A DNA stretch of 54,064 bases. Origin: Verrucomicrobiia bacterium (GTDB taxonomy: Bacteria > Verrucomicrobiota > Verrucomicrobiia > Limisphaerales > JAJOIW01). The notes beneath the pieces are model-generated. The model had not been told where the DNA came from. It saw nothing but the letters and a program-made list of their open reading frames with translations, and searched no databases. The stretch is from contig JAUIAG010000003.1 in assembly GCA_030425355.1 (NCBI GenBank), forward strand, positions 1 to 54,064. The letters run 5' to 3'. Both the position numbers and the translations under genes were made by a program. How positions within the stretch are numbered: position 1 is the first letter of the stretch; each line of letters starts with the position of its first letter. This document shows positions 1 through 54,064 of the stretch, piece by piece.

Positions 1-1258
1 GGTTAATGTCGAAGAACTTGGTGTAGAGCTGGGCTGTTTGAGTGGTTCTCTGGGAGAACATCACGGCGTAGTCTTCCAGAGTCCATTTGATGGGAGAGGA
101 AGCGACCTTGGTGATGGCATCGAGCAGATCAGCGAAGGAGATGTTGTTGAGCGGGGGATTGATTTCGATGGTGACCGATTTCAAATCCACTGTTTCGAAC
201 TCGGTGACGCCTCCAATGGGATCGCCGAATTCGTCGGTCTGAGTCGGGAAAGCTGAGATAATGGTGTTGTCGACGTAGGGATTCAGCATGAAGTTGATGC
301 CTTCGCCATCGACGTCGCGGCTGCGGGATTCTTCTTTGAGGTAGGTGACAACTTCAGAGAGAGGGATGCCGTCGAAGAAAACTTCCTTGATAACAAGGTT
401 GTTGAGTTTTCTGAGGATGGCGTTTCTTCCCGGGGAAGTGTGCAGCTCGCCGGTATAGGCCATTTCATTGGGGATGGGCAGTCCGTCCTTGTTGACTGGC
501 CATGACTTGCTCTGTGTGACTTCGTTGATCTTCTTCTTGAACTGCGATTCGTTGCGCTGAATGTTCAGGCTGTACATTTTCTCACGGGTGATATTGAGAA
601 AATACAGAATCTGTGGGGAAGCGGGATCAATCTCTTCAGCCTCCTTCAGAATTGCGTAAGCCTGATCAAGTTCACCGGCGTCGAGGAGCACGCGTGCATT
701 CTGAACGAGAGTCTGGGCACGGACTTTCTTGTCGCGGATGGCCGGAAGCTTGGCGAGCGTCTCCTGGTCGGGCCGCAGGCCTTCGAGCTGTCTGAGGCGC
801 TCGTCGACGACGGGCTTGAGTGCCTGAGCCTCGGTATTGTCAGGATCGAGCTTGAGAACCCGGTTGACCTGAGAACTGGCCTTGTCAAAATCGTTGGCAG
901 CGTAGGCGTCGTTGGCGATGATCATCGCATTGCGGGTCACGCCGGAAACAGCCATGGCGCGATCGGTGGGATTGACGCCTTCTCCAATTCGCTGAGCATA
1001 CTCAAGAGCCTCGTTGTATTCCTTGAGTGCCTGTTCGATGTTTCCCTGTGCCTCACTTGCGCCGGCCTCGGAGAGTTTCTGATTGAGTAGAATGGAAGCC
1101 TCTTCCCGAAGAATAGCTTCCGCTTCCGCGGTGGTGGAGTCATAGGATACCTGTCCTCGCACGGAAGTCAGGTTGACCCCGGCAAGAACAAATAGGAGAC
1201 TGACGACGGTTAAGGTCCTTCTGATCATTGGCTTCGCTGATAATTGAGCAAGTAGCAT
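1..1258 (-). CDS. Secretin-family (PilQ/GspD-like, Amuc_1098-type) outer-membrane protein, N-terminal part; runs off the left edge
   Basis: Absent from the ORF track because no stop lies inside the window. Manual translation from ATG 1258 (or 1228) is open to position 1: signal peptide MIRRTLTVVSLLFVLAGVNLTSVRG, helical TPR-like region, then KLNNLVIKEVFFDGIPLSEVVTYL...INFML...LNNISFADLLDAITKV...IKWTLEDYAV...LYTKFFDI, resembling the N-domains of verrucomicrobial secretins. Last gene of a PilM-led cluster. The secretin core itself lies outside the window. Confidence 0.7.
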   Translation of the reverse strand, partial: MLLAQLSAKPMIRRTLTVVSLLFVLAGVNLTSVRGQVSYDSTTAEAEAILREEASILLNQKLSEAGASEAQGNIEQALKEYNEALEYAQRIGEGVNPTDRAMAVSGVTRNAMIIANDAYAANDFDKASSQVNRVLKLDPDNTEAQALKPVVDERLRQLEGLRPDQETLAKLPAIRDKKVRAQTLVQNARVLLDAGELDQAYAILKEAEEIDPASPQILYFLNITREKMYSLNIQRNESQFKKKINEVTQSKSWPVNKDGLPIPNEMAYTGELHTSPGRNAILRKLNNLVIKEVFFDGIPLSEVVTYLKEESRSRDVDGEGINFMLNPYVDNTIISAFPTQTDEFGDPIGGVTEFETVDLKSVTIEINPPLNNISFADLLDAITKVASSPIKWTLEDYAVMFSQRTTQTAQLYTKFFDIN

Positions 1259-1263
1259 AGGGA

Positions 1264-2061
1264 TTACTGGGTAATATTAAAGTCTAATGTTGTTCTTTTT
1301 CCGGCCTGGTTTTCCAGAGTCGCCTGACTGGCGGTGACGGCCACTATATCGAATGACGTGTCATTGACCCGTAATGAGTCGCCAACACGCTGATCCTCAA
1401 AGGTCTTGTCAGTAGGTATGTGGTGCAGGGTTGCAGAGTATCCGACCACGGACTGGTAGGGCTCTTCCGGAGTAAATTCAATTTCCTCGGTGCGTTCGGT
1501 ATCCTCGTCGATGATCACGAAATAGAATCGCGAGGGGGAGTTCTCGGGACCGTCGACACGGGTCAGGACATAGGGGACATTGCGGTCTCTTTTGCCAACC
1601 TCGAAGGTTCTTTTAGTTGGCTTGCGCTTGCCGGCATTGTCTGACCCCTCTTCAGTGATTTCGACCACGTAGCGGGTGCTGCTGCCGTATTCAGTGGTGC
1701 GCACGTATTCGAGCCGACGGTAAAGTGGCTGGATGGCCTTGATCTGCAGGGACTTTATTCCCATCTCGGAAGAGCGCAGGAGGCTTCCGTTGGCTTCCTC
1801 CCACCGGACCGGGTTGAGCAGTTCATGCTCCCCGACAATGCCGACAGAAATAGGCTGGGAGATGCGGGTCAGCTCCTCTGCATAGGAATCAAGCTCCACC
1901 GGCTCATACTGCTTCGGAGACCGCCTTGGTGACTCCAGTGACGATTCCAGCTGCTGTTTACCGGCTGAAATCTGCATGATGACGAAGACGATGCCGCCTA
2001 CCGAAAGCACCAGCGCCAGTGCCAGAATCAGTTTCTCGAAGTGGTTTTTAAGGAAATTCAT
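1264..2061 (-). CDS. Pilus/secretin-system membrane-anchored protein (Amuc_1099-like position)
   Basis: N-terminus MNFLKNHFEKLIL plus one TM helix, then a beta-rich periplasmic region; lies between the PilO-like gene and the secretin. Called mainly on synteny. Confidence 0.55.
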   Translation of the reverse strand: MNFLKNHFEKLILALALVLSVGGIVFVIMQISAGKQQLESSLESPRRSPKQYEPVELDSYAEELTRISQPISVGIVGEHELLNPVRWEEANGSLLRSSEMGIKSLQIKAIQPLYRRLEYVRTTEYGSSTRYVVEITEEGSDNAGKRKPTKRTFEVGKRDRNVPYVLTRVDGPENSPSRFYFVIIDEDTERTEEIEFTPEEPYQSVVGYSATLHHIPTDKTFEDQRVGDSLRVNDTSFDIVAVTASQATLENQAGKRTTLDFNITQ

Positions 2062-2152
2062 GATCGGAACAAGGGGATTCCCCTTATTGTCTCAGGTAAT
2101 TACGGGAGTCAGAATAGTCGATTCAGAAATTTAAAGGAATCAATTAATCCAA

Positions 2153-3496
2153 TTAGTATTGATCATACATGTCGTCCTCTGAGGAGGAGTTCTCTTCGAC
2201 GACCGAGATGAAGGAGTCTGCCTTTTCGGAATCGTCGAAATAATGAACCATGTGGACGAGCACATTGAAAAGCAGCGGGTTCTCTGAGAGCACATACTTG
2301 TCGGACACCTCCTTCTGCCGGGTCTGGATAGAGGGCTGTGAAGGCATTTGGCTGTATGGATTGAAGGGGCTGTAGCCGCCACCGTATTCGCCGGGTCTTC
2401 CACCACCTGGAGGCGGAGGGTTGCCGCTGCTGGCCGGATTGGTGCCGTAAGCGTTGCTGAACTGACGATTGGCCGCTTCTCCGGCACGACCGGCACCATA
2501 TTGCCCACCGTATTGTGCGGAGCCGGGCCCGGTTGTTCCATACTGACGATTGAAAGCGGATCCGTACTGCCCTCTTCCTCCCCCTGGGCCCCCTCCGTAC
2601 TGACCGCCGTAGGGATTGCGGCCACCGGGAGTCGGATTTCCGGAATTGCCATACGGATTCGACATGGCCGGACCTGAGCCATACTGGCTCTGCCCGTAGG
2701 GATTCATACCGGGCTGAGGCATGATCATACGTGTTGTGCGGCGGACTTCCTGAGGCCGCACCGGCAGTTCGGTGGGCTCAATGTTCATGGCCTTGACGAT
2801 GTAGACATCCTTGGAATTGGTGAGATTCTCAAGAACATTGGCCAGTTCGCTGCTGAAGCCCTTGAATGAAATTTCGTAAGGGGTGTAGACCAGAAACTCT
2901 TCCTTGGTCATGCCCATATTTTTCATGATGCCGTAGGAATTTTCATCGGTTTCATCCACGCGCACACGCTTGATGCTTTCAAGAGAATGGACCCTCGCAT
3001 CATAGATGGCCCTGGTGAGCTTCTGGATATTCTGAAGATGGAAAGCGAATTTGGGGATGGAGGACTTGTCAGCGAAGTCGATGACTTCTTTCTGCCCCCG
3101 GAAGGTGAAATTGTAATTGGGCGGAACGGCAACTCCGAACAGTTCGGCCTCGCGGGACATTTTGGCAATAGCCTGGTTGATGGCCACGTTCAGCTGGAAG
3201 GCATTGGTGATGGTGATATCCGGAAGCGGCTGAAAAAGCTGCTGGGTGCGGTCAAAAAATGATTGAACCCTTGCCAGGTCATTGGTGGCACTGCGGATAT
3301 TGTCGATGTTGGCGGTCCCGGGGTGTGGAGCTTTGCGCTCGAGGCTTTCCCATCCGGAACGGGCCGAGCCGAGTTCATTCTGAGCTGCAGTGAAGCTGGA
3401 ATACTGGGAATAGGCGTAAAAGCCGGCGCCGCCTATCAGCAGCAGGGCTATCACCATTCCGATGACAAATTTTAAATTCTGTTTAACCCAATCCAT
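2153..3496 (-). CDS. Amuc_1100-like / PilO-like pilus assembly protein with a long Gly/Tyr/Pro/Asn low-complexity insert
   Basis: N-terminal TM, coiled coil, VPPNYNFTF and PYEISFKGFSSELANVLENL...YIVKAMNI segments resembling a PilO/GspM-type ferredoxin-like fold; directly downstream of PilM-PilN. Confidence 0.65.
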   Translation of the reverse strand: MDWVKQNLKFVIGMVIALLLIGGAGFYAYSQYSSFTAAQNELGSARSGWESLERKAPHPGTANIDNIRSATNDLARVQSFFDRTQQLFQPLPDITITNAFQLNVAINQAIAKMSREAELFGVAVPPNYNFTFRGQKEVIDFADKSSIPKFAFHLQNIQKLTRAIYDARVHSLESIKRVRVDETDENSYGIMKNMGMTKEEFLVYTPYEISFKGFSSELANVLENLTNSKDVYIVKAMNIEPTELPVRPQEVRRTTRMIMPQPGMNPYGQSQYGSGPAMSNPYGNSGNPTPGGRNPYGGQYGGGPGGGRGQYGSAFNRQYGTTGPGSAQYGGQYGAGRAGEAANRQFSNAYGTNPASSGNPPPPGGGRPGEYGGGYSPFNPYSQMPSQPSIQTRQKEVSDKYVLSENPLLFNVLVHMVHYFDDSEKADSFISVVEENSSSEDDMYDQY

Positions 3497-3534
3497 AAGG
3501 AGTCAGTGGTCGGTGGTTGTGGAGGGAAGGAAAT

Positions 3535-5421
3535 TTACAGGGGCTTGGAGAGGTAGAGATGAAGATCGAAGTCAAAAGTGAGATCGTCTTCCTTTACGTC
3601 CTTGATTTCACTGGCGAGGGTGGTCCGGTCGGTGAAGAGCGGACTGGCCTTCATGTTCTGGAGAACACGCTGTGCCAGTGTGATGTTGGCGGCGGCGTCG
3701 AGTCTCTTGCGGTTGAGTGCGGTGCAGAGAAGAGTGATTTTGCGCACGCCGTCGCCTTCATCCTCTTCTTCGACGACCTCTTCCGTGCCGTCATCCATGC
3801 CACTTCCACCGTAGCCCATGTCAAGGCCGCCGTAGGCAGCGGGGCCCAGGCCGTATTGAGCCATCATGTCGGCAGACATCTGCGGGACATTGGACTGCTC
3901 GCTCGCAGAGTCACTGCTGCTGGTGGAGTCATCCTCTTTGACAGCCGGGTCGACGGACTCGGCCAGTGTGCCGAATTTCAGCTGATGGACCCAGATTCCC
4001 ATGGAACGGGATGGCCCGCCCACCTGTTCTTCTGTCTCGAGGAAAATGCGGCGGACTTCCGTGAGGACCTCGGGGAGTATGGCCTGCCGGGCGCGGATAT
4101 CCTGGAGAACACCGATACGGTTGGTCAGCGTGTTGATTTCGGAAATGGCTCCGCTCAACTGACGGTCCTTGGATTCGAGGGGGGAAACATTCTCCTGGAT
4201 CTGAGCGGTCGCATCCCGGGTCTCCTTGGTGATCTGCATGAGCAGAAGACCGAAAACTCCGAGTGAAGCGGCGAGCACAGCGGCGCTGGCAAAAATCCAC
4301 GGCTGTTTCTTGCCGAAATCACGTGCCTGCTGTGAGCTCTTGGGAACGAGGTTCAGCTCAAAAGGACACTGGGCAACCTGCCGGATAGCCGCTCCGACAA
4401 CCTCGCCGAATCCATGGGCAACAGGTGCCAGCGTTTCAGCAATCTCAGGCTCGACCTCAATGTTCCGGAAAGGGTTGAAATATTCGACTTCCAGGGAAAG
4501 CTTCTCGTTGAAGAACTCCGCGGTGTAGGGCATGGAGGAGGCGCTGCCGGCCAGCATCAGACGGGCCGGTTTGCTGCCCTTCTGCTGTTTCTGGAAAAAC
4601 TGGATGGTCTGATTCACCTGGATGCTCAGGCGGGTCATGACCTGGCGTGCTATCTTGGAGATGGCCGCCTGGTGTTCATTTTCCGGATCTTCGTATGCGC
4701 CACCCAGACCGACGAATCCCTGCTCGACCTTGATCTGTTCCGCCTCGGGATAACGCAGCTTGGACTCCGTGCTGAAATCACGGGTGATGTTTTCCGAGCC
4801 GATGTTGACGGAGCGGATGAAGAAATTGTCTCCCTCAACGATGATGACGTTGCTGGTCTTTGCGCCTATGTCGAGCAGAAGGGTGCAGCCTTCGTAGTCG
4901 GGATAATTGTAACGGTAGGCGTTGAGGAGCGCTGTCGAAGGGGCGTCGATAAGTGCCACGTCCTGCTTGACGGATTCACAGATCCGGCCCAGGCCTTCCA
5001 CGATAGGTTTTTTGATGGCAACCAGGAGGACCTCGATCTCACTGTCCGTCCCGTTGAGAATCTGGCTGTCCCATACAGCCTCCTCCAGAGGAAAAGGAAT
5101 ATTCTGCTGGGCTTCATACTGAATCAGCTGGGAGACCTTGGAATTGTCGACCTTGGGGAATTTGATGTTCTTGGAGAAGACCTGGAATCCCGGAGCGACA
5201 ATAGTGGTCTGTCCCGGAGCGTACTGGCGCTCAGCGAAAATCTCGCTGATGGCTGTCTGCAGGGCCGCCTCGCGTCGGCTTTCCATGGTGCCCTCGAAGC
5301 CGAGCGGCCGGACGACGTAGTCACGCAGGAAGAGCATGCCGTCACCGAGGCGGTCGAATTCCGCCACCTTCAGGCTCCCCATGCCGAAATTGATACTTAC
5401 AAATGTTGGGCTGTCTGCCAT
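3535..5421 (-). CDS. pilM: Type IV pilus assembly protein PilM fused to a PilN-like domain (Amuc_1101-like)
   Basis: Actin-like PilM motifs (INFGMGSLKV, YEAQQNIPFPLEE, LLLDIGAKTSN, EAEQIK, LAGSAS, VEYFNPF), then the PilN hallmark ELNLVP, a TM helix and a coiled coil. Confidence 0.85.
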   Translation of the reverse strand: MADSPTFVSINFGMGSLKVAEFDRLGDGMLFLRDYVVRPLGFEGTMESRREAALQTAISEIFAERQYAPGQTTIVAPGFQVFSKNIKFPKVDNSKVSQLIQYEAQQNIPFPLEEAVWDSQILNGTDSEIEVLLVAIKKPIVEGLGRICESVKQDVALIDAPSTALLNAYRYNYPDYEGCTLLLDIGAKTSNVIIVEGDNFFIRSVNIGSENITRDFSTESKLRYPEAEQIKVEQGFVGLGGAYEDPENEHQAAISKIARQVMTRLSIQVNQTIQFFQKQQKGSKPARLMLAGSASSMPYTAEFFNEKLSLEVEYFNPFRNIEVEPEIAETLAPVAHGFGEVVGAAIRQVAQCPFELNLVPKSSQQARDFGKKQPWIFASAAVLAASLGVFGLLLMQITKETRDATAQIQENVSPLESKDRQLSGAISEINTLTNRIGVLQDIRARQAILPEVLTEVRRIFLETEEQVGGPSRSMGIWVHQLKFGTLAESVDPAVKEDDSTSSSDSASEQSNVPQMSADMMAQYGLGPAAYGGLDMGYGGSGMDDGTEEVVEEEDEGDGVRKITLLCTALNRKRLDAAANITLAQRVLQNMKASPLFTDRTTLASEIKDVKEDDLTFDFDLHLYLSKPL

Positions 5422-5682
5422 AAGCCTACTGATACTGACCCCGAAGCCGGCTGATCTTAAATCTGTCTACCGTTGATATTTCAAGCGAGATCGGGGAGTG
5501 GTTTAACTGAGTTTTCCAGCCCCGGTCAAACGAAAAAAACCTAAAGTCGGAATTTCACGTTCGCGGAGGAGATCAATGCCATTAAAATAATTTTCTTCAC
5601 GGCAGATGTCAACAGATCAATTACAGATGTCAGTAGTTGAGGATGGGTGAGCGGGGTGGGAATGGAAGTCGGTGGCGGGGAG

Positions 5683-7092
5683 TTATTTGGCTCCGGCGCC
5701 GGCGAAGACCACGGGGATGGTGAAGAGGAGGATCTTGAGATCGAGCCAGAAATTCCAGTTGTCGATGTATTCGAGATCGAGCCGGACCCACTCTGAAAAA
5801 TCGGTGAGGTTGCTGCGGCCGGAAATCTGCCAGAGGCAGGTGAGGCCGGGTTTGACGGAAAGGCGTCTGCGATGGGAGTAGTCGTCGAAGGCGAGTGTTT
5901 CGTCGACGGGGAGCGGCCGGGGACCGACAAGGCTCATTTCGCCGCGGAGGACATTGTAGAGTTGGGGCAGTTCGTCGACGGAGTATTTGCGGATGAACCG
6001 GCCGAAGGGGGTGACACGCGGGTCATTGGACACTTTGAACACCGGTCCGGACATTTCATTGAACTGTGCCAGCTCGTGTTTCTTCTGTTCCGCATTGGTG
6101 ACCATGGAACGGAATTTGTACATCCGGAAGGGTTTCCCGTTGAGGCCGCTTCGCATTTGATGGAAGAGAACCGGACCGGGAGAAGTCACACGGATGAGAA
6201 ATGCGACAATGGCGAGGGGAATGGCGAGCAGGACCAGGAGAGTGAGTGCGCCGGTGAAGTCGAGCACGCGTTTGGCGATACTCTGCCAGTTGAGATCGGG
6301 GGCACTGCGGAAGACGAGGGTCGGCTGCCCGTAGAGGTCGTCCAGTGAGGTCCGGGAGATATTGGTCTTGATGAAGTCGGCGAGGAGCCACACTTCGAGG
6401 CCTTCGGTTTCACAGGTGTGGATGATTCGCTCGACGTCCCCGAAAAAGATATTGCGGGCGGAGATGACCACGGCATTGACCGAGTGCTGATGGATGAGGC
6501 CGGGAAGTTCATCGATGGATGACTGACCGGGGTCGAATGTGGCGGAGATGACGAACTCGGAGTGGCCGGAATCCTTGAGGTTCTGCCGGAACTCATCGAT
6601 GGACGGGCCGGACCCCACCACGATGATGCGCTTGCGGAAATGGCCATTGGAGATGGAGTTGCGCAGGTAGTAGGAGGCGAATTCCTCTTTTGCCATGAGG
6701 AAGGCGAAGGAGACGAAGCCGAAGATCAGCGGGACGGCCCGGGCCATGTTGTCATTACCGCGGGAAAGGAACATGACGATGATGAGAATCACCGGGGTGA
6801 TGAGACAGGCTTTGAGACCGACAAACAAAGTGGTGCGGCGGCCGGAAAGAAGCGGGCGGCTGTAGAACCCCACCGAGGCCAGAACCAGGATGGATATCGG
6901 CATCACGATGACAAAGGGCACGAGATAATCGGCGAAAGGCCGGATTTCGATAGTGCCGCCAAGGAGCTGCACGGGAACCCACGAGGGCAGATTGGAGCGG
7001 ATCAGATAGGCCACAAAAAAGGCCAGCGAGAATAAGCCGCCGTCCACGAACCACTGAATTCTGTTTCTCAGATCTCTGTGCTTCTTAAGCAT
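5683..7092 (-). CDS. Polyprenyl-phosphate glycosylphosphotransferase (WcaJ/WbaP-type priming sugar transferase)
   Basis: N-terminal TMs, Rossmann-like IIVVGSG segment, C-terminal KRVLD...KFRSM...DPRVT..GRFIRKYSVDELPQL.NVLRGEMSLVGPRP...KPGLT..WQISGRS. Confidence 0.92.
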   Translation of the reverse strand: MLKKHRDLRNRIQWFVDGGLFSLAFFVAYLIRSNLPSWVPVQLLGGTIEIRPFADYLVPFVIVMPISILVLASVGFYSRPLLSGRRTTLFVGLKACLITPVILIIVMFLSRGNDNMARAVPLIFGFVSFAFLMAKEEFASYYLRNSISNGHFRKRIIVVGSGPSIDEFRQNLKDSGHSEFVISATFDPGQSSIDELPGLIHQHSVNAVVISARNIFFGDVERIIHTCETEGLEVWLLADFIKTNISRTSLDDLYGQPTLVFRSAPDLNWQSIAKRVLDFTGALTLLVLLAIPLAIVAFLIRVTSPGPVLFHQMRSGLNGKPFRMYKFRSMVTNAEQKKHELAQFNEMSGPVFKVSNDPRVTPFGRFIRKYSVDELPQLYNVLRGEMSLVGPRPLPVDETLAFDDYSHRRRLSVKPGLTCLWQISGRSNLTDFSEWVRLDLEYIDNWNFWLDLKILLFTIPVVFAGAGAK

Positions 7093-7135
7093 GCAGGTTG
7101 GTAATGAGCCCGGTTAATTTTGAAGAGTAAAGATT

Positions 7136-7882
7136 CTAACGGGAGGCAATTCTCAGGTCATCGGGCGGAGGAGTCAACTGGAACTTTGGAACTGCCTGCT
7201 GGATGAGGCGAATCATCCGTTCCTCCAGAGCGGCTTCATTACCGGGACTGGAGAGGGAAAGGCATGAGATGTAGGCCCAGCGTTTCAGGACCTGATTCTG
7301 GAGAAGGTCCCTGGCCATCAGAAGAATACGGCTTTTGTGATCGGCCACGATCTGGTCCTCCGAGACAAACCAGTAGAAGTAAAACCCGCTCCATTCTGCA
7401 ACGGACCCGTCGGGCTGTTCGATACGGCGTGTGATGGAGATTTTTGTTGCCGGCAGCTCGTAGGGCACCGGGTCCTTCATGGGGATGAGGACGGTTTCGG
7501 TTTTGGTGATCTTCATGCCTGAGCCGTAGAGGCAGTATTCGGGTTTATGAATACTTGTGCGGTCCTTTTTCATGAGGACGACCTGCATTCGTGCTTCGAA
7601 GCCGTCGGTGTCTGAATAATCACGAAAGCCGTAGGTGGTGTCCGGCGGCAGCCATTCGACGGTCCTCTCGCTGACAGTGACGTCGCGACCGGTGAAAAAA
7701 CCGACATCCGGTGGAAGCGCAATCGAGTTGGTGAGGAGAATGTTGCCGTCGTTGTCGTGGATGGGCTTTGAGCCGATGAGCACGCCGGGATCACCCAGGT
7801 TGGTGCGTATGGCCCCGAGCGCGAGGCTCAGGGACGCTGTGACCACAACCACGAAAGCAATGGCTATCTGATGCTTTTTCAT
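7136..7882 (-). CDS. Exosortase-associated EpsI-family protein
   Basis: N-terminal TM, SIHKPEYCL motif (EpsI H-x-P-x-x-C) and FYWF; adjacent to the exosortase. Confidence 0.75.
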   Translation of the reverse strand: MKKHQIAIAFVVVVTASLSLALGAIRTNLGDPGVLIGSKPIHDNDGNILLTNSIALPPDVGFFTGRDVTVSERTVEWLPPDTTYGFRDYSDTDGFEARMQVVLMKKDRTSIHKPEYCLYGSGMKITKTETVLIPMKDPVPYELPATKISITRRIEQPDGSVAEWSGFYFYWFVSEDQIVADHKSRILLMARDLLQNQVLKRWAYISCLSLSSPGNEAALEERMIRLIQQAVPKFQLTPPPDDLRIASR

Positions 7883-8031
7883 CTGAATAATTGTAACGGT
7901 GCCTCCAGGCGGATTTCCTGTTTAGTGTTGAACTTCATGCCGTGGGACCCGGCCCAATCGAGCCTGGCACCGCCGGAACGGCTGAATGATCTGATCATGG
8001 ACCGCATGGTTGGAATTCTTACGGGGTGACC

Positions 8032-9027
8032 TCAGGCAGGCTGGTTATCCGGTTCTGACTTGAGGTCTCCGGGTGCAGGGTCAGCGGGGCCGGAAGGCGG
8101 CGGCGGGTCCTCAAGCACACGCGAGAGCAGGATCACGCCCACCAGAGCCACGGCAAATGTGAGGAAGCCGAGATTCTGCTCGATGGCCTTGCCGGCGTCC
8201 TGACCCCAGAATTCGGCGACCATGATGACGGTTGTCAGCCGGAGCCAGTTTCCGAAAATGGCCAGAGGGATGGCCGAGGCGATCACGACGACCTTTTTCC
8301 AAAGGTTCAGATAACCGGTGAAGGCAAAAATCGAGGTGAGCATGAAAAGGCTGGTGAGACTCCGGATACCGCTGCATGCCGGGGCGACATCGTAGGCAAA
8401 GCTGCCGTCGGCACAGATCAGCGTTGTTCCCTGGCGGATGACATCCACCCCGAAGACAGCATCGGAAAAGCCGACGGCCATGGTGGAGACCAGAACCCGG
8501 AGCGGCAGTGTCAGTCCATCCAGATCGGCCGGGAGTGGCATGCAGAAGATAAAAATGAAAAAGGGAAAGAAGATCTCGACCATGAAGCGGAATCCATAGA
8601 AGAGGCCGATGATGCCGTACCATCCTATGAGAAAGCCGAGAAAAGACACGCGGGAGAGCTGAATCAGGAATCCGACGTAATGCAATGCGGCCCCGAGGAC
8701 CACCAGGCCCATGGCCGGGAACCAGACTCCCTTGGGAACACCGATCCAGTCATCCCTTTTCCAGTACATGAGGAACAGGAAGATCAGGGGAACGTAGCGG
8801 CCATAGGTGGAGTCGGGATCCTCATACACCCAGTTGAGCCATCCGAACAGGGATGTCGTGTCGACATATCCGCGGGCGGAGTTGCCCCAGATATGAAAGT
8901 GAAGCACCCACAGCACCGTCGCCCCGAGGAACAGTGTGAAATTGGGAAGCGACTGACCCATTCGCCTGATTTCATCCGTCAGCTTGTCGATGGGCGACCG
9001 GTCCCCCGGGTTTGCAGTTTCAGCCAT
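8032..9027 (-). CDS. Exosortase/archaeosortase family protein (EpsH/Xrt)
   Basis: Multi-TM protein with VAPACSGIRSL (catalytic Cys) and GNWLR (conserved Arg); the expected His position reads Glu (see findings). Confidence 0.85.
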   Translation of the reverse strand: MAETANPGDRSPIDKLTDEIRRMGQSLPNFTLFLGATVLWVLHFHIWGNSARGYVDTTSLFGWLNWVYEDPDSTYGRYVPLIFLFLMYWKRDDWIGVPKGVWFPAMGLVVLGAALHYVGFLIQLSRVSFLGFLIGWYGIIGLFYGFRFMVEIFFPFFIFIFCMPLPADLDGLTLPLRVLVSTMAVGFSDAVFGVDVIRQGTTLICADGSFAYDVAPACSGIRSLTSLFMLTSIFAFTGYLNLWKKVVVIASAIPLAIFGNWLRLTTVIMVAEFWGQDAGKAIEQNLGFLTFAVALVGVILLSRVLEDPPPPSGPADPAPGDLKSEPDNQPA

Positions 9028-9084
9028 GGCACGAAAGTATATCCCCGTCGGAAATTTCTCAAGTTCGCAGGGGAGATGCAGTTA

Positions 9085-10329
9085 TCAATATTTGGCGGAA
9101 AGGGCGGCGCGGTAGGCTTTGAGGAGGTTTTCGACAGATTGATCCCAGCTCAGCGGTCCATCCATGCGCTGCAGTCCGATGCGCCCCATCTCATCCCGCC
9201 GCCCGGGATTGTCCGCGAGGTATGCGATGCCCATGGCGAGCGCTTCGGGCGAGTTCTCGGAGACGTAATGTCCGGCGTCGGCGGCCGAGGCCCGCCCTTC
9301 CTTCAGATCAAAGAGCACCTGTGATTTCCCGAAGGTCATGTATTCGAGGACTTTGTTCATGGTGCAGTGGTGATTGTATGGATTGATGGGGTCGCTGGAA
9401 GCCCCGAGATCCATGGTCTTCAGTGCGCTGAAGAGAAACTCATTGGAAACCCGCCCCGGCATGTCGACATGCTCCTGGAGATTCAGGTTGTCCCGCAGAG
9501 CGACCAGAGAATCGTATTCCGGCCCTGTCCCCATGAGAAGAAAGTGGATATCATCCCGCCCCATGCCGTGAACCAGGTGGTGGGCGGCACGGATCAGGTA
9601 ATCCACTCCATCGGCATTCCCCATCACTCCGACATAACCGACGAGGATCGCTCGCCCCTTGCGGAGTGACGGGTCGGGATGCACCTCGGCGCGATTGACT
9701 CTGGGGGCTGTCCGCACCACAAAAACCTGCCCGGGACTCATTCTGCCCCGGCCAAGGGCGATCTCGCGGACTGACTCATTGGTGGCTATGGCGACGTCAG
9801 CGGTGCGGTAAGTGAGAAACTCCGCGCATCGCACAAACCAGTAAAAAAGACCCCGGGAGCCGAACTTTGCCTCGAACATCTCCGGCCACGCATCGTGAAT
9901 ATCATAAATAATCCGGGCCCCCAGAAGTTTGAATGGCAGAGCGACAAGGAACAGGAGATCGGGCGGGTTGCAGAGATGGATAATATCGGGCCGCCATGTC
10001 CACCATACGCGGAGTGCCAGAAGAAATTCCCCCGCCAGCGCCGAGGCATACTCGGCGAAGAAACCGACAAATCCCCCCGCCTCATCGGAAATCCAGTGGC
10101 GGTAGATGTGAATCCCGTCGAGGACTTCGTGACGGCGGTTGTATCCGCGCATCCTCGGGCATATGACGATGACCTGATACCCGGCATCCCGGAGTGCACA
10201 GGATTCCTGCCAGACGCGCCGGTCGAGAGGGACCGGAAGATTCTCCACGATTATCAGGACGCAGGGCTTCTCCACGCGATTGAAGAAACTCCGCCCCATC
10301 AGCGCCTTTAACTTCTTGCCGGGATTCAT
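9085..10329 (-). CDS. Glycosyltransferase family 4 (GT-B)
   Basis: IIVENLPVPLDRRVWQE, HLCNPPD, YDIHDAWPE, YVGVMGNADG, NKVLEYM. Start uncertain (track 10416; ATG 10329 or 10299 plausible). Confidence 0.88.
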   Translation of the reverse strand: MNPGKKLKALMGRSFFNRVEKPCVLIIVENLPVPLDRRVWQESCALRDAGYQVIVICPRMRGYNRRHEVLDGIHIYRHWISDEAGGFVGFFAEYASALAGEFLLALRVWWTWRPDIIHLCNPPDLLFLVALPFKLLGARIIYDIHDAWPEMFEAKFGSRGLFYWFVRCAEFLTYRTADVAIATNESVREIALGRGRMSPGQVFVVRTAPRVNRAEVHPDPSLRKGRAILVGYVGVMGNADGVDYLIRAAHHLVHGMGRDDIHFLLMGTGPEYDSLVALRDNLNLQEHVDMPGRVSNEFLFSALKTMDLGASSDPINPYNHHCTMNKVLEYMTFGKSQVLFDLKEGRASAADAGHYVSENSPEALAMGIAYLADNPGRRDEMGRIGLQRMDGPLSWDQSVENLLKAYRAALSAKY

Positions 10330-10454
10330 CTGGATTGGATGCGAGACAGTCTCAAGTATGACACATTCCCCTGCCCCGATGCACGGGTAAATCCCTGTGG
10401 AAGCCGGGCCGGCCATTGAGGCCGGAAAGCCCGGGACTGCGGGGGGCCGGAGAA

Positions 10455-11555
10455 TCAGCCCTCGGCCACATTGACGTAGACTTTGAGAGCGGAGGAGTCC
10501 TCCAGAAGTTCCATGACCTTCCTGTAGTTGTCGAGGCCATCAACCGGATGTGTCAGAATCCGCTGCAGCACCCCGGGGAACATCGACTCTGCAAATCCGA
10601 GATCCGCTATGGCTTTCTCAAAGTGGCGGAAGTTGGAGTTGACAGACCCGAGCATGAGTTTGTTGCCGAGGACCCACTGGAGGTTGATCTTGTCAGAGGG
10701 AATTTCGATGCGGCGGTCACCACCGGTGATACTGGTCCACACCAGCGCCCCGTTGAGGTTGAGGACTTCCATGGCCTCGAAAGCCACCCCACTGTGGCCG
10801 GTGCTCTCGATGATCAGGTCCGGCTTGCCGACCTGAGCAGCCAGCTCAGCAAGCGACTTCTTCCGCGTGCTGACATAAGTCGCGCCCATGGCTTCGGCGA
10901 TCTCCGCCTTGAGATTCGGGGCTTCGCTGCGTGCGATGGTGAAGGTGCGTATTCCCCGCAGACGGAGGATCATGGTGGTGAGAAGCCCGATCTGTCCGGA
11001 ACCGAGCACGAAGGCGGTCCGTGGTTCCCAAACCTGTAGACGGCGCTGGGCATGGATTGCCTCGTCGACCGCCTTGTAGGCCACCGATGCAGGCTCGCAC
11101 AGCACGTGAAGGTGCTTCAGTGACTCGGGCACCTTGATGATATATTCCATATCATCCACGAAATACTCAGTGAGGTATCCATGGAGAAGATTGATGCCCC
11201 GTTCATAATAGGTTTCTTCAGTGGTGATATCGGACCGGCCAATGCGGTCGAAAATGGAATCACCCGGACGCCGCACGGTGCAGGTCACATAATCGCCGGG
11301 CTTCACGTGGCGGACCGCTGCCCCCACCTGCTCAACCACTCCAAAACATTCATGCCCGAGAACCAGAAAATCACTCCCTTCCGGGGCATTTCCATAAAGG
11401 GCTTCATTAATCTCCGCATCTGTGGCGTCAACACCAACCTTCAAAACCTTCACAAGCACCCCCCGCCCGTCCGGGATGCTGTTGATGTCGGGATACGGAA
11501 TATCCTCGAGATGGATACTGTGCGCTTTGCCTGGATAGACAGCTACCGCCTTCAT
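10455..11555 (-). CDS. Zn-dependent MDR-family dehydrogenase, glucose 1-dehydrogenase-like
   Basis: GVDATD, LGHE, TVRRP, ERGI, EP, GSGQIG Rossmann motif and GSVNS, matching the archaeal-type glucose dehydrogenase pattern. Confidence 0.8.
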
Positions 11556-11678
11556 ATTTTATTCAGTCTTTTCTCAGTCTTTTTTGATTCTTGTCAAAGG
11601 AAGGGTGGAGTGTGGACAAGACAGGTCCACATATCAATCCCAACCATGGAATGGCCGGCCCGATTATCCGCTCCGAAA

Positions 11679-11706
11679 TTGTCACATGATTCTCACATGA
11701 TTGCCC
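11679..11706 (+). promoter_or_regulatory. Pho-box-like 11-bp direct repeats upstream of the prepilin gene
   Basis: TTGTCACATGA-TTCTCACATGA-TTGCCC; 11-nt period resembling the PhoB CTGTCAT-N4 repeat. Confidence 0.5.
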
Positions 11707-11766
11707 GGGAAGCAGACTTTTCATCGCCGCACAAATGACGGACACTATGGATGAATTCCCACGGGT

Positions 11767-12552
11767 ATGCAAAAGATATGCAAGCCATGTTCAGTAAATT
11801 GGAGTTATCGGGCCGGAGCCCGGGGATTCACGCTGATTGAGCTGCTGGTGGTCATTGCCATCATCGCCATACTGGCCAGCCTCCTCGTCCCTGCACTCGG
11901 GCATGCCAAAGAAAGCGCCAGACGCATTTCATGCCTCAATAACATGCGTCAGTGGGGCATGGGAATGATGCTCTACACTCAGGACAATGAGGACGAACTG
12001 CCCGATGAGAAGTTCAGCACCGGAAACCGCTGGAGCCAGATCCTCGAGGAATCCAACATCGGCGCATGGCCCATCTCCATTCCCGCCGTGGTCAACAAAC
12101 CCGGTGCCCTCCACTACGCCAGACAATTCGCTGACCGGGAATCGACTGATTTCTATTCCAGGGGATCGATGTTTCACTGCCCCACGGCACGCTTTGCTCC
12201 CGATCTCATGAGCCGCGCCCTCTTCAGTCTGGGCATGAACTCCAAGCTCGTCGTGGACAACATGATGGTCCGCCACAGCGCCATCAAACTGCCGGCCCGG
12301 ACCGCCCTCATGGTAGAAGCCGGCTCACCGGGAGAAAAACCCTTCTCCCCGAATCAGTCAAACTTCAACGGCCAGCCCAATGTCTTTGCCTCCCGCTTCT
12401 CCGTGCGACATGCCGGATCAGGCAACATCGTCTTTGCCGATGGCCACGCTGATTCCTTCAGAGGACAGGACATCGTCAGCCCGGAAGGCAGGGCATGGTT
12501 CCCCTACCGCGCCGTCATCTGGACCCCCTCCCCCTCCATCGACCCCAACTGA
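11767..12552 (+). CDS. Prepilin-type N-terminal cleavage/methylation protein with H-X9-DG motif (DUF1559-type)
   Basis: RG|[41 protein letters not shown] and [14 protein letters not shown]. Confidence 0.9.
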
Positions 12553-12642
12553 CAGGGTGACAGGCTCCTTTTTCCTGCATGGAACAGCAACGAATTCCTT
12601 CGTTCTCGAACGAATAAAGTGCATGGCACCATGTGACGGACA
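12553..12642. repeat. 90-bp structured repeat, copy 1 (REPIN/MITE-like)
   Basis: 73/90 identical to 12709-12798 by manual alignment; imperfect 19-bp inverted ends and a central ACGAA-TTCC-TTCGT hairpin. Confidence 0.85.
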
Positions 12643-12690
12643 CCCGCTTCTCCATGCGATATGCCGGATCAGGCAACATCGTCAGCCCGG
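12643..12690 (+). repeat. Degenerate duplicate of the 3' part of the prepilin gene
   Basis: Matches 12392-12432 with 2 substitutions, then jumps to 12478 (agcccgg) across an ACATCGTC microhomology. Confidence 0.75.
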
Positions 12691-12708
12691 GTGGACAGAG
12701 TGTGACTG

Positions 12709-12798
12709 CAGGGTGACAGGCTCTTTTTTCCTGCCACCGGCAATTACGAATTCCTTCGTTAAATCATGAATAAAGTGCATGGCACCTTGTGACGGACA
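12709..12798. repeat. 90-bp structured repeat, copy 2
   Basis: Direct repeat of 12553-12642. Confidence 0.85.
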
Positions 12799-12822
12799 GT
12801 GGGGAAATAAGAGAAGAGAAAG

Positions 12823-12856
12823 GCCCCGATTGACGGATAGCCGGGTCAATCGGGGC
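12823..12856 (-). terminator. Stem-loop between convergent genes, probable terminator
   Basis: GCCCCGATTGAC-N10-GTCAATCGGGGC perfect 12-bp stem, followed by a pyrimidine run on the minus strand. Confidence 0.6.
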
Positions 12857-12920
12857 TGTGAAAACTGGATGAAGATTAATTGGGATTGGTAAAAAAACCG
12901 CCGGATCGGACGGGGAGAAA

Positions 12921-14003
12921 TCAGTAGACGCCCTCGACGATTTTCTTGGTCATGGCGCCGAAGGGCCTGACCTGGGCCACGCCATCCCATGGGTATTGGC
13001 GGCATGGTTTTCTTCTGATGGCTTCATCGCGCTCGAGGAATCTGGGTACGAAGAACTCTGAAGTCAGTGTGGTGAGCTCGACCCGTCCCCATGCGTCGTA
13101 AGGAACGGTCTGATTGGTGTTTTCGGGTTCGACCACCCGGAGGATGGCCCGGGGCTGGGGCGCATGATAGGTGATGGAGAAGTTGTCTTCCGGGGTGAGC
13201 GGTCGGTGAGCAGCCAGACCCATGAGGGTATTGCCGTATGTGGGAACGAATCCGATCTGACCTTCGAGGACTTCCTCGACGATGAAGCGGGTGTATTGCG
13301 GGTCCATGGTGGTGCCGCCGCAGAAGACTCCCTTGACACCGGCGTTCACGAGGCTGATCCGCTCGGAGATGGCTTCGAGCAGTTTCGGCGTGGTGAAGAT
13401 TGCCGAGACGCTCCTGTTTTTGAGGATGAGGAGTGCCTGGTCGACGACGTGCTGCATGTAGGCCCTCGCCTGCTCGGGCTGCCCGGAGGCGATCACTTTT
13501 TTGACCCATCGGGGATCGAGGTCGACGAAGTAGCATGAACAGCCGCGGACGTTGGCGAGGTGTTCAATGGCCAGGCGGAGGCGGCGGGGGCCGGTTGGAC
13601 CCACCATCAGCCAGTAATGGTTTCTGGGGAAATGCTCGTCGCTGAGGGACTCGGAAAACTGGCTGTAATCGATCTTGTAGTCTTCCCACCCGATGCGCTG
13701 TTTGGGCATACCGGTGGTTCCGCCGGTCTCGAATATATTGAATGGCTTCCCCTTATATGCCTTGGGAATCCACACTTCATTGGGGAGATCCCGCAGGTAT
13801 GTGTCCCCGTCAAAGTGATCGAACTTGACCAGGTCGGCGGTGGTTTTTATTTCCTCGATCGGGTTCCATGAGGATTTTTCCAGCCATTCGAGCCAGAAAG
13901 GGCACCCTGTTTCCGGAGAGAAATGCCACTTGATTGTTTCGCGCAGGTGCGCGTCGAGTTTTTCCTGAGCCGAAGAAACGGCCGATTCAGAAGCTGGTTC
14001 CAT
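12921..14003 (-). CDS. Short adenylate-forming (ANL) enzyme, EhpF/phenylacetate-CoA-ligase/LuxE-like
   Basis: P-loop FETGGTTGMPK, YGNT and ERD motifs; WHFSPETGCPFW and VDLDPRWVKK resemble EhpF-type proteins; 360 aa, apparently without the small C-terminal ANL domain. Confidence 0.72.
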   Translation of the reverse strand: MEPASESAVSSAQEKLDAHLRETIKWHFSPETGCPFWLEWLEKSSWNPIEEIKTTADLVKFDHFDGDTYLRDLPNEVWIPKAYKGKPFNIFETGGTTGMPKQRIGWEDYKIDYSQFSESLSDEHFPRNHYWLMVGPTGPRRLRLAIEHLANVRGCSCYFVDLDPRWVKKVIASGQPEQARAYMQHVVDQALLILKNRSVSAIFTTPKLLEAISERISLVNAGVKGVFCGGTTMDPQYTRFIVEEVLEGQIGFVPTYGNTLMGLAAHRPLTPEDNFSITYHAPQPRAILRVVEPENTNQTVPYDAWGRVELTTLTSEFFVPRFLERDEAIRRKPCRQYPWDGVAQVRPFGAMTKKIVEGVY

Positions 14004-14063
14004 TGAATGAAAAAAATGACTTATTTTTAAGATGCTGCAAGTTGAGTGATGACAAATGAGAAA

Positions 14064-14096
14064 CGGCGGGACGGGGTGAGTCCCCCTGTCCCGCCG
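14064..14096 (-). terminator. GC-rich stem-loop directly after the SSS transporter
   Basis: CGGCGGGACGGGG...CCCTGTCCCGCCG stem with a short U tail on the minus strand. Confidence 0.5.
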
Positions 14097-14105
14097 GTGA
14101 AGTTT

Positions 14106-15752
14106 TCAGGATGGCTTCCCGTCGGAATCAAGCGGGAAGAACTTGCGAAGTGTCTGGTCAGACGGCGGCCTTGTGAAAAGGGACACGGCGATAAGTGCGA
14201 CTGTCGAAGCGAGGACAATGAAGGTCACCGGCATGACTCCGGCCACAAGGTATTCCCCGTGCTCCACTTTACCGAAGATGGCGTCTTTGCCACGGGCGAG
14301 GGCATCATGAGCGAACAGTGTCCATGTGACGACTGTGGCAGCGATGCTGGCAAAGACACCGGCCCGCGTGGTTCTTTTCCAGTATATCGACGCAAAGGCG
14401 ATGGGAAACAGGGCTGAGAATCCACTGAAGCACCAGACACCGAGGTTGAAGACGCTTTTCGGATCGAGCAGCGAAATACCATAGGTGATGGTGACTATCA
14501 GCACGATGAAACAGCGGCCGATCCAGACCTTCTGGGTGTCTGAAAACTTGTCCTTTCCAAACAGCGGGATCACAAAATCATTGGTGAACATGCTGCCGAT
14601 GCAGACAAACTGCGAATCAAGGGAACTCATGATCGCCGCCAGAACGCCGGCCGAGAAGAGTCCAACCAGGATCTTGTTGGCCATGAATTTGCCCACCATG
14701 ACACCGAGCACCGCATTGGCATTGGGACTGCCGTTCGGGAGGCTCGGAACTTTCAGTTCACCTGACTCAAACATGCCGGCGGCCCATATCCCGAGGAGAA
14801 TACAGGGCACCCAGACCAGCATGATGCAGATGGGGTGAGCAATGACGGTGAGCCGGAACGCCTTGGCGCTCCGGGCTGTCAGCCAGTGCTGAAACAGGTG
14901 GGGGAACATACCGACGCTCAACGGCACCAGCATGTAACTGATGAAGTGCGGCACACTCATCAGACCTTCGCGGCTCAGCTTTTCCGGAGCATTTTCCAAT
15001 GCTCTCTGGGAGGCCGTCTGTAGTCCCCCCAGACCGTCGGCAATCACGATGAATCCGACAAGGCCCATCAGCATGAACACGATTGTCTGAAAGGTGTTGG
15101 CCCAGGCAGCGGAGCGGACCCCACCGTAGAACACATAGAAAAGCACCACCACGCAGATGACGAGGCCGGTGACCCATGGAGGAACAGCGCCGGGAGGGCT
15201 GGAACTGCCGCCAGCAAAGGTTTCCGGGAACATATTCCGGGTGATGCCGCCAATGTAGGATCCTGCGCCGAGAAGTCCGACGAGAAGGTAGGGAATGATC
15301 AGTCCCACCAGAATGGGGAAGAGCACGTATCCAAGCGTTTTCGACTCAAACCTGTCGCGGAAAAACTGGATCTGTGTGACGTAGCCGTACTTCTTGCCGA
15401 ATGCCCACATGCGAATTCCGATCAGGAAGAAACAGGCGGCATGGATGAGGGCCGAGCTTGATGCCATAAGTCCGTAGACTCCGATGCCAAGACTGAAAGC
15501 CTTGCCTGTCGATCCGACCATCGCAAATGCGGTCATGGTCGTGCCGAAAACACTCATCAGCAGCATGAATGGACCAATCGAGTGACTGGCGGCAAAGAAG
15601 TCTGAACTGGAGCCCCGGAAGAGGCGGCTGGATGCCCACCCGATGCCGAAGAGCACCAGCATGTAGGCTATGATAACGAAGAGCGGAGTCCGGTCAGCAT
15701 GAGCTGCCGCCTGAGCCGGAGCCTGAGCCAGCATGAACAGAGAGGTGTTCAT
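14106..15752 (-). CDS. Sodium:solute symporter (SSS) family transporter
   Basis: About 13 TMs; FFAASHSIG, YGGVRSAAWANTFQ and LAAIMSSLDSQ SSS motifs. Confidence 0.92.
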   Translation of the reverse strand: MNTSLFMLAQAPAQAAAHADRTPLFVIIAYMLVLFGIGWASSRLFRGSSSDFFAASHSIGPFMLLMSVFGTTMTAFAMVGSTGKAFSLGIGVYGLMASSSALIHAACFFLIGIRMWAFGKKYGYVTQIQFFRDRFESKTLGYVLFPILVGLIIPYLLVGLLGAGSYIGGITRNMFPETFAGGSSSPPGAVPPWVTGLVICVVVLFYVFYGGVRSAAWANTFQTIVFMLMGLVGFIVIADGLGGLQTASQRALENAPEKLSREGLMSVPHFISYMLVPLSVGMFPHLFQHWLTARSAKAFRLTVIAHPICIMLVWVPCILLGIWAAGMFESGELKVPSLPNGSPNANAVLGVMVGKFMANKILVGLFSAGVLAAIMSSLDSQFVCIGSMFTNDFVIPLFGKDKFSDTQKVWIGRCFIVLIVTITYGISLLDPKSVFNLGVWCFSGFSALFPIAFASIYWKRTTRAGVFASIAATVVTWTLFAHDALARGKDAIFGKVEHGEYLVAGVMPVTFIVLASTVALIAVSLFTRPPSDQTLRKFFPLDSDGKPS

Positions 15753-16030
15753 TGATCACCTCCCTGGGGCTGCGCGGAGCCGGAGCCGGGAACAATTGTT
15801 GGAGCCGGAGGTGGGGCGTCATCAGGCGCCTCCGCCCAGGCTTCAATCTCGGAAGGCCAGGCCAGCTTTGTCGCTCCGAACCATACCAGCGCCGCAAGGC
15901 ATGAGAACACCGTATGGTAGAACAACCCCAGTGGCATGAAACCGAAAACCAGGGCCTTGTTGTCCCACCACCAGAAATCCTGATGGAGGATGGCAAGAAG
16001 TATCACCAGGCCATAAATAAGTTTTCTCAT
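15749..16030 (-). CDS. DUF3311-like small membrane protein (SSS partner)
   Basis: LHQDFWWW...FGFMPLGLFYH; two TMs; ATGA overlap with the SSS start. Confidence 0.75.
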   Translation of the reverse strand: MRKLIYGLVILLAILHQDFWWWDNKALVFGFMPLGLFYHTVFSCLAALVWFGATKLAWPSEIEAWAEAPDDAPPPAPTIVPGSGSAQPQGGDQ

Positions 16031-16097
16031 ATTTTCAGAGTGAGGATCGGATCAGAGATGGATAGATCTGCCGGTGCCGGGAGGACAAGATCCCCGC

Positions 16098-17678
16098 TCA
16101 ATCGGCAACAGCAGTCTTCGTTTGTTTTTCTATGGCGTAGAGATGCGTCTGGGTTGCCACGTAGAGGACGTTGTTTGCGACAATCGGAGTCGAGTAGATC
16201 GGAGCGTCAAACCAGTCCTCGAAAATAGGCTCGTCATTTTCGGCATCAAAATCCTTGGAGGCGGGAAGGATGACAAAGTCGCCATCCTCGTCGGAGGCGA
16301 AAACCTTGCCGTCGGCAACAAGTGTGGAGCTCCACATATGCGCCTTCATGTCATAGATCCAGTGCTCTTCGCCGGTCTCCGCATCAAGGCAGTAGACAAA
16401 GCCGGAGTAGTCAGCCACAAAAAGCAGGCCTGTCTCCGGATCAATACTCACTGTGGAGATGGTTCTGTGAATCTTGTCGTAGTCCCAGATAAGACCGCTG
16501 CCGGTGATGTCTCCTTTTTTGGTGGCATCGATGCAGACCAGACGTCCGACGCCCTCGCCGTGTTCAGGATCCTGACCGATGGCTACATACACACGGTTCT
16601 TGTAGAAGACCGGTGTGGCGATGATTTCGCTGGGGCCGTCCGCAGCCGGGTATTTGATGGGCTGACCGTCTTCGAATTTGTATTTGTCGGGGACGCAGTC
16701 AAAGCGCCAGATCTCCGGCAGGACATTCAGACCCTCGTCGTCGTTGTAGACAGGCTTGGGATCGAATGCATAACAGAAACCGTCGCCCGCTCCGAAGAAA
16801 ACCATTTTCTGGCCGTTCACCTCGCCCATCGACGGGGAGGACCAGTTGCAGTGCATCAGATTCTCGCTGATTCCGGACATTTCCTCGCCCAGCAGTTTTC
16901 CTGTTTTCTTATCAAGCGCGACAAGACACGGAGCCAGCGGTGAAGGGATGTTAAGGTGGGACCAGTCCTGGCCATTTGAGGTGGTGCAGAAGACCTTGTC
17001 CTCGACAATCAGCACGGAGGAACTCGCGATGTTGTGAGGGAAAACGCCAAGTTCCTCACGCATGTCGAAGACCCAAATGATGTCCGCGTCCAGTTCGCCG
17101 GGTTCCATGGGGGGCTCCCCGGGGCCGGCCATATACTGCCCTTCGCTCTTGAACGGACCATCGTTGCCGTTCTTCATGCCATGAACATCAAGGCAGAGCA
17201 CTTCGCACCGGTTGGAGACGAGATACACCCTGTCACCTTCGACAGCCGGTGAGGAGCAGATGCCGAGGAACTCCCAGTCACTGACTTTGCCGGCACCCAG
17301 CTTGGGAACAACCAGCTGCCAGTGAAGTTCACCGGTCTTTTCATCAAGGCAGTAAACGACACCGCGGTCACCCTTGTGTCGCGGGTCACGCGGTGATTCA
17401 TTGTTGGTTCCAATGTAGACACGCCCGTCGGCAACGGTCGTGTTCCCGTAGGCCTGGGATCCAAGCTTGGCAACCCATTTGACGTTCTCGGTAGTCGAAA
17501 GATCGATGTTTTCAGAGTTGTCGAGAAATTCGCCGGGCTCAACCGATGTAGGGAGGTTCTTTGCGTCCGAGTAAAGGTTCCGGTTTGGCGAACCGCCCCA
17601 CATGGACCAGTCTGCCGCTCCGGCCGTCGATACCATGGCGACGGCCACTGCAACGATTCCGTAAATATTATTTTTCAT
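16098..17678 (-). CDS. Exported PQQ-binding-like (BamB-like) beta-propeller protein
   Basis: Signal peptide, DWSMWGG, NVKWVAKLGS, repeated CLD..TG...W and SSP/STP blades. Confidence 0.85.
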   Translation of the reverse strand: MKNNIYGIVAVAVAMVSTAGAADWSMWGGSPNRNLYSDAKNLPTSVEPGEFLDNSENIDLSTTENVKWVAKLGSQAYGNTTVADGRVYIGTNNESPRDPRHKGDRGVVYCLDEKTGELHWQLVVPKLGAGKVSDWEFLGICSSPAVEGDRVYLVSNRCEVLCLDVHGMKNGNDGPFKSEGQYMAGPGEPPMEPGELDADIIWVFDMREELGVFPHNIASSSVLIVEDKVFCTTSNGQDWSHLNIPSPLAPCLVALDKKTGKLLGEEMSGISENLMHCNWSSPSMGEVNGQKMVFFGAGDGFCYAFDPKPVYNDDEGLNVLPEIWRFDCVPDKYKFEDGQPIKYPAADGPSEIIATPVFYKNRVYVAIGQDPEHGEGVGRLVCIDATKKGDITGSGLIWDYDKIHRTISTVSIDPETGLLFVADYSGFVYCLDAETGEEHWIYDMKAHMWSSTLVADGKVFASDEDGDFVILPASKDFDAENDEPIFEDWFDAPIYSTPIVANNVLYVATQTHLYAIEKQTKTAVAD

Positions 17679-17730
17679 GGTGAGTATCAGTTAAAATAAG
17701 TTTGAATGTCTGTTCGGTTGTGTGGGCTCA

Positions 17731-20016
17731 CTAGTTGTTTGGATAGACACGGATGTTATCCATGTAGACAGAGTAACGGGCCTGAGGGGAAAATCCATAC
17801 ACACCCGGTGCGCCCTTGGCATGGGCATTCCGGTGCTCTACTTCGATGGTCCATGCCTCGGGCTCCCGCTCACCTTTAGGCCACGCCTTGGCACGGACAA
17901 CTCCGGAGCCGTCAGCATTCATGTCAACACGGCTCTTGAGTGTGTACCATTTCTTCTGATCCCAACGGAATGGCACCGATTGTTTGACACGGTCGTGATT
18001 CGAGGACACTTCAAGAATCTGAGCGTTGCCGACCAGGTAGATGAAATACCTCTGGTTGATTAAACCGACATTGGATTTCATGCGTCGGTTTCCGTCTGTC
18101 ATGACGTCAGCCTCAACTGTATATTCAGAATAGTCCGGACCGCCGATGAATGTAATGGCTCTCTGGAAAAGAACGTTGTCCAGAGTCTTTGCAAGAACCT
18201 TGTTGCCTTCCATCTCCCGAATGTCCCACTTGAAGCGGGCTCCGATCCATGGAAGTGGAGGATAGGAGAAGTCCACACCGTGGTGAACATGACCTTCAGG
18301 GTAGGCCTCGTTGATCTCAAATGACTCGAAGTCCTCATTGAAAGGAATGGACGGAAGGATACGGCCGCGGAAGATGCCGCTTTTGCCCTGGTAGGTGGCT
18401 TTGAATGCACCGGCCGAAGGAACCGGATCTTCGGAGGCGATGAGCAGCCCCTTGCCCATGATTTCTGCATTCATGCGTGCCTTGACCCGTGCAGTTGGCG
18501 GGACGAAAGCCTGAATGTCGACGCCTGTCGAATCGGGCATTTCCGCCAGGGTCATGCCGTTGGAATCAAGAACGCGGGTGCGGACCTGCACGTAATCTCC
18601 CGGCTCCAGGAGAATGTCGGCAGGAATTATCTGGAGGCTGTCCGCTTCCTCGGGAAGTGGTGCGCGTTCGGTCAGATTCGGTTTAACCAGCCCGTCATTG
18701 TCCCCGGGCTTTCCGAAACAGTAGAGTTTTTCAGTCGTGTGAACATATATCTTGCCATTGTAGACAAGCGGCGTGCCGATGCAGTTGCCTTCCAGTGTGA
18801 CTTTGTCCAGCTCACTGACCTCAGAGCCTTTGACTTCGAGGATATAAAACTCACCGGAGATAATCGGTATGTAGATCTTGCCGTCGCCATAGACGGGAGA
18901 GGCATGCAGCTGACTTGTGCCCAGCTTGTAACTGGAGAGGATTTCTCCACTGTTGGCATCCACACACACCAGCTCGCCGGTATGAGTAACCTGCCACACA
19001 TGGTCGCCGACAAGAATCGGTGAGCTGGTGAACATGCACAGATCATTGCGCCAAAGTTCATCATCGTAGGTAAGGACCAGTGGTCCGGATGCACCCTCGG
19101 CCGGCTCCCTGCCGGTGCGGAGCGCTACCATCCGTCCGGTCTTGCTGTCATCAATATTCTCCTTGCCACTGATGGCGATCACCTTGTCGTTGTCATGGAT
19201 AACCACGCTGGAGTTGATGCCACCGTAGGAAAGCTGGAAGCGCCAGATCGGGTCCCCCGTGCGAACATCGAGACAGATCACGTTGCCACACCCGGTTCCC
19301 GCATAAAGCACCCGGCGTCCGTTGGCCCAGCCAAGAACCGGCGAACTGAAAGAACTGTCCTTCGGACCGACCCCGGGCGTCGAGGACCAGACCACGTCGC
19401 CGGTTTTCTTGTCAAAAGCATAAAACCGATCGCGGGCAGGGCCGTCGGCTCCCCAGTAAGAGTTGATTATGTGGTGAATGACCAGATCCCCGGCAATGAT
19501 CGGAGCCCCGATCCGGCCGTTGGGAAAGGTCAGCCGCCCATACCTCTCAATCATGCTGTGGATCCACTGAATCTCCCCCTCGGGAGTCACACAGAAAAAT
19601 TCGCCGGCTGTCGTCATCAGATAGATGTTGCCGGTTTCATCATCCACGGTCGGACTGCCTATCGTGTAACGGTCGTAGACGGTGTCACTGAGAAAATCAT
19701 TGAATCCAAGCTGCCAGAAAATCTGTCCCGTCTCCGGATCATGACAGGTCAGATATTCCTGAAGATCCGGGCCGGTACCCTTGTATCCCCAGGAATACAT
19801 GCGGCCATCGGAAATCACCGGCGTCCCGCGTCCGCGGATGTCATAGGTCCAAATAGCCTCCCCGACCTTTGAAGGAAGCCCCTCCTCAAGTGTCGTGCCA
19901 TTCTGAAAAGGCCCGCGCCAGTGCAGCCACCCATCGGCCGCCTGCCCCGACAACGCCTGCATTCCCGCAAGCACCACCGCCGCCAGCAGCCCAGGCACCT
20001 GCCCTCTTGTCTTCAT
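17731..20016 (-). CDS. Exported PQQ-binding-like beta-propeller protein with C-terminal Ig-like and lectin-like regions
   Basis: Start reassigned to MKTRGQ at 20016 (or 20028) because the track extension overlaps the transposase. Signal peptide, WLHWRGP, propeller blades, C-terminal beta-sandwich-like region (YTVEADV...WYTLK...VRAKAWP...EPEAW). Confidence 0.82.
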   Translation of the reverse strand: MKTRGQVPGLLAAVVLAGMQALSGQAADGWLHWRGPFQNGTTLEEGLPSKVGEAIWTYDIRGRGTPVISDGRMYSWGYKGTGPDLQEYLTCHDPETGQIFWQLGFNDFLSDTVYDRYTIGSPTVDDETGNIYLMTTAGEFFCVTPEGEIQWIHSMIERYGRLTFPNGRIGAPIIAGDLVIHHIINSYWGADGPARDRFYAFDKKTGDVVWSSTPGVGPKDSSFSSPVLGWANGRRVLYAGTGCGNVICLDVRTGDPIWRFQLSYGGINSSVVIHDNDKVIAISGKENIDDSKTGRMVALRTGREPAEGASGPLVLTYDDELWRNDLCMFTSSPILVGDHVWQVTHTGELVCVDANSGEILSSYKLGTSQLHASPVYGDGKIYIPIISGEFYILEVKGSEVSELDKVTLEGNCIGTPLVYNGKIYVHTTEKLYCFGKPGDNDGLVKPNLTERAPLPEEADSLQIIPADILLEPGDYVQVRTRVLDSNGMTLAEMPDSTGVDIQAFVPPTARVKARMNAEIMGKGLLIASEDPVPSAGAFKATYQGKSGIFRGRILPSIPFNEDFESFEINEAYPEGHVHHGVDFSYPPLPWIGARFKWDIREMEGNKVLAKTLDNVLFQRAITFIGGPDYSEYTVEADVMTDGNRRMKSNVGLINQRYFIYLVGNAQILEVSSNHDRVKQSVPFRWDQKKWYTLKSRVDMNADGSGVVRAKAWPKGEREPEAWTIEVEHRNAHAKGAPGVYGFSPQARYSVYMDNIRVYPNN

Positions 20017-20064
20017 TCTGTTTTCCATAACGTCAGAATCCATCATCCAGCCTCCCGCCCAATC

Positions 20065-20094
20065 TTGCAACGAAATAATACGAATACGTATAAC
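20065..20094 (+). promoter_or_regulatory. Sigma70-like promoter upstream of the transposase
   Basis: TTGCAA-N18-TATAAC in an AT-rich divergent intergenic region; overlaps an ATACGTAT palindrome. Confidence 0.4.
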
Positions 20095-20127
20095 ATACAT
20101 AGTCGCAGGTAATTTATATTTGACTGG

Positions 20128-21240
20128 ATGGGTGGTTTCGGGCATGGTCGGGGCATGATGATTCGACGCAGCCAGCTGGTGGACCGGAGCCGGGTTCAGT
20201 ATTTTCATGTGGTGAGCCGGATTGTGGACCGCCGGCTTCGTCTTGGTGATGCCGAGAAGAATTTTTTTGTGAGTCTGATCAAGCGGCAGGAGGGGTTTTC
20301 GGGTGTTGAAGTGATGGGGTATTGTGTGATGGGGAATCACTTTCACCTGCTATTGCGTGTTCCACTGAGGCCGGTGGTCATTGCGGAGGCGGAGATCTGG
20401 CGGCGGGTGCGTCATATTTATTCCCGCACGAGGGTTGAGGAATTTGAGGCCATGGTGAGGGAATGGCGGGAATCCGGCGACGATCTGAGAGTGCGGGAGT
20501 TTTTCGACCGACTGCGTGCGAGAATGTATGATCTTTCCTCATTTGTCAGGGAGGTCAAACTTCGGTTTTCGAAGTGGTATAACCGTGAGAATGACCGGAC
20601 AGGAACACTATGGGAGGAGAGATTCCGCAGCGTGGTGATAGAGGGCCGGGAGGGTGCCCTAATGACCGTTCTGGCCTATCTGGATCTGAATCCGGTGAGG
20701 GCCGGGATTGTGGTGGAACCCGGTGGCTACCGGTGGAGTCAATATGGGGAAGCGATGGCCGGGGGGCGCCGGGCGCGGAGGAGGATGGCAGAAATTGTTT
20801 CCGGACGCGGTCCGATGATCAGCTGGGAGCAGGCACGTGCTCATTACCGCGAGCTTTTGATGGAAAGAGGTGGGAATCCCGAGGAATCCCCGGCAGTCAG
20901 AGATGGGGACAAGTTCCAGGAAAACCAACGCGATAACGCGGCATCCGGGAAACTGATGGAGAAATTAAGTCGCGGTGTTCGTCTGAGCCGGCCTGAAATC
21001 CTGCGGTTGAAAGTTAGATATTTCAGCCACGCTGTGGCGATAGGCAGCGGTGAATTCATCCGTGAGGTAAGCATTCGGATTCGAGGAAGCACCGGGATGG
21101 AAAGTGAGCAGGAAAAGGCGGGAAAGCAAAGGCGTCTGGCTGGACATGCATTTCGACATGGCGAGTGGGGAGGACTGAGGAGCCTGAGGAACCTGCGGGT
21201 CAGAGTTTTTGGCGCTCCGGAAGCAAATCAAGGTGGTTGA
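20128..21240 (+). mobile_element. REP-associated tyrosine transposase (RAYT, Y1 HUH family)
   Basis: FHVVSR, YCVMGNHFHLLL (HUH), GTLWEERFRS, YLDLNPVRAG and YRWS. No terminal inverted repeats seen. Start may be 20155 or 20158. Confidence 0.85.
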
Positions 21241-21457
21241 ATCATTCGGGCTGGCAATATTTCCGGTCAGGGCACAGCAATAGGGGTCCCGGATGCGGGT
21301 GAGGACGTCGCGATTCCCTGGATCCACGATTTGCGTGTGCGTCCAGCTTCATACAGCCCCCGCCTTTCACCAGCGCCCCTGCCCTGCGCTCTTGGATTCC
21401 GTTTCCTTGCGGCTCACCGGAAACCTTCATCCCATTCGGAAGTCATGCCGGGCTTAC

Positions 21458-21488
21458 AAAAAAAGGACCGGAGGAAATCCTCCGGCCT
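21458..21488 (-). terminator. Rho-independent terminator
   Basis: Minus strand AGGCCGGAGGA-TT-TCCTCCGGTCCT followed by a T run. Confidence 0.75.
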
Positions 21489-21554
21489 GACGAAAAATCG
21501 AATAAATTCCAATACCAATAAGGGGTATAGGGTCAAGAGACCGCTTTCACCACC

Positions 21555-22094
21555 TTACTCGGATTTGGGTTCAGCCTTGGCGATGTGAACGCTGGCTTTG
21601 TATCCGAGGGACTTGATGGTTTCGACCAGCTTCTTCTCGGTGGTCTGTGCAGGGTCGAAAGTGATTTTGGCCTGGCCGCCGACATGGCAGACTTCGTTTG
21701 TTTTGACCCCTTTGAGGGAGGTGAGGGCCTTGTTGACCTTGGATGAGCAGGAGGTGCATGCCATTCCTTTGACATCGATGGTGGTCATCTGGGATTCGAC
21801 CTTGAGACCTGCCTGTTTGAGAGCAGCGTAGAGCTTGGAGCCCTCAAGAAGCTGGGGGTTGTATTGAATAGTGGTTGTCTTGGAAACTGAGCAGGTCTTG
21901 GGAGTGGAGATTCCCTCGATTGAGGTCAGCTTCTTGTCGACCTCCGCGCATGAGGATTCGCAGCAGGCATCGGCGAACTTGAGAGTGGCAAGTGCCAGCT
22001 TTGGACCCTGTTCGGATTCGGCGGCGTAGTTGGTGAAAGCCGTGGTGAAAACGGCGAGAGCGAGAGCGAGAGCGACGAAGATTCTGCGCATCAT
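21555..22094 (-). CDS. Exported tandem heavy-metal-associated (HMA; MerP/CopZ-like) protein
   Basis: Start reassigned to MMRRIFVALAL; signal peptide; domain 1 ACCESSC, domain 2 GMACTSC. Confidence 0.78.
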   Translation of the reverse strand: MMRRIFVALALALAVFTTAFTNYAAESEQGPKLALATLKFADACCESSCAEVDKKLTSIEGISTPKTCSVSKTTTIQYNPQLLEGSKLYAALKQAGLKVESQMTTIDVKGMACTSCSSKVNKALTSLKGVKTNEVCHVGGQAKITFDPAQTTEKKLVETIKSLGYKASVHIAKAEPKSE

Positions 22095-22221
22095 GTCTAT
22101 TCCTTTGCTTATCATATCAATCCTTGATTGAGATTCCCGGTGATCCCAGATCTCCCCGCGGAGTCTGAAATCAGCGATGGGGAATTTCCTATAAGATGTG
22201 CCTGTCGAGAAAAAATTCCAG

Positions 22222-23310
22222 TCAAAATTCACTTTTGAGAACATTTTTCAGCAGCGGCGATGGAACGCGGCAGCCAAAACCGACCTTTCCAATGGACTGG
22301 GCCAGAACAAAGCGGACCTCTCCGGCCTCGACTTTTTTATCCAGAGCCATGGCTGCCAGAAGCTTTTCCAGCTGATCGTCCGACCAATTGAACGAAGTGG
22401 GCAACCCGGTCCTTTTCAGAAGAGCGACCAGTCTCTCCTGATCGGCATCGGAAAATCCGAGAAGCTCTTTGGAGAGGACGCCGGCGAGGACCATGCCAAT
22501 TGAAATTGCCTCTCCATGGAGGAACTGGTTGTAATTGGAAATCGCTTCGATGGCATGACCGATGGTGTGCCCGAAGTTCAAGATTGCCCGAAGACCGCCC
22601 TCCTTTTCATCCTGGCGGACGACCTCGGCCTTGATGGCGCAGCATCGGGCGACAATTCCGGAAGTGAGCTCCGCATCAAGCGCCAGCAGCCGGTCGATGG
22701 AATTTTCGAGGGTTTGAAAAAGCTCCGGATCGTGAATGACGCCGTATTTTATAACTTCGGCAATGCCGGCCCGCAGTTCACGGGGATCCAGCGTTGCGAG
22801 GGTATCGAGGTCGCAGATCACTGTCAGAGGCTGATAGAAAGCCCCTACCAGGTTCTTACCCTGCGGAAGATTGACCCCGACTTTGCCGCCGACTGATGAG
22901 TCGACCTGCGCCAGCATGGTCGTGGGAATCTGGATGAACGGGACACCCCGGAGGTATGTGGCGGCCACAAAACCGCCAAGGTCCCCGATGACTCCTCCGC
23001 CGAGGGCAATGACGGGTGATTTTCTTTCGAGCCGGTGATTCGCCAGCACTTCGTAGCATTTTTCAGCCATGGCGATCCTCTTGGTGCTTTCACCATGGGG
23101 AAGCGTCACCGGGACGGGGTCCATGCCGTGTGACTTCAGGGACTGGATAACCCTGTCGAGGTAGAGAGGCCCGACATGATCGTCGGTAATCACCGCGCAC
23201 GGACCGGAAAGCCCTAGTTGGGACACAGTCGGGCCGGACTGTTCCAGCAGCCCCTTGCCAATTTGTATGGAATAGGATCTGTCCCCGAGAGGGACATTGA
23301 CAGTATTCAT
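22222..23310 (-). CDS. aroB: 3-dehydroquinate synthase
   Basis: ALGGGVIGDLGGF, PTTMLAQVDSSVGGK, KNLVGAF, AEVIKYG, LNFGHTIGHAIE, HGEAI. Confidence 0.97.
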   Translation of the reverse strand: MNTVNVPLGDRSYSIQIGKGLLEQSGPTVSQLGLSGPCAVITDDHVGPLYLDRVIQSLKSHGMDPVPVTLPHGESTKRIAMAEKCYEVLANHRLERKSPVIALGGGVIGDLGGFVAATYLRGVPFIQIPTTMLAQVDSSVGGKVGVNLPQGKNLVGAFYQPLTVICDLDTLATLDPRELRAGIAEVIKYGVIHDPELFQTLENSIDRLLALDAELTSGIVARCCAIKAEVVRQDEKEGGLRAILNFGHTIGHAIEAISNYNQFLHGEAISIGMVLAGVLSKELLGFSDADQERLVALLKRTGLPTSFNWSDDQLEKLLAAMALDKKVEAGEVRFVLAQSIGKVGFGCRVPSPLLKNVLKSEF

Positions 23311-23370
23311 CGAGCCCGAACCTTACGGCAAGAATCCACCACGGATAAAGCCAGATGTTGACCGGCCGCA

Positions 23371-23943
23371 TCAGTGCAGCATGGGCAGTGGATTGGGAGC
23401 GGCAATGAGATCCGCCTCAAGATCGAGGAAGTAGTCCAGTCTCTCCCGGGCTTCTGTTTCGTTGATCTCGCGGGCCATGAGGATGTATGCGGCGTAGTGA
23501 TTGCCCTCGGACTCGACGAGACTGCCGTAAAAGCGCGCCAGTTCGGGTTCCGTGTCGGCAATTCCCTCGGCGAGGATCTGGAATTTTTCACAGCTGCGGC
23601 CTTCGATCAGGGCGGCGACAATGAGGTGATCAATGACCTGACCCTGAACGCCCCTGCGGGTTGCCTTCATCAGGCCGTTGATCCACGGACTGGGTGAAGT
23701 GGACTGAAATGGAACCCCCCTGTCCTTCAAAATATCCAGAACAATCTGGAAGTGCTGCAGTTCCTCGATGGCGATGTCATTCAGCTCGGAGACCCTTGGC
23801 CACAACTGCCGGTATTTACCCAGCATGATGGCGGAGGAGGCGGCCTTGCGTTCAAGATGAGCATGGTCAACCAGGACCATATCCAGATTTCCACGAATAT
23901 GATCAATCCACCCCGCGGGGACTTTGTGCCGGAACATCAGCAT
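23371..23943 (-). CDS. miaE: tRNA-(ms2io6A) hydroxylase, ferritin-like diiron enzyme
   Basis: DHAHLERKAA, EELQHF, IEGRSCEKF, FYGSLVESEGNHY. Confidence 0.9.
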   Translation of the reverse strand: MLMFRHKVPAGWIDHIRGNLDMVLVDHAHLERKAASSAIMLGKYRQLWPRVSELNDIAIEELQHFQIVLDILKDRGVPFQSTSPSPWINGLMKATRRGVQGQVIDHLIVAALIEGRSCEKFQILAEGIADTEPELARFYGSLVESEGNHYAAYILMAREINETEARERLDYFLDLEADLIAAPNPLPMLH

Positions 23944-24392
23944 GGACGAATTTATAAATCAATCGCGACGAATGATGCGAGGCCTTCTTTGCCACGGCTG
24001 CCCGCATTTTCCGGCCTGACCATTGTGAGAGGCCATGGTTGCGGGGGCCCTGGATCGGTCCCTGCCCTACTCACTGCCTTTCAACAGCCGGTTGATTCCG
24101 GACCGTGGAAGAGTAGGTCCCATGTAAATAATGTAAAGATGATCACGGCGCACTGATTCGTGCAGCGGTGACATATCAGAATACATATGGACAACTGTCC
24201 GTATCCGGATTTGAACAGCGGGCATGAATGTAAAGTGTCCGGTAAATGGACAACACAATCACTGCGGAAAGAACCAGCGGATGAAAAATGCAGGGGTAAA
24301 GGCACTCACTGTGACTGTCGCTGAAGAGGCATTACAAAGAGGCTTTCCTTTTTATAGTGTTCAAGGACGAAACGGATTGATAAAAGACTGAT

Positions 24393-25406
24393 ATGTATCT
24401 GGTGGCTTTTTTCGCGGGAGTCGGAATCTACGCTGTTTTTCGTGCGTTGATTAGTGGATTTTACACGGTGAAACCGGATCAGCGGGCGGTGATCACCTCA
24501 TTTGGCAAGGCGGTCAGAGCACCGGCCGAGGCCGTTCCCGAGGAAGCGGTCACCGACGAGGAGGTCGAGCGGTATCAGTATCCGAACGTGCTGGTGATTG
24601 GTCCTGGCGGACCGTATTTCAAATGGCCGTGGCAGAAAGTACACAAGGTTTCCATAGCAACCCAGGCAGTGGATCTGACATGGGATCCGAGCAAAAGTCA
24701 GAGCACCATTGAATGTGTGACCAAGGACAATCTGACAACCGGCGTCAATGGGCAGATCCGATATCGGGTCAACGAAAACCATCTGTATGCCTACCTTTTC
24801 GGCGTGGTCAGTCCGCTGGAGCATGTGATGGGATATTTCATTTCCGTTCTGCGTGAGAGGATAGCCACTTTCACGGATCCAAGGGGTCAGAGCCTGATTT
24901 CAGGTGATGAGCTGCAACAGGAAAGCCCGGCAGTCGAGGAACTGTCCGAAGGAGTTTCCATCAATGACCTCCGCAAAAACCTTCCGCTTCTGAATGACTA
25001 CATGGAGCAGCAATGCCGCTCAACGGCATGGCGCTATGGTATTGAACTCGATGCCGCTTTGATCACAGAAATCGATCCGCCCAGCGAAGTGGACCGTGCA
25101 CTTTCAGCCATCAACAGCACAAGGAACCAGGTTGCCGCTGACATCAGCACGGCGAGGGCGGATGCGGAGCAGCAAATAACCATGTCCAACCGTGCCGTTG
25201 AAATTGCTTCAAACAAGGCTCAGGCCGAGGTTGCTCCTTTGAAAGTGCTTGCGGAGACCCTGACCAAGATCAAAGGCGAAGGCGGGAGTTCCGCTCTGAA
25301 GACTTATCTCCGCAACATGCGTGTTCCGCTGCTGTCGAAGGCCAGCCGGGTGATTATTGCACCGGATCAGGCGGTAATCCGATCACAGGCGACACGGAAT
25401 TCATAA
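24393..25406 (+). CDS. SPFH/Band 7 domain membrane protein
   Basis: N-terminal TM, GFYTVKPDQRAVITSFGK, GPYFKWPW, TKDN, YGIEL...IDPP, Ala-rich coiled coil. Confidence 0.85.
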   Translation: MYLVAFFAGVGIYAVFRALISGFYTVKPDQRAVITSFGKAVRAPAEAVPEEAVTDEEVERYQYPNVLVIGPGGPYFKWPWQKVHKVSIATQAVDLTWDPSKSQSTIECVTKDNLTTGVNGQIRYRVNENHLYAYLFGVVSPLEHVMGYFISVLRERIATFTDPRGQSLISGDELQQESPAVEELSEGVSINDLRKNLPLLNDYMEQQCRSTAWRYGIELDAALITEIDPPSEVDRALSAINSTRNQVAADISTARADAEQQITMSNRAVEIASNKAQAEVAPLKVLAETLTKIKGEGGSSALKTYLRNMRVPLLSKASRVIIAPDQAVIRSQATRNS

Positions 25407-25447
25407 CGCCCATCTGACGAAACTTTAAAAACAGAGAGGAAATCAAT

Positions 25448-26335
25448 ATGGACCCAAGTTTAATCATCCCCTCAATAATTGCCTTTATCGTCGGACTCGT
25501 GGTGATTCCGATACTGCTCAAGCTATGCAAAGCATTTGGACTTTATACCATCGTTCGGGAAAGGGAGGCACAGGTATTCACCCTTTTTGGAAAGGTGATC
25601 GGAACAATCGACGAAGCGGGCATTCATTATCCACTGAGCAGATTCGGTCCGAAGGCGATTCTGATACCGTTCTTTGGCAAGAAGCAGAGTGTCAGCACTG
25701 CGTTATTTCAGCATTATCTGCGCAGTCTGATGGTGAATTCGGAGGAAGGCACGCCAATGGGTGTGGGGATCTGGTATGAAATGCGGGTGATGAATCCGGT
25801 GGATTATCTGTATGTCAACGCCAATCCGGAGGGGTCACTGGAAGCCAATGTCGCCAGTTCGACTATTTCAACCCTGAGCAACCTCGAGATGGAGAAGATG
25901 CTGGAGGACCGCCACGCACTGAGCCGCAGTGTCCGGAAAACTGTGTCACCGCTTTCCGAGAAATGGGGCTACTGTCTTGGTTCGGTTTATATACGCAAAG
26001 TGGCTTTCACGGACCAGCAGATGGTCCACAACATCACCGAGAAGGTGGTCAAGCGGCTTGTTCAGGTGACAAGTGCCATGAAACAGGACGGGGAAAACCG
26101 CGTCGGACTGATACAGTCACAGACAGCCTTCAAGGTCTCCACCAAGATGGCCGAGGCGGCTTCAAAACGACCGGAAGTCGTGGGGCAGGTTCTCAACGCG
26201 ATTGGAAAAGATGATGCTGAAATCCTCGATGCTGTACTGGAGGTCATGGAAACCGACAAACTGCTTGAGAGCAACGCCAAGGTGGACGTCCTTCCCGGAA
26301 ACGCGTCGTATCTGCTTCAGCTCGGGGATGCGTAG
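25448..26335 (+). CDS. SPFH/Band 7 domain membrane protein (second, divergent paralog)
   Basis: N-terminal TM, YTIVREREAQVFTLFGK..G...EAG, WGY.LGSVYIRKV. Confidence 0.8.
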   Translation: MDPSLIIPSIIAFIVGLVVIPILLKLCKAFGLYTIVREREAQVFTLFGKVIGTIDEAGIHYPLSRFGPKAILIPFFGKKQSVSTALFQHYLRSLMVNSEEGTPMGVGIWYEMRVMNPVDYLYVNANPEGSLEANVASSTISTLSNLEMEKMLEDRHALSRSVRKTVSPLSEKWGYCLGSVYIRKVAFTDQQMVHNITEKVVKRLVQVTSAMKQDGENRVGLIQSQTAFKVSTKMAEAASKRPEVVGQVLNAIGKDDAEILDAVLEVMETDKLLESNAKVDVLPGNASYLLQLGDA

Positions 26336-26381
26336 TCGGTTATCTCCCCATCTGAAAAGAGTTTTTGGTTTCATTCATTGT

Positions 26382-26411
26382 GGCTGACGTCTTATGGCGT
26401 CGGCCTTTTTT
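26382..26411 (+). terminator. Rho-independent terminator of the SPFH operon
   Basis: GGCTGACGTC-TTAT-GGCGTCGGCC-TTTTTT. Confidence 0.75.
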
Positions 26412-26642
26412 ATATTTCATTTCTGTGGAGTGTAAACGCGGGATCTGCCATCGGGCTGAACGACTTTTTCTGGATACTGGATCGAAGGCTGAAGCCGGAA
26501 GTTCATGGCAACCAGCCGCCGGATACTGCGGGAACCGTCAGCTGTATCGGAGAGGATGCGAATGACATCTGTGCCGACTTTATAAATCCGGCGGCTGAGA
26601 ATTTGGATGACCCGGCGGCATCACGTATGGTAGGAACCCTGA

Positions 26643-28088
26643 ATGATCCGATACAAAACAGTCAATGGACGGCCGCGGCATGGCCTGATTCCTGTAATGG
26701 CCATTTTCCTTATTGTGGTCCAGGGACTTCACGATCTCCGGGCAGCCGGTGGTGACCCCAACCGTCCGGATGTGGTTCTTATTATGCTGGATGATGCGGG
26801 ATATACGGACTTCGGGGTTTATGGTGGCCTTGCCGATACGCCCAATATGGATCAACTGGCAGCCGAAGGCATCCGGTTCACCGACTGTCACGCCGCGGCT
26901 CCCAACTGCTCGCCATCAAGGGCGGGGATGCTGACCGGACGCTTCCCGGCCCGCGCAGGTATTTACAGCTACATTCCTCCCCGGCATCCGATGCATCTCC
27001 GCTCCGAAGAAATCACCATAGCGGAGGTCCTCAAAGAGAGGGGATATGCGACCGGACACTTCGGGAAGTGGCATTTGTCACAGCTCGAGTGGGCTGCGGA
27101 CCGCAACCACCCGCAGCCCACAGACCAGGGGTTTGACCATTCGCTGGGCACCACCAACAACGCCAGTCCCAGTCATCACAATCCGACCAACTTCCACCGC
27201 AACCGAAAGCCGGTTGGACAAATCAGCGGCTACAGCTGTCACATCGTGGCGGATGAATTTATTGACTGGTCATCAATGGTGGCTGAAGACGAACCACTGC
27301 TGGCGGTGATCTGGTTCAACGAGCCCCACACGCCGATCGGGTCCCCTACCCATCTGGTGGACAAGTATCTGTCACGCATGGATGAGAAGGACGCCAGGAA
27401 GGCGCGCTACCTCGCCAATATCGAGAATGTGGACATGGCGGTCGGACGGATCAGGGATCAGCTGGAGGTTCTCGAGCGAAGTGAAAACACCTTCCTTTTT
27501 CTGACATCGGATAATGGCGGTATCAACTCGTGGTCGACGATGGGTCTTCGTGGCCGGAAATCCCATGTTTACGAGGGCGGACACCGCGAACCCGGCATAC
27601 TCCGATGGCCTTCAAAAATACCTCCCGGGCAGACCTGCGAAACCCCGATAAGCCACCTCGATCTTTTCCCGACCATTTGTGACATTGCGGGAGCGGTCCC
27701 CTCACCCGACCGCAAGATGGATGGGGTCAGCCTCCGGCCACTCTGGGAGGACGGGCATTTCATCCGGGAAACTCCCCTCTTCTGGTTTTTCTACCGCGTA
27801 AAACCGGCGGCAGCAATGCGCGACGGCGACTGGGTTCTGACAGGGTATCTCAATGACCCGATTGAGAGGCACACACATCCGCTGACAGCCCCCGACATGC
27901 CGATGATTCGCCAGGCACCGCTGGATCAGTTCGAACTGTACAACCTTCGAACCGATCCGGAACAGCAGGCTGATCTGGCCGAATTTTATCCTGAAAGACT
28001 GTCCGCCATGAAGAAGCGTATGCAGGACCTCCATCGTGAAGTCGTCAACGAAGGGCCACAGTGGGATCTTGAAAACTGGAAGCCCTGA
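26643..28088 (+). CDS. Formylglycine-dependent (S1) sulfatase, exported
   Basis: DD metal motif, CSPSRAGMLTGR (CxPxR), GKWHL, SDNG, YEGG. Confidence 0.93.
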   Translation: MIRYKTVNGRPRHGLIPVMAIFLIVVQGLHDLRAAGGDPNRPDVVLIMLDDAGYTDFGVYGGLADTPNMDQLAAEGIRFTDCHAAAPNCSPSRAGMLTGRFPARAGIYSYIPPRHPMHLRSEEITIAEVLKERGYATGHFGKWHLSQLEWAADRNHPQPTDQGFDHSLGTTNNASPSHHNPTNFHRNRKPVGQISGYSCHIVADEFIDWSSMVAEDEPLLAVIWFNEPHTPIGSPTHLVDKYLSRMDEKDARKARYLANIENVDMAVGRIRDQLEVLERSENTFLFLTSDNGGINSWSTMGLRGRKSHVYEGGHREPGILRWPSKIPPGQTCETPISHLDLFPTICDIAGAVPSPDRKMDGVSLRPLWEDGHFIRETPLFWFFYRVKPAAAMRDGDWVLTGYLNDPIERHTHPLTAPDMPMIRQAPLDQFELYNLRTDPEQQADLAEFYPERLSAMKKRMQDLHREVVNEGPQWDLENWKP

Positions 28089-28118
28089 ACCTTGAAACTG
28101 ATTCTTCCTGGAGGTGCA

Positions 28119-29741
28119 ATGAAAGCCCTGCCAATCCTGCTGACGTCATTAACGGCTGCTGTTGTTCTCATTCCCGGCCCCCGGGCAGCAGCCGCAGCCG
28201 GAATAACCACTGAGACTACCCGGCGTCCGAATATTCTTCTGATTGTCGCCGATGACCTTGGCTTTTCCGATCCCGGGTGTTACGGCGGCGAGATTGACAC
28301 CCCGAATCTCGACAGACTCGCAGCCAGGGGCCTCCGTTTCAGTCAGTTTTACAACACGGCCCGCTGCTGGCCTACACGTGCCAGTGTGCTCACCGGATAC
28401 TATGCGCAGCAGGTGCGTCGCGACACGGTGCCGGACCTTCCAAGCGGTGGGGCCGGCATGCGCCCTGAATGGGCTCCATTGCTGTCGGAGGTTTTCAAAA
28501 AGCATGGCTACCGCACCTATCACAGTGGCAAATGGCATCTTGATGGAATGCCGCTCCAGAGTGGTTTCGACCGATCCTATCACCTCAGAGACCAGGGACG
28601 CTTTTTCTCTCCAAAAACGCACTGGGAGGATGACCGAAGGCTGCCGGAAGTGGACCCGGCCGATGGGTACTACGCCACCACAGCGATCGCGGACCATGCA
28701 CTCGCCTGCCTGAGAGAACACGGGGAATATTACGATCAGCGGCCATTCTTTCATTACCTTGCCTTCACGGCTCCGCATTTCCCGCTCCATGCGATGCAAC
28801 AGGATATCGCCGTCTACAAGGGCCGTTACGATGCCGGCTGGGATCAGCTCAGACTGCGTCGATGGCAGAGAATCCAGGACATGAACATCCCCGGCCTATG
28901 GAAGCTGTCGCAACCGGAAAGAGAGATCGGTCCGCCCTACCATTTTCCGGAAGCACTTTCGATTCTTGGAGAGGGGGAGGTGAACAGACCATGGCAGTGG
29001 GATTCACTCTCAGCCATTCAAAAGTCCTTTCAGGCAGCAAAAATGGAAATCCATGCCGCCATGGTCCATCGGATGGACGTCGAAACCGGCCGCATTATGG
29101 ATCAGCTGGAGTCTTCCGGGATGCTGGACAACACACTCATCCTGTTTTTATCAGACAACGGGGCAAGCGCGGAAATCATGGTCAGAGCGGATGGTCATGA
29201 CCCGGATGCACCACCGGGATCCCGTCCATCATACCTCTGTCTGGGGCCAGGCTGGTCGACGGTCAGCAACACCCCCTTCCGCATGCACAAAACATGGGTG
29301 CACGCGGGTGGATGTGCCACCCCGTTGATTGTCAGCTGGCATGCCGGGATTGCCCCTGCCCGTCGGGGGCAATGGGTCACACAGCCGGGCCACGTCATTG
29401 ACCTGGTTCCGACACTGGCAGCTCTTGCCGGAGTCGAACTCCCGGAATCGCCGGTTCCGAGACCGGGTATCAATCTCGGTCCATGGATTACCGGAGAACC
29501 CGGCCATGAAAATATCGCAAGGCAACTGTGGTGGCTGCATGAAGGCAACCGTGCCCTAGTTGACGGTGACTGGAAAATTGTCGCCCGCGCCGGACATGAG
29601 TGGGAGCTTTTCAACCTCCGGAATGACAGGACGGAAACCATGGATCTGGCAGATACATTTCCCGGGAAGGTGAGCTTCCTCGGGCAGAGGTGGGAAGGGA
29701 TGTGGGAGCAGATAGAGGCGGACGCAAGAGCCGGGAAATAA
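28119..29741 (+). CDS. Arylsulfatase (S1), exported
   Basis: RPNILLIVADDLG, CWPTRASVLTG, GKWHL, APHFPLHA, SDNGA; GGAGGT RBS supports ATG 28119 over the track start 28092. Confidence 0.93.
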   Translation: MKALPILLTSLTAAVVLIPGPRAAAAAGITTETTRRPNILLIVADDLGFSDPGCYGGEIDTPNLDRLAARGLRFSQFYNTARCWPTRASVLTGYYAQQVRRDTVPDLPSGGAGMRPEWAPLLSEVFKKHGYRTYHSGKWHLDGMPLQSGFDRSYHLRDQGRFFSPKTHWEDDRRLPEVDPADGYYATTAIADHALACLREHGEYYDQRPFFHYLAFTAPHFPLHAMQQDIAVYKGRYDAGWDQLRLRRWQRIQDMNIPGLWKLSQPEREIGPPYHFPEALSILGEGEVNRPWQWDSLSAIQKSFQAAKMEIHAAMVHRMDVETGRIMDQLESSGMLDNTLILFLSDNGASAEIMVRADGHDPDAPPGSRPSYLCLGPGWSTVSNTPFRMHKTWVHAGGCATPLIVSWHAGIAPARRGQWVTQPGHVIDLVPTLAALAGVELPESPVPRPGINLGPWITGEPGHENIARQLWWLHEGNRALVDGDWKIVARAGHEWELFNLRNDRTETMDLADTFPGKVSFLGQRWEGMWEQIEADARAGK

Positions 29742-29839
29742 TATCAGTGCCGGTGAATCGGCCGGAGGGGCTGCCGGGGTGAAGGAGGTGTGATGTTTTT
29801 CCAGTTGACCGCACGATTGGCGGTGCTTTGATAGGCGAT

Positions 29840-31126
29840 ATGAAAGCACATGGTGGAGGAATCGTCTGGTTAAGGCTGTTGATTGTCACGGGGTTCATGC
29901 TGCAGTGCGGCGTGGCTGACACGCTCGATGGCTGGCCGGCGTGGCGGGGTCCAGCCGAGAAGGGCTCGACCGGCATCGGGACCTATCCGTCGCAGCTGAA
30001 TATTGAGAACGCGGAGTGGAAACTGGAACTTCCCGGGAAAGGCGGGTCCACTCCGATAACAGCCGGCGACCGAATTATTCTGACCACACCCAGTGAAGAC
30101 AAGAACGCCGTGATGGCTGTTGATTTCAATGGAAAAGTTCTGTGGACGACCACCATGGGGACCGCCACCCCGCCCCGCCACCGCCGGCTTGGCTCAAGCT
30201 GCAACTCATCGCCGGTGACGGATGGCAAATCTGTCTTTGTCTACTTCAAGAGCGGTGACTTCGCTGCTCTGGATCTTGACGGGGCGATGCTGTGGCACCG
30301 CAATCTCATTGAGGAGTTCGGACCCGAGGAACTGTACTGGGATCAGGGAAGCTCGCCTGTCGTCAACGACACTCATGTCTTTCTGGCGAGGATGCACGCC
30401 GGTGAATCGTGGATCGCCGCTTTTGAGAAATCCACCGGGAAAATCACCTGGAAAACGCCCCGCAACTACAGGACCCCTGCGGAGAATGATAACGGCTACA
30501 CCACGCCGATCCTCTACATGGAAGGCGACCGTCAGGCTCTGCTTCTATGGGGTGCCGATCACCTGACTTCCTATGACGCTGCCACCGGGGAGCTGCTCTG
30601 GTGGTGCGGCGGCTTTAACCCGGAAGGGACCGCCTACTGGCCGGCTATCGCCAGTCCGGTCATCGTCGGGGATATGATCGTCGTTCCTGTTGGCCGTGAT
30701 GACCGCCGCGATCAGGCGCATATCTACGGGGTCCGAACCGGAGGCAAAGGCGATGTTTCCAAAACACATGTCATCTGGGACCGCCAGAAAATCGGCGTCT
30801 TTGTCTCCGCTCTTGCCGCCAGCGATGGAAAGGTTTTCCTTCTGCGCAACAAGGGGGGCATAGCCTGCGTGAATCCGTCGGATGGCGGGCTGCTGTGGGA
30901 AGCCGGATTTCCGGAGTCCCGTCATGCCTATTATTCCTCACCGGTTATAGCCAACGGAGTCCTCTATGCGGCCCGCAATGATGGAATGGTTTTTTCCGCC
31001 CGCGTCGGCGACACCTTCACTCCTCTGCATGAGAATGATATGGGCGAGGAATTGATCGCCTCGCCGGTGCCTGTGCGGGACAGGATTCTGATCCGCGGCG
31101 AGAAGACACTCTTCTGCTTCCGCTGA
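29840..31126 (+). CDS. Exported PQQ-binding-like beta-propeller protein
   Basis: Signal peptide, WPAWRGP, WKLELPG.G.STP, SSP blades, C-terminal IRGEKTLFCF. Confidence 0.85.
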   Translation: MKAHGGGIVWLRLLIVTGFMLQCGVADTLDGWPAWRGPAEKGSTGIGTYPSQLNIENAEWKLELPGKGGSTPITAGDRIILTTPSEDKNAVMAVDFNGKVLWTTTMGTATPPRHRRLGSSCNSSPVTDGKSVFVYFKSGDFAALDLDGAMLWHRNLIEEFGPEELYWDQGSSPVVNDTHVFLARMHAGESWIAAFEKSTGKITWKTPRNYRTPAENDNGYTTPILYMEGDRQALLLWGADHLTSYDAATGELLWWCGGFNPEGTAYWPAIASPVIVGDMIVVPVGRDDRRDQAHIYGVRTGGKGDVSKTHVIWDRQKIGVFVSALAASDGKVFLLRNKGGIACVNPSDGGLLWEAGFPESRHAYYSSPVIANGVLYAARNDGMVFSARVGDTFTPLHENDMGEELIASPVPVRDRILIRGEKTLFCFR

Positions 31127-31138
31127 AATACCGGTTTG

Positions 31139-31192
31139 AAAACCGTCACCGGTCCGGAATTCGAAACTTCCGGTGCCGGTGACGGTTTTTTT
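31139..31192 (+). terminator. Rho-independent terminator
   Basis: AAAACCGTCACCGG...CCGGTGACGG-T7. Confidence 0.75.
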
Positions 31193-31214
31193 ATTCATCC
31201 ATTTTTTAGCTTCC

Positions 31215-31244
31215 CGGTGCCAGGCACGTGCGTGGCAGGCACCG
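31215..31244. repeat. REP-like palindrome
   Basis: CGGTGCCAGGCACG-TG-CGTGGCAGGCACCG; shares the GGTG[AC]CAGGC[AT]C core with other intergenic sites. Confidence 0.5.
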
Positions 31245-31353
31245 CGAGAATTACATCCCATGTCTTCCGCAGGCCGGTGGATGTGTGGATCGGGTGACAC
31301 TTCAGACAGCGTCAAATTGAATCCACCTTCGGGATTCTCACGAAGAGACTGTC

Positions 31354-31605
31354 ATGAAATTGCCTGAATACGGCCCCGAGCTGAGATCCTCGATCATCCG
31401 GATGGCATGGGAGGACCGGGTGACCTTTGACGAGATCGAGAGGAAGACCGGCTGGACCGAGGCCATGGTCATTCGTCTGATGCGACGCGAGATGAAACCG
31501 TCGAGCTTCCGGATGTGGAGGAAGCGGGTATCGGGCCGGATCACAAAGCATCGTCGAAAGCTGAAGCAGCATCTTCAGAGAGAACAGGACACACCACATG
31601 AGTAA
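31354..31605 (+). CDS. TIGR03643 / DUF2805 family protein
   Basis: [15 protein letters not shown]...[26 protein letters not shown]. Confidence 0.85.
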
Positions 31606-31972
31606 TGGCAGGGATAGCCGCTTCAGACACTGCGCGGTCTGTGGACTGCCATTCAGCTGGCGATCCAGATGGAAGGACTGCTGGGACGAAGTAAGATACT
31701 GTTCACAGCGATGCCGACGACGGAAGCTGCGGGATTCAGATCAGCAGCTTGAGAGTCAACTTCTGGACCTGTTGCGTCATGGACGCCAATCGGTTTCTGA
31801 GCTTGAGTCCAGTGTGACCGGGGCCGCAGCGATGGGGATCGCGCCGGACAGGCAGTCTGTCCGGATGGCACTCCGAAGACTGTGTGTCAAAGGCGCCGTC
31901 CGCATACCCCGTCCGGCACGAACCGTGGACGGCATGGCTTCTGACGGGTCGACCCTCATTGAAATTTCCTGA
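31598..31972 (+). CDS. DUF2256-domain protein with a DUF3253-like winged-helix C-terminus
   Basis: [14 protein letters not shown]...[13 protein letters not shown]; overlaps the upstream gene. Confidence 0.78.
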
Positions 31973-32059
31973 AAGCTGGATCCGGGCGGCGGGTATTCTT
32001 CAGTGAAGCACGACAGCATCAGCTTCGTGAAAAAAGAAATTTCAAACTGGAGAATTGTT

Positions 32060-32563
32060 ATGAACAGGGCACCACAAAAACTGATTGCATCAATAAGCCG
32101 TCCGATAGTTCTGGTTATTGCCGGGCTGCTTTGGACTGCGACTTTCGGTGCTGCCGGGGAGAGCCCCGACGGTAATGGAACCATGAATGGCTTCGATCGT
32201 TTCAGGCTCCAGTTTTCACCGCAACTCAAGGAAGGCACGGATGGCAAAAGACAGTCCTCGCCTGTCCGTGAAGCACCCATTGTCACCGGCTATGATGAAG
32301 AACGCCAACCGGGCAACACTCCGGTGCGCACAGCCACTCCGGCCCTCAAAGATTCATACGACCAGGCCCGGACCAATTCTCTGGTAACCATAACCATGCA
32401 GGAAGGGAATATTGTTGTCACATGGCCTGAGGGAATGAGTCTTGAATACACCACCGCCATCGGCCAGCCCTGGCAGCCGCTCACCGCCGGAGGCAACCAC
32501 ATCGTTATCAATCCCGAAAATCCTGGACTGTCCCCAACTTCATTCTTCCGTGCTATAAAATAA
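32060..32563 (+). CDS. Small exported protein: linker plus C-terminal W...FFR domain
   Basis: Signal peptide (IVLVIAGLLWTATFGA); C-terminus IVVTWPEGMSLEYTTAIGQPW...SFFRAIK; GGAG RBS before ATG 32060. Confidence 0.6.
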   Translation: MNRAPQKLIASISRPIVLVIAGLLWTATFGAAGESPDGNGTMNGFDRFRLQFSPQLKEGTDGKRQSSPVREAPIVTGYDEERQPGNTPVRTATPALKDSYDQARTNSLVTITMQEGNIVVTWPEGMSLEYTTAIGQPWQPLTAGGNHIVINPENPGLSPTSFFRAIK

Positions 32564-32649
32564 TACAGAAGGATGGAACAAACGATGGTGAGTGGATCAT
32601 CGGTGATTGGAATCTCCGACAGGCCCCGGATGAGAAACGGGCGGGAATA

Positions 32650-34122
32650 TTATCTGGAATCAGAATCCATGTCTGAATCGGAATACTGACCGGTTCCCCA
32701 GCCACCACCAAGAGTCAGATGAAGGCGAATCCACGCGCGGGTCAGTGCGGTTTTCGCCTGAATCATTTCCAGATTGATTTCATTGCGGCGCAGCTGATCG
32801 ATAAGGAGGTCGAGGAGGCTGATTCGCCCCGCCCCGTACATTTTCTCCGACAGGGACACCGCGGTTTCGGCTGCCCGTGAAGCCTCAGTCCATGACTGGT
32901 AGCGCCTTCGGTGGGCATCCATAGCGGCAATCCCGCTCTCCACTTCGCCAATGGCCTTGATGACAGCCTTTTCATACGCCAGCAGGGCTTCCCTGTTTTC
33001 TGAACGGGCCTGTTCGAGAATCGCTCTGTTCCGCCCTCCGGCGAAGAGAGCCCATTCGATCCGCGGTGCGAACTGCCAGGCGAAACTTGAAGCCTCGAAG
33101 AGATTGACGGCGCTTGAGGAGACCAGCTGCGGCTGGCCCATCAGGTAGAACTTCGGATAGAAGTTGGAGATGGCGACACCGATCCCGGCACTGCTGGCAG
33201 CGAGCTGACTTTCCATCACGCGAATGTCCGGACGACGGCGTATCAGTTGCGCCGGCAGTCCGACCTGAATAAACGGGAGGTCTTCCGGAAAGTCAGTCCA
33301 TGACTCAGCCTGTGCGTCCATGGCGGACGACTCAGAGCCAAGGAGCAGGGTGAGGCGACGGAGTTCATTCACGCCTGCCGACTGGAGTAGTGGAAGCATC
33401 GCCCGGATCGACTCCAGCTGCGATACCGACCGCTCGACATCCAGTTGACTGGCCAGCCCTGAGTCATGCCGGAGTTTAACGAGCTTCAGTGTTTGCTGCT
33501 GAAGCTGAATACTGTCTTCAAGCAGCACCTGCTGTCGGTTGAGGCCAATGATTGACACATAAGTATCGGCAACCTCTGCCGATGTCGACAGCCTGAGGCC
33601 CTCGAGCCCGGCCTCCGCTGCAAGGATGCGGGCCCCGGCAGCTTCCACCGATCTCCGCACTCCACCGAAGACATCAAGTTCCCACGATACGGGTATTCCA
33701 AGAGTCCATTGATCAAACTCGTTGGGAATCAGGCCCTGCTGAGGCGATGAGGTAAAGGGCGCCAGAAAATTGTCACTGTTACGGATCTTTGAAAAGGATG
33801 GAACCGCACTGACCTGCGGCAAACCGGCAGACAATGCCTGCGAGCGGGCCATTCGCGAGCGCTGCAGCCTCTCAAGGCCAATGCGCACATCAAAATTATT
33901 GGTCAGTGCCTGAGAGACGAGCGTGTTGAGGTTGCCATCTCCGAGGGCCCACCACCATGGCGAGTGCGGCAGGGGCGCCTCTTCACTGTCCGAAACCGTG
34001 CCCGGAACAGAATAACCGGATGGCAGACCGAGGTCCGGCCGCCGGTAGTCTGGACCGACGCCGCGGCATGCAGTACACAGCACCAGGCACAGCAGGAGGA
34101 GATATGAATTTCGATATGACAT
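32650..34122 (-). CDS. RND efflux outer-membrane lipoprotein (OprM/NodT family)
   Basis: Lipobox-like LCTAC, VGPDYRRP, WW..LGD, SWELDVFGG, RRPDI, LGGGW. Confidence 0.92.
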   Translation of the reverse strand: MSYRNSYLLLLCLVLCTACRGVGPDYRRPDLGLPSGYSVPGTVSDSEEAPLPHSPWWWALGDGNLNTLVSQALTNNFDVRIGLERLQRSRMARSQALSAGLPQVSAVPSFSKIRNSDNFLAPFTSSPQQGLIPNEFDQWTLGIPVSWELDVFGGVRRSVEAAGARILAAEAGLEGLRLSTSAEVADTYVSIIGLNRQQVLLEDSIQLQQQTLKLVKLRHDSGLASQLDVERSVSQLESIRAMLPLLQSAGVNELRRLTLLLGSESSAMDAQAESWTDFPEDLPFIQVGLPAQLIRRRPDIRVMESQLAASSAGIGVAISNFYPKFYLMGQPQLVSSSAVNLFEASSFAWQFAPRIEWALFAGGRNRAILEQARSENREALLAYEKAVIKAIGEVESGIAAMDAHRRRYQSWTEASRAAETAVSLSEKMYGAGRISLLDLLIDQLRRNEINLEMIQAKTALTRAWIRLHLTLGGGWGTGQYSDSDMDSDSR

Positions 34123-34133
34123 GGGAATTCCGA

Positions 34134-37100
34134 TCAGGCAGCAGGCGCCGGGGATGAATGATCACGGGTTTTGAGTATTGTATACATGGCCGGAGTGAAG
34201 GTGAGCGCCAGCAGGGTTGACCCGCCAACTCCGCCGGCGAGAACAATGGCCAGCGGGGGCCAGAACTGCCCGCCAATGAATAGAAGCAACGGGAGGAAGC
34301 TGCCGATGGTTGTCATGGTGGTGGAAACCAGGTGCCTTGTGGTTGCGTTGACTGCTTTTGCAATCGCCTCCGGATCTCCACCGGCGGCTTCCGGGTCCTT
34401 CATAATGGAAGCAAGCACGACAATGCTGCTGTTGAAAGCCAGCCCCATCAATCCGAGTGAACCGATGATGGTATTGAAGCTGACGGGGAACTGCATGGCC
34501 CATGTGGCGATCAGCCCGAAACCGGCGGACATGGGCGCAGCCATCAGAAGAATCAGGGCGATGCGCACACTGCGGAAAGTCAGGATCAGTACAGCGACGG
34601 TCACCACGATGATCACCGGAAGGTAGAGGAGCAGATTGCCCACCGCCTCATCCCGGTTCTCCGTCTCGCCACCCACTTTCAACTCATATCCAACCGGCAC
34701 TTTGAAACCGGATTGATCGAGAAGCTGCATGACCTCGTCAGTTATATCAACCGCCAGAGTGCCGGACCGCACAAAACCGTGAATCTTGTTGACCCTCTGC
34801 CCGTCACGGCGGGTGATACCACCCTGCTCCGGCACCAGATCGACGGAAGCCACAGAAGAGAGCGGCGTCCAACCGCCATCAGTCGCCTGCGGCAGCACGA
34901 GATTGACGTTGGACAGATCGGCGAACTCATCCCGCTCCGGGGCGGCCATCCGGATCCGAACCGGCAACTCCTCTATGCCCTCCATGACGGTTCCGGAAAC
35001 GGATCCTTCGAAGAGGCTGTCGATCTGCGCGGCGATGTCGCGCAGACTCAGGCCCATCATCCGCGCTTCGGATTCACGGACGGACAGCTTCAGCTTCGGT
35101 TCACCCCGGGGAATAGTCGTCAGGGTATGCAGAATGTCCGGATGTTCGGCGAGTTTAAGTCTCACCTGTTCGCCGAGTTCCTGAAGCACCTGAATATCCG
35201 GGCCGGTGATCCGGAACTCCACATCCGCATCGGCGGGAGGGCCCTGAGCGAACTTCGAGAACAACACCTGGAGATCCGGGTGTTCCTTGTCCGCCTTGTC
35301 CTGCAGGCGGTCAATCATGTCCGTCACAGCCTTGAAGTCAGTCGTGGCAATGATGCCATGGGCATAATTGCGTGCCCCGTCCTGATTCATAATCAGGTTG
35401 TAGTAGACAGTGGGAAAGCTCTCACCGACCATCCAGTCAATCCCGGTGACAGCCGGTTCGGTGCGAATCAGGCTGTCGATCCTTTCAGCTGCCTGTTTCG
35501 TTCTCTCCAGTGAGGCATCGGTTGGCAGGCGGATCTCAACCTCGAACATATTCCGGTCGGTTCTTGGGAAGAACTGACTCCCAAGCGTCGTGGCAAGGAG
35601 AAATCCGGTTACGGGGAGGACAAGAGACAGGCCGACACAGACCCGGCGATGTCTGATGCAGGCGAGAAGAAATCGATTGGCATCGGTGCCACCGGGCTTC
35701 CAGAAGAGTCCGTCACGGAGCCATCCGGGCAGGATGGAGTGTGTTCGGGATTTTCCGAATAGACCGGCGAGTGCGGCAATGACAGTCATCGCGATCAGGA
35801 ATGATCCGCACAGGGCAATAATCACACTGCTGGAGATGGAGCTGACGAAATCGCCGGCCGGCCCCGGGAGGAGGAGGATCGGCAGAAAGGACAGCACCGT
35901 GGTGAGTGTTGATGACAGCAGGGGCAGAAAAAGGTGATGGACGGCGGCGGATACGGCGTCCAGCGGCCCGGCCCCCGCCCTGAGCCCCCGGCGAACTTCA
36001 TCGGTCACAACTATGGCATTATCAATCAGCAAACCAAGTGCGATGATCATTCCGAAGATGGACATCTGATGCAGTTTCCCGCCCTGCATCGCGACGACGA
36101 AAAGTGTGGATGAGGCCACCAGCGGCAGTGCGGTGCTGATAATGATCGAAGCCCTCCAGCCCATGGTCAGCAACACCACGAGAAAGACCACAACCGCTCC
36201 AAGAAAAAGATTGCCTGCCAGATCTCCAAGTCTTGATGAGGTGTATTCATCCTGACTGAAAACCGGAGTGACGGCTATCATCCCGCCGGCTCGTTTTCGG
36301 AAATCTTCAAGTTCCAGCATGGCCCTTGCGGCCCAGAGGTCCACCCTCTGATCGGGCATGACCCTGGCGGCGACGTAGACGGCACCGTCCCCTTCGTGGA
36401 CGCCAAGACTCATGGGCGGGTCCATGATTCCGCGACGGACGCGGGCCACATCGGCAATCCGAACCAGAGCATGTCCCGAGTCAGAGTATCGAAGCGGCAC
36501 TTCCCGGATCCTCTGGACTGATTCGAACTCACCACTGACCTCGATGAGCATGTCACTGTTTTTTCCGCGGACAGCTCCTGAGGGGATCTTGACATCGGCA
36601 TCACGAAGCGCCTGATGCACTTCAATCGGGCTGATATTCATGGATGCCAGCTGGTCGACATTCAGCTCGACGAGTATTTCTTCAGGAATATCCCCGTAGA
36701 GCCTGACCAGCTCAGTCCCGGAGACACCCCGCAGTCTGTCGCCGAGGTTTTCGCCAAGACGTCTCAATATGGCATGATCACCGGCCCGGCCATCCTCCCA
36801 ATGGAGAGCGGTGATAAGGGTGAATGCCACGGCGTTCCTCTTATCATCAAAGGACGGGGCTGTCGCCTCAGGCGGGAACCGGACGGCTGCTTCCCCGACC
36901 TTGTCGCGGATTTCAGAGAACACAGCATCATTGGTTTCCTCATTGATGGCATCGGCCAGCTCGACGGTCACAACCGAGACGCCTGCCCGTGAGACCGACT
37001 CAATGTGCTTGATGGCTGTGATCTCCCTCAGCTCCTGTTCGAGCGGCTCGGAAATAAGGGCCTCGACACGATCAGCGGGTGCACCCGGCAGAAGCGTCAG

Positions 37101-37277
37101 AATCTGTGCATTGCGATTACTGATCACCGGATCCTCAAGTCTGGGCAGACCTTTGATCGCGGAATAGCCGCCCACCATGATCACCAGGATGGTCAGCACC
37201 AACAAGTGCCGGTTGGATACAAACACCTCGGCCAGTGGGTGACTTTTGTCGCGGTGTCCTGAATTCAAGTCGTTCAT
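34134..37277 (-). CDS. RND efflux transporter permease (AcrB/D/F family)
   Basis: 1047 aa; LPRLEDP, GLLIDNAIVV, FFPRTDR, FWPPLA; 12-TM layout. Confidence 0.93.
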   Translation of the reverse strand: MNDLNSGHRDKSHPLAEVFVSNRHLLVLTILVIMVGGYSAIKGLPRLEDPVISNRNAQILTLLPGAPADRVEALISEPLEQELREITAIKHIESVSRAGVSVVTVELADAINEETNDAVFSEIRDKVGEAAVRFPPEATAPSFDDKRNAVAFTLITALHWEDGRAGDHAILRRLGENLGDRLRGVSGTELVRLYGDIPEEILVELNVDQLASMNISPIEVHQALRDADVKIPSGAVRGKNSDMLIEVSGEFESVQRIREVPLRYSDSGHALVRIADVARVRRGIMDPPMSLGVHEGDGAVYVAARVMPDQRVDLWAARAMLELEDFRKRAGGMIAVTPVFSQDEYTSSRLGDLAGNLFLGAVVVFLVVLLTMGWRASIIISTALPLVASSTLFVVAMQGGKLHQMSIFGMIIALGLLIDNAIVVTDEVRRGLRAGAGPLDAVSAAVHHLFLPLLSSTLTTVLSFLPILLLPGPAGDFVSSISSSVIIALCGSFLIAMTVIAALAGLFGKSRTHSILPGWLRDGLFWKPGGTDANRFLLACIRHRRVCVGLSLVLPVTGFLLATTLGSQFFPRTDRNMFEVEIRLPTDASLERTKQAAERIDSLIRTEPAVTGIDWMVGESFPTVYYNLIMNQDGARNYAHGIIATTDFKAVTDMIDRLQDKADKEHPDLQVLFSKFAQGPPADADVEFRITGPDIQVLQELGEQVRLKLAEHPDILHTLTTIPRGEPKLKLSVRESEARMMGLSLRDIAAQIDSLFEGSVSGTVMEGIEELPVRIRMAAPERDEFADLSNVNLVLPQATDGGWTPLSSVASVDLVPEQGGITRRDGQRVNKIHGFVRSGTLAVDITDEVMQLLDQSGFKVPVGYELKVGGETENRDEAVGNLLLYLPVIIVVTVAVLILTFRSVRIALILLMAAPMSAGFGLIATWAMQFPVSFNTIIGSLGLMGLAFNSSIVVLASIMKDPEAAGGDPEAIAKAVNATTRHLVSTTMTTIGSFLPLLLFIGGQFWPPLAIVLAGGVGGSTLLALTFTPAMYTILKTRDHSSPAPAA

Positions 37278-37329
37278 ATCGATTTCCTGATGCGGGTTTC
37301 AGATGGATGATTTCTGCCCTGCTGTCAAT

Positions 37330-38514
37330 TCACTGCCTGTCGACAACCTCGACATGCTGACCGGGTGCCACCCGGTGAACACCGGATGCCACTATTCTTT
37401 CACCGGCTTTCAAAGCTCCCCGCACAATCACTTCGTCCCCCGAAACATGAAGGACCTCCAGTTCCCTGGACTGCAGCTGAGGCAAATCAAAACCGCTTTC
37501 CGATTCCACCAGCGCGTGGACAGTCCAGAGACCGCGGACACTTCCGGTCAGTGCGGAGGCGGGAATTCTGAAACCGGACTCGTTCACCATTTCCGGCCAT
37601 GACCATTCGACCAGTTCTCCGGAAATCAGCCCAGCCGGTTGATCAATCCGGAGAATCACTTCCACGGTCCGTGCTGCCGGATCCAGTCTGGCAATTGTTC
37701 TGTGCACGTGACCGGAAAAAGCATCACCATCGCGCATCCTGGTGAGCTGAACCTCCGCTCCGGGAACAACGCCATGAACTCTCGAGACGGGAACACCGAT
37801 CCGGACTTCAAGATTGCCGGACTCAAGAATCACGAGGACAGGCTGACCGGGCAGAGCAGTGTCTCCCTCATCGGAAAAGCGACGCACGACAGTCCCCGAA
37901 AACGGTGCACGCACAGATGATTTTTCAAGATCCACTCTGACGCGATCGAGTGCCGCCCCGGCGCGGACCACAGCGGCCCTCGCGGCTTCCAGCTGGTTCA
38001 TCAGATCATCGCGCTCCTGCTCCGAAACCGCCCCGTCCGGAGCCAGCCGTTCCACCCGCTCCCATCGCGACTCAATCAGGGCCATCGCTGCTTTCGCCTC
38101 ACTCAGCGCCGCTTCCCTCTGGCGGGATTCGGCCTCCAGCAGCCGCGTGTCCAACCGGGCCAGAAGAGCCCCCTTCTCCACCGCATCCCCTTCATCCACC
38201 AGTATTTCCTCAATGGTCCCGCCCTGTTCAAAACCAGGCCGGCTCCCGCGGGCCGCCTCAACCACGCCAACGTAGGACCGCGGGACCGGGTATCCAGTCA
38301 CCGCCTCAACCACCACCGCCTCCACAGGCATGACCCGGCCGACTCCGGCTCTCCGCGATTCTTCCCCGGACTCACCGGTTTCGCTGCCGGCTGCCCGGCT
38401 GTTCCCCTGCTGGACCAGAACCATACCTGTCACCAGCAAACCAATCCCCCCTGCCACCAGGCCCGGCTTCGATCCCGGTCGAAATATCCGTTTCAAAACT
38501 TCTGGTAAATTCAT
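37330..38514 (-). CDS. RND membrane fusion (periplasmic adaptor) protein
   Basis: N-terminal TM, lipoyl half-motifs VDEGDAVEKG and RAPFSGTV flanking a coiled coil. Confidence 0.92.
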   Translation of the reverse strand: MNLPEVLKRIFRPGSKPGLVAGGIGLLVTGMVLVQQGNSRAAGSETGESGEESRRAGVGRVMPVEAVVVEAVTGYPVPRSYVGVVEAARGSRPGFEQGGTIEEILVDEGDAVEKGALLARLDTRLLEAESRQREAALSEAKAAMALIESRWERVERLAPDGAVSEQERDDLMNQLEAARAAVVRAGAALDRVRVDLEKSSVRAPFSGTVVRRFSDEGDTALPGQPVLVILESGNLEVRIGVPVSRVHGVVPGAEVQLTRMRDGDAFSGHVHRTIARLDPAARTVEVILRIDQPAGLISGELVEWSWPEMVNESGFRIPASALTGSVRGLWTVHALVESESGFDLPQLQSRELEVLHVSGDEVIVRGALKAGERIVASGVHRVAPGQHVEVVDRQ

Positions 38515-38564
38515 AACTCCAAGTCAATTTTTTTGAAAATTTTTGTGCCCGTATGCGGTTGGTT

Positions 38565-39305
38565 TCAGGCCATCGGGCTGCCTTCCGCGAGGGCGGCCAG
38601 TTCATGGCTGAAGACTTCACTGCGGATGCGCAGCCCTGTCTGATCGTAGTCAAACTGGTGGCGCAGGGGCTTCCATCCCGCACCATCCAGGAAAAGATGA
38701 TAATTGAGGTTGAGCATTTCCAGGGGCCGGATGCCCGAGTCTTCAGGGAACATTGAGATATTTTCCTGAAGCAGGTGGGCCCCCTTGGAGAGCGAAATAA
38801 GTCCACTGAGAATCTGCGCTTCGGAGGGCCCGTCGTCAGGCAGCTCCCCGCATTGCCGGGCCTGTCGGATGATCTCAAAGGCCACCTGGATGCAGCGGAA
38901 TCCCACCCGATGGCAGGCATCCAGTCTGGATTGGGTGATTTTCTCCTGGATGGAGCGGGTTTCCATCAGCTGGTGAAGGGATGACCAGTGGGGATATTTC
39001 ATGGCGATAATGTAGTCCGCCCAGCCGACAACAAACATACGCTCGCGGGTGGTGCCGCGGAAAAGCAGTGCCCGCCCGAAAAGCTCGGCACGCAGCTCAA
39101 GATGGCGGAGGTCAACCGCAGCCATCAAATCCTCCTTGCTGTTAAAATGATTGTAGATCGTCGCCTTGGAATACTCAATGCGCTCCGCCAGTTCGTCCAG
39201 ATTCAGGCCGTGATACCCCTGCTCCAGCAGCATCCGATCCGCCTGATCCACAATCAGCCGCTCCCGCTCCGCGCGCTCCCGTGCCTTCCGGTCCGATATC
39301 GTCAC
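38565..39305 (-). CDS. TetR/AcrR family regulator
   Basis: GYHGLNLDELAERIEYSKATIYNHFNSKEDL HTH; first gene of the efflux operon. Confidence 0.92.
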   Translation of the reverse strand: MTISDRKARERAERERLIVDQADRMLLEQGYHGLNLDELAERIEYSKATIYNHFNSKEDLMAAVDLRHLELRAELFGRALLFRGTTRERMFVVGWADYIIAMKYPHWSSLHQLMETRSIQEKITQSRLDACHRVGFRCIQVAFEIIRQARQCGELPDDGPSEAQILSGLISLSKGAHLLQENISMFPEDSGIRPLEMLNLNYHLFLDGAGWKPLRHQFDYDQTGLRIRSEVFSHELAALAEGSPMA

Positions 39306-39326
39306 AAGGCCACATTCATCCTTTTC

Positions 39327-39339
39327 TGACTCAGAGTCA
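39327..39339. promoter_or_regulatory. Putative TetR operator
   Basis: Perfect dyad TGACTC-A-GAGTCA about 20 nt upstream of tetR, overlapping a minus-strand TTGACT -35-like hexamer. Confidence 0.6.
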
Positions 39340-39433
39340 AATTTTTACTTCCTATTTTTCAAATACAGCCAAGCGGTGACAGGCACGCTGGTGTCTTCTA
39401 TCCGGCACCACCTGTTTCACGCTGAACGGCAGT

Positions 39434-39462
39434 AAAAAAAGGCACCCCGGGGAGGGGCGCCT
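39434..39462 (-). terminator. Rho-independent terminator of katG
   Basis: Minus strand AGGCGCCCC...GGGGTGCC followed by T7. Confidence 0.75.
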
Positions 39463-39495
39463 GAATCGGGCATGGGGAGAATGGCGGAGCCGGGG

Positions 39496-41910
<2,415 letters not shown>

Positions 41911-41979
41911 TCAGTCTTCTGTGATCAATGCAATTCTCGAACATCTATTCCAATAATGGAAATTGATTAAAGTTGAAGA

Positions 41980-42002
41980 ATTGATATAATTTTCCAATCA
42001 AT
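41980..42002. promoter_or_regulatory. LysR/OxyR-type dyad in the katG-oxyR divergent region
   Basis: ATTGAT-N11-ATCAAT, plus an extra ATTGAT at 41962, in an AT-rich spacer. Confidence 0.5.
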
Positions 42003-42030
42003 CAGCTTTTGACAGCGATTGGATGAAGTT

Positions 42031-42903
42031 ATGAATTTCCGTGATCTGGAATACCTGGTTGCAGTTGTAAGGCTGACGCACTTCGGAAAGGCGGCCGAGG
42101 AGTGCCATGTCAGTCAGAGTGCGCTGAGTCTTCAGTTGCAGAAACTGGAGCAGGAGATCGGTGTCAAACTGCTGGAACGCACCAGCCGCAGAGTGGTGGT
42201 CACAGAGGCCGGAAAGGAGGCAGCGCGGCGCGCGCAGGAGCTTCTTCAGGGCCGCCGGGACCTTCTTGATGCCGTCAGGCCCTGTAACAGCGGCCTTCCT
42301 ATGACAGTCCGGGCGGGAGCCATCCCCACCGTAGCACCATTTATTTTTGCCCGGTTACAGACACGGTTTCATGAACGGTATCCGGAGACGACGCTGCAAT
42401 TTGACGAGGACGTCACCGAACTTCTGGTTCCAGCGGTAGCCGGCGGCCAAGTGGATGCCGCGATTCTTGCGACAGCGCCGGAGGATTCCCTGATTGAAGA
42501 GCTGGATCTTTTTGACGAACCTTTTCTCCTGGCGACTCCAACAGGGCATCCGCTTGCAGAACAGAGGGCGATCACTCCGGTGGACATCACCCCGTATCGA
42601 CTGCTGCAGCTTAAGCACACCCATTGCCTTCAGGAACAAGTCATCAACTTCTGCTCAAACCATAAGTTATCAACGACCCATCTTCCGACTGCTTCCAGTA
42701 TCGCCACGCTCCTTGTTCTTGTGCAGGCCGGGGTCGGCCTCACCCTGATCCCGCAGATGGCCGTCAGGAGCGCTGAATCACTGCCAGGGATTCGCTGTCT
42801 GCCACTGTCCCCTGCCCCAACCCGAAAGATCCGTGTCATTTACCGGAAGACCTCCACCGTGGGCCGGCGTCTGGCTGAGGCAGTCCGGACATCTCTGGTG
42901 TGA
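42031..42903 (+). CDS. oxyR: Peroxide-sensing LysR regulator OxyR
   Basis: MNFRDLEYLVAV...HFGKAAEECHVSQ, GAIPTVAP and HCLQEQVINFC (C-x8-C redox pair); divergent from katG. Confidence 0.88.
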   Translation: MNFRDLEYLVAVVRLTHFGKAAEECHVSQSALSLQLQKLEQEIGVKLLERTSRRVVVTEAGKEAARRAQELLQGRRDLLDAVRPCNSGLPMTVRAGAIPTVAPFIFARLQTRFHERYPETTLQFDEDVTELLVPAVAGGQVDAAILATAPEDSLIEELDLFDEPFLLATPTGHPLAEQRAITPVDITPYRLLQLKHTHCLQEQVINFCSNHKLSTTHLPTASSIATLLVLVQAGVGLTLIPQMAVRSAESLPGIRCLPLSPAPTRKIRVIYRKTSTVGRRLAEAVRTSLV

Positions 42904-42954
42904 GACGGCATCAATATGGAATCCGCGATAATCCCGGAGCTGATTTTCACTCTC

Positions 42955-43953
42955 TCAGGGATTTTTGCGCAATCTGAAGAACAGGGCATTCATATCCGTT
43001 TCGATGGTGTAGACATAGTTATCGCCGTCCACTGTGTATGGCGGCTGTATGTCTTCCCATGCGGTTGGAGAAACTATGGATTCAGCACTCTGCAAAACCG
43101 GGTCTGCCGTGTTGGAAGCGGCCCATGAGACAAGGACATTTCCATTGTCGCCCGGGGATATATGAAGATCAGGGAGGGGATCACCCCCACCATTATCATC
43201 CACTCCAGCCAGACCAAAGAGCGCGGCTGTGATCCCCATCTCTGGAAAACCGGAATTATCGGCCGCCGGCACAGTGCCGGATCCCATCAGATACACCATC
43301 GCAGTCGCATTCATCGACCGGGCAATCGGGATCAGGACGGAATCCACATAGCTGTCTCCGACTCCTGCATCAAATTCTGCAGCCGGGACAACCCATGCAT
43401 TCCCGGAAATATCAAAGCTGCTGGAATTTGCCTGGCCACTGAGAAGAGTTGCTGAAAAATCCACATTCTGGGTGAAAGCCCCACTGGCCACATCATAGCT
43501 GCCGGAATTGACAGCCGTGATCACGGAACTGAACGGACCATGACCTGGAAATGGCTCGGTGCCTGAGACATCCCATCCGAGAATCAACGGTCCGCCGCCA
43601 CCGGAGGCAACCTCCATGTCGATGGTGACGGTATTTCCGCTCTCGAGGAAGGTGACGGCCTGTCGTTCCGGCGGGAATAGATCCGCATCCGGGATGACAC
43701 CCATACCAAAATCAAAGGCATTGTAGCTGAGGGATCCCGCTGTATTCGCAGCGGACCCGTTACTTTGCGAAGGCTCGGCACTGACGACATCATCTGCAGT
43801 CCCAATCATGCCGTCCACGCCAGGCCAGTGGTTGGACAATTCGTCTGAATGAACGAGCGTGAATGTTTCCTGCGCACCGGATGACCGGGTGAATGACAGG
43901 AGCAATACACCGGTCAGGGTGAAAGCTGCGAGACAGGCTGTAGTGTTTTTCAT
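42955..43953 (-). CDS. Exported acidic beta-rich protein with C-terminal W...FFR domain
   Basis: Signal peptide MKNTTACL...SSGA; GVDGMIGTADD possible Ca-binding loop; C-terminus VLVSW...LQSAESI...W...LFFRLRKNP. Track start 44019. Confidence 0.65.
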   Translation of the reverse strand: MKNTTACLAAFTLTGVLLLSFTRSSGAQETFTLVHSDELSNHWPGVDGMIGTADDVVSAEPSQSNGSAANTAGSLSYNAFDFGMGVIPDADLFPPERQAVTFLESGNTVTIDMEVASGGGGPLILGWDVSGTEPFPGHGPFSSVITAVNSGSYDVASGAFTQNVDFSATLLSGQANSSSFDISGNAWVVPAAEFDAGVGDSYVDSVLIPIARSMNATAMVYLMGSGTVPAADNSGFPEMGITAALFGLAGVDDNGGGDPLPDLHISPGDNGNVLVSWAASNTADPVLQSAESIVSPTAWEDIQPPYTVDGDNYVYTIETDMNALFFRLRKNP

Positions 43954-44188
43954 ATATTTTCTGATCCTATTTATTCCCTGGCTGAGCAAAATAAATTCGG
44001 ACGGCCGATCAGGATTCATCCATCATTCCCTGACCGGGACCACTTTCAGAAAAATATAATACAACCAGGTATTCAAGCATCATATTGAATAAACTGAATT
44101 GATTCTCATTGGCCTCGACATGCATGGAGGCCCCGAAGGAGGGATGACCAGGAGATTCCGGTATCTCATATAGCAGGCGGGATCCGCG

Positions 44189-45328
44189 TCAGATGATGAG
44201 GTCAGGGTTCTCCCAGAAAAGTTCCGCCAGTCCGAATGACAGGGTCATCCCGGCACCGCCGGGAGCCAAAGAAATCCAGCACTGCGGCGCTATCTGGTGA
44301 TGGTGGATGAGTTTATGAGGGTGTTTGACATAAATACCGGACCACCGTTCCGCGATAAGCCAGTGCGGCGGCCTGATGAGGCGCCGAAGTTCGCGAATAA
44401 TGAGGTCGTCAATCACCTGTTTGTCGAAGGGTGAGATGTCCCCGTCATATTCGTGGGAGTCACCGAGAACCAGTCCGCCGCCCGGTCTGCTGATCTGACT
44501 GGCCATGACGTGGATGCCGAACCGGTCCAGCTCCGGAGTTTCGGCGGCTATGCGTTCGGCAAGCTGTTGCAGTGACCCGCAACGGGAAAACGACGGGTAA
44601 TGACGAAGACACAGTCCGGAGGCAATTATCGGCCCCTGATCCAGTCCGGGCATGGGCTGCGTCGCCATCATCTGGAGTTTGCAGCGACGCAATCCAATTT
44701 CCTGGAGGTGTCCGGGAAAGAGTGTCTGGAGATCAGCTCCCGGGCAGACGATAACCCTGTCGCCTCGGAACTGCCCGCCATTGGCACACCGCACCACATT
44801 ATCCTCAACGGAGACAGCCGGGCTCCCCCAGTGAAAACCCACTCCATACTCCCTGGCGAGCCATCCGGGAATTCGTGCGATGGCTTCCCGCGGATTGAGA
44901 TTGCATTCCCGGGGTGAAAAGAGCCCGCCGATGACATGATCCGGGTTGGCGAGTGGAGAGGCATCCAGTGCTTCACGCCCGGAAAGCAGCACGGCCTCGC
45001 TGTCCCTGGACTCGGGGAGAGAAAGGAACTCTTCCATAACTGCCAGCTCGTCATGCCGGGTTGCCAGAAACAGCAATCCACATGGGAAAAACGGGAACCC
45101 GGCGCCGGCAGCTGCCTCCGTCCACCGTTGAGCACTGATGGCAGCTGCCTTTGTCGCCAGACCCTCAGCCATGCCGGTCGGCAGGAAAATTCCGAAGTTC
45201 CGAATGGACGCCCCGCGCGCGACCGGATCGCCCTCGATCACTTCCGCCTTCCACCCTGCACGGGCAGCCGCCAGAGCATGTGCCAGTCCGTGAATACCCG
45301 CACCGATGATGACAACCGTCTGCACCAT
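44189..45328 (-). CDS. TIGR03364-family FAD-dependent oxidoreductase (phosphonate-cluster associated)
   Basis: IIGAGIHG, GASIRNFG, CKLQMM, LGDSHEY, W.G.Y, GGAGMTLSFG. Confidence 0.85.
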   Translation of the reverse strand: MVQTVVIIGAGIHGLAHALAAARAGWKAEVIEGDPVARGASIRNFGIFLPTGMAEGLATKAAAISAQRWTEAAAGAGFPFFPCGLLFLATRHDELAVMEEFLSLPESRDSEAVLLSGREALDASPLANPDHVIGGLFSPRECNLNPREAIARIPGWLAREYGVGFHWGSPAVSVEDNVVRCANGGQFRGDRVIVCPGADLQTLFPGHLQEIGLRRCKLQMMATQPMPGLDQGPIIASGLCLRHYPSFSRCGSLQQLAERIAAETPELDRFGIHVMASQISRPGGGLVLGDSHEYDGDISPFDKQVIDDLIIRELRRLIRPPHWLIAERWSGIYVKHPHKLIHHHQIAPQCWISLAPGGAGMTLSFGLAELFWENPDLII

Positions 45329-45576
45329 GGAAGTTTACGGACTGCCGGGCGGAAGTGGAAGGAGATGTTCAAAGCAGTACAAACTGACTTGCGGGAAAAA
45401 TAAGGATTATGTCGTCCCGATGCATAGGAGTGGCCCCGGAGGTGGACAAAGAAAAGCACTGATCGACTGCCTGAGAGGCATCACGGCGGGATCTGCCCCG
45501 CCTGACGGGAAGGCAATGTCAATCAGGGCAGGTCTCCGACAAAGAGTGGTAACACTGGATGAAAGGTCGAGTTGCA

Positions 45577-46062
45577 TCAATCATTGCCGGGGGAGACGGC
45601 CTGATTGTCCTCTTCTCTGAGCGGGAAGGCGATGGGGAAGATGAGGATCCATGCAGCGGCAAAAAGCGGGAGGTTCTTTATGATGTACTGCCCCTCGAAG
45701 GTAGGGGCGAAAGGGAAGAACTTGAAGCAGAATTCGGGCAGAAGGAAGAGTGGCATGAAGGTGCCGATGATGTGGAAGTTGAGGAGGAAGAATATGAGGC
45801 GCGGAAAGAGGCAGGTCATGAGACCGACGCCGATGGCGCATTCGAGTGTGGCGAGGAGTGTGAGGGCGGTGCGGGTTTCCAGAGCAAATCCACTGAGCTG
45901 ACCGAGGGTGTATTCAGCGATCATTTCAGCCGGACTGAGGTCTGGGAAGAACTTGAGGAGGCCGAACTGGAAATACATGAACCCGACAAGCAGCCGGAAG
46001 ACGTCGCGTGACCAGCGTTCGATACCGGCCCGATCGATGTTGAGAAAAGGCATGCGGGCCAT
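45577..46062 (-). CDS. DoxX-family membrane protein
   Basis: FGLLKFFPDLSPAE, E..IG, PTFEGQYIIKNL; starts 3 nt after the cytochrome c stop (track start 46074). Confidence 0.75.
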   Translation of the reverse strand: MARMPFLNIDRAGIERWSRDVFRLLVGFMYFQFGLLKFFPDLSPAEMIAEYTLGQLSGFALETRTALTLLATLECAIGVGLMTCLFPRLIFFLLNFHIIGTFMPLFLLPEFCFKFFPFAPTFEGQYIIKNLPLFAAAWILIFPIAFPLREEDNQAVSPGND

Positions 46063-46064
46063 CT

Positions 46065-47633
46065 TCAGAGGCACAGGAGAAACGCCACCAGATCGTCCTT
46101 TTCCGAGCGGGAGAGTTGGAGTTCCAGCACCAGGTTGAAGAATTCGACTGCATCGTGGAGGGTCGGGGCACGACCGTCATGCAGATAAGGCGGGCTGTCC
46201 CTGATCCCGCGCAGCGGGAATGTCTTGATCGGCCCCTCGGGGCGTCCGACGTAGAACCGCTCGACTTTCAGGTCGTGCATGTAGTCATCGACGAAGGCCG
46301 GACCGTAGTGGCAGGCGGAACACTGGGCTTTGCCGTGGAACAGTTTTTCCCCCCGCAGCTCCTGCTCTGTTGCCATCGATGGAATAAGCCGCATCATCGG
46401 GCTGAGTTTGGGAGCGGGAGGATAGTCGATGATGGCATTGAAATCCGCCATGCGGTTGGAGACCTCGCGTTTGACGGCTCTCGGGCCGATTGCCTGCTGC
46501 ATCCCCGGATCCCCATCAAAATATTCCTCGATTTCAGCAAAGTGATCGAGACTGCGGATAGACCGCTTGGAGGAAAGCTGCATCAGATTGAAATTTCCGC
46601 GCAGGGTCGGTGTATCCACGCGCAATCGGGCCATGTTCGGCCGCGAATCCGGGCCGAGTTCAATGGCGCCGTTGGTGTGACCATTGACATGACAGTCGAG
46701 GCAGGCGACGCCATCGGAAGGCTGACTGGTCAGCCGGTGCTGCGTCTGATTGAACCACGTGGTGGGTGACGGGCGCAGCAGTTCCTTGAGACCCTCCATC
46801 TGCTCCGGCGTGATCAACCCGTCAAATATTTCGTAGTAATTGTCAAAACTGATTTCCTGTCCGCCTGAAATGTCTCCGAGTTCCTTATGAGTTGTCAGAA
46901 ACAGGGGCGGAGGGAACTCGGGGAGGTAGGCATCGGGAAAATCCATGTCCACATCGATGCGCTTGTGCTCGGGATGCACGGCAGTCCACGAATCCGGAAA
47001 AAGCATGTGGGCCGTCGTCTGGATGGGATGCGCCAGTGGCTTGTAGGGGAAAAGATCGCGACGGCGGATTTCCTCCGCTGTCAGACCGGCAAGTGACTCA
47101 TAGGACTCCACCTCCGCCGGGAGCCTGGCAACCGGCCCGGCCATCACTGCCTTCCGGCCTCCGGACATCATCTGTCCGGGTATCACCGCGCCACTGAAGT
47201 TGAACCGTGAGTTCATGTAGGCCCTCACGTCCTTCATCAGCTCGGGCTTCTGCTTCTGATGAAATTCAATCCACTGATCAAAGCGCATGGGCAGCACAGG
47301 AGTCCCGAATGTCGTCTTGCCCTTGCCGTAGTATCGCCAGAGATCAAAAGGCGTGCGCAGGCCCTTTTCGACAGCCGGATAGAGCCTGAGTTCATCGGTG
47401 GTGCGGTACATCGGCAGATTCTCCCCGGAAACCTGCACAGGCTTGAGGCTTCCGACCGGTGAAGGATTTCCGACAGAGGCATGCGCCGATGAAATAAACC
47501 CGCCGGCACCGTGTCGCGATTCCGGAACCCGGCTCAATCCGGAGCCTTTGTACTGCTGATAGGTCATCCATGTCTGCAGCGCGAAAAGCAGCAGAAATAC
47601 TATGATGGCCGTCTGTTTCCAGGTCTGTTTCAT
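46065..47633 (-). CDS. Exported di-heme cytochrome c (cytochrome c peroxidase/MauG-like superfamily)
   Basis: Two CxxCH motifs (CLDCH, CSACH), DTPTLRG, GEKLF.GKA.C, TFPLRGI..SPPYLHDG. Confidence 0.8.
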   Translation of the reverse strand: MKQTWKQTAIIVFLLLFALQTWMTYQQYKGSGLSRVPESRHGAGGFISSAHASVGNPSPVGSLKPVQVSGENLPMYRTTDELRLYPAVEKGLRTPFDLWRYYGKGKTTFGTPVLPMRFDQWIEFHQKQKPELMKDVRAYMNSRFNFSGAVIPGQMMSGGRKAVMAGPVARLPAEVESYESLAGLTAEEIRRRDLFPYKPLAHPIQTTAHMLFPDSWTAVHPEHKRIDVDMDFPDAYLPEFPPPLFLTTHKELGDISGGQEISFDNYYEIFDGLITPEQMEGLKELLRPSPTTWFNQTQHRLTSQPSDGVACLDCHVNGHTNGAIELGPDSRPNMARLRVDTPTLRGNFNLMQLSSKRSIRSLDHFAEIEEYFDGDPGMQQAIGPRAVKREVSNRMADFNAIIDYPPAPKLSPMMRLIPSMATEQELRGEKLFHGKAQCSACHYGPAFVDDYMHDLKVERFYVGRPEGPIKTFPLRGIRDSPPYLHDGRAPTLHDAVEFFNLVLELQLSRSEKDDLVAFLLCL

Positions 47634-47842
47634 CCTCGGTGATAATCTATGTCGCCAGCCCCGAAGTGCTCCGGGACATGCCGGCTGAGAACGGTGCCGC
47701 CCGGCAGCTGGCGGTGTTACTCGATCAGGAATTTACAAAGAATGACAGGTCCGGCGCCCATGGTCAAGACAGGGCCTCCCGCAACTCCCGCCGGCCCCGG
47801 CCATGAAACAGATCAAATCGCCCCACTCTTCCGGAATCAAAC

Positions 47843-47875
47843 CTGACACAGGAATGTCACACGACTGCAAAAACG
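47843..47875 (+). promoter_or_regulatory. Pho-box-like repeats upstream of the DUF5690 gene
   Basis: CTGACACAGGA-ATGTCACACGA-CTGCAAA, 11-nt period. Confidence 0.5.
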
Positions 47876-47917
47876 GAATCAAATTGAACCGCGAGAATTA
47901 CGGTCAACGCGGCACTT

Positions 47918-49225
47918 ATGGCTTCCGAATCAGAACAGTTTAGAGGATCACCCTTCCCGATTTCCCGCTGGTCACCGCACGGCACGCCCTTCGCGGTGTG
48001 GTGCATGGTGGCGGCCTTCGGCACCTATTTCTGCATGTACGGACTGAGGAAGCCATTCACCGCCACGACCTATGAAGGACTGCAGGCCTTCGGAATGGAC
48101 CTTAAATCTCTGCTGGTGGTGGTGCAGGTCATTGGCTACATGCTGTCAAAGTTCATTGGAATCAGGGTCATTGCCGAGATGGCCCCGGAGCGCAGGGTTC
48201 GGGGGATACTGGTGCTCACCTCGGTGGCATTGGCCTGCCTGCTCGGATTCGGGCTGGTCCCACTGCCATGGTCGGTGGTGTTCCTGTTTGGCAACGGCCT
48301 GATGCTGGGGATGATTTTCGGGCTCGTGCTGGGATTCCTGGAGGGCCGCCGGATGACCGAAGTGCTGGCCGCCGGACTTTGCGCCAGCTTCATTCTGGCG
48401 GATGGCGTGACCAAATCCGTCGGGGCCTGGCTGATTGACCGGGGCATTCCGGAAACGTGGATGCCCTTCGGTGCCGGCATGGTCTTCATGATCCCTCTGC
48501 TTGGCTTCCTCTGGATGCTGGGCCAAATACCGGTGCCGGACCAGCTGGATCAGGAGGAGCGGCAGCAAAGAGTGCGGATGGATGCGGCGGACCGGAGACG
48601 ATATTTTCTGCACTATGCCCCCGGCCTGTCGGCCATTATCGTCGCCTACCTGCTCATCACCCTCATACGGAGCCTCCGCGCCGACTTCGCCCCCGAAATC
48701 TGGAAAAGCCTCGGAGTTGAAACCACTCCCAGGCTTTTCTCACTTTCGGAAACATGGATCGCCCTGGCCATCATGCTCTGCAGCGGACTCTTCTCCCTCT
48801 ACCGCAATAACAGACTGGCACTTTTTCATGCCATCGCCGCTTGCATGCTCGGACTCGCCCTGCTGCCGATTTCCATGGCCGCCATTGACGCAGGATGGAT
48901 CGCGCCTTTCCAGTTCATGGTTCTCGTCGGGCTGGGACTGTACCTGCCATACGTCCTGGTCCACACGACTCTGTTTGAACGCATCATGGCAGTGACCCCG
49001 GATAGAGGAAATATCGGCTATCTCATGTACCTCGCCGATTCCATGGGATACCTCGGTTACGTCATTCTGGTGCTGTTCAGGGACCGGCTCCCCGGACCGG
49101 AAGACCCTCTGCAATTCTTCCGCGCCCTCTGCTGGATTGCCGGCAGTCTCGGATTTATCACTTTCGGTGCAGCCCTCGTCTATTTCCTCTTCCGACTGAG
49201 GACAGTGCCGCCAAACAGGGCGTGA
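47918..49225 (+). CDS. DUF5690-family MFS-like membrane protein (phosphonate-cluster associated)
   Basis: AAFGTYFCMYGLRKPF, GYMLSKFIGI, LEGRRMTE, KSVG, FER, GN.GYLMY.AD..GYLG; about 11-12 TMs. Confidence 0.8.
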   Translation: MASESEQFRGSPFPISRWSPHGTPFAVWCMVAAFGTYFCMYGLRKPFTATTYEGLQAFGMDLKSLLVVVQVIGYMLSKFIGIRVIAEMAPERRVRGILVLTSVALACLLGFGLVPLPWSVVFLFGNGLMLGMIFGLVLGFLEGRRMTEVLAAGLCASFILADGVTKSVGAWLIDRGIPETWMPFGAGMVFMIPLLGFLWMLGQIPVPDQLDQEERQQRVRMDAADRRRYFLHYAPGLSAIIVAYLLITLIRSLRADFAPEIWKSLGVETTPRLFSLSETWIALAIMLCSGLFSLYRNNRLALFHAIAACMLGLALLPISMAAIDAGWIAPFQFMVLVGLGLYLPYVLVHTTLFERIMAVTPDRGNIGYLMYLADSMGYLGYVILVLFRDRLPGPEDPLQFFRALCWIAGSLGFITFGAALVYFLFRLRTVPPNRA

Positions 49226-49551
49226 GGTGAGAATTCCATCCAAAGCGGCTCAAAACGGGTGGAATGAGTGTCGCCTCTCCTCCTCAAAAACCCGGAAAAA
49301 CCGCTGACCAGGCAACGAGAACGGTTTCCAGATTTCTGCCTCTCCCCGGAGTGGGAGACAATCCTGTCCCCCCAAGAACAAAGCTCCGGAACAATGCAGA
49401 CCGGGCACATTTACATTTTTTCGAAAAAAAATGTCTCACCGCGGCCCGGTTTATCGCTTTCGATACGTGAGCGCTGTCCATTGGACAGAATCAAAATGAG
49501 AATGCGGTCTCCGATCAGTTGAAATTGGCGCAGCAGAACCAGAATCAGAAC

Positions 49552-51282
49552 ATGAACCACGATCGTCACAACAGAGGCGCTGCCCTGACGGGTTTGTCAA
49601 AGGGTGGCTGCGTCTCTGTGGCCGCGTTCCTTCTGCTGGTGAATACCCTCACTGGAATCATGGCGGCGACAGTCGACTTTCCGGTGCCCGGGACGCGTGA
49701 GGAATGGATTTGTTCTGCCTCGGCAATCGAGTTGGCAGAACGTATCAGGGATGGCGGGCTGACGAGCGAGGAAGTCGTTTCGCAATTTCTTCGGAGGATA
49801 ACTGTGCTCAATCCTCAGATTGGAGCGGTGGCGTTTCTGAATCCCAAAGCCCTGGATGAGGCCAGGGAAGCCGATCGGCTGCTCTCGGCTTTTCATGCAG
49901 GACAGGGTAGCATTCCGGGCTCCGGGACCTGGTACCCGGGGAGACTGCACGGCGTGCCATTCACCGTTTCCGACCTTTTCGACACCGCCGGGATGCCGTC
50001 CACAGCGGGCACGGAAGGACGACGCGACTACATCCCTGAAAGGGACGCCATCGTGGTCAGCCGGCTGCGTGCGGAAGGAGCGATTCTGCTCGGCAGGACA
50101 GTCTCGTCAGAACTCGGCCTTGGATGGAATTCCGGCAACCGCATCCACGGTTCACCGGCAAATCCCTATGACAAAGACCGCCGGGCAGGAGGATCAAACT
50201 GCGGCGGGGCGGCCCTGGTTGCGGCTTGCGGAACCCCTTTTGATATCGGGATCGATCTGGGTGGCGGCATCCTCCTGTCAGCACACTTCAATGGAATCTT
50301 TGGCCTGAAAGCAACATGGGGTCGGATTCCTCTCACTGGATCGATTCTCTCGGCTGTCCCGAAACTCACCGCACCCGGCATTCTCGCCCGCTCAGTGGAA
50401 GACATTCAATTGGTGCTCGGGATTCTGTCGGGAAGTGATTCCTCGGACCCCTTCAGCTCGGACCAGCCACTGGCCGACTTCAGGGAGGTGAATACCCGAC
50501 AGTTGAGACTGCTTGTTCGTTTTGAAAATTCCAGTCAGCAGCTCACCTCTTTACGGATGTCACGCCTCCTGAACAGAACAAGGGATCATTTCGTTTCCCG
50601 GGGTGTTCCAGTCATCAACAGAGAAATGGGATCGAGGCGGGACCATACCGGCTATGACCAGTTCAACAAACTGTTCTTCCTTAATTCCAACGGGTTCAGA
50701 ATCAATAAGTTACTCAACGAGTCGAAAACAGAAACAACACGGCTCTCGAATGAGCTGCACACCTATGTGCAGCACTGGAAAGAGTACCTGGCGAACAGGA
50801 AACAGGGACACTATTTTGAATTCAACGCGATGTGGTATCCCTATTGGTTTCCAGCGTATCTCAGCGGGGATCTGGCTGATGCTGTCATCGGACCGGTTTA
50901 TTCCTCCGGATCCCCGACGGATCACGAAGTTATAGATCCGGCCCGCATAGGAGTGATTGAATGCACCATATCCGGGTGTCCGGCAATCAGTATCCCCGCG
51001 GGCACGGATGAGTTTGGCATGCCGCTCGGCATAGCGATGGCAACCTACTCATGGAAGGAGGCCATGCTGCTGGCACTGGCACAATCGGTTCAGGAGTCAG
51101 GCGGTGGATGGAGTGCTCCCGGAGTGAAAATCAGAGTATCCGGGACGGGGCAGGAGCTCAGCATCCTCGGGACCGGAAAACTGCTCAGGGCTGAAGACCC
51201 GGGCGGTCCGTGGCAGCCGGCTTCACTCTCCGATGCCATTAATCAGTCTCCCCGTCAGTTTTTTAAATTGAAAAATTTATGA
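49552..51282 (+). CDS. Exported amidase-signature-fold protein with degenerate catalytic triad and C-terminal W...FFK domain
   Basis: LHGVPFTVSD, NPYD...AGGSN, DLGGGI, GIFGLK.T.GR, G.PLG. Track start TTG 49519. Confidence 0.8.
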   Translation: MNHDRHNRGAALTGLSKGGCVSVAAFLLLVNTLTGIMAATVDFPVPGTREEWICSASAIELAERIRDGGLTSEEVVSQFLRRITVLNPQIGAVAFLNPKALDEAREADRLLSAFHAGQGSIPGSGTWYPGRLHGVPFTVSDLFDTAGMPSTAGTEGRRDYIPERDAIVVSRLRAEGAILLGRTVSSELGLGWNSGNRIHGSPANPYDKDRRAGGSNCGGAALVAACGTPFDIGIDLGGGILLSAHFNGIFGLKATWGRIPLTGSILSAVPKLTAPGILARSVEDIQLVLGILSGSDSSDPFSSDQPLADFREVNTRQLRLLVRFENSSQQLTSLRMSRLLNRTRDHFVSRGVPVINREMGSRRDHTGYDQFNKLFFLNSNGFRINKLLNESKTETTRLSNELHTYVQHWKEYLANRKQGHYFEFNAMWYPYWFPAYLSGDLADAVIGPVYSSGSPTDHEVIDPARIGVIECTISGCPAISIPAGTDEFGMPLGIAMATYSWKEAMLLALAQSVQESGGGWSAPGVKIRVSGTGQELSILGTGKLLRAEDPGGPWQPASLSDAINQSPRQFFKLKNL

Positions 51283-52559
51283 ACCACAGGGAACACCACA
51301 CTCTCAGATTTGGCGGATGCGTCATCCCTGTCCCGGTCAGCCGGAACAGGATTTTAGTCCTGAGCTTCATTGTGAATTTCCTGTGGGCTCCGGTGAATCT
51401 TGTGTCCTATGAATCGTTCATCACGGTGGATGATCCAAGTGGGCCAAACAGCACTTTATTCAGCAAATACACGCTGAACGACAATAACACTCTCACGCTT
51501 GAATGGAATGGAAATCCATCTTTTGTCAGACTGGAGTACACAGGAAGACTCTCAGACCAGTGGTATAAGGCGCACTTTCCCGAATACATTACCTGGGTGG
51601 ACCGGGAACAGACTATTGTGCCATTGAGTGACTCACAGGCTTTTTACCGTCTGGCTGTTTATGACGAGGCTGTGAAAAGGCTCCCGGTGAAACTTCTCGT
51701 CCCGGATCACCTCCGCGAAACGACAAAAGTCCCCCTGATTATAGCGCTGCACCCGTGGTTCACATCGGCGGCTTACCTGGATCAGAGCCAACTCCCGCTG
51801 AGCAGCTATTATAATGACTTCAATGGGGACGGATATATCTTGGCTCTGCCCGACGGGTTGCGGGATAGGGGCACTGCGCGCTACTTCTCCCCGGAGACCT
51901 CTGAATACGGTGAATTTCACCGTGACGGAGCCAGAGGCTGGAACGCACACCCTGGATGTTGCAAGGATGAAGGAGACCAGTGGGTGGATGACATCCACTA
52001 CATGCAGCTTTTAGTGAACCGGATTGTTTCTGAATATCCTGTCGACAGAAGAAGAATTTACATCGTCGGGATAGAAAACGGTGCGCACATGGTCCATTCC
52101 TGCCTGAAACGGTTCAATTACATCTTCGCTGCCGGTGTGGCCATCAACGGAACAACCAGTTCATGGCTTGATGATTTTGGCGCTACTGCGACAAACACCG
52201 CCATTCTGCAGATTCACAGTCGATATGACCCGCGTGCGCTTTACAACGGTGGTGGGTATGGAGTTTTCCCGGGAAGTTTCGCTGGAGTGGAGGACACGTT
52301 GAATGCCTGGGCTGAATCCATGGAAATTGAAGGCAACCTGATTCCCACCGGTGAAACCCTCGACCTGGATCTCGATAACCCGGGAATTGATACGGATACT
52401 TTCCGATTTCCGGACTCGGATAGAATTGAACTCTGGGCATTACGGAGTGGCAGTTCACATCGTCCCGCGTTTGTAAAAAAGGAAACCGGCGACCAGATCA
52501 CTGTCGGTGATGCACCCCGCCTCATTCTTGAATGGCTGTTCCGGTTTCAACTGGAATAA
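51279..52559 (+). CDS. Exported alpha/beta-hydrolase-fold protein (PHB depolymerase/LpqC-like) with Ser-to-Glu nucleophile and N-terminal W...FYR domain
   Basis: PLIIALH, PDG, WNA..GCC, DDIHYM...VD..RIY..GIENG..M, LQIH...D, GSSH; ATGA overlap with the upstream gene. Confidence 0.75.
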   Translation: MNHREHHTLRFGGCVIPVPVSRNRILVLSFIVNFLWAPVNLVSYESFITVDDPSGPNSTLFSKYTLNDNNTLTLEWNGNPSFVRLEYTGRLSDQWYKAHFPEYITWVDREQTIVPLSDSQAFYRLAVYDEAVKRLPVKLLVPDHLRETTKVPLIIALHPWFTSAAYLDQSQLPLSSYYNDFNGDGYILALPDGLRDRGTARYFSPETSEYGEFHRDGARGWNAHPGCCKDEGDQWVDDIHYMQLLVNRIVSEYPVDRRRIYIVGIENGAHMVHSCLKRFNYIFAAGVAINGTTSSWLDDFGATATNTAILQIHSRYDPRALYNGGGYGVFPGSFAGVEDTLNAWAESMEIEGNLIPTGETLDLDLDNPGIDTDTFRFPDSDRIELWALRSGSSHRPAFVKKETGDQITVGDAPRLILEWLFRFQLE

Positions 52560-52619
52560 CCATTATAGAGGACTTGAATCCGCGTTGCCCGGTGTTGTGC
52601 GCCCCAACTCAGAATTGGC

Positions 52620-53819
52620 TCACGCGAAATCCAGTCCAAATGAGACCCTGCCGGCCAGTTCACGCGCCTGAGATAGCAGCTCCAGCTGCTCTCTTTCGTG
52701 CTTTTTTCCCATTTTCCCCAGAATCCGGGCCTTTGTCCCAAGTATCCTTGGAAGCCAGACCGTTTCACCTATCCTGTTTCCAAATGCGATGGCCTCATCA
52801 ACTGTGGCAAGAGCCTCATCGAATTTATTAAGCTGGAAATAAGCCGAGGCCATTATTTCGAGCCAGAAAGACCATGCAAAGTTGAAATTCAACTTTTCCA
52901 GAAGGGAAAGTCCCTCCTTGATCCTGTCTATGGAGTGCATGTCCTTGTGAACTGCGGCCCTGCAATTTCCAATGTGGATGTTTGCGATAGCGGTGACCAA
53001 TGGAAGGTTATCTTGTGACAGTTCGAGACCTTTCTCGGCCGCTTTCAGTGCTTCCTTCCAATACCCGTTGGCATAATAAATATCCGCTTCCCAGGACAGG
53101 GCCACAGCCCTGAAGGAATCACCATGATTTGAGGCGAATCTGTGACATCGGTCAATAACTCGAAGTGCCTGTTGCAGATCACCAAGCAGACAGTAACAGA
53201 AGGCCAGAACGCACAGACGCATGACTTCACTGTGAACACCGAGCAGACCGTATTCAGCATCAGCGAGTGGGGTATGCCCGGAGGATCCCTCATGTGCCTC
53301 CAGTTTATTTTTTACTTTTCGGAGGTTCTTGCCCTGAAATAAATCAATCTGTGCCACAGCATAGGAACACGCGATAGCCATGATGTTAGGCTCCAGCTCA
53401 AAACAATCGGCAAAATGCGTGAGATTCCGATTTTTCCGAAGGCTTGACTGGTATTTACCCTGCAGAAACTCGATCTGAGCCGCATACCAGTGACCATAAA
53501 AGATGTCGAGAAGAGGAGCGCTGAGGTCGAATGCAATCTCCCTGTATGTCTGCATGGCCTGAGTGGTCGACATTCTGGATGTCATGGTTAAGATTTCCTG
53601 GTAACCCAGGACGTGCTTTTTATCGGAATGCGCTTTCCGGACTTCCTCATACCATGATTTGAGAATTTTTCGTTTGTCCGGTCGCGGCGTGGTCGTGCCC
53701 GATGTCCAGTCGGAAACAGTGGACTGGCTGACGCCCATCCTGCGGGCCACTTTCGACTGCGTATAGCCTGTAACCTGCTGAATGAACTCAATCATTTCAC
53801 TGAACTCCGATCGGGCCAT
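52620..53819 (-). CDS. XRE-family HTH plus TPR-like helical repeat protein
   Basis: GYTQSKVARRMGVSQSTVSDWTSG...P HTH followed by A/G/L-patterned helical repeats; GGAGGAG RBS favours ATG 53819 over TTG 53828. Confidence 0.78.
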   Translation of the reverse strand: MARSEFSEMIEFIQQVTGYTQSKVARRMGVSQSTVSDWTSGTTTPRPDKRKILKSWYEEVRKAHSDKKHVLGYQEILTMTSRMSTTQAMQTYREIAFDLSAPLLDIFYGHWYAAQIEFLQGKYQSSLRKNRNLTHFADCFELEPNIMAIACSYAVAQIDLFQGKNLRKVKNKLEAHEGSSGHTPLADAEYGLLGVHSEVMRLCVLAFCYCLLGDLQQALRVIDRCHRFASNHGDSFRAVALSWEADIYYANGYWKEALKAAEKGLELSQDNLPLVTAIANIHIGNCRAAVHKDMHSIDRIKEGLSLLEKLNFNFAWSFWLEIMASAYFQLNKFDEALATVDEAIAFGNRIGETVWLPRILGTKARILGKMGKKHEREQLELLSQARELAGRVSFGLDFA

Positions 53820-53917
53820 AGTCGTCAAACTCCTCCGTAACTGAAAATATCCGCGCCTGAGAACGCCGCAGCAGCCACTCCGGGCTTCAGCGCACTGACA
53901 GAAAGAAGGTTTCAGCT

Positions 53918-53957
53918 ATGGGTTGTGATTCTACCCATTTATCCCACACAGTTTCAA
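53918..53957 (-). promoter_or_regulatory. Sigma70-like promoter with overlapping dyad
   Basis: Minus strand TTGAAA-N18-TAGAAT (53957-53928); ATGGGT-N9-ACCCAT dyad (53918-53938) covers the -10 element. Confidence 0.5.
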
Positions 53958-54064
53958 GTCCCCGCCAGAGTCCGGTGCATTATGCTCCTGAGATTGATGG
54001 CTTCCACTGACCTATTCTTTGAACCTGTTCCATTATCCCAATCCATCCGTGAATCTCGATTCAT

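Follow-up and report, generated by a model that had tools for sequence, protein, structure and literature searches.

A small Ig/FN3-like domain at the ends of exported Verrucomicrobiota proteins, with a possible role in surface retention

Four exported proteins encoded in one stretch of DNA from a Verrucomicrobiia bacterium (contig JAUIAG010000003.1; the window, 54,064 nucleotides in all) very probably carry copies of a single family of domains of about 50-70 aa. The carriers are otherwise unrelated, being an orphan, an unknown protein, an amidase and a PHB-depolymerase-like esterase. The domain is joined as a module to many unrelated leader-bearing proteins and nearly always stands last in them. 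The family is uncatalogued: no Pfam or NCBIfam model covers the domain in the four window proteins or in 25 tails, and a description of it was not found in the full text of the literature, where the sole related text is a passing remark in a preprint on Akkermansia. We suggest that the window holds copies of an uncatalogued domain with a surface address or retention role, a combined reading that falls only just short of an even call.

P0001 (32060..32563, plus strand, ATG at 32060) consists of little besides a leader, a linker of about 85 aa and the tail domain. The linker has no family match in Pfam/NCBIfam-type domain libraries, and a search of 60 further genomes from the order gave no homolog of the protein. 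Its domain, copy 1, is a short form at 32372..32560 on the plus strand and ends in FFRAIK before the stop codon. P0002 (42955..44019, minus strand) has a leader, a body that matches no Pfam family and a long-form tail of about 70 aa, copy 2 (42958..43185, minus strand), which ends in FFRLRKNP at the stop. P0003 (49519..51282, plus strand) is an amidase (PF01425, residues 85-518) with a leader; its C-terminus is extended by about 50 aa, and the extension holds copy 3 (51115..51279, plus strand), a degenerate short form that ends in FFKLKNL. The stop codon of P0003 overlaps the ATG of P0004 (ATGA). In P0004 (51279..52559, plus strand) the order is leader, domain and PHB-depolymerase-like esterase body, so that copy 4 (51462..51656, plus strand) lies near the N-terminus just past the leader; it has an insertion before the last two strands. 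After the motif Arg, which is Lys in copy 3, there follow 3 residues in copy 1, 5 in copy 2 and 4 in copy 3. An earlier note, made from the sequence alone, had quoted a peptide from each protein. All four are present where it placed them, with the refinements that copy 2 is on the minus strand and that the in-frame start of copy 4 is at about 51462. The translations bear out its further observations that three copies are C-terminal and one follows the leader, that the first Trp is absent from the third, and that hydrophobic N-terminal leaders are found in four of four proteins, as judged by eye.

The likeness among the four window segments alone is not significant. The earlier note had proposed an HMM from these segments; leave-one-out profiles of three segments found the left-out copy in 0 of 4 cases at E<=10 among 77,100 genome ORFs. 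A profile made from 14 other copies of the own genome (G000, 95% complete) is too narrow for the window copies: it gave E 0.13 for P0001 and E 3.1 for P0002, and P0003 and P0004 were not found. A broad profile, built from 229 segments of public representatives and their relatives with no window sequence included, matched all four in register at the places named beforehand. With whole ORFs scored at Z=77,100 (the genome ORFs), the P0001 tail reached 30.3 bits (E 1.4e-6), the P0002 tail 26.4 bits (E 2.1e-5), P0004 12.2 bits (E 0.58) and P0003 9.9 bits (E 3). Scored in isolation, the segments of P0004 and P0003 reached 17.6 and 15.8 bits, both above the 9.1 of the top-scoring decoy among 5,242 reversed C-tails, and for neither segment did any of 3,000 shuffles reach the real score. 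Because the broad profile without window sequences, the decoys and the shuffles support all four, we assign the four segments to this tail family with high confidence, which upholds the claim of one domain common to four unrelated exported proteins.

Relatives of the individual copies point the same way. Copy 1 aligns with the own-genome tails (alignment A2) at an hhalign probability of 92.1% (E 6.2e-7), and copy 4 aligns with alignment A3 end to end over 58 columns, at 27.6%. The P0002 tail alone has matches in 17 of 60 other genomes, in all 10 matches retrieved 0-1 aa remain before the stop, and its nearest entries in an Atlas look-up are Verrucomicrobiota fragments (0.95). In G053, a P0002 ortholog with 53% identity likewise carries a terminal tail, here of the short form (40.4 bits), whereas P0002 has the long form. 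Such differing tail forms on orthologs appear to reflect module swapping. Esterases in G005 and G006 that are related to P0004 and built like it contain a canonical copy of the domain (58-59 bits) directly before the esterase body.

Copy 3 is the weakest member, and the amidase tail might be an unrelated extension in which a few residues are alike by chance. Its score on the whole ORF is compatible with this, but as a C-tail its 15.8 bits, above all reversed decoys and shuffles, place it at rank 28 of 5,242, among tails nearly all of which show the family motif. The hhalign probability is only 41.9% (P 2.7e-4), though the alignment runs end to end over 48 columns. An AF2 model made with the family alignment has a pLDDT of 68.6 and only two clear strands, and it is not independent evidence because that alignment already assumes homology. 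Searched against 5.8 billion proteins in the length range of 322-1028 aa, the tail found only itself, and its Atlas score of 0.82 is a lead only. Against a chance likeness, the extension of about 50 aa is absent from 13 amidase paralogs of the own genome and from 8 amidase ORFs of G022, and by this comparison the tail appears to be a piece appended at exactly the usual position of the family. We doubt that the likeness is fortuitous, and consider that copy 3 is likely to be a true member.

The position of the domain in its carriers is strongly biased. The last copy lies within 6 residues of the protein end in 135 of the 150 best representatives, and of the 15 exceptions at least 5 close, by eye, with a more divergent copy. 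Among single-copy representatives, 98 of 99 end within 5 aa of the C-terminus, and the chain ends 2-4 residues past the Arg in 118 of 129 representatives. Within the own genome, 45 of 5,242 C-tails outscore every reversed decoy, compared with 1 of 2,955 internal windows; of the 34 complete carriers, a crude rule flags a leader in 30, and inspection by eye adds 3 of the remaining 4. The enrichment at the C-termini of leader-bearing proteins that the earlier note had proposed to test is thus present, and it is strong. The carriers include LamG, PA14, F5/8C, Ig, cadherin-like, malectin and beta-helix proteins, as well as GH115, esterase, amidase and FGE-sulfatase proteins. The bias is not absolute. 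At least three copies of the own genome stand just past a leader (P0004, C27 and C408), the copies in the G005 and G006 esterases are internal and preceded by other repeats, and C-terminal tandem doublets are common among the representatives. Therefore, a free C-terminus is not always needed, and the internal copy before a catalytic domain makes a strict C-terminal signal unlikely.

The AF2 model of the P0002 tail is all-beta (strands only, pLDDT 83.8); that of the P0003 tail is the weak one described above. A two-copy complex prediction lent no support to self-association of the P0002 tail (score 0.01), a result that counts neither for nor against it. FN3 and Ig domains come out as the nearest structural neighbours. 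In particular, Foldseek ranks the FN3 domain of Tie1 first (E 0.052), with FN3 domains of DCC and DSCAM also found and TM at most 0.58, and VIA returns a mix of Ig, FN3 and CBM folds with Z at most 6.1. CBM56 and a beta-glucan-binding domain are among these neighbours. These structural matches are generic. Sequence matches of A3 in the PDB, to a discoidin-type module of a glucanase/chitosanase and to alphavirus E1, are best taken as chance (best E 0.24).

The origin of the domain is clearer from profile comparison. Short and long tail forms are homologous (hhalign 97.1%), and the own-genome tails (A2) match an alignment of 44 Ig_7-like repeat units at 97.5% (E 5e-12). The domain is a small Ig/FN3-like beta-sandwich, homologous to the Ig_7-type repeats of bacterial surface proteins. 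These repeats (PF19081; about 93 aa, QWQ..GPW..I.GAT..Y...FYRV) and the tail have the motifs Q/L-S-A, GPW, GA(T/S) and FYRV in common, and the tail-profile match in P0055 (residues 327-377) lies inside the Pfam Ig_7 match of that protein (318-395). The homology is visible only at the profile-profile level, and the whole-length Ig_7 model (84 positions) matches 0 of 25 tails at E<=10. The two differ in that repeats occur in internal arrays, whereas tails occur once or twice at a protein end. They also differ in length: the tail stops 2-4 residues past FYR(V/L), whereas the repeat extends about 29 alignment columns beyond the tail end. Because the chain stops right after the [FY][FY]R[LV] strand, the tail appears to lack the last strand of the Ig_7-type repeats. 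The FN3 domain (fn3, PF00041) is a seven-strand sandwich. The tail is likewise predicted to be a small beta-sandwich, and FN3 domains head its Foldseek list; at 50-70 aa the tail is shorter. The fn3 model matched 0 of 4 window proteins at E<=1, 0 of 11 tails in one set, and 1 of 14 own-genome tails in another (E 0.0014).

With such relatives, the tail could be an ordinary Ig-like module that serves structure or ligand binding (of glycans, for instance, in the manner of a CBM), is terminal through easy addition and has no sorting role. The Ig_7-type repeats to which it is homologous are spacers in arrays of 10 or more copies, the carriers are rich in lectin-type domains (LamG, PA14, F5/8C, malectin), the structural neighbours include CBM56 and a beta-glucan-binding domain, and the domain is found before the catalytic domain in esterases. 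However, easy addition alone would account poorly for the extreme position bias of the single copies, the fixed chain end, the presence on enzymes with unrelated substrates (amidase, esterase, FGE-sulfatase protein) and the make-up of P0001, and we regard this explanation as rather unlikely.

The position of the tail also recalls the T9SS CTDs of Bacteroidota (type A, PF18962/TIGR04183; type B, CHU_C, PF13585/TIGR04131), which PorU removes before the cargo is attached to the surface. According to PMC4804311, diverse T9SS cargo proteins combine a Sec leader with a C-terminal Ig-like beta-sandwich, and this sandwich has seven strands. Our carriers likewise join a leader and a C-terminal Ig-like sandwich to unrelated cargo. 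The tail might then be an outer-membrane translocation signal, read in the periplasm by an undescribed Verrucomicrobiota machine and perhaps cleaved afterwards. The tightly fixed chain end would suit a signal of this kind. Moreover, a preprint on Akkermansia muciniphila (bioRxiv 10.1101/2025.09.11.675649) describes a surface-bound sulfatase, Amuc0953, with cell-bound activity and a last domain said to resemble a T9SS CTD; a system comparable to T9SS is proposed there. Amuc0953, like our carriers, comes from Verrucomicrobiota, and its last domain is at most a candidate member of the present family.

Several results weigh against a translocation signal. No window protein matches PF18962/TIGR04183 or PF13585/TIGR04131 at E<=1, and the Por_Secre_tail and CHU_C models match 0 of 25 tails at E<=10. 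SprA_N (PF14349), which marks the T9SS translocon SprA/Sov, gave no match in the tail-rich genomes G000, G005, G006, G214 and G215, while the positive control, an Ignavibacteria genome (G213), gave E 9.4e-49. The tail differs from the seven-strand CTD by seeming to lack the last strand of its longer relatives, and it differs from T9SS CTDs in general by its internal and N-proximal copies. No co-varying machine has come to light. The earlier note had offered the secretin cluster as one candidate, to which no link was found: the secretin family PF00263 has no member in the window, and its 4 copies in the genome are all on other contigs. Of such an apparatus the window contains just a truncated TPR protein and a PilM-like gene. 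Prepilin-type genes adjoin 4 of 61 tail genes, where the null mean is 2.5 (P 0.23), which is no enrichment. A Verru_Chthon pseudopilin cassette was considered and rejected as the machine, since in the own genome only prepilin N-terminal motifs match and none reaches the cut-off. A translocation signal in the manner of T9SS is thus, in our judgement, unlikely.

We favor surface docking or retention as the function of the tail, which we hold as possible and put somewhat below even; the case for docking is drawn only from the statistics of position and cargo. In this model, the protein would be exported by the Sec system through its N-terminal leader, and the folded tail would then act as an address or retention module that keeps the cargo at the outer membrane or cell surface. 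The tail would not be a cleaved linear signal. Alignment to the longer repeats suggests that it has an open sheet edge, and this edge, together with the near-invariant Arg, could bind a common partner in the envelope. A bolder form of the idea is strand complementation, in which the sandwich would be left one strand short on purpose and an outer-membrane receptor or translocon would supply the missing strand of the tail, so defining a new sorting or anchoring pathway of Verrucomicrobiota. By analogy with donor-strand exchange for pilus subunits, dozens of unrelated proteins exported by Sec would be caught at the surface of each cell. We consider this form quite improbable.

Docking modules of this general type are known. 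Dockerins are calcium-binding helical repeats, and like dockerin and SLH modules the tail is a terminal module common to diverse exoproteins, which it would tether to a common partner. Unlike dockerin, the tail model is all-beta, and neither the dockerin model nor SLH or other docking modules have a match at E<=1 in the window proteins.

The family is large. Among 1.84 billion representative clusters, 7,470 belong to it at E<=1e-3 and 450 at E<=1e-10. Within the order 27 of 31 genomes have the domain, and within the phylum 48 of 151 (103 are without a match), compared with 1 of 81 Planctomycetota genomes. Two Verrucomicrobiota MAGs have 24 and 37 matches, and there were none in one Pirellulaceae, one Ignavibacteria and one Electrothrix genome. 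The earlier proposal of a lineage-specific module is therefore sustained in part: in the genomes searched the domain seldom occurs outside Verrucomicrobiota, but it is a cut-short relative of Ig_7/FN3-type Ig-like repeats.

In soil, sea and gut, Verrucomicrobiota are major polysaccharide degraders. With thousands of their exported proteins ending in it, the domain would provide a handle on how these bacteria place exoenzymes and adhesin-like giants at the surface. In addition, a family model would allow a region that recurs without annotation in many genomes to be labelled. If the domain is a true sorting or anchoring tag, it would reveal a new envelope pathway for a whole phylum; if it is a plain Ig-like cap, the gain is limited to better annotation. 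PEP-CTERM (exosortase) substrates have a C-terminal PEP motif, a hydrophobic helix and a basic tail; the four C-termini show neither the motif nor the helix. As a separate observation, an exosortase gene lies inside the window at 8032-9027.

Four exported proteins encoded in the window, which is one entire contig of a 5.4 Mb genome in 488 contigs, carry copies of a single domain. They are P0001 (plus strand, 32003/32060-32563, 186 aa), P0002 (minus strand, 42955-44019, 354 aa), the amidase P0003 (plus strand, 49519-51282, 587 aa, with PF01425 at residues 85-518) and the PHB-depolymerase-like esterase P0004 (plus strand, 51279-52559, 426 aa). The peptides quoted for them in the earlier note were all found in the window sequence, and a hydrophobic N-terminal leader was seen by eye on 4 of 4. 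No Pfam or NCBIfam model covers any of the four domain segments at E<=1. The stop codon of P0003 and the start codon of P0004 overlap (ATGA, window 51279-51282), so these two domain-bearing enzymes look co-translated from one operon. The stretches coding for the C-terminal tail of P0003 and the N-proximal copy of P0004 lie about 190 nt apart.

Taken alone, the four segments show no significant similarity to one another. In leave-one-out searches of the 77,100 ORFs of the genome, the three-segment profile missed the fourth at E<=10 each time (0/4). The four-sequence profile matches a 938-aa protein from a different contig at its C-terminus (E 1.1e-6), and on iteration it converges on 19 domains in 18 ORFs, mostly at the very C-terminus. 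Because the four seeds fed the iterated profile, that outcome is circular with respect to them, and further profiles were built without them. One of these, from 14 other copies in the same genome, was too narrow: it gave P0001 an E of 0.13 and P0002 an E of 3.1, and left P0003 and P0004 unmatched. A broad profile was made of 229 segments, none of them from the window: 219 from the 150 best public representatives and 10 long-form tails from relatives. Against whole ORFs (Z=77,100), it scored P0001 at 30.3 bits (E 1.4e-6), P0002 at 26.4 bits (E 2.1e-5), P0004 at 12.2 bits (E 0.58) and P0003 at 9.9 bits (E 3), all in register and each at the position named in the earlier note. As isolated segments, the P0003 tail and the P0004 copy scored 15.8 and 17.6 bits, respectively. 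Across 5,242 reversed C-tails the maximum was 9.1 bits, the top two of 2,955 internal windows reached 12.9 and 7.7 bits, and of 3,000 shuffles per segment not one equalled the real score. Among 5,242 C-tails, that of P0003 comes 28th, and nearly all of its neighbours in the ranking carry the same motif. Thus, the seed-free profile, the decoys and the shuffles support the assignment of all four segments to one domain, which confirms the original observation.

The copies differ in their surroundings. The P0002 tail alone matches regions in 17 of 60 other genomes of the order, and the ten matches that were fetched all end 0-1 residue before the stop codon. In the P0002 ortholog of genome G053 (locus L019, G053:C188, ORF 1444-2373), the body is 53% identical and the tail is of the short form (40.4 bits). 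The tail of P0002 itself is of the long form: the orthologs have exchanged the module. For P0004, esterases about 30% identical to it in genomes G005 and G006 have their catalytic body immediately preceded by a canonical copy of 58-59 bits (L042, G005:C35; L043, G006:C21; L044, G005:C247), and under a permissive setting the profile alignment with P0004 is collinear over the domain as well as the body (327 columns, 99.2%). In L042, repeat units of the form VDYATT..GTA, Calx-beta-like by eye, precede the domain. The P0003 tail, about 50 aa long, is an add-on to the amidase. Thirteen amidase paralogs in the same genome and eight amidase ORFs of G022 stop at the end of the amidase fold. Tandem arrays of this expanded amidase family occur on contigs C389, C332, C462 and C334 of the window's genome and in G022 (L116, G022:C9:25000-40000); the family has 15 matches in the former genome and nine in the latter, and only P0003 has the tail. 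It is the weakest copy of the four: hhalign gives it 41.9%, its AF2 model from the family alignment has a pLDDT of 68.6 with two clear strands, and public data within the length range searched hold no close relative of it.

The family extends far beyond the window. When an alignment of the tails from this genome was searched against 1.84 billion public representative clusters, 7,470 matched at E<=1e-3, of which 450 reached E<=1e-10 and three E<=1e-30. Among the best 150 representatives, 99 have a single matched stretch, and 98 of these end within 5 residues of the C-terminus; in our own scan, the last copy lies within 6 residues of the protein end in 135 of the 150. At least five of the 15 exceptions close, by eye, with an additional copy that is more divergent. 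Of the 129 motif-bearing representatives, 118 terminate 2-4 residues past the conserved Arg. In the window's genome, the iterated profile finds 21 domains at E<=1e-3, of which 17 lie no more than 5 residues from the stop, and 45 C-tails outscore every reversed decoy. The motif [FY][FY]R[LVIAFSTGM] begins in the last 16 residues of 85 ORFs of this genome (17.5 expected). A crude rule flagged a leader in 30 of the 34 complete carriers there, and three of the other four have one by eye. The cargo is diverse, including LamG, PA14/GLEYA, Ig, Big, cadherin-like, HYR, PKD, malectin, CBM6 and beta-helix proteins as well as GH115, RCC1, FGE-sulfatase, esterase and amidase proteins, and 26 of the 74 representatives scanned have no Pfam family. 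Full-text literature searches returned no description of the family.

The domain is widespread in one phylum, uncatalogued, and Ig/FN3-like in kind. Within the order, the own-genome alignment matches 27 of 31 genomes, and a wider alignment matches 48 of 151 genomes in the phylum sample, with at least 25 matches in the window's genome and at least 24 in the highest other genome. Two named Verrucomicrobiota MAGs have 24 and 37 matches. Outside the phylum, one of 81 Planctomycetota genomes matches, weakly, and single Pirellulaceae, Ignavibacteria and Electrothrix genomes have none. By one housekeeping gene, the nearest named relatives of the window's genome are uncultured Verrucomicrobiota MAGs, with 60% identity.

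Given 10 relatives, AF2 models the P0002 tail with confidence (pLDDT 83.8, pTM 0.70) and places strands at 17-20, 26-31, 39-43, 60-62, 65-70 and 78-82. The structural neighbours of this model in Foldseek and VIA-align are generic Ig/FN3-type domains only. The best in Foldseek is the FN3 domain of Tie1 (E 0.052); the best VIA-align Z is 6.1, with cytokine-receptor FN3 domains, ZP-N, Ig domains and CBM56 tied below. A plain structural or glycan-binding cap would suit such neighbours, CBM56 among them, and is to be weighed against the end bias and the fixed chain end; we consider it somewhat unlikely. By hhalign, tails of the short form (about 50 aa) are homologs of the long-form tails (about 70 aa; 97.1%, E 5.4e-11). 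In public data, the proteins that score highest in sum contain arrays of a repeat of about 93 aa, QWQSA..GPWtdI.GAT..Y....FYRV, which Pfam assigns to Ig_7 in the representatives P0022 and P0055. Another of these proteins, the representative P0005 (3372 aa), contains at least 10 units of this repeat together with SprB repeats and an M43 peptidase domain, and it closes with a CHU_C type IX signal domain. Tails align with 44 Ig_7-like repeat units at 97.5% (E 5e-12), but the repeat runs about 29 columns beyond the point where the tail ends. The tail is therefore best read as an Ig_7/FN3-like sandwich cut after the FYR(V/L) strand, which may leave a sheet edge exposed.

The extreme end bias and fixed chain end, the one or two copies per protein on chains with export leaders, and the unrelated cargo with swaps of tail form between orthologs are each compatible with a sorting or retention module. 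We tentatively favor a putative surface address or retention module that would act after Sec, a possible reading to which we give a little less than an even chance. The interpretation in the earlier note is supported in part, and the sorting or docking role proposed there is plausible. Copies just after the leader, in P0004 and on contigs C27 and C408, speak against a strict C-terminal secretion signal, as do copies directly before an esterase body, behind other repeats. A translocation signal like that of the T9SS is unlikely. The T9SS CTD is described as a seven-strand Ig-like sandwich (PMC4804311). SprA_N, a T9SS translocon family, had no match in five tail-rich Verrucomicrobiota genomes, while the Ignavibacteria control matched. 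In a 2025 preprint, a passage on the Akkermansia sulfatase Amuc0953 likens its last domain to a T9SS CTD, reports the activity as cell-bound and suggests that a comparable system is possible (bioRxiv 10.1101/2025.09.11.675649). An account of a pectate lyase has T2SS secretion depend on several loop regions, a key one in an Fn3 domain (PMC7949064).

As for the secretin cluster, one candidate machine in the earlier note, no secretin domain lies in the window, and the four in the genome are all on other contigs. The Verru_Chthon cassette stays below its cut-off in this genome, and tail genes are not enriched beside prepilin-type genes. A prepilin-type N-terminal motif opens at least 36 ORFs there, each roughly 250-320 aa long (for example on C429, C129 and C407, 11827-11916), and one such ORF, with DUF1559, lies at window 11767-12552; an expansion of this kind is typical of the PVC group.

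The window also holds a PEP-CTERM-type cluster on the minus strand (5683-10416), made up of a sugar transferase (5683-7092), an EpsI-like DUF3485 protein (7136-7882), the exosortase EpsH (8032-9027) and a GT4 glycosyltransferase (9085-10416). A PEP-CTERM end is found on none of the four tail proteins. A PilM-like gene (3535-5421, minus strand) and a TPR protein running off the contig end (2-1258, minus strand) share the minus-strand span 2-5421 with two ORFs without a family match. The content of 26643-29741 and 32650-41844 is ordinary throughout: two adjacent sulfatase genes come first, and beyond them are a TolC-AcrB-MFP efflux operon, its accompanying TetR regulator and a gene resembling catalase-peroxidase.

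Follow-up and report, generated by a model that had tools for sequence, protein, structure and literature searches.

The chloroplast outer envelope protein Toc64 has an amidase fold in which the active-site serine is replaced by glycine, and its amidase activity was not measurable (Sohrt and Soll 2000, PMC2174300). Toc64 itself is described there as a binding or receptor component. Here we describe two overlapping bacterial genes, the first of which encodes a protein that resembles Toc64 in combining the Ser-to-Gly replacement with a hydrophobic N-terminus on an otherwise soluble amidase-signature fold. Toc64 differs in being eukaryotic, in having a fused TPR module and in having only one catalytic residue changed, whereas the bacterial amidase-like protein has no fused TPR module, has its catalytic lysine and a second serine replaced as well, and has no known partner (PMC2174300 for Toc64).

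Active amidase-signature (AS) enzymes, namely the urethanases UMG-SP3/UMG-SP2 (9fvf, 9fzw), GatA (3kfu, 4wj3) and 14 paralogs in the same genome, have the fold and a Gly/Ser-rich signature region in common with the amidase-like protein. They keep the lysine, the Ser-Ser pair and the nucleophile serine, whereas it does not, and it is further set apart by a C-terminal tail of some 50 additional residues and by an end branch roughly three times as long as the median. The protein encoded by the second gene shares an alpha/beta core, a conserved CC pair, the Asp, the His and the nucleophile-elbow glycines with the Lihuaxuella PHB depolymerase (8daj/9byu), acetyl xylan esterase B (9j07) and feruloyl esterases; it departs from these PHB-depolymerase/CE1 esterases in having GIENG for GHSNG and HP for HG, and in NCBIfam scores far below the cutoffs. 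Another parallel came from a structure found at rank 44 when its model was searched with Foldseek (7e8h), that of DPP6, a protein that lacks its nucleophile serine and serves as a channel subunit. DPP6 likewise keeps a hydrolase fold and has an acidic residue in place of the nucleophile serine, and it is used for binding, as the esterase-like protein may be, but it belongs to an unrelated animal subfamily.

An amidase-like and an esterase-like gene in one overlapping pair

The window analysed here is a stretch of 54,064 nucleotides from a Verrucomicrobiia bacterium (contig JAUIAG010000003.1), and the features discussed below are collected in Table 1. The amidase-like frame ends in AAT TTA TGA and the ATG of the esterase-like gene lies at 51279. 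Direct reading bore out an earlier note on this DNA, which had described an ATGA overlap joining the two genes and a distance of 60 bp to an HTH-TPR gene: the overlap lies at 51279-51282, and the gap runs from the esterase stop at 52559 to 52620, where the HTH-TPR gene on the minus strand ends. The same note had assigned the proteins to unrelated hydrolase folds, each missing its nucleophile, and this also held: the first is a GatA-like member of Pfam PF01425 and the second an alpha/beta hydrolase near the PHB depolymerases, with the nucleophiles changed by S239G and S266E, respectively, in alignments to relatives. The overlap makes co-expression of the two genes plausible; they would be co-transcribed and are probably translationally coupled.

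Table 1. Features of the gene pair and its neighbour, in forward-strand coordinates of the window
Feature	Position	Strand	Basis or detail
Putative pseudo-amidase gene, amidase-signature	49552..51282	+	ORF; 576 aa from ATG at 49552
N-terminal hydrophobic segment, amidase-like protein	49606..49665	+	Kyte-Doolittle maximum 2.09 at GCVSVAAFLLLVNTL; candidate signal peptide or signal anchor
Ser140 codon TCC replacing catalytic Lys	49969..49971	+	Lys in 119/119 relatives and 14/14 paralogs
GSS motif: cis-Ser215 (TCA) kept, second Ser to Asn216 (AAC)	50194..50199	+	alignments, codons
Nucleophile motif GGS-I-R-x-P to GGG-I-L-L-S (Gly239, Leu241, Ser243)	50266..50280	+	alignment of relatives, codons
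C-terminal tail of amidase-like protein, ending W...FFKLKNL	51127..51279	+	resembles the tag; without support as a tag copy
ATGA start/stop overlap of amidase-like and esterase-like genes	51279..51282	+	direct sequence reading
Putative pseudo-esterase gene, PHB-depolymerase/CE1-type	51279..52559	+	ORF; 426 aa
N-terminal hydrophobic segment, esterase-like protein	51351..51404	+	Kyte-Doolittle maximum 2.24 at ILVLSFIVNFLWAPV; modelled helix 22-40
W...F[FY]R module copy, residues 69-128 of esterase-like protein	51483..51662	+	E 6.2e-8; N-terminal to the catalytic-fold domain
Glu266 codon GAA at the GxSxG nucleophile position	52074..52076	+	Ser in 146/149 relatives
XRE-type HTH + TPR regulator gene	52620..53819	-	399 aa from ATG at 53819; alternative start TTG at 53828
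Promoter-like site TTGAAA-18-TAGAAT upstream of regulator gene	53928..53957	-	10/12 consensus matches; weak

An in-frame TTG at 49519 provides an alternative start for the amidase-like gene (587 aa); the frame from 49552 is identical to a 576-aa public gene call, and residues are numbered here from that ATG. The protein scores far above the curated cutoff of the Pfam Amidase family (PF01425, E 2.9e-62; score 211.6 bits, cutoff 27; residues 85-518 over model positions 1-445), and its AF2 model (mean pLDDT 82.2) has the AS fold, with a target-normalised TM score of 0.84 to GatA 3kfu and values of 0.82-0.87 to GatA and biuret hydrolase in Foldseek; family score and fold together make it a member of the amidase-signature family. 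With phmmer it matched the urethanase 9fvf at E 3.1e-36, and its nearest relatives are 32-45% identical. In a phylogenetic tree the gene falls in one clade with tandem-array amidases of contig C389 and genome G022 (98% SH-aLRT), on an end branch of 1.5 against a median of 0.47. It would descend from the amidase-signature paralogs that have multiplied in this group of bacteria.

For PHB depolymerases, the esterase-like protein fell short of both curated cutoffs (NF050058, E 1.1e-12, 48 bits against 150; TIGR01840, E 2.2e-6, 27.3 bits against 107.85), and Pfam gave no Esterase_PHB match at E<=0.01, its only match being to Peptidase_S9 at 17 bits, below the cutoff. Sequence relatives number 2945 at E<=0.001 and 385 at E<=1e-10, the nearest having 38% identity; the nearest sequence, P0122, is named a polyhydroxybutyrate depolymerase by its source. 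The core of its AF2 model (residues 130-426) has high pLDDT and the alpha/beta-hydrolase fold of PHB depolymerases and CE1 esterases, and Foldseek returned 9byu (E 7.1e-14), 9j07 (E 8.0e-14) and 8daj (E 1.0e-12), each with probability 1.00.

Each protein has a single N-terminal hydrophobic segment, modelled as a helix at residues 20-36 in the amidase-like protein, and these segments suggest that both may be exported. The earlier note had also proposed that both proteins bear a W...F[FY][RK] domain, a shared tag. A profile built from this genome's own copies of the W...F[FY]R module (FN3-like) found it in the esterase-like protein, and there the proposal stands. It fails for the amidase-like protein, which gave no match to the profile at a threshold relaxed to E<=100 and without filters; its tail aligned to the module in hhalign with a probability of 1.1-3.1%, through the last 9 residues only, and residues 526-576 have pLDDT <50. 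Moreover, the module occurs in 93 mostly large ORFs of the genome, and its presence in adjacent genes therefore does not tie them together. Of its 105 copies, 80 are C-terminal, whereas that of the esterase-like protein is N-terminal; internal tandem arrays also occur, one ORF of contig C56 having 6 copies of this internal kind. A similar N-terminal segment is found in the nearest esterase relatives (P0122, P0127 and P0128), which have the layout of leader, small module and esterase in common with the esterase-like protein. It would appear to descend from a family composed of a leader, a small beta module and a PHB-depolymerase-type esterase.

Catalytic residues are lost from both proteins while folds and open frames are retained

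The catalytic Lys and three Ser of the amidase-signature family are present in 119/119 relatives, in 63/63 sequences of alignment A2 and in 14/14 further amidase ORFs that this genome encodes. The amidase-like protein has K140S, S216N, S239G (the nucleophile), R241L and P243S, leaving cis-Ser215 as the sole residue of the Ser-cisSer-Lys triad. Where the phmmer alignment shows ggssgg in the urethanase 9fvf, the amidase-like protein reads ggsncgg, and at the nucleophile motif the relatives have Ser in 119/119, Arg in 109/119 and Pro in 119/119. All five losses lie in the K, GSS and GGS.R.P motifs; the other 26 of the 31 columns with at least 90% conservation are kept. Replacing Lys (AAA/AAG) by Ser140 requires a minimum of 3 base substitutions, and the five catalytic codons together at least 7.

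In the esterase-like protein GHSNG has become GIENG, and the GxSxG Ser of the Ser-Asp-His triad is accordingly replaced by Glu266, with Asp317 (D in 149/149 relatives), His394 (H in 144/149) and the elbow glycines 264 and 268 kept. Among 149 relatives the equivalent of position 266 is Ser in 146, Gly in 2, Phe in 1 and Glu in none; solved structures have GISAG (3wla) and GLSMG (3doh) at the aligned site. Whichever Ser codon it replaced, Glu266 requires a minimum of 2 base substitutions. Elsewhere, the oxyanion-hole HG reads HP at position 159, where 132/149 relatives have Gly, and Phe270 has become His; 27 of 29 highly conserved columns are kept. On sequence grounds, both proteins would thus class as pseudoenzymes, with the fold kept and the catalytic motif lost.

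Both frames are open, and the strain-level assemblies, which come from two studies and three runs, show no stop or indel inside either gene; a neutrally drifting frame of this size would be stop-free at 5% divergence with P 0.047 and 0.078 for the two genes. The cores of both proteins were modelled by AF2 with pLDDT mostly >90. Because a minimum of 3 substitutions separates Lys from Ser and a minimum of 2 separates Ser from Glu, the losses should be old relative to any neutral phase, and because they fall at catalytic centres while conserved columns are otherwise kept, they appear targeted rather than the product of random decay. The earlier note had taken the fact that both genes lost catalysis while their frames stayed intact as a sign of selection for a non-catalytic role. 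The columns kept (26/31 and 27/29), the multi-base codon changes, the frames open in all strain-level assemblies and the confinement of the amidase losses to the catalytic centre support that view, and the sequences would point to a retained non-catalytic role.

Distribution, composition and the neighbouring regulator gene

A search for the pair in other genomes, a check named in the note, did not reveal a conserved system. Among 40 relatives, no contig carries matches to both the amidase and the esterase; an esterase match at E<=1e-12 was absent from all of the 400 other genomes sampled across the phylum; and large protein collections (billions of proteins) hold no homologue of either gene above about 45% identity. 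Orthologues of the pair were absent from the same-genus genomes G001 and G002 and from other relatives; near-identical strains, represented by 3 runs in 2 studies, are the only other place where the pair occurs. Confined to one lineage, it is a curiosity rather than a demonstrated system, and as a singleton pair it offers no conservation that could vouch for function.

The claim that the region is AT-richer was true in part. Among 2661 long ORFs of the genome, the esterase-like gene (GC 0.513) lies at the 3.7th percentile and the regulator gene (0.498) at the 2.1st, whereas the amidase-like gene (0.561) lies at the 34th, and only its middle part (50400-51000) falls to 0.50. For GC, GC3 and codon fit the esterase-like gene is in the lowest 4-6% of the genome, a composition that fits weak expression or foreign origin.

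The regulator gene encodes HTH_3 (31.9 bits, cutoff 23), TPR_2 (44.9, cutoff 27) and TPR_12 (39.4, cutoff 30.1) matches, all above their Pfam cutoffs, and scored 17.8 bits against the AimR family NF038310 (cutoff 70), which leaves it outside the RRNPP type by this measure. Only one relative was found (P0274, 54% identity), and the gene was present in one of 41 relatives and one of 401 genomes sampled from the phylum, in each case G000. The contig ends 236 bp upstream of it. The region contains 4 promoter-like sites against a shuffle mean of 3.0, so the site upstream of the regulator gene is weak. A palindrome at 49413-49434, upstream of the amidase-like gene, is unique, with no second copy near the regulator gene. 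Convergent adjacency is the sole basis for linking the regulator to the pair, a link that the earlier note itself called speculative, and nothing ties the gene to the pair functionally.

Explanations for the pair

On balance, we lean slightly towards the explanation that the two genes encode lineage-specific, probably translationally coupled, folded proteins that are incapable of hydrolysis and act as envelope binding proteins for an amide or ester ligand or for a protein partner; ligand capture, a decoy function and sensing are the candidate roles that the note had put forward. Both proteins are full-length and folded and each is without the residue that attacks the substrate, so the hydrolysis typical of its family would have been lost. 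The amidase-like protein would retain much of its pocket, including the cis-Ser and the Gly-rich loop, and the esterase-like protein much of its own, including the Asp, the His and the nucleophile-elbow glycines. Their N-terminal hydrophobic leaders would most likely deliver both to the cell envelope, a location made plausible by these segments together with a module common to so many large ORFs, and there they would bind, not cleave, an amide- or ester-bearing ligand or a protein partner, possibly in cooperation with each other. If both are made and bind, they would be a bacterial, envelope-located addition to the short list of amidase- and esterase-fold pseudoenzymes, and would show, as is rarely seen, a single translational unit that encodes two dead hydrolases of unrelated fold. 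The singleton state of the pair, the long amidase branch, the composition of the esterase-like gene, pN/pS and the divergence of the block were counted against the binding-protein explanation.

It is unlikely, in our view, that the pair, with the regulator gene, is instead a recently acquired or redundant accessory block that is functionless under relaxed selection, its frames still open through shortness of time. Such decay would agree with the missing orthologues, with the low GC, GC3 and codon fit of the esterase-like and regulator genes and with the long branch of the amidase-like gene. It would also agree with the strain comparison, in which 21 of 26 differences over 12.8 kb fall in the three-gene block (amidase-like, esterase-like and regulator genes), giving a divergence 7.7-fold above that of the 8.3 kb upstream, and in which the pair has 4 non-synonymous to 5 synonymous changes. 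The resulting pN/pS of the pair, about 0.25-0.35, is not clearly below the neutral expectation (P 0.04-0.11), and with transition bias allowed for, a pN/pS of 0.25-0.44 is not significantly <1. However, synonymous differences are enriched in the block too (9/12, P 0.013), so relaxed constraint alone does not account for its extra divergence. Decay is also at odds with catalytic replacements that took 7 or more substitutions across five codons of the amidase-like gene and 2 within a single codon of the esterase-like gene, while other conserved columns are kept (26/26 and 27/28), with the lack of stops and indels in every assembly seen, and with cores that are predicted to fold confidently. The shared contig end, the unusually low GC of the last two genes, the missing orthologues and the divergence suggest that at least the esterase-like and regulator genes arrived together, and the same features, with all three genes lacking orthologues and showing raised strain divergence, are what could be said for a sensing module in which the pair is controlled by the HTH-TPR protein or captures a ligand to which that protein responds. 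We regard such a module as highly doubtful, since the genes are convergent and have no promoter region common to regulator and pair, the palindrome has no counterpart near the regulator gene, and the amidase-like gene differs in composition.

A further alternative is that the esterase-like protein has acquired a changed chemistry based on a Glu266-His394-Asp317 triad, with the amidase-like protein as an accessory. Within this superfold, haloalkane dehalogenases and epoxide hydrolases have Asp as the nucleophile of a carboxylate-His-Asp triad; here too a carboxylate has taken the position, by a minimum of 2 base substitutions, where the three other nucleophile-less relatives have Gly or Phe, and the remaining triad and elbow residues are kept. 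Against this, Glu is found at the nucleophile position in none of the 149 relatives, the oxyanion-hole glycine is lost, and we know of no alpha/beta hydrolase with a Glu nucleophile; a change of chemistry thus seems very unlikely. The pair at present is a single-lineage oddity, valuable mainly because its sequences illustrate cleanly how a targeted loss of catalysis differs from decay, and it also shows that the verrucomicrobial shared tag is too common for linking neighbour genes. It is improbable that the two proteins form a heteromeric envelope trap of fixed proportions, such as a decoy soaking up inhibitors of the 14 active amidase paralogs, or that Glu266-His-Asp supports a new chemistry; either would represent an unusual disarming and joint recruitment of two unrelated hydrolase folds.

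Catalytic sites of the amidase-like and esterase-like proteins

Three genes occupy the right end of the window (table below), with 236 bp of contig left past the start codon of the HTH-TPR gene. As the earlier note had read from the sequence, the amidase-like and esterase-like genes share an ATGA overlap, and 60 bp separate the end of the esterase-like gene from the end of the convergent HTH-TPR gene. Its description of unrelated hydrolase folds, each without its nucleophile, also holds. The assembly of the genome under study (G000) is 5.4 Mb in 488 contigs and 95% complete, the window being one entire contig (C407).

Genes and gene overlap at the right end of the window
Feature	Position	Strand	Remarks
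Amidase-like gene	49519-51282	+	587-aa ORF; public gene call from ATG 49552, 576 aa
Start/stop overlap of the amidase-like and esterase-like genes	51279-51282		ATGA
Esterase-like gene	51279-52559	+	426-aa ORF
HTH-TPR gene	52620-53819	-	Regulator neighbour

The amidase-like protein covers the whole Pfam Amidase model (E 2.9e-62) and can be aligned to the structures of urethanases, GatA and FAAH. Mean pLDDT of the AF2 model is 82.2, with residues 50-520 mostly above 90, and the core matches GatA and biuret hydrolase with TM 0.82-0.87 (on target). The alignment with 9fvf shows three mismatches, 'tvsdl' for 'tikes', 'ggsncgg' for 'ggssgg' and 'dlgggill' for 'diggsirv'. In the 576-residue numbering the protein carries K140S, S216N, S239G, R241L and P243S and retains cis-Ser215. 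All 119 relatives have K, S, S and P at positions 140, 216, 239 and 243, Arg occupies 241 in 109/119, and the same five positions are intact in the 14 other amidase-signature ORFs of the genome (14/14). Because Ser-cisSer-Lys is the established mechanism of the amidase-signature family, the protein is predicted to be unable to work as an amidase.

While a word-based search with the esterase-like protein returned no relative, an exhaustive HMMER search yielded 2945 at E<=0.001, of which only P0122 fell below 1e-30 (38% identity; named polyhydroxybutyrate depolymerase at its source). NCBIfam PHB-depolymerase models match the protein far below their cutoffs, and its confident AF2 core (residues 130-426) resembles PHB depolymerases, acetyl xylan esterase B and feruloyl esterases. 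The elbow reads GIENG where the family has GHSNG; Ser stands at the nucleophile position in 146 of 149 relatives, as in 7/7 esterase matches examined in related genomes. Asp317 (149/149 relatives) and His394 (144/149) are retained, and HG has become HP in the oxyanion region, where 132/149 relatives have the Gly. A Glu266-His-Asp triad with new chemistry, which would draw on the retained Asp and His beside the altered oxyanion region, seems to us improbable.

Nucleophile loss recurs in the esterase family, since three of the 149 relatives lack the Ser: P0162 and P0235 have Gly (G[LI]GNGAML) and retain Asp and His in the alignment, and P0239 has Phe. A second esterase-like paralog of the genome (G000:C371:5417-6595, minus strand, 392 aa) consists of a leader, a W...FFRV segment and an esterase domain. 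Its elbow is GTGSGG, for which the alignment sets Gly at the nucleophile column and Ser one position later.

Judged by these residues, the two proteins appear to be pseudoenzymes of the amidase-signature and alpha/beta-hydrolase folds, the unusual feature being the adjacency of two. A literature search for bacterial amidase-signature pseudoenzymes returned no papers, and the sections seen of a pseudoenzyme review treat neither the amidase-signature nor the esterase family (PMC10211241).

Origin and distribution of the genes

The amidase-like gene falls, with 98% SH-aLRT, in a clade with tandem-array amidases from contig C389 of the same genome, from another relative (G022) and from a same-genus genome (G001). 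Near-average in GC for this genome, the gene seems to have branched off and diverged from an expanded native family. The earlier note had called the region AT-richer; this applies to the esterase-like and regulator genes, whose GC, GC3 and codon fit rank among the lowest 2-6% in the genome and which look compositionally foreign, but not to the amidase-like gene as a whole. In the Atlas, the clusters closest to the esterase-like protein come mostly from Verrucomicrobiota. The window holds no tRNA genes that might serve as island markers.

Amidase-signature genes are greatly expanded as tandem arrays. The genome under study has 15 such ORFs, on contigs including C389 (four in a row), C332, C462 (with a 1040-aa ORF containing two amidase domains) and C334, and every paralog examined retains the catalytic residues. 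Arrays in relatives comprise eight in a row in L026 (G022:C9:22000-41000) and five in a row in L027 (G001:C226).

The earlier note regarded the pair as a candidate system. We sought the same pair in other genomes, and none of 40 relatives (two congeneric, 38 from the same order) had amidase and esterase matches together on one contig, so this view is not borne out. The esterase-like protein had no match at E<=1e-12 in 400 further genomes drawn from across the phylum, and the regulator had none in the 40 relatives (E<=0.001) or in those 400 genomes (E<=1e-10); the regulator's one relative among 5.8 billion proteins is P0274 (54% identity). No related locus was recovered from public metagenome contigs with the esterase-like query, or from public genome and metagenome contigs with the regulator alignment. 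On these data, the pair is therefore confined to one species-level lineage. The DUF5690 and MauG-like di-haem neighbours have orthologues in the same-genus genomes (G002 and G001), where their surroundings differ and the pair is lacking. PADLOC defence-system models gave zero matches for the pair and weak HTH matches only for the regulator.

A W...F[FY]R module had been claimed as a tag common to both proteins. A profile built from C-terminal tails of the genome found 105 copies in 93 ORFs (80 C-terminal), and one ORF, on contig C56, has six internal tandem copies. The esterase-like protein does carry a clear copy, N-terminal at residues 69-128 (E 6.2e-8), and the active relatives closest to it (P0122, P0127 and P0128) likewise have it at the N-terminus. 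The amidase-like tail, which ends W...FFKLKNL, gave no match even at E<=100 and an hhalign probability of 1-3%; AF2 confidence across the tail was poor, but from an input alignment with no relatives there. The module is also absent from 14/14 amidase paralogs. The tag therefore does not tie the two genes. Two further window genes carry the module, at 42955-44019 (minus strand) and 32003-32563 (plus strand), with no Pfam matches.

Both pair proteins start MNH(D/R)(R/E)H and have GGC directly ahead of the hydrophobic segment. This MNH.R.H...GGC likeness (49552-49620 and 51279-51330) was rejected as a link between the pair and treated as chance, which it may be, because 11 ORFs of the genome start MNH[DREKH].

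Decay, selection and a possible retained role

Contigs from three public sequencing runs (X1-X3, two studies) span both genes at >99% identity with no internal stop or indel, although X1 and X2, with nearly equal figures, may be a single data set, and one run may be the source of the window itself. Among the public runs listed there is no RNA data set. Non-synonymous to synonymous strain changes number 2:3 in the amidase gene, 2:2 in the esterase gene and 5:4 in the regulator gene; the comparison is a weak one, with nine changes in the pair, whose pooled pN/pS is 0.25-0.35 (P 0.04-0.11 vs neutrality). The X3 contig shows 26 differences from the window, 21 of them within the last 4.5 kb (P 3e-6), and differences are 7.7 times as dense in 49552-54064 as in 41293-49551. 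Synonymous differences to X3 are also enriched in the last three genes (9/12, P 0.013), so relaxed constraint alone does not account for the excess. Four differences to X3 fall within 17 bp (53094-53110) in the TPR region of the regulator, a cluster that may be a recombination tract. The X3 contig (17,363 bases) runs 4,590 bases past the window end at 54064, and the remainder of the low-GC block is therefore present in public data.

Are the genes simply drifting toward loss? Relaxed constraint or foreign origin is favoured by the end branch of the amidase-like gene (1.5 against a median of 0.47), by the low GC and codon fit of its two neighbours and by the crowding of differences to X3. Against simple decay, the amidase-like protein keeps 26 of the 31 columns in which at least 90% of relatives agree, with all five losses at catalytic-site positions, and the esterase-like protein keeps 27 of 29. 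Moreover, three bases must change to turn Lys into Ser (TCC) and two to turn Ser into Glu (GAA), and at 5% divergence a neutral frame of such length would probably have acquired a stop (probability of having none 0.047 and 0.078), yet the frames are open in contigs of three public runs. We consider drift toward loss unlikely. The earlier argument from parallel catalytic loss with intact frames to selection is thus reasonable, given targeted losses, multi-step replacements and open frames: catalysis may reasonably be taken as lost under continued selection.

The reading we favour, at slightly better than even confidence, makes the two genes a co-transcribed, translationally coupled unit whose products keep the folds and parts of the pockets but have lost hydrolysis. 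A single N-terminal hydrophobic segment would deliver each protein to the envelope, where the two may act through binding, with or without cooperation. The closest precedent is plant Toc64, which has an amidase fold with an added hydrophobic N-terminus, the identical Ser-to-Gly change and no measurable amidase activity (PMC2174300).

The regulator and flanking sequence

The earlier note also tied the pair, speculatively, to the regulator. This is not supported. No repeats convincingly link the promoter regions. The 60-bp gap carries no terminator or structure signal (z-score -0.32), and promoter and terminator counts are not above those of shuffled sequence. A regulator-linked sensing module, which the convergent neighbour might suggest, is in our judgement very doubtful.

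The amidase-like ATG is preceded, at a distance of about 120 bp, by a perfect 22-bp A/T palindrome, ACATTTTTT-CG-AAAAAAAATGT (49413-49434), present as a single copy in the window against a chance expectation of 0. It may serve as an operator or weakly terminate the DUF5690 gene, and its A run is 1 base shorter in minor contigs of X1/X2. Further upstream, the minus strand carries a gene of catalase-peroxidase type at 39499-41844 (Pfam peroxidase, E 1.7e-72). In the metagenome runs, contigs from many other organisms pile up on this gene, which explains the peaks in depth and the joints at 39.6-41.5 kb.
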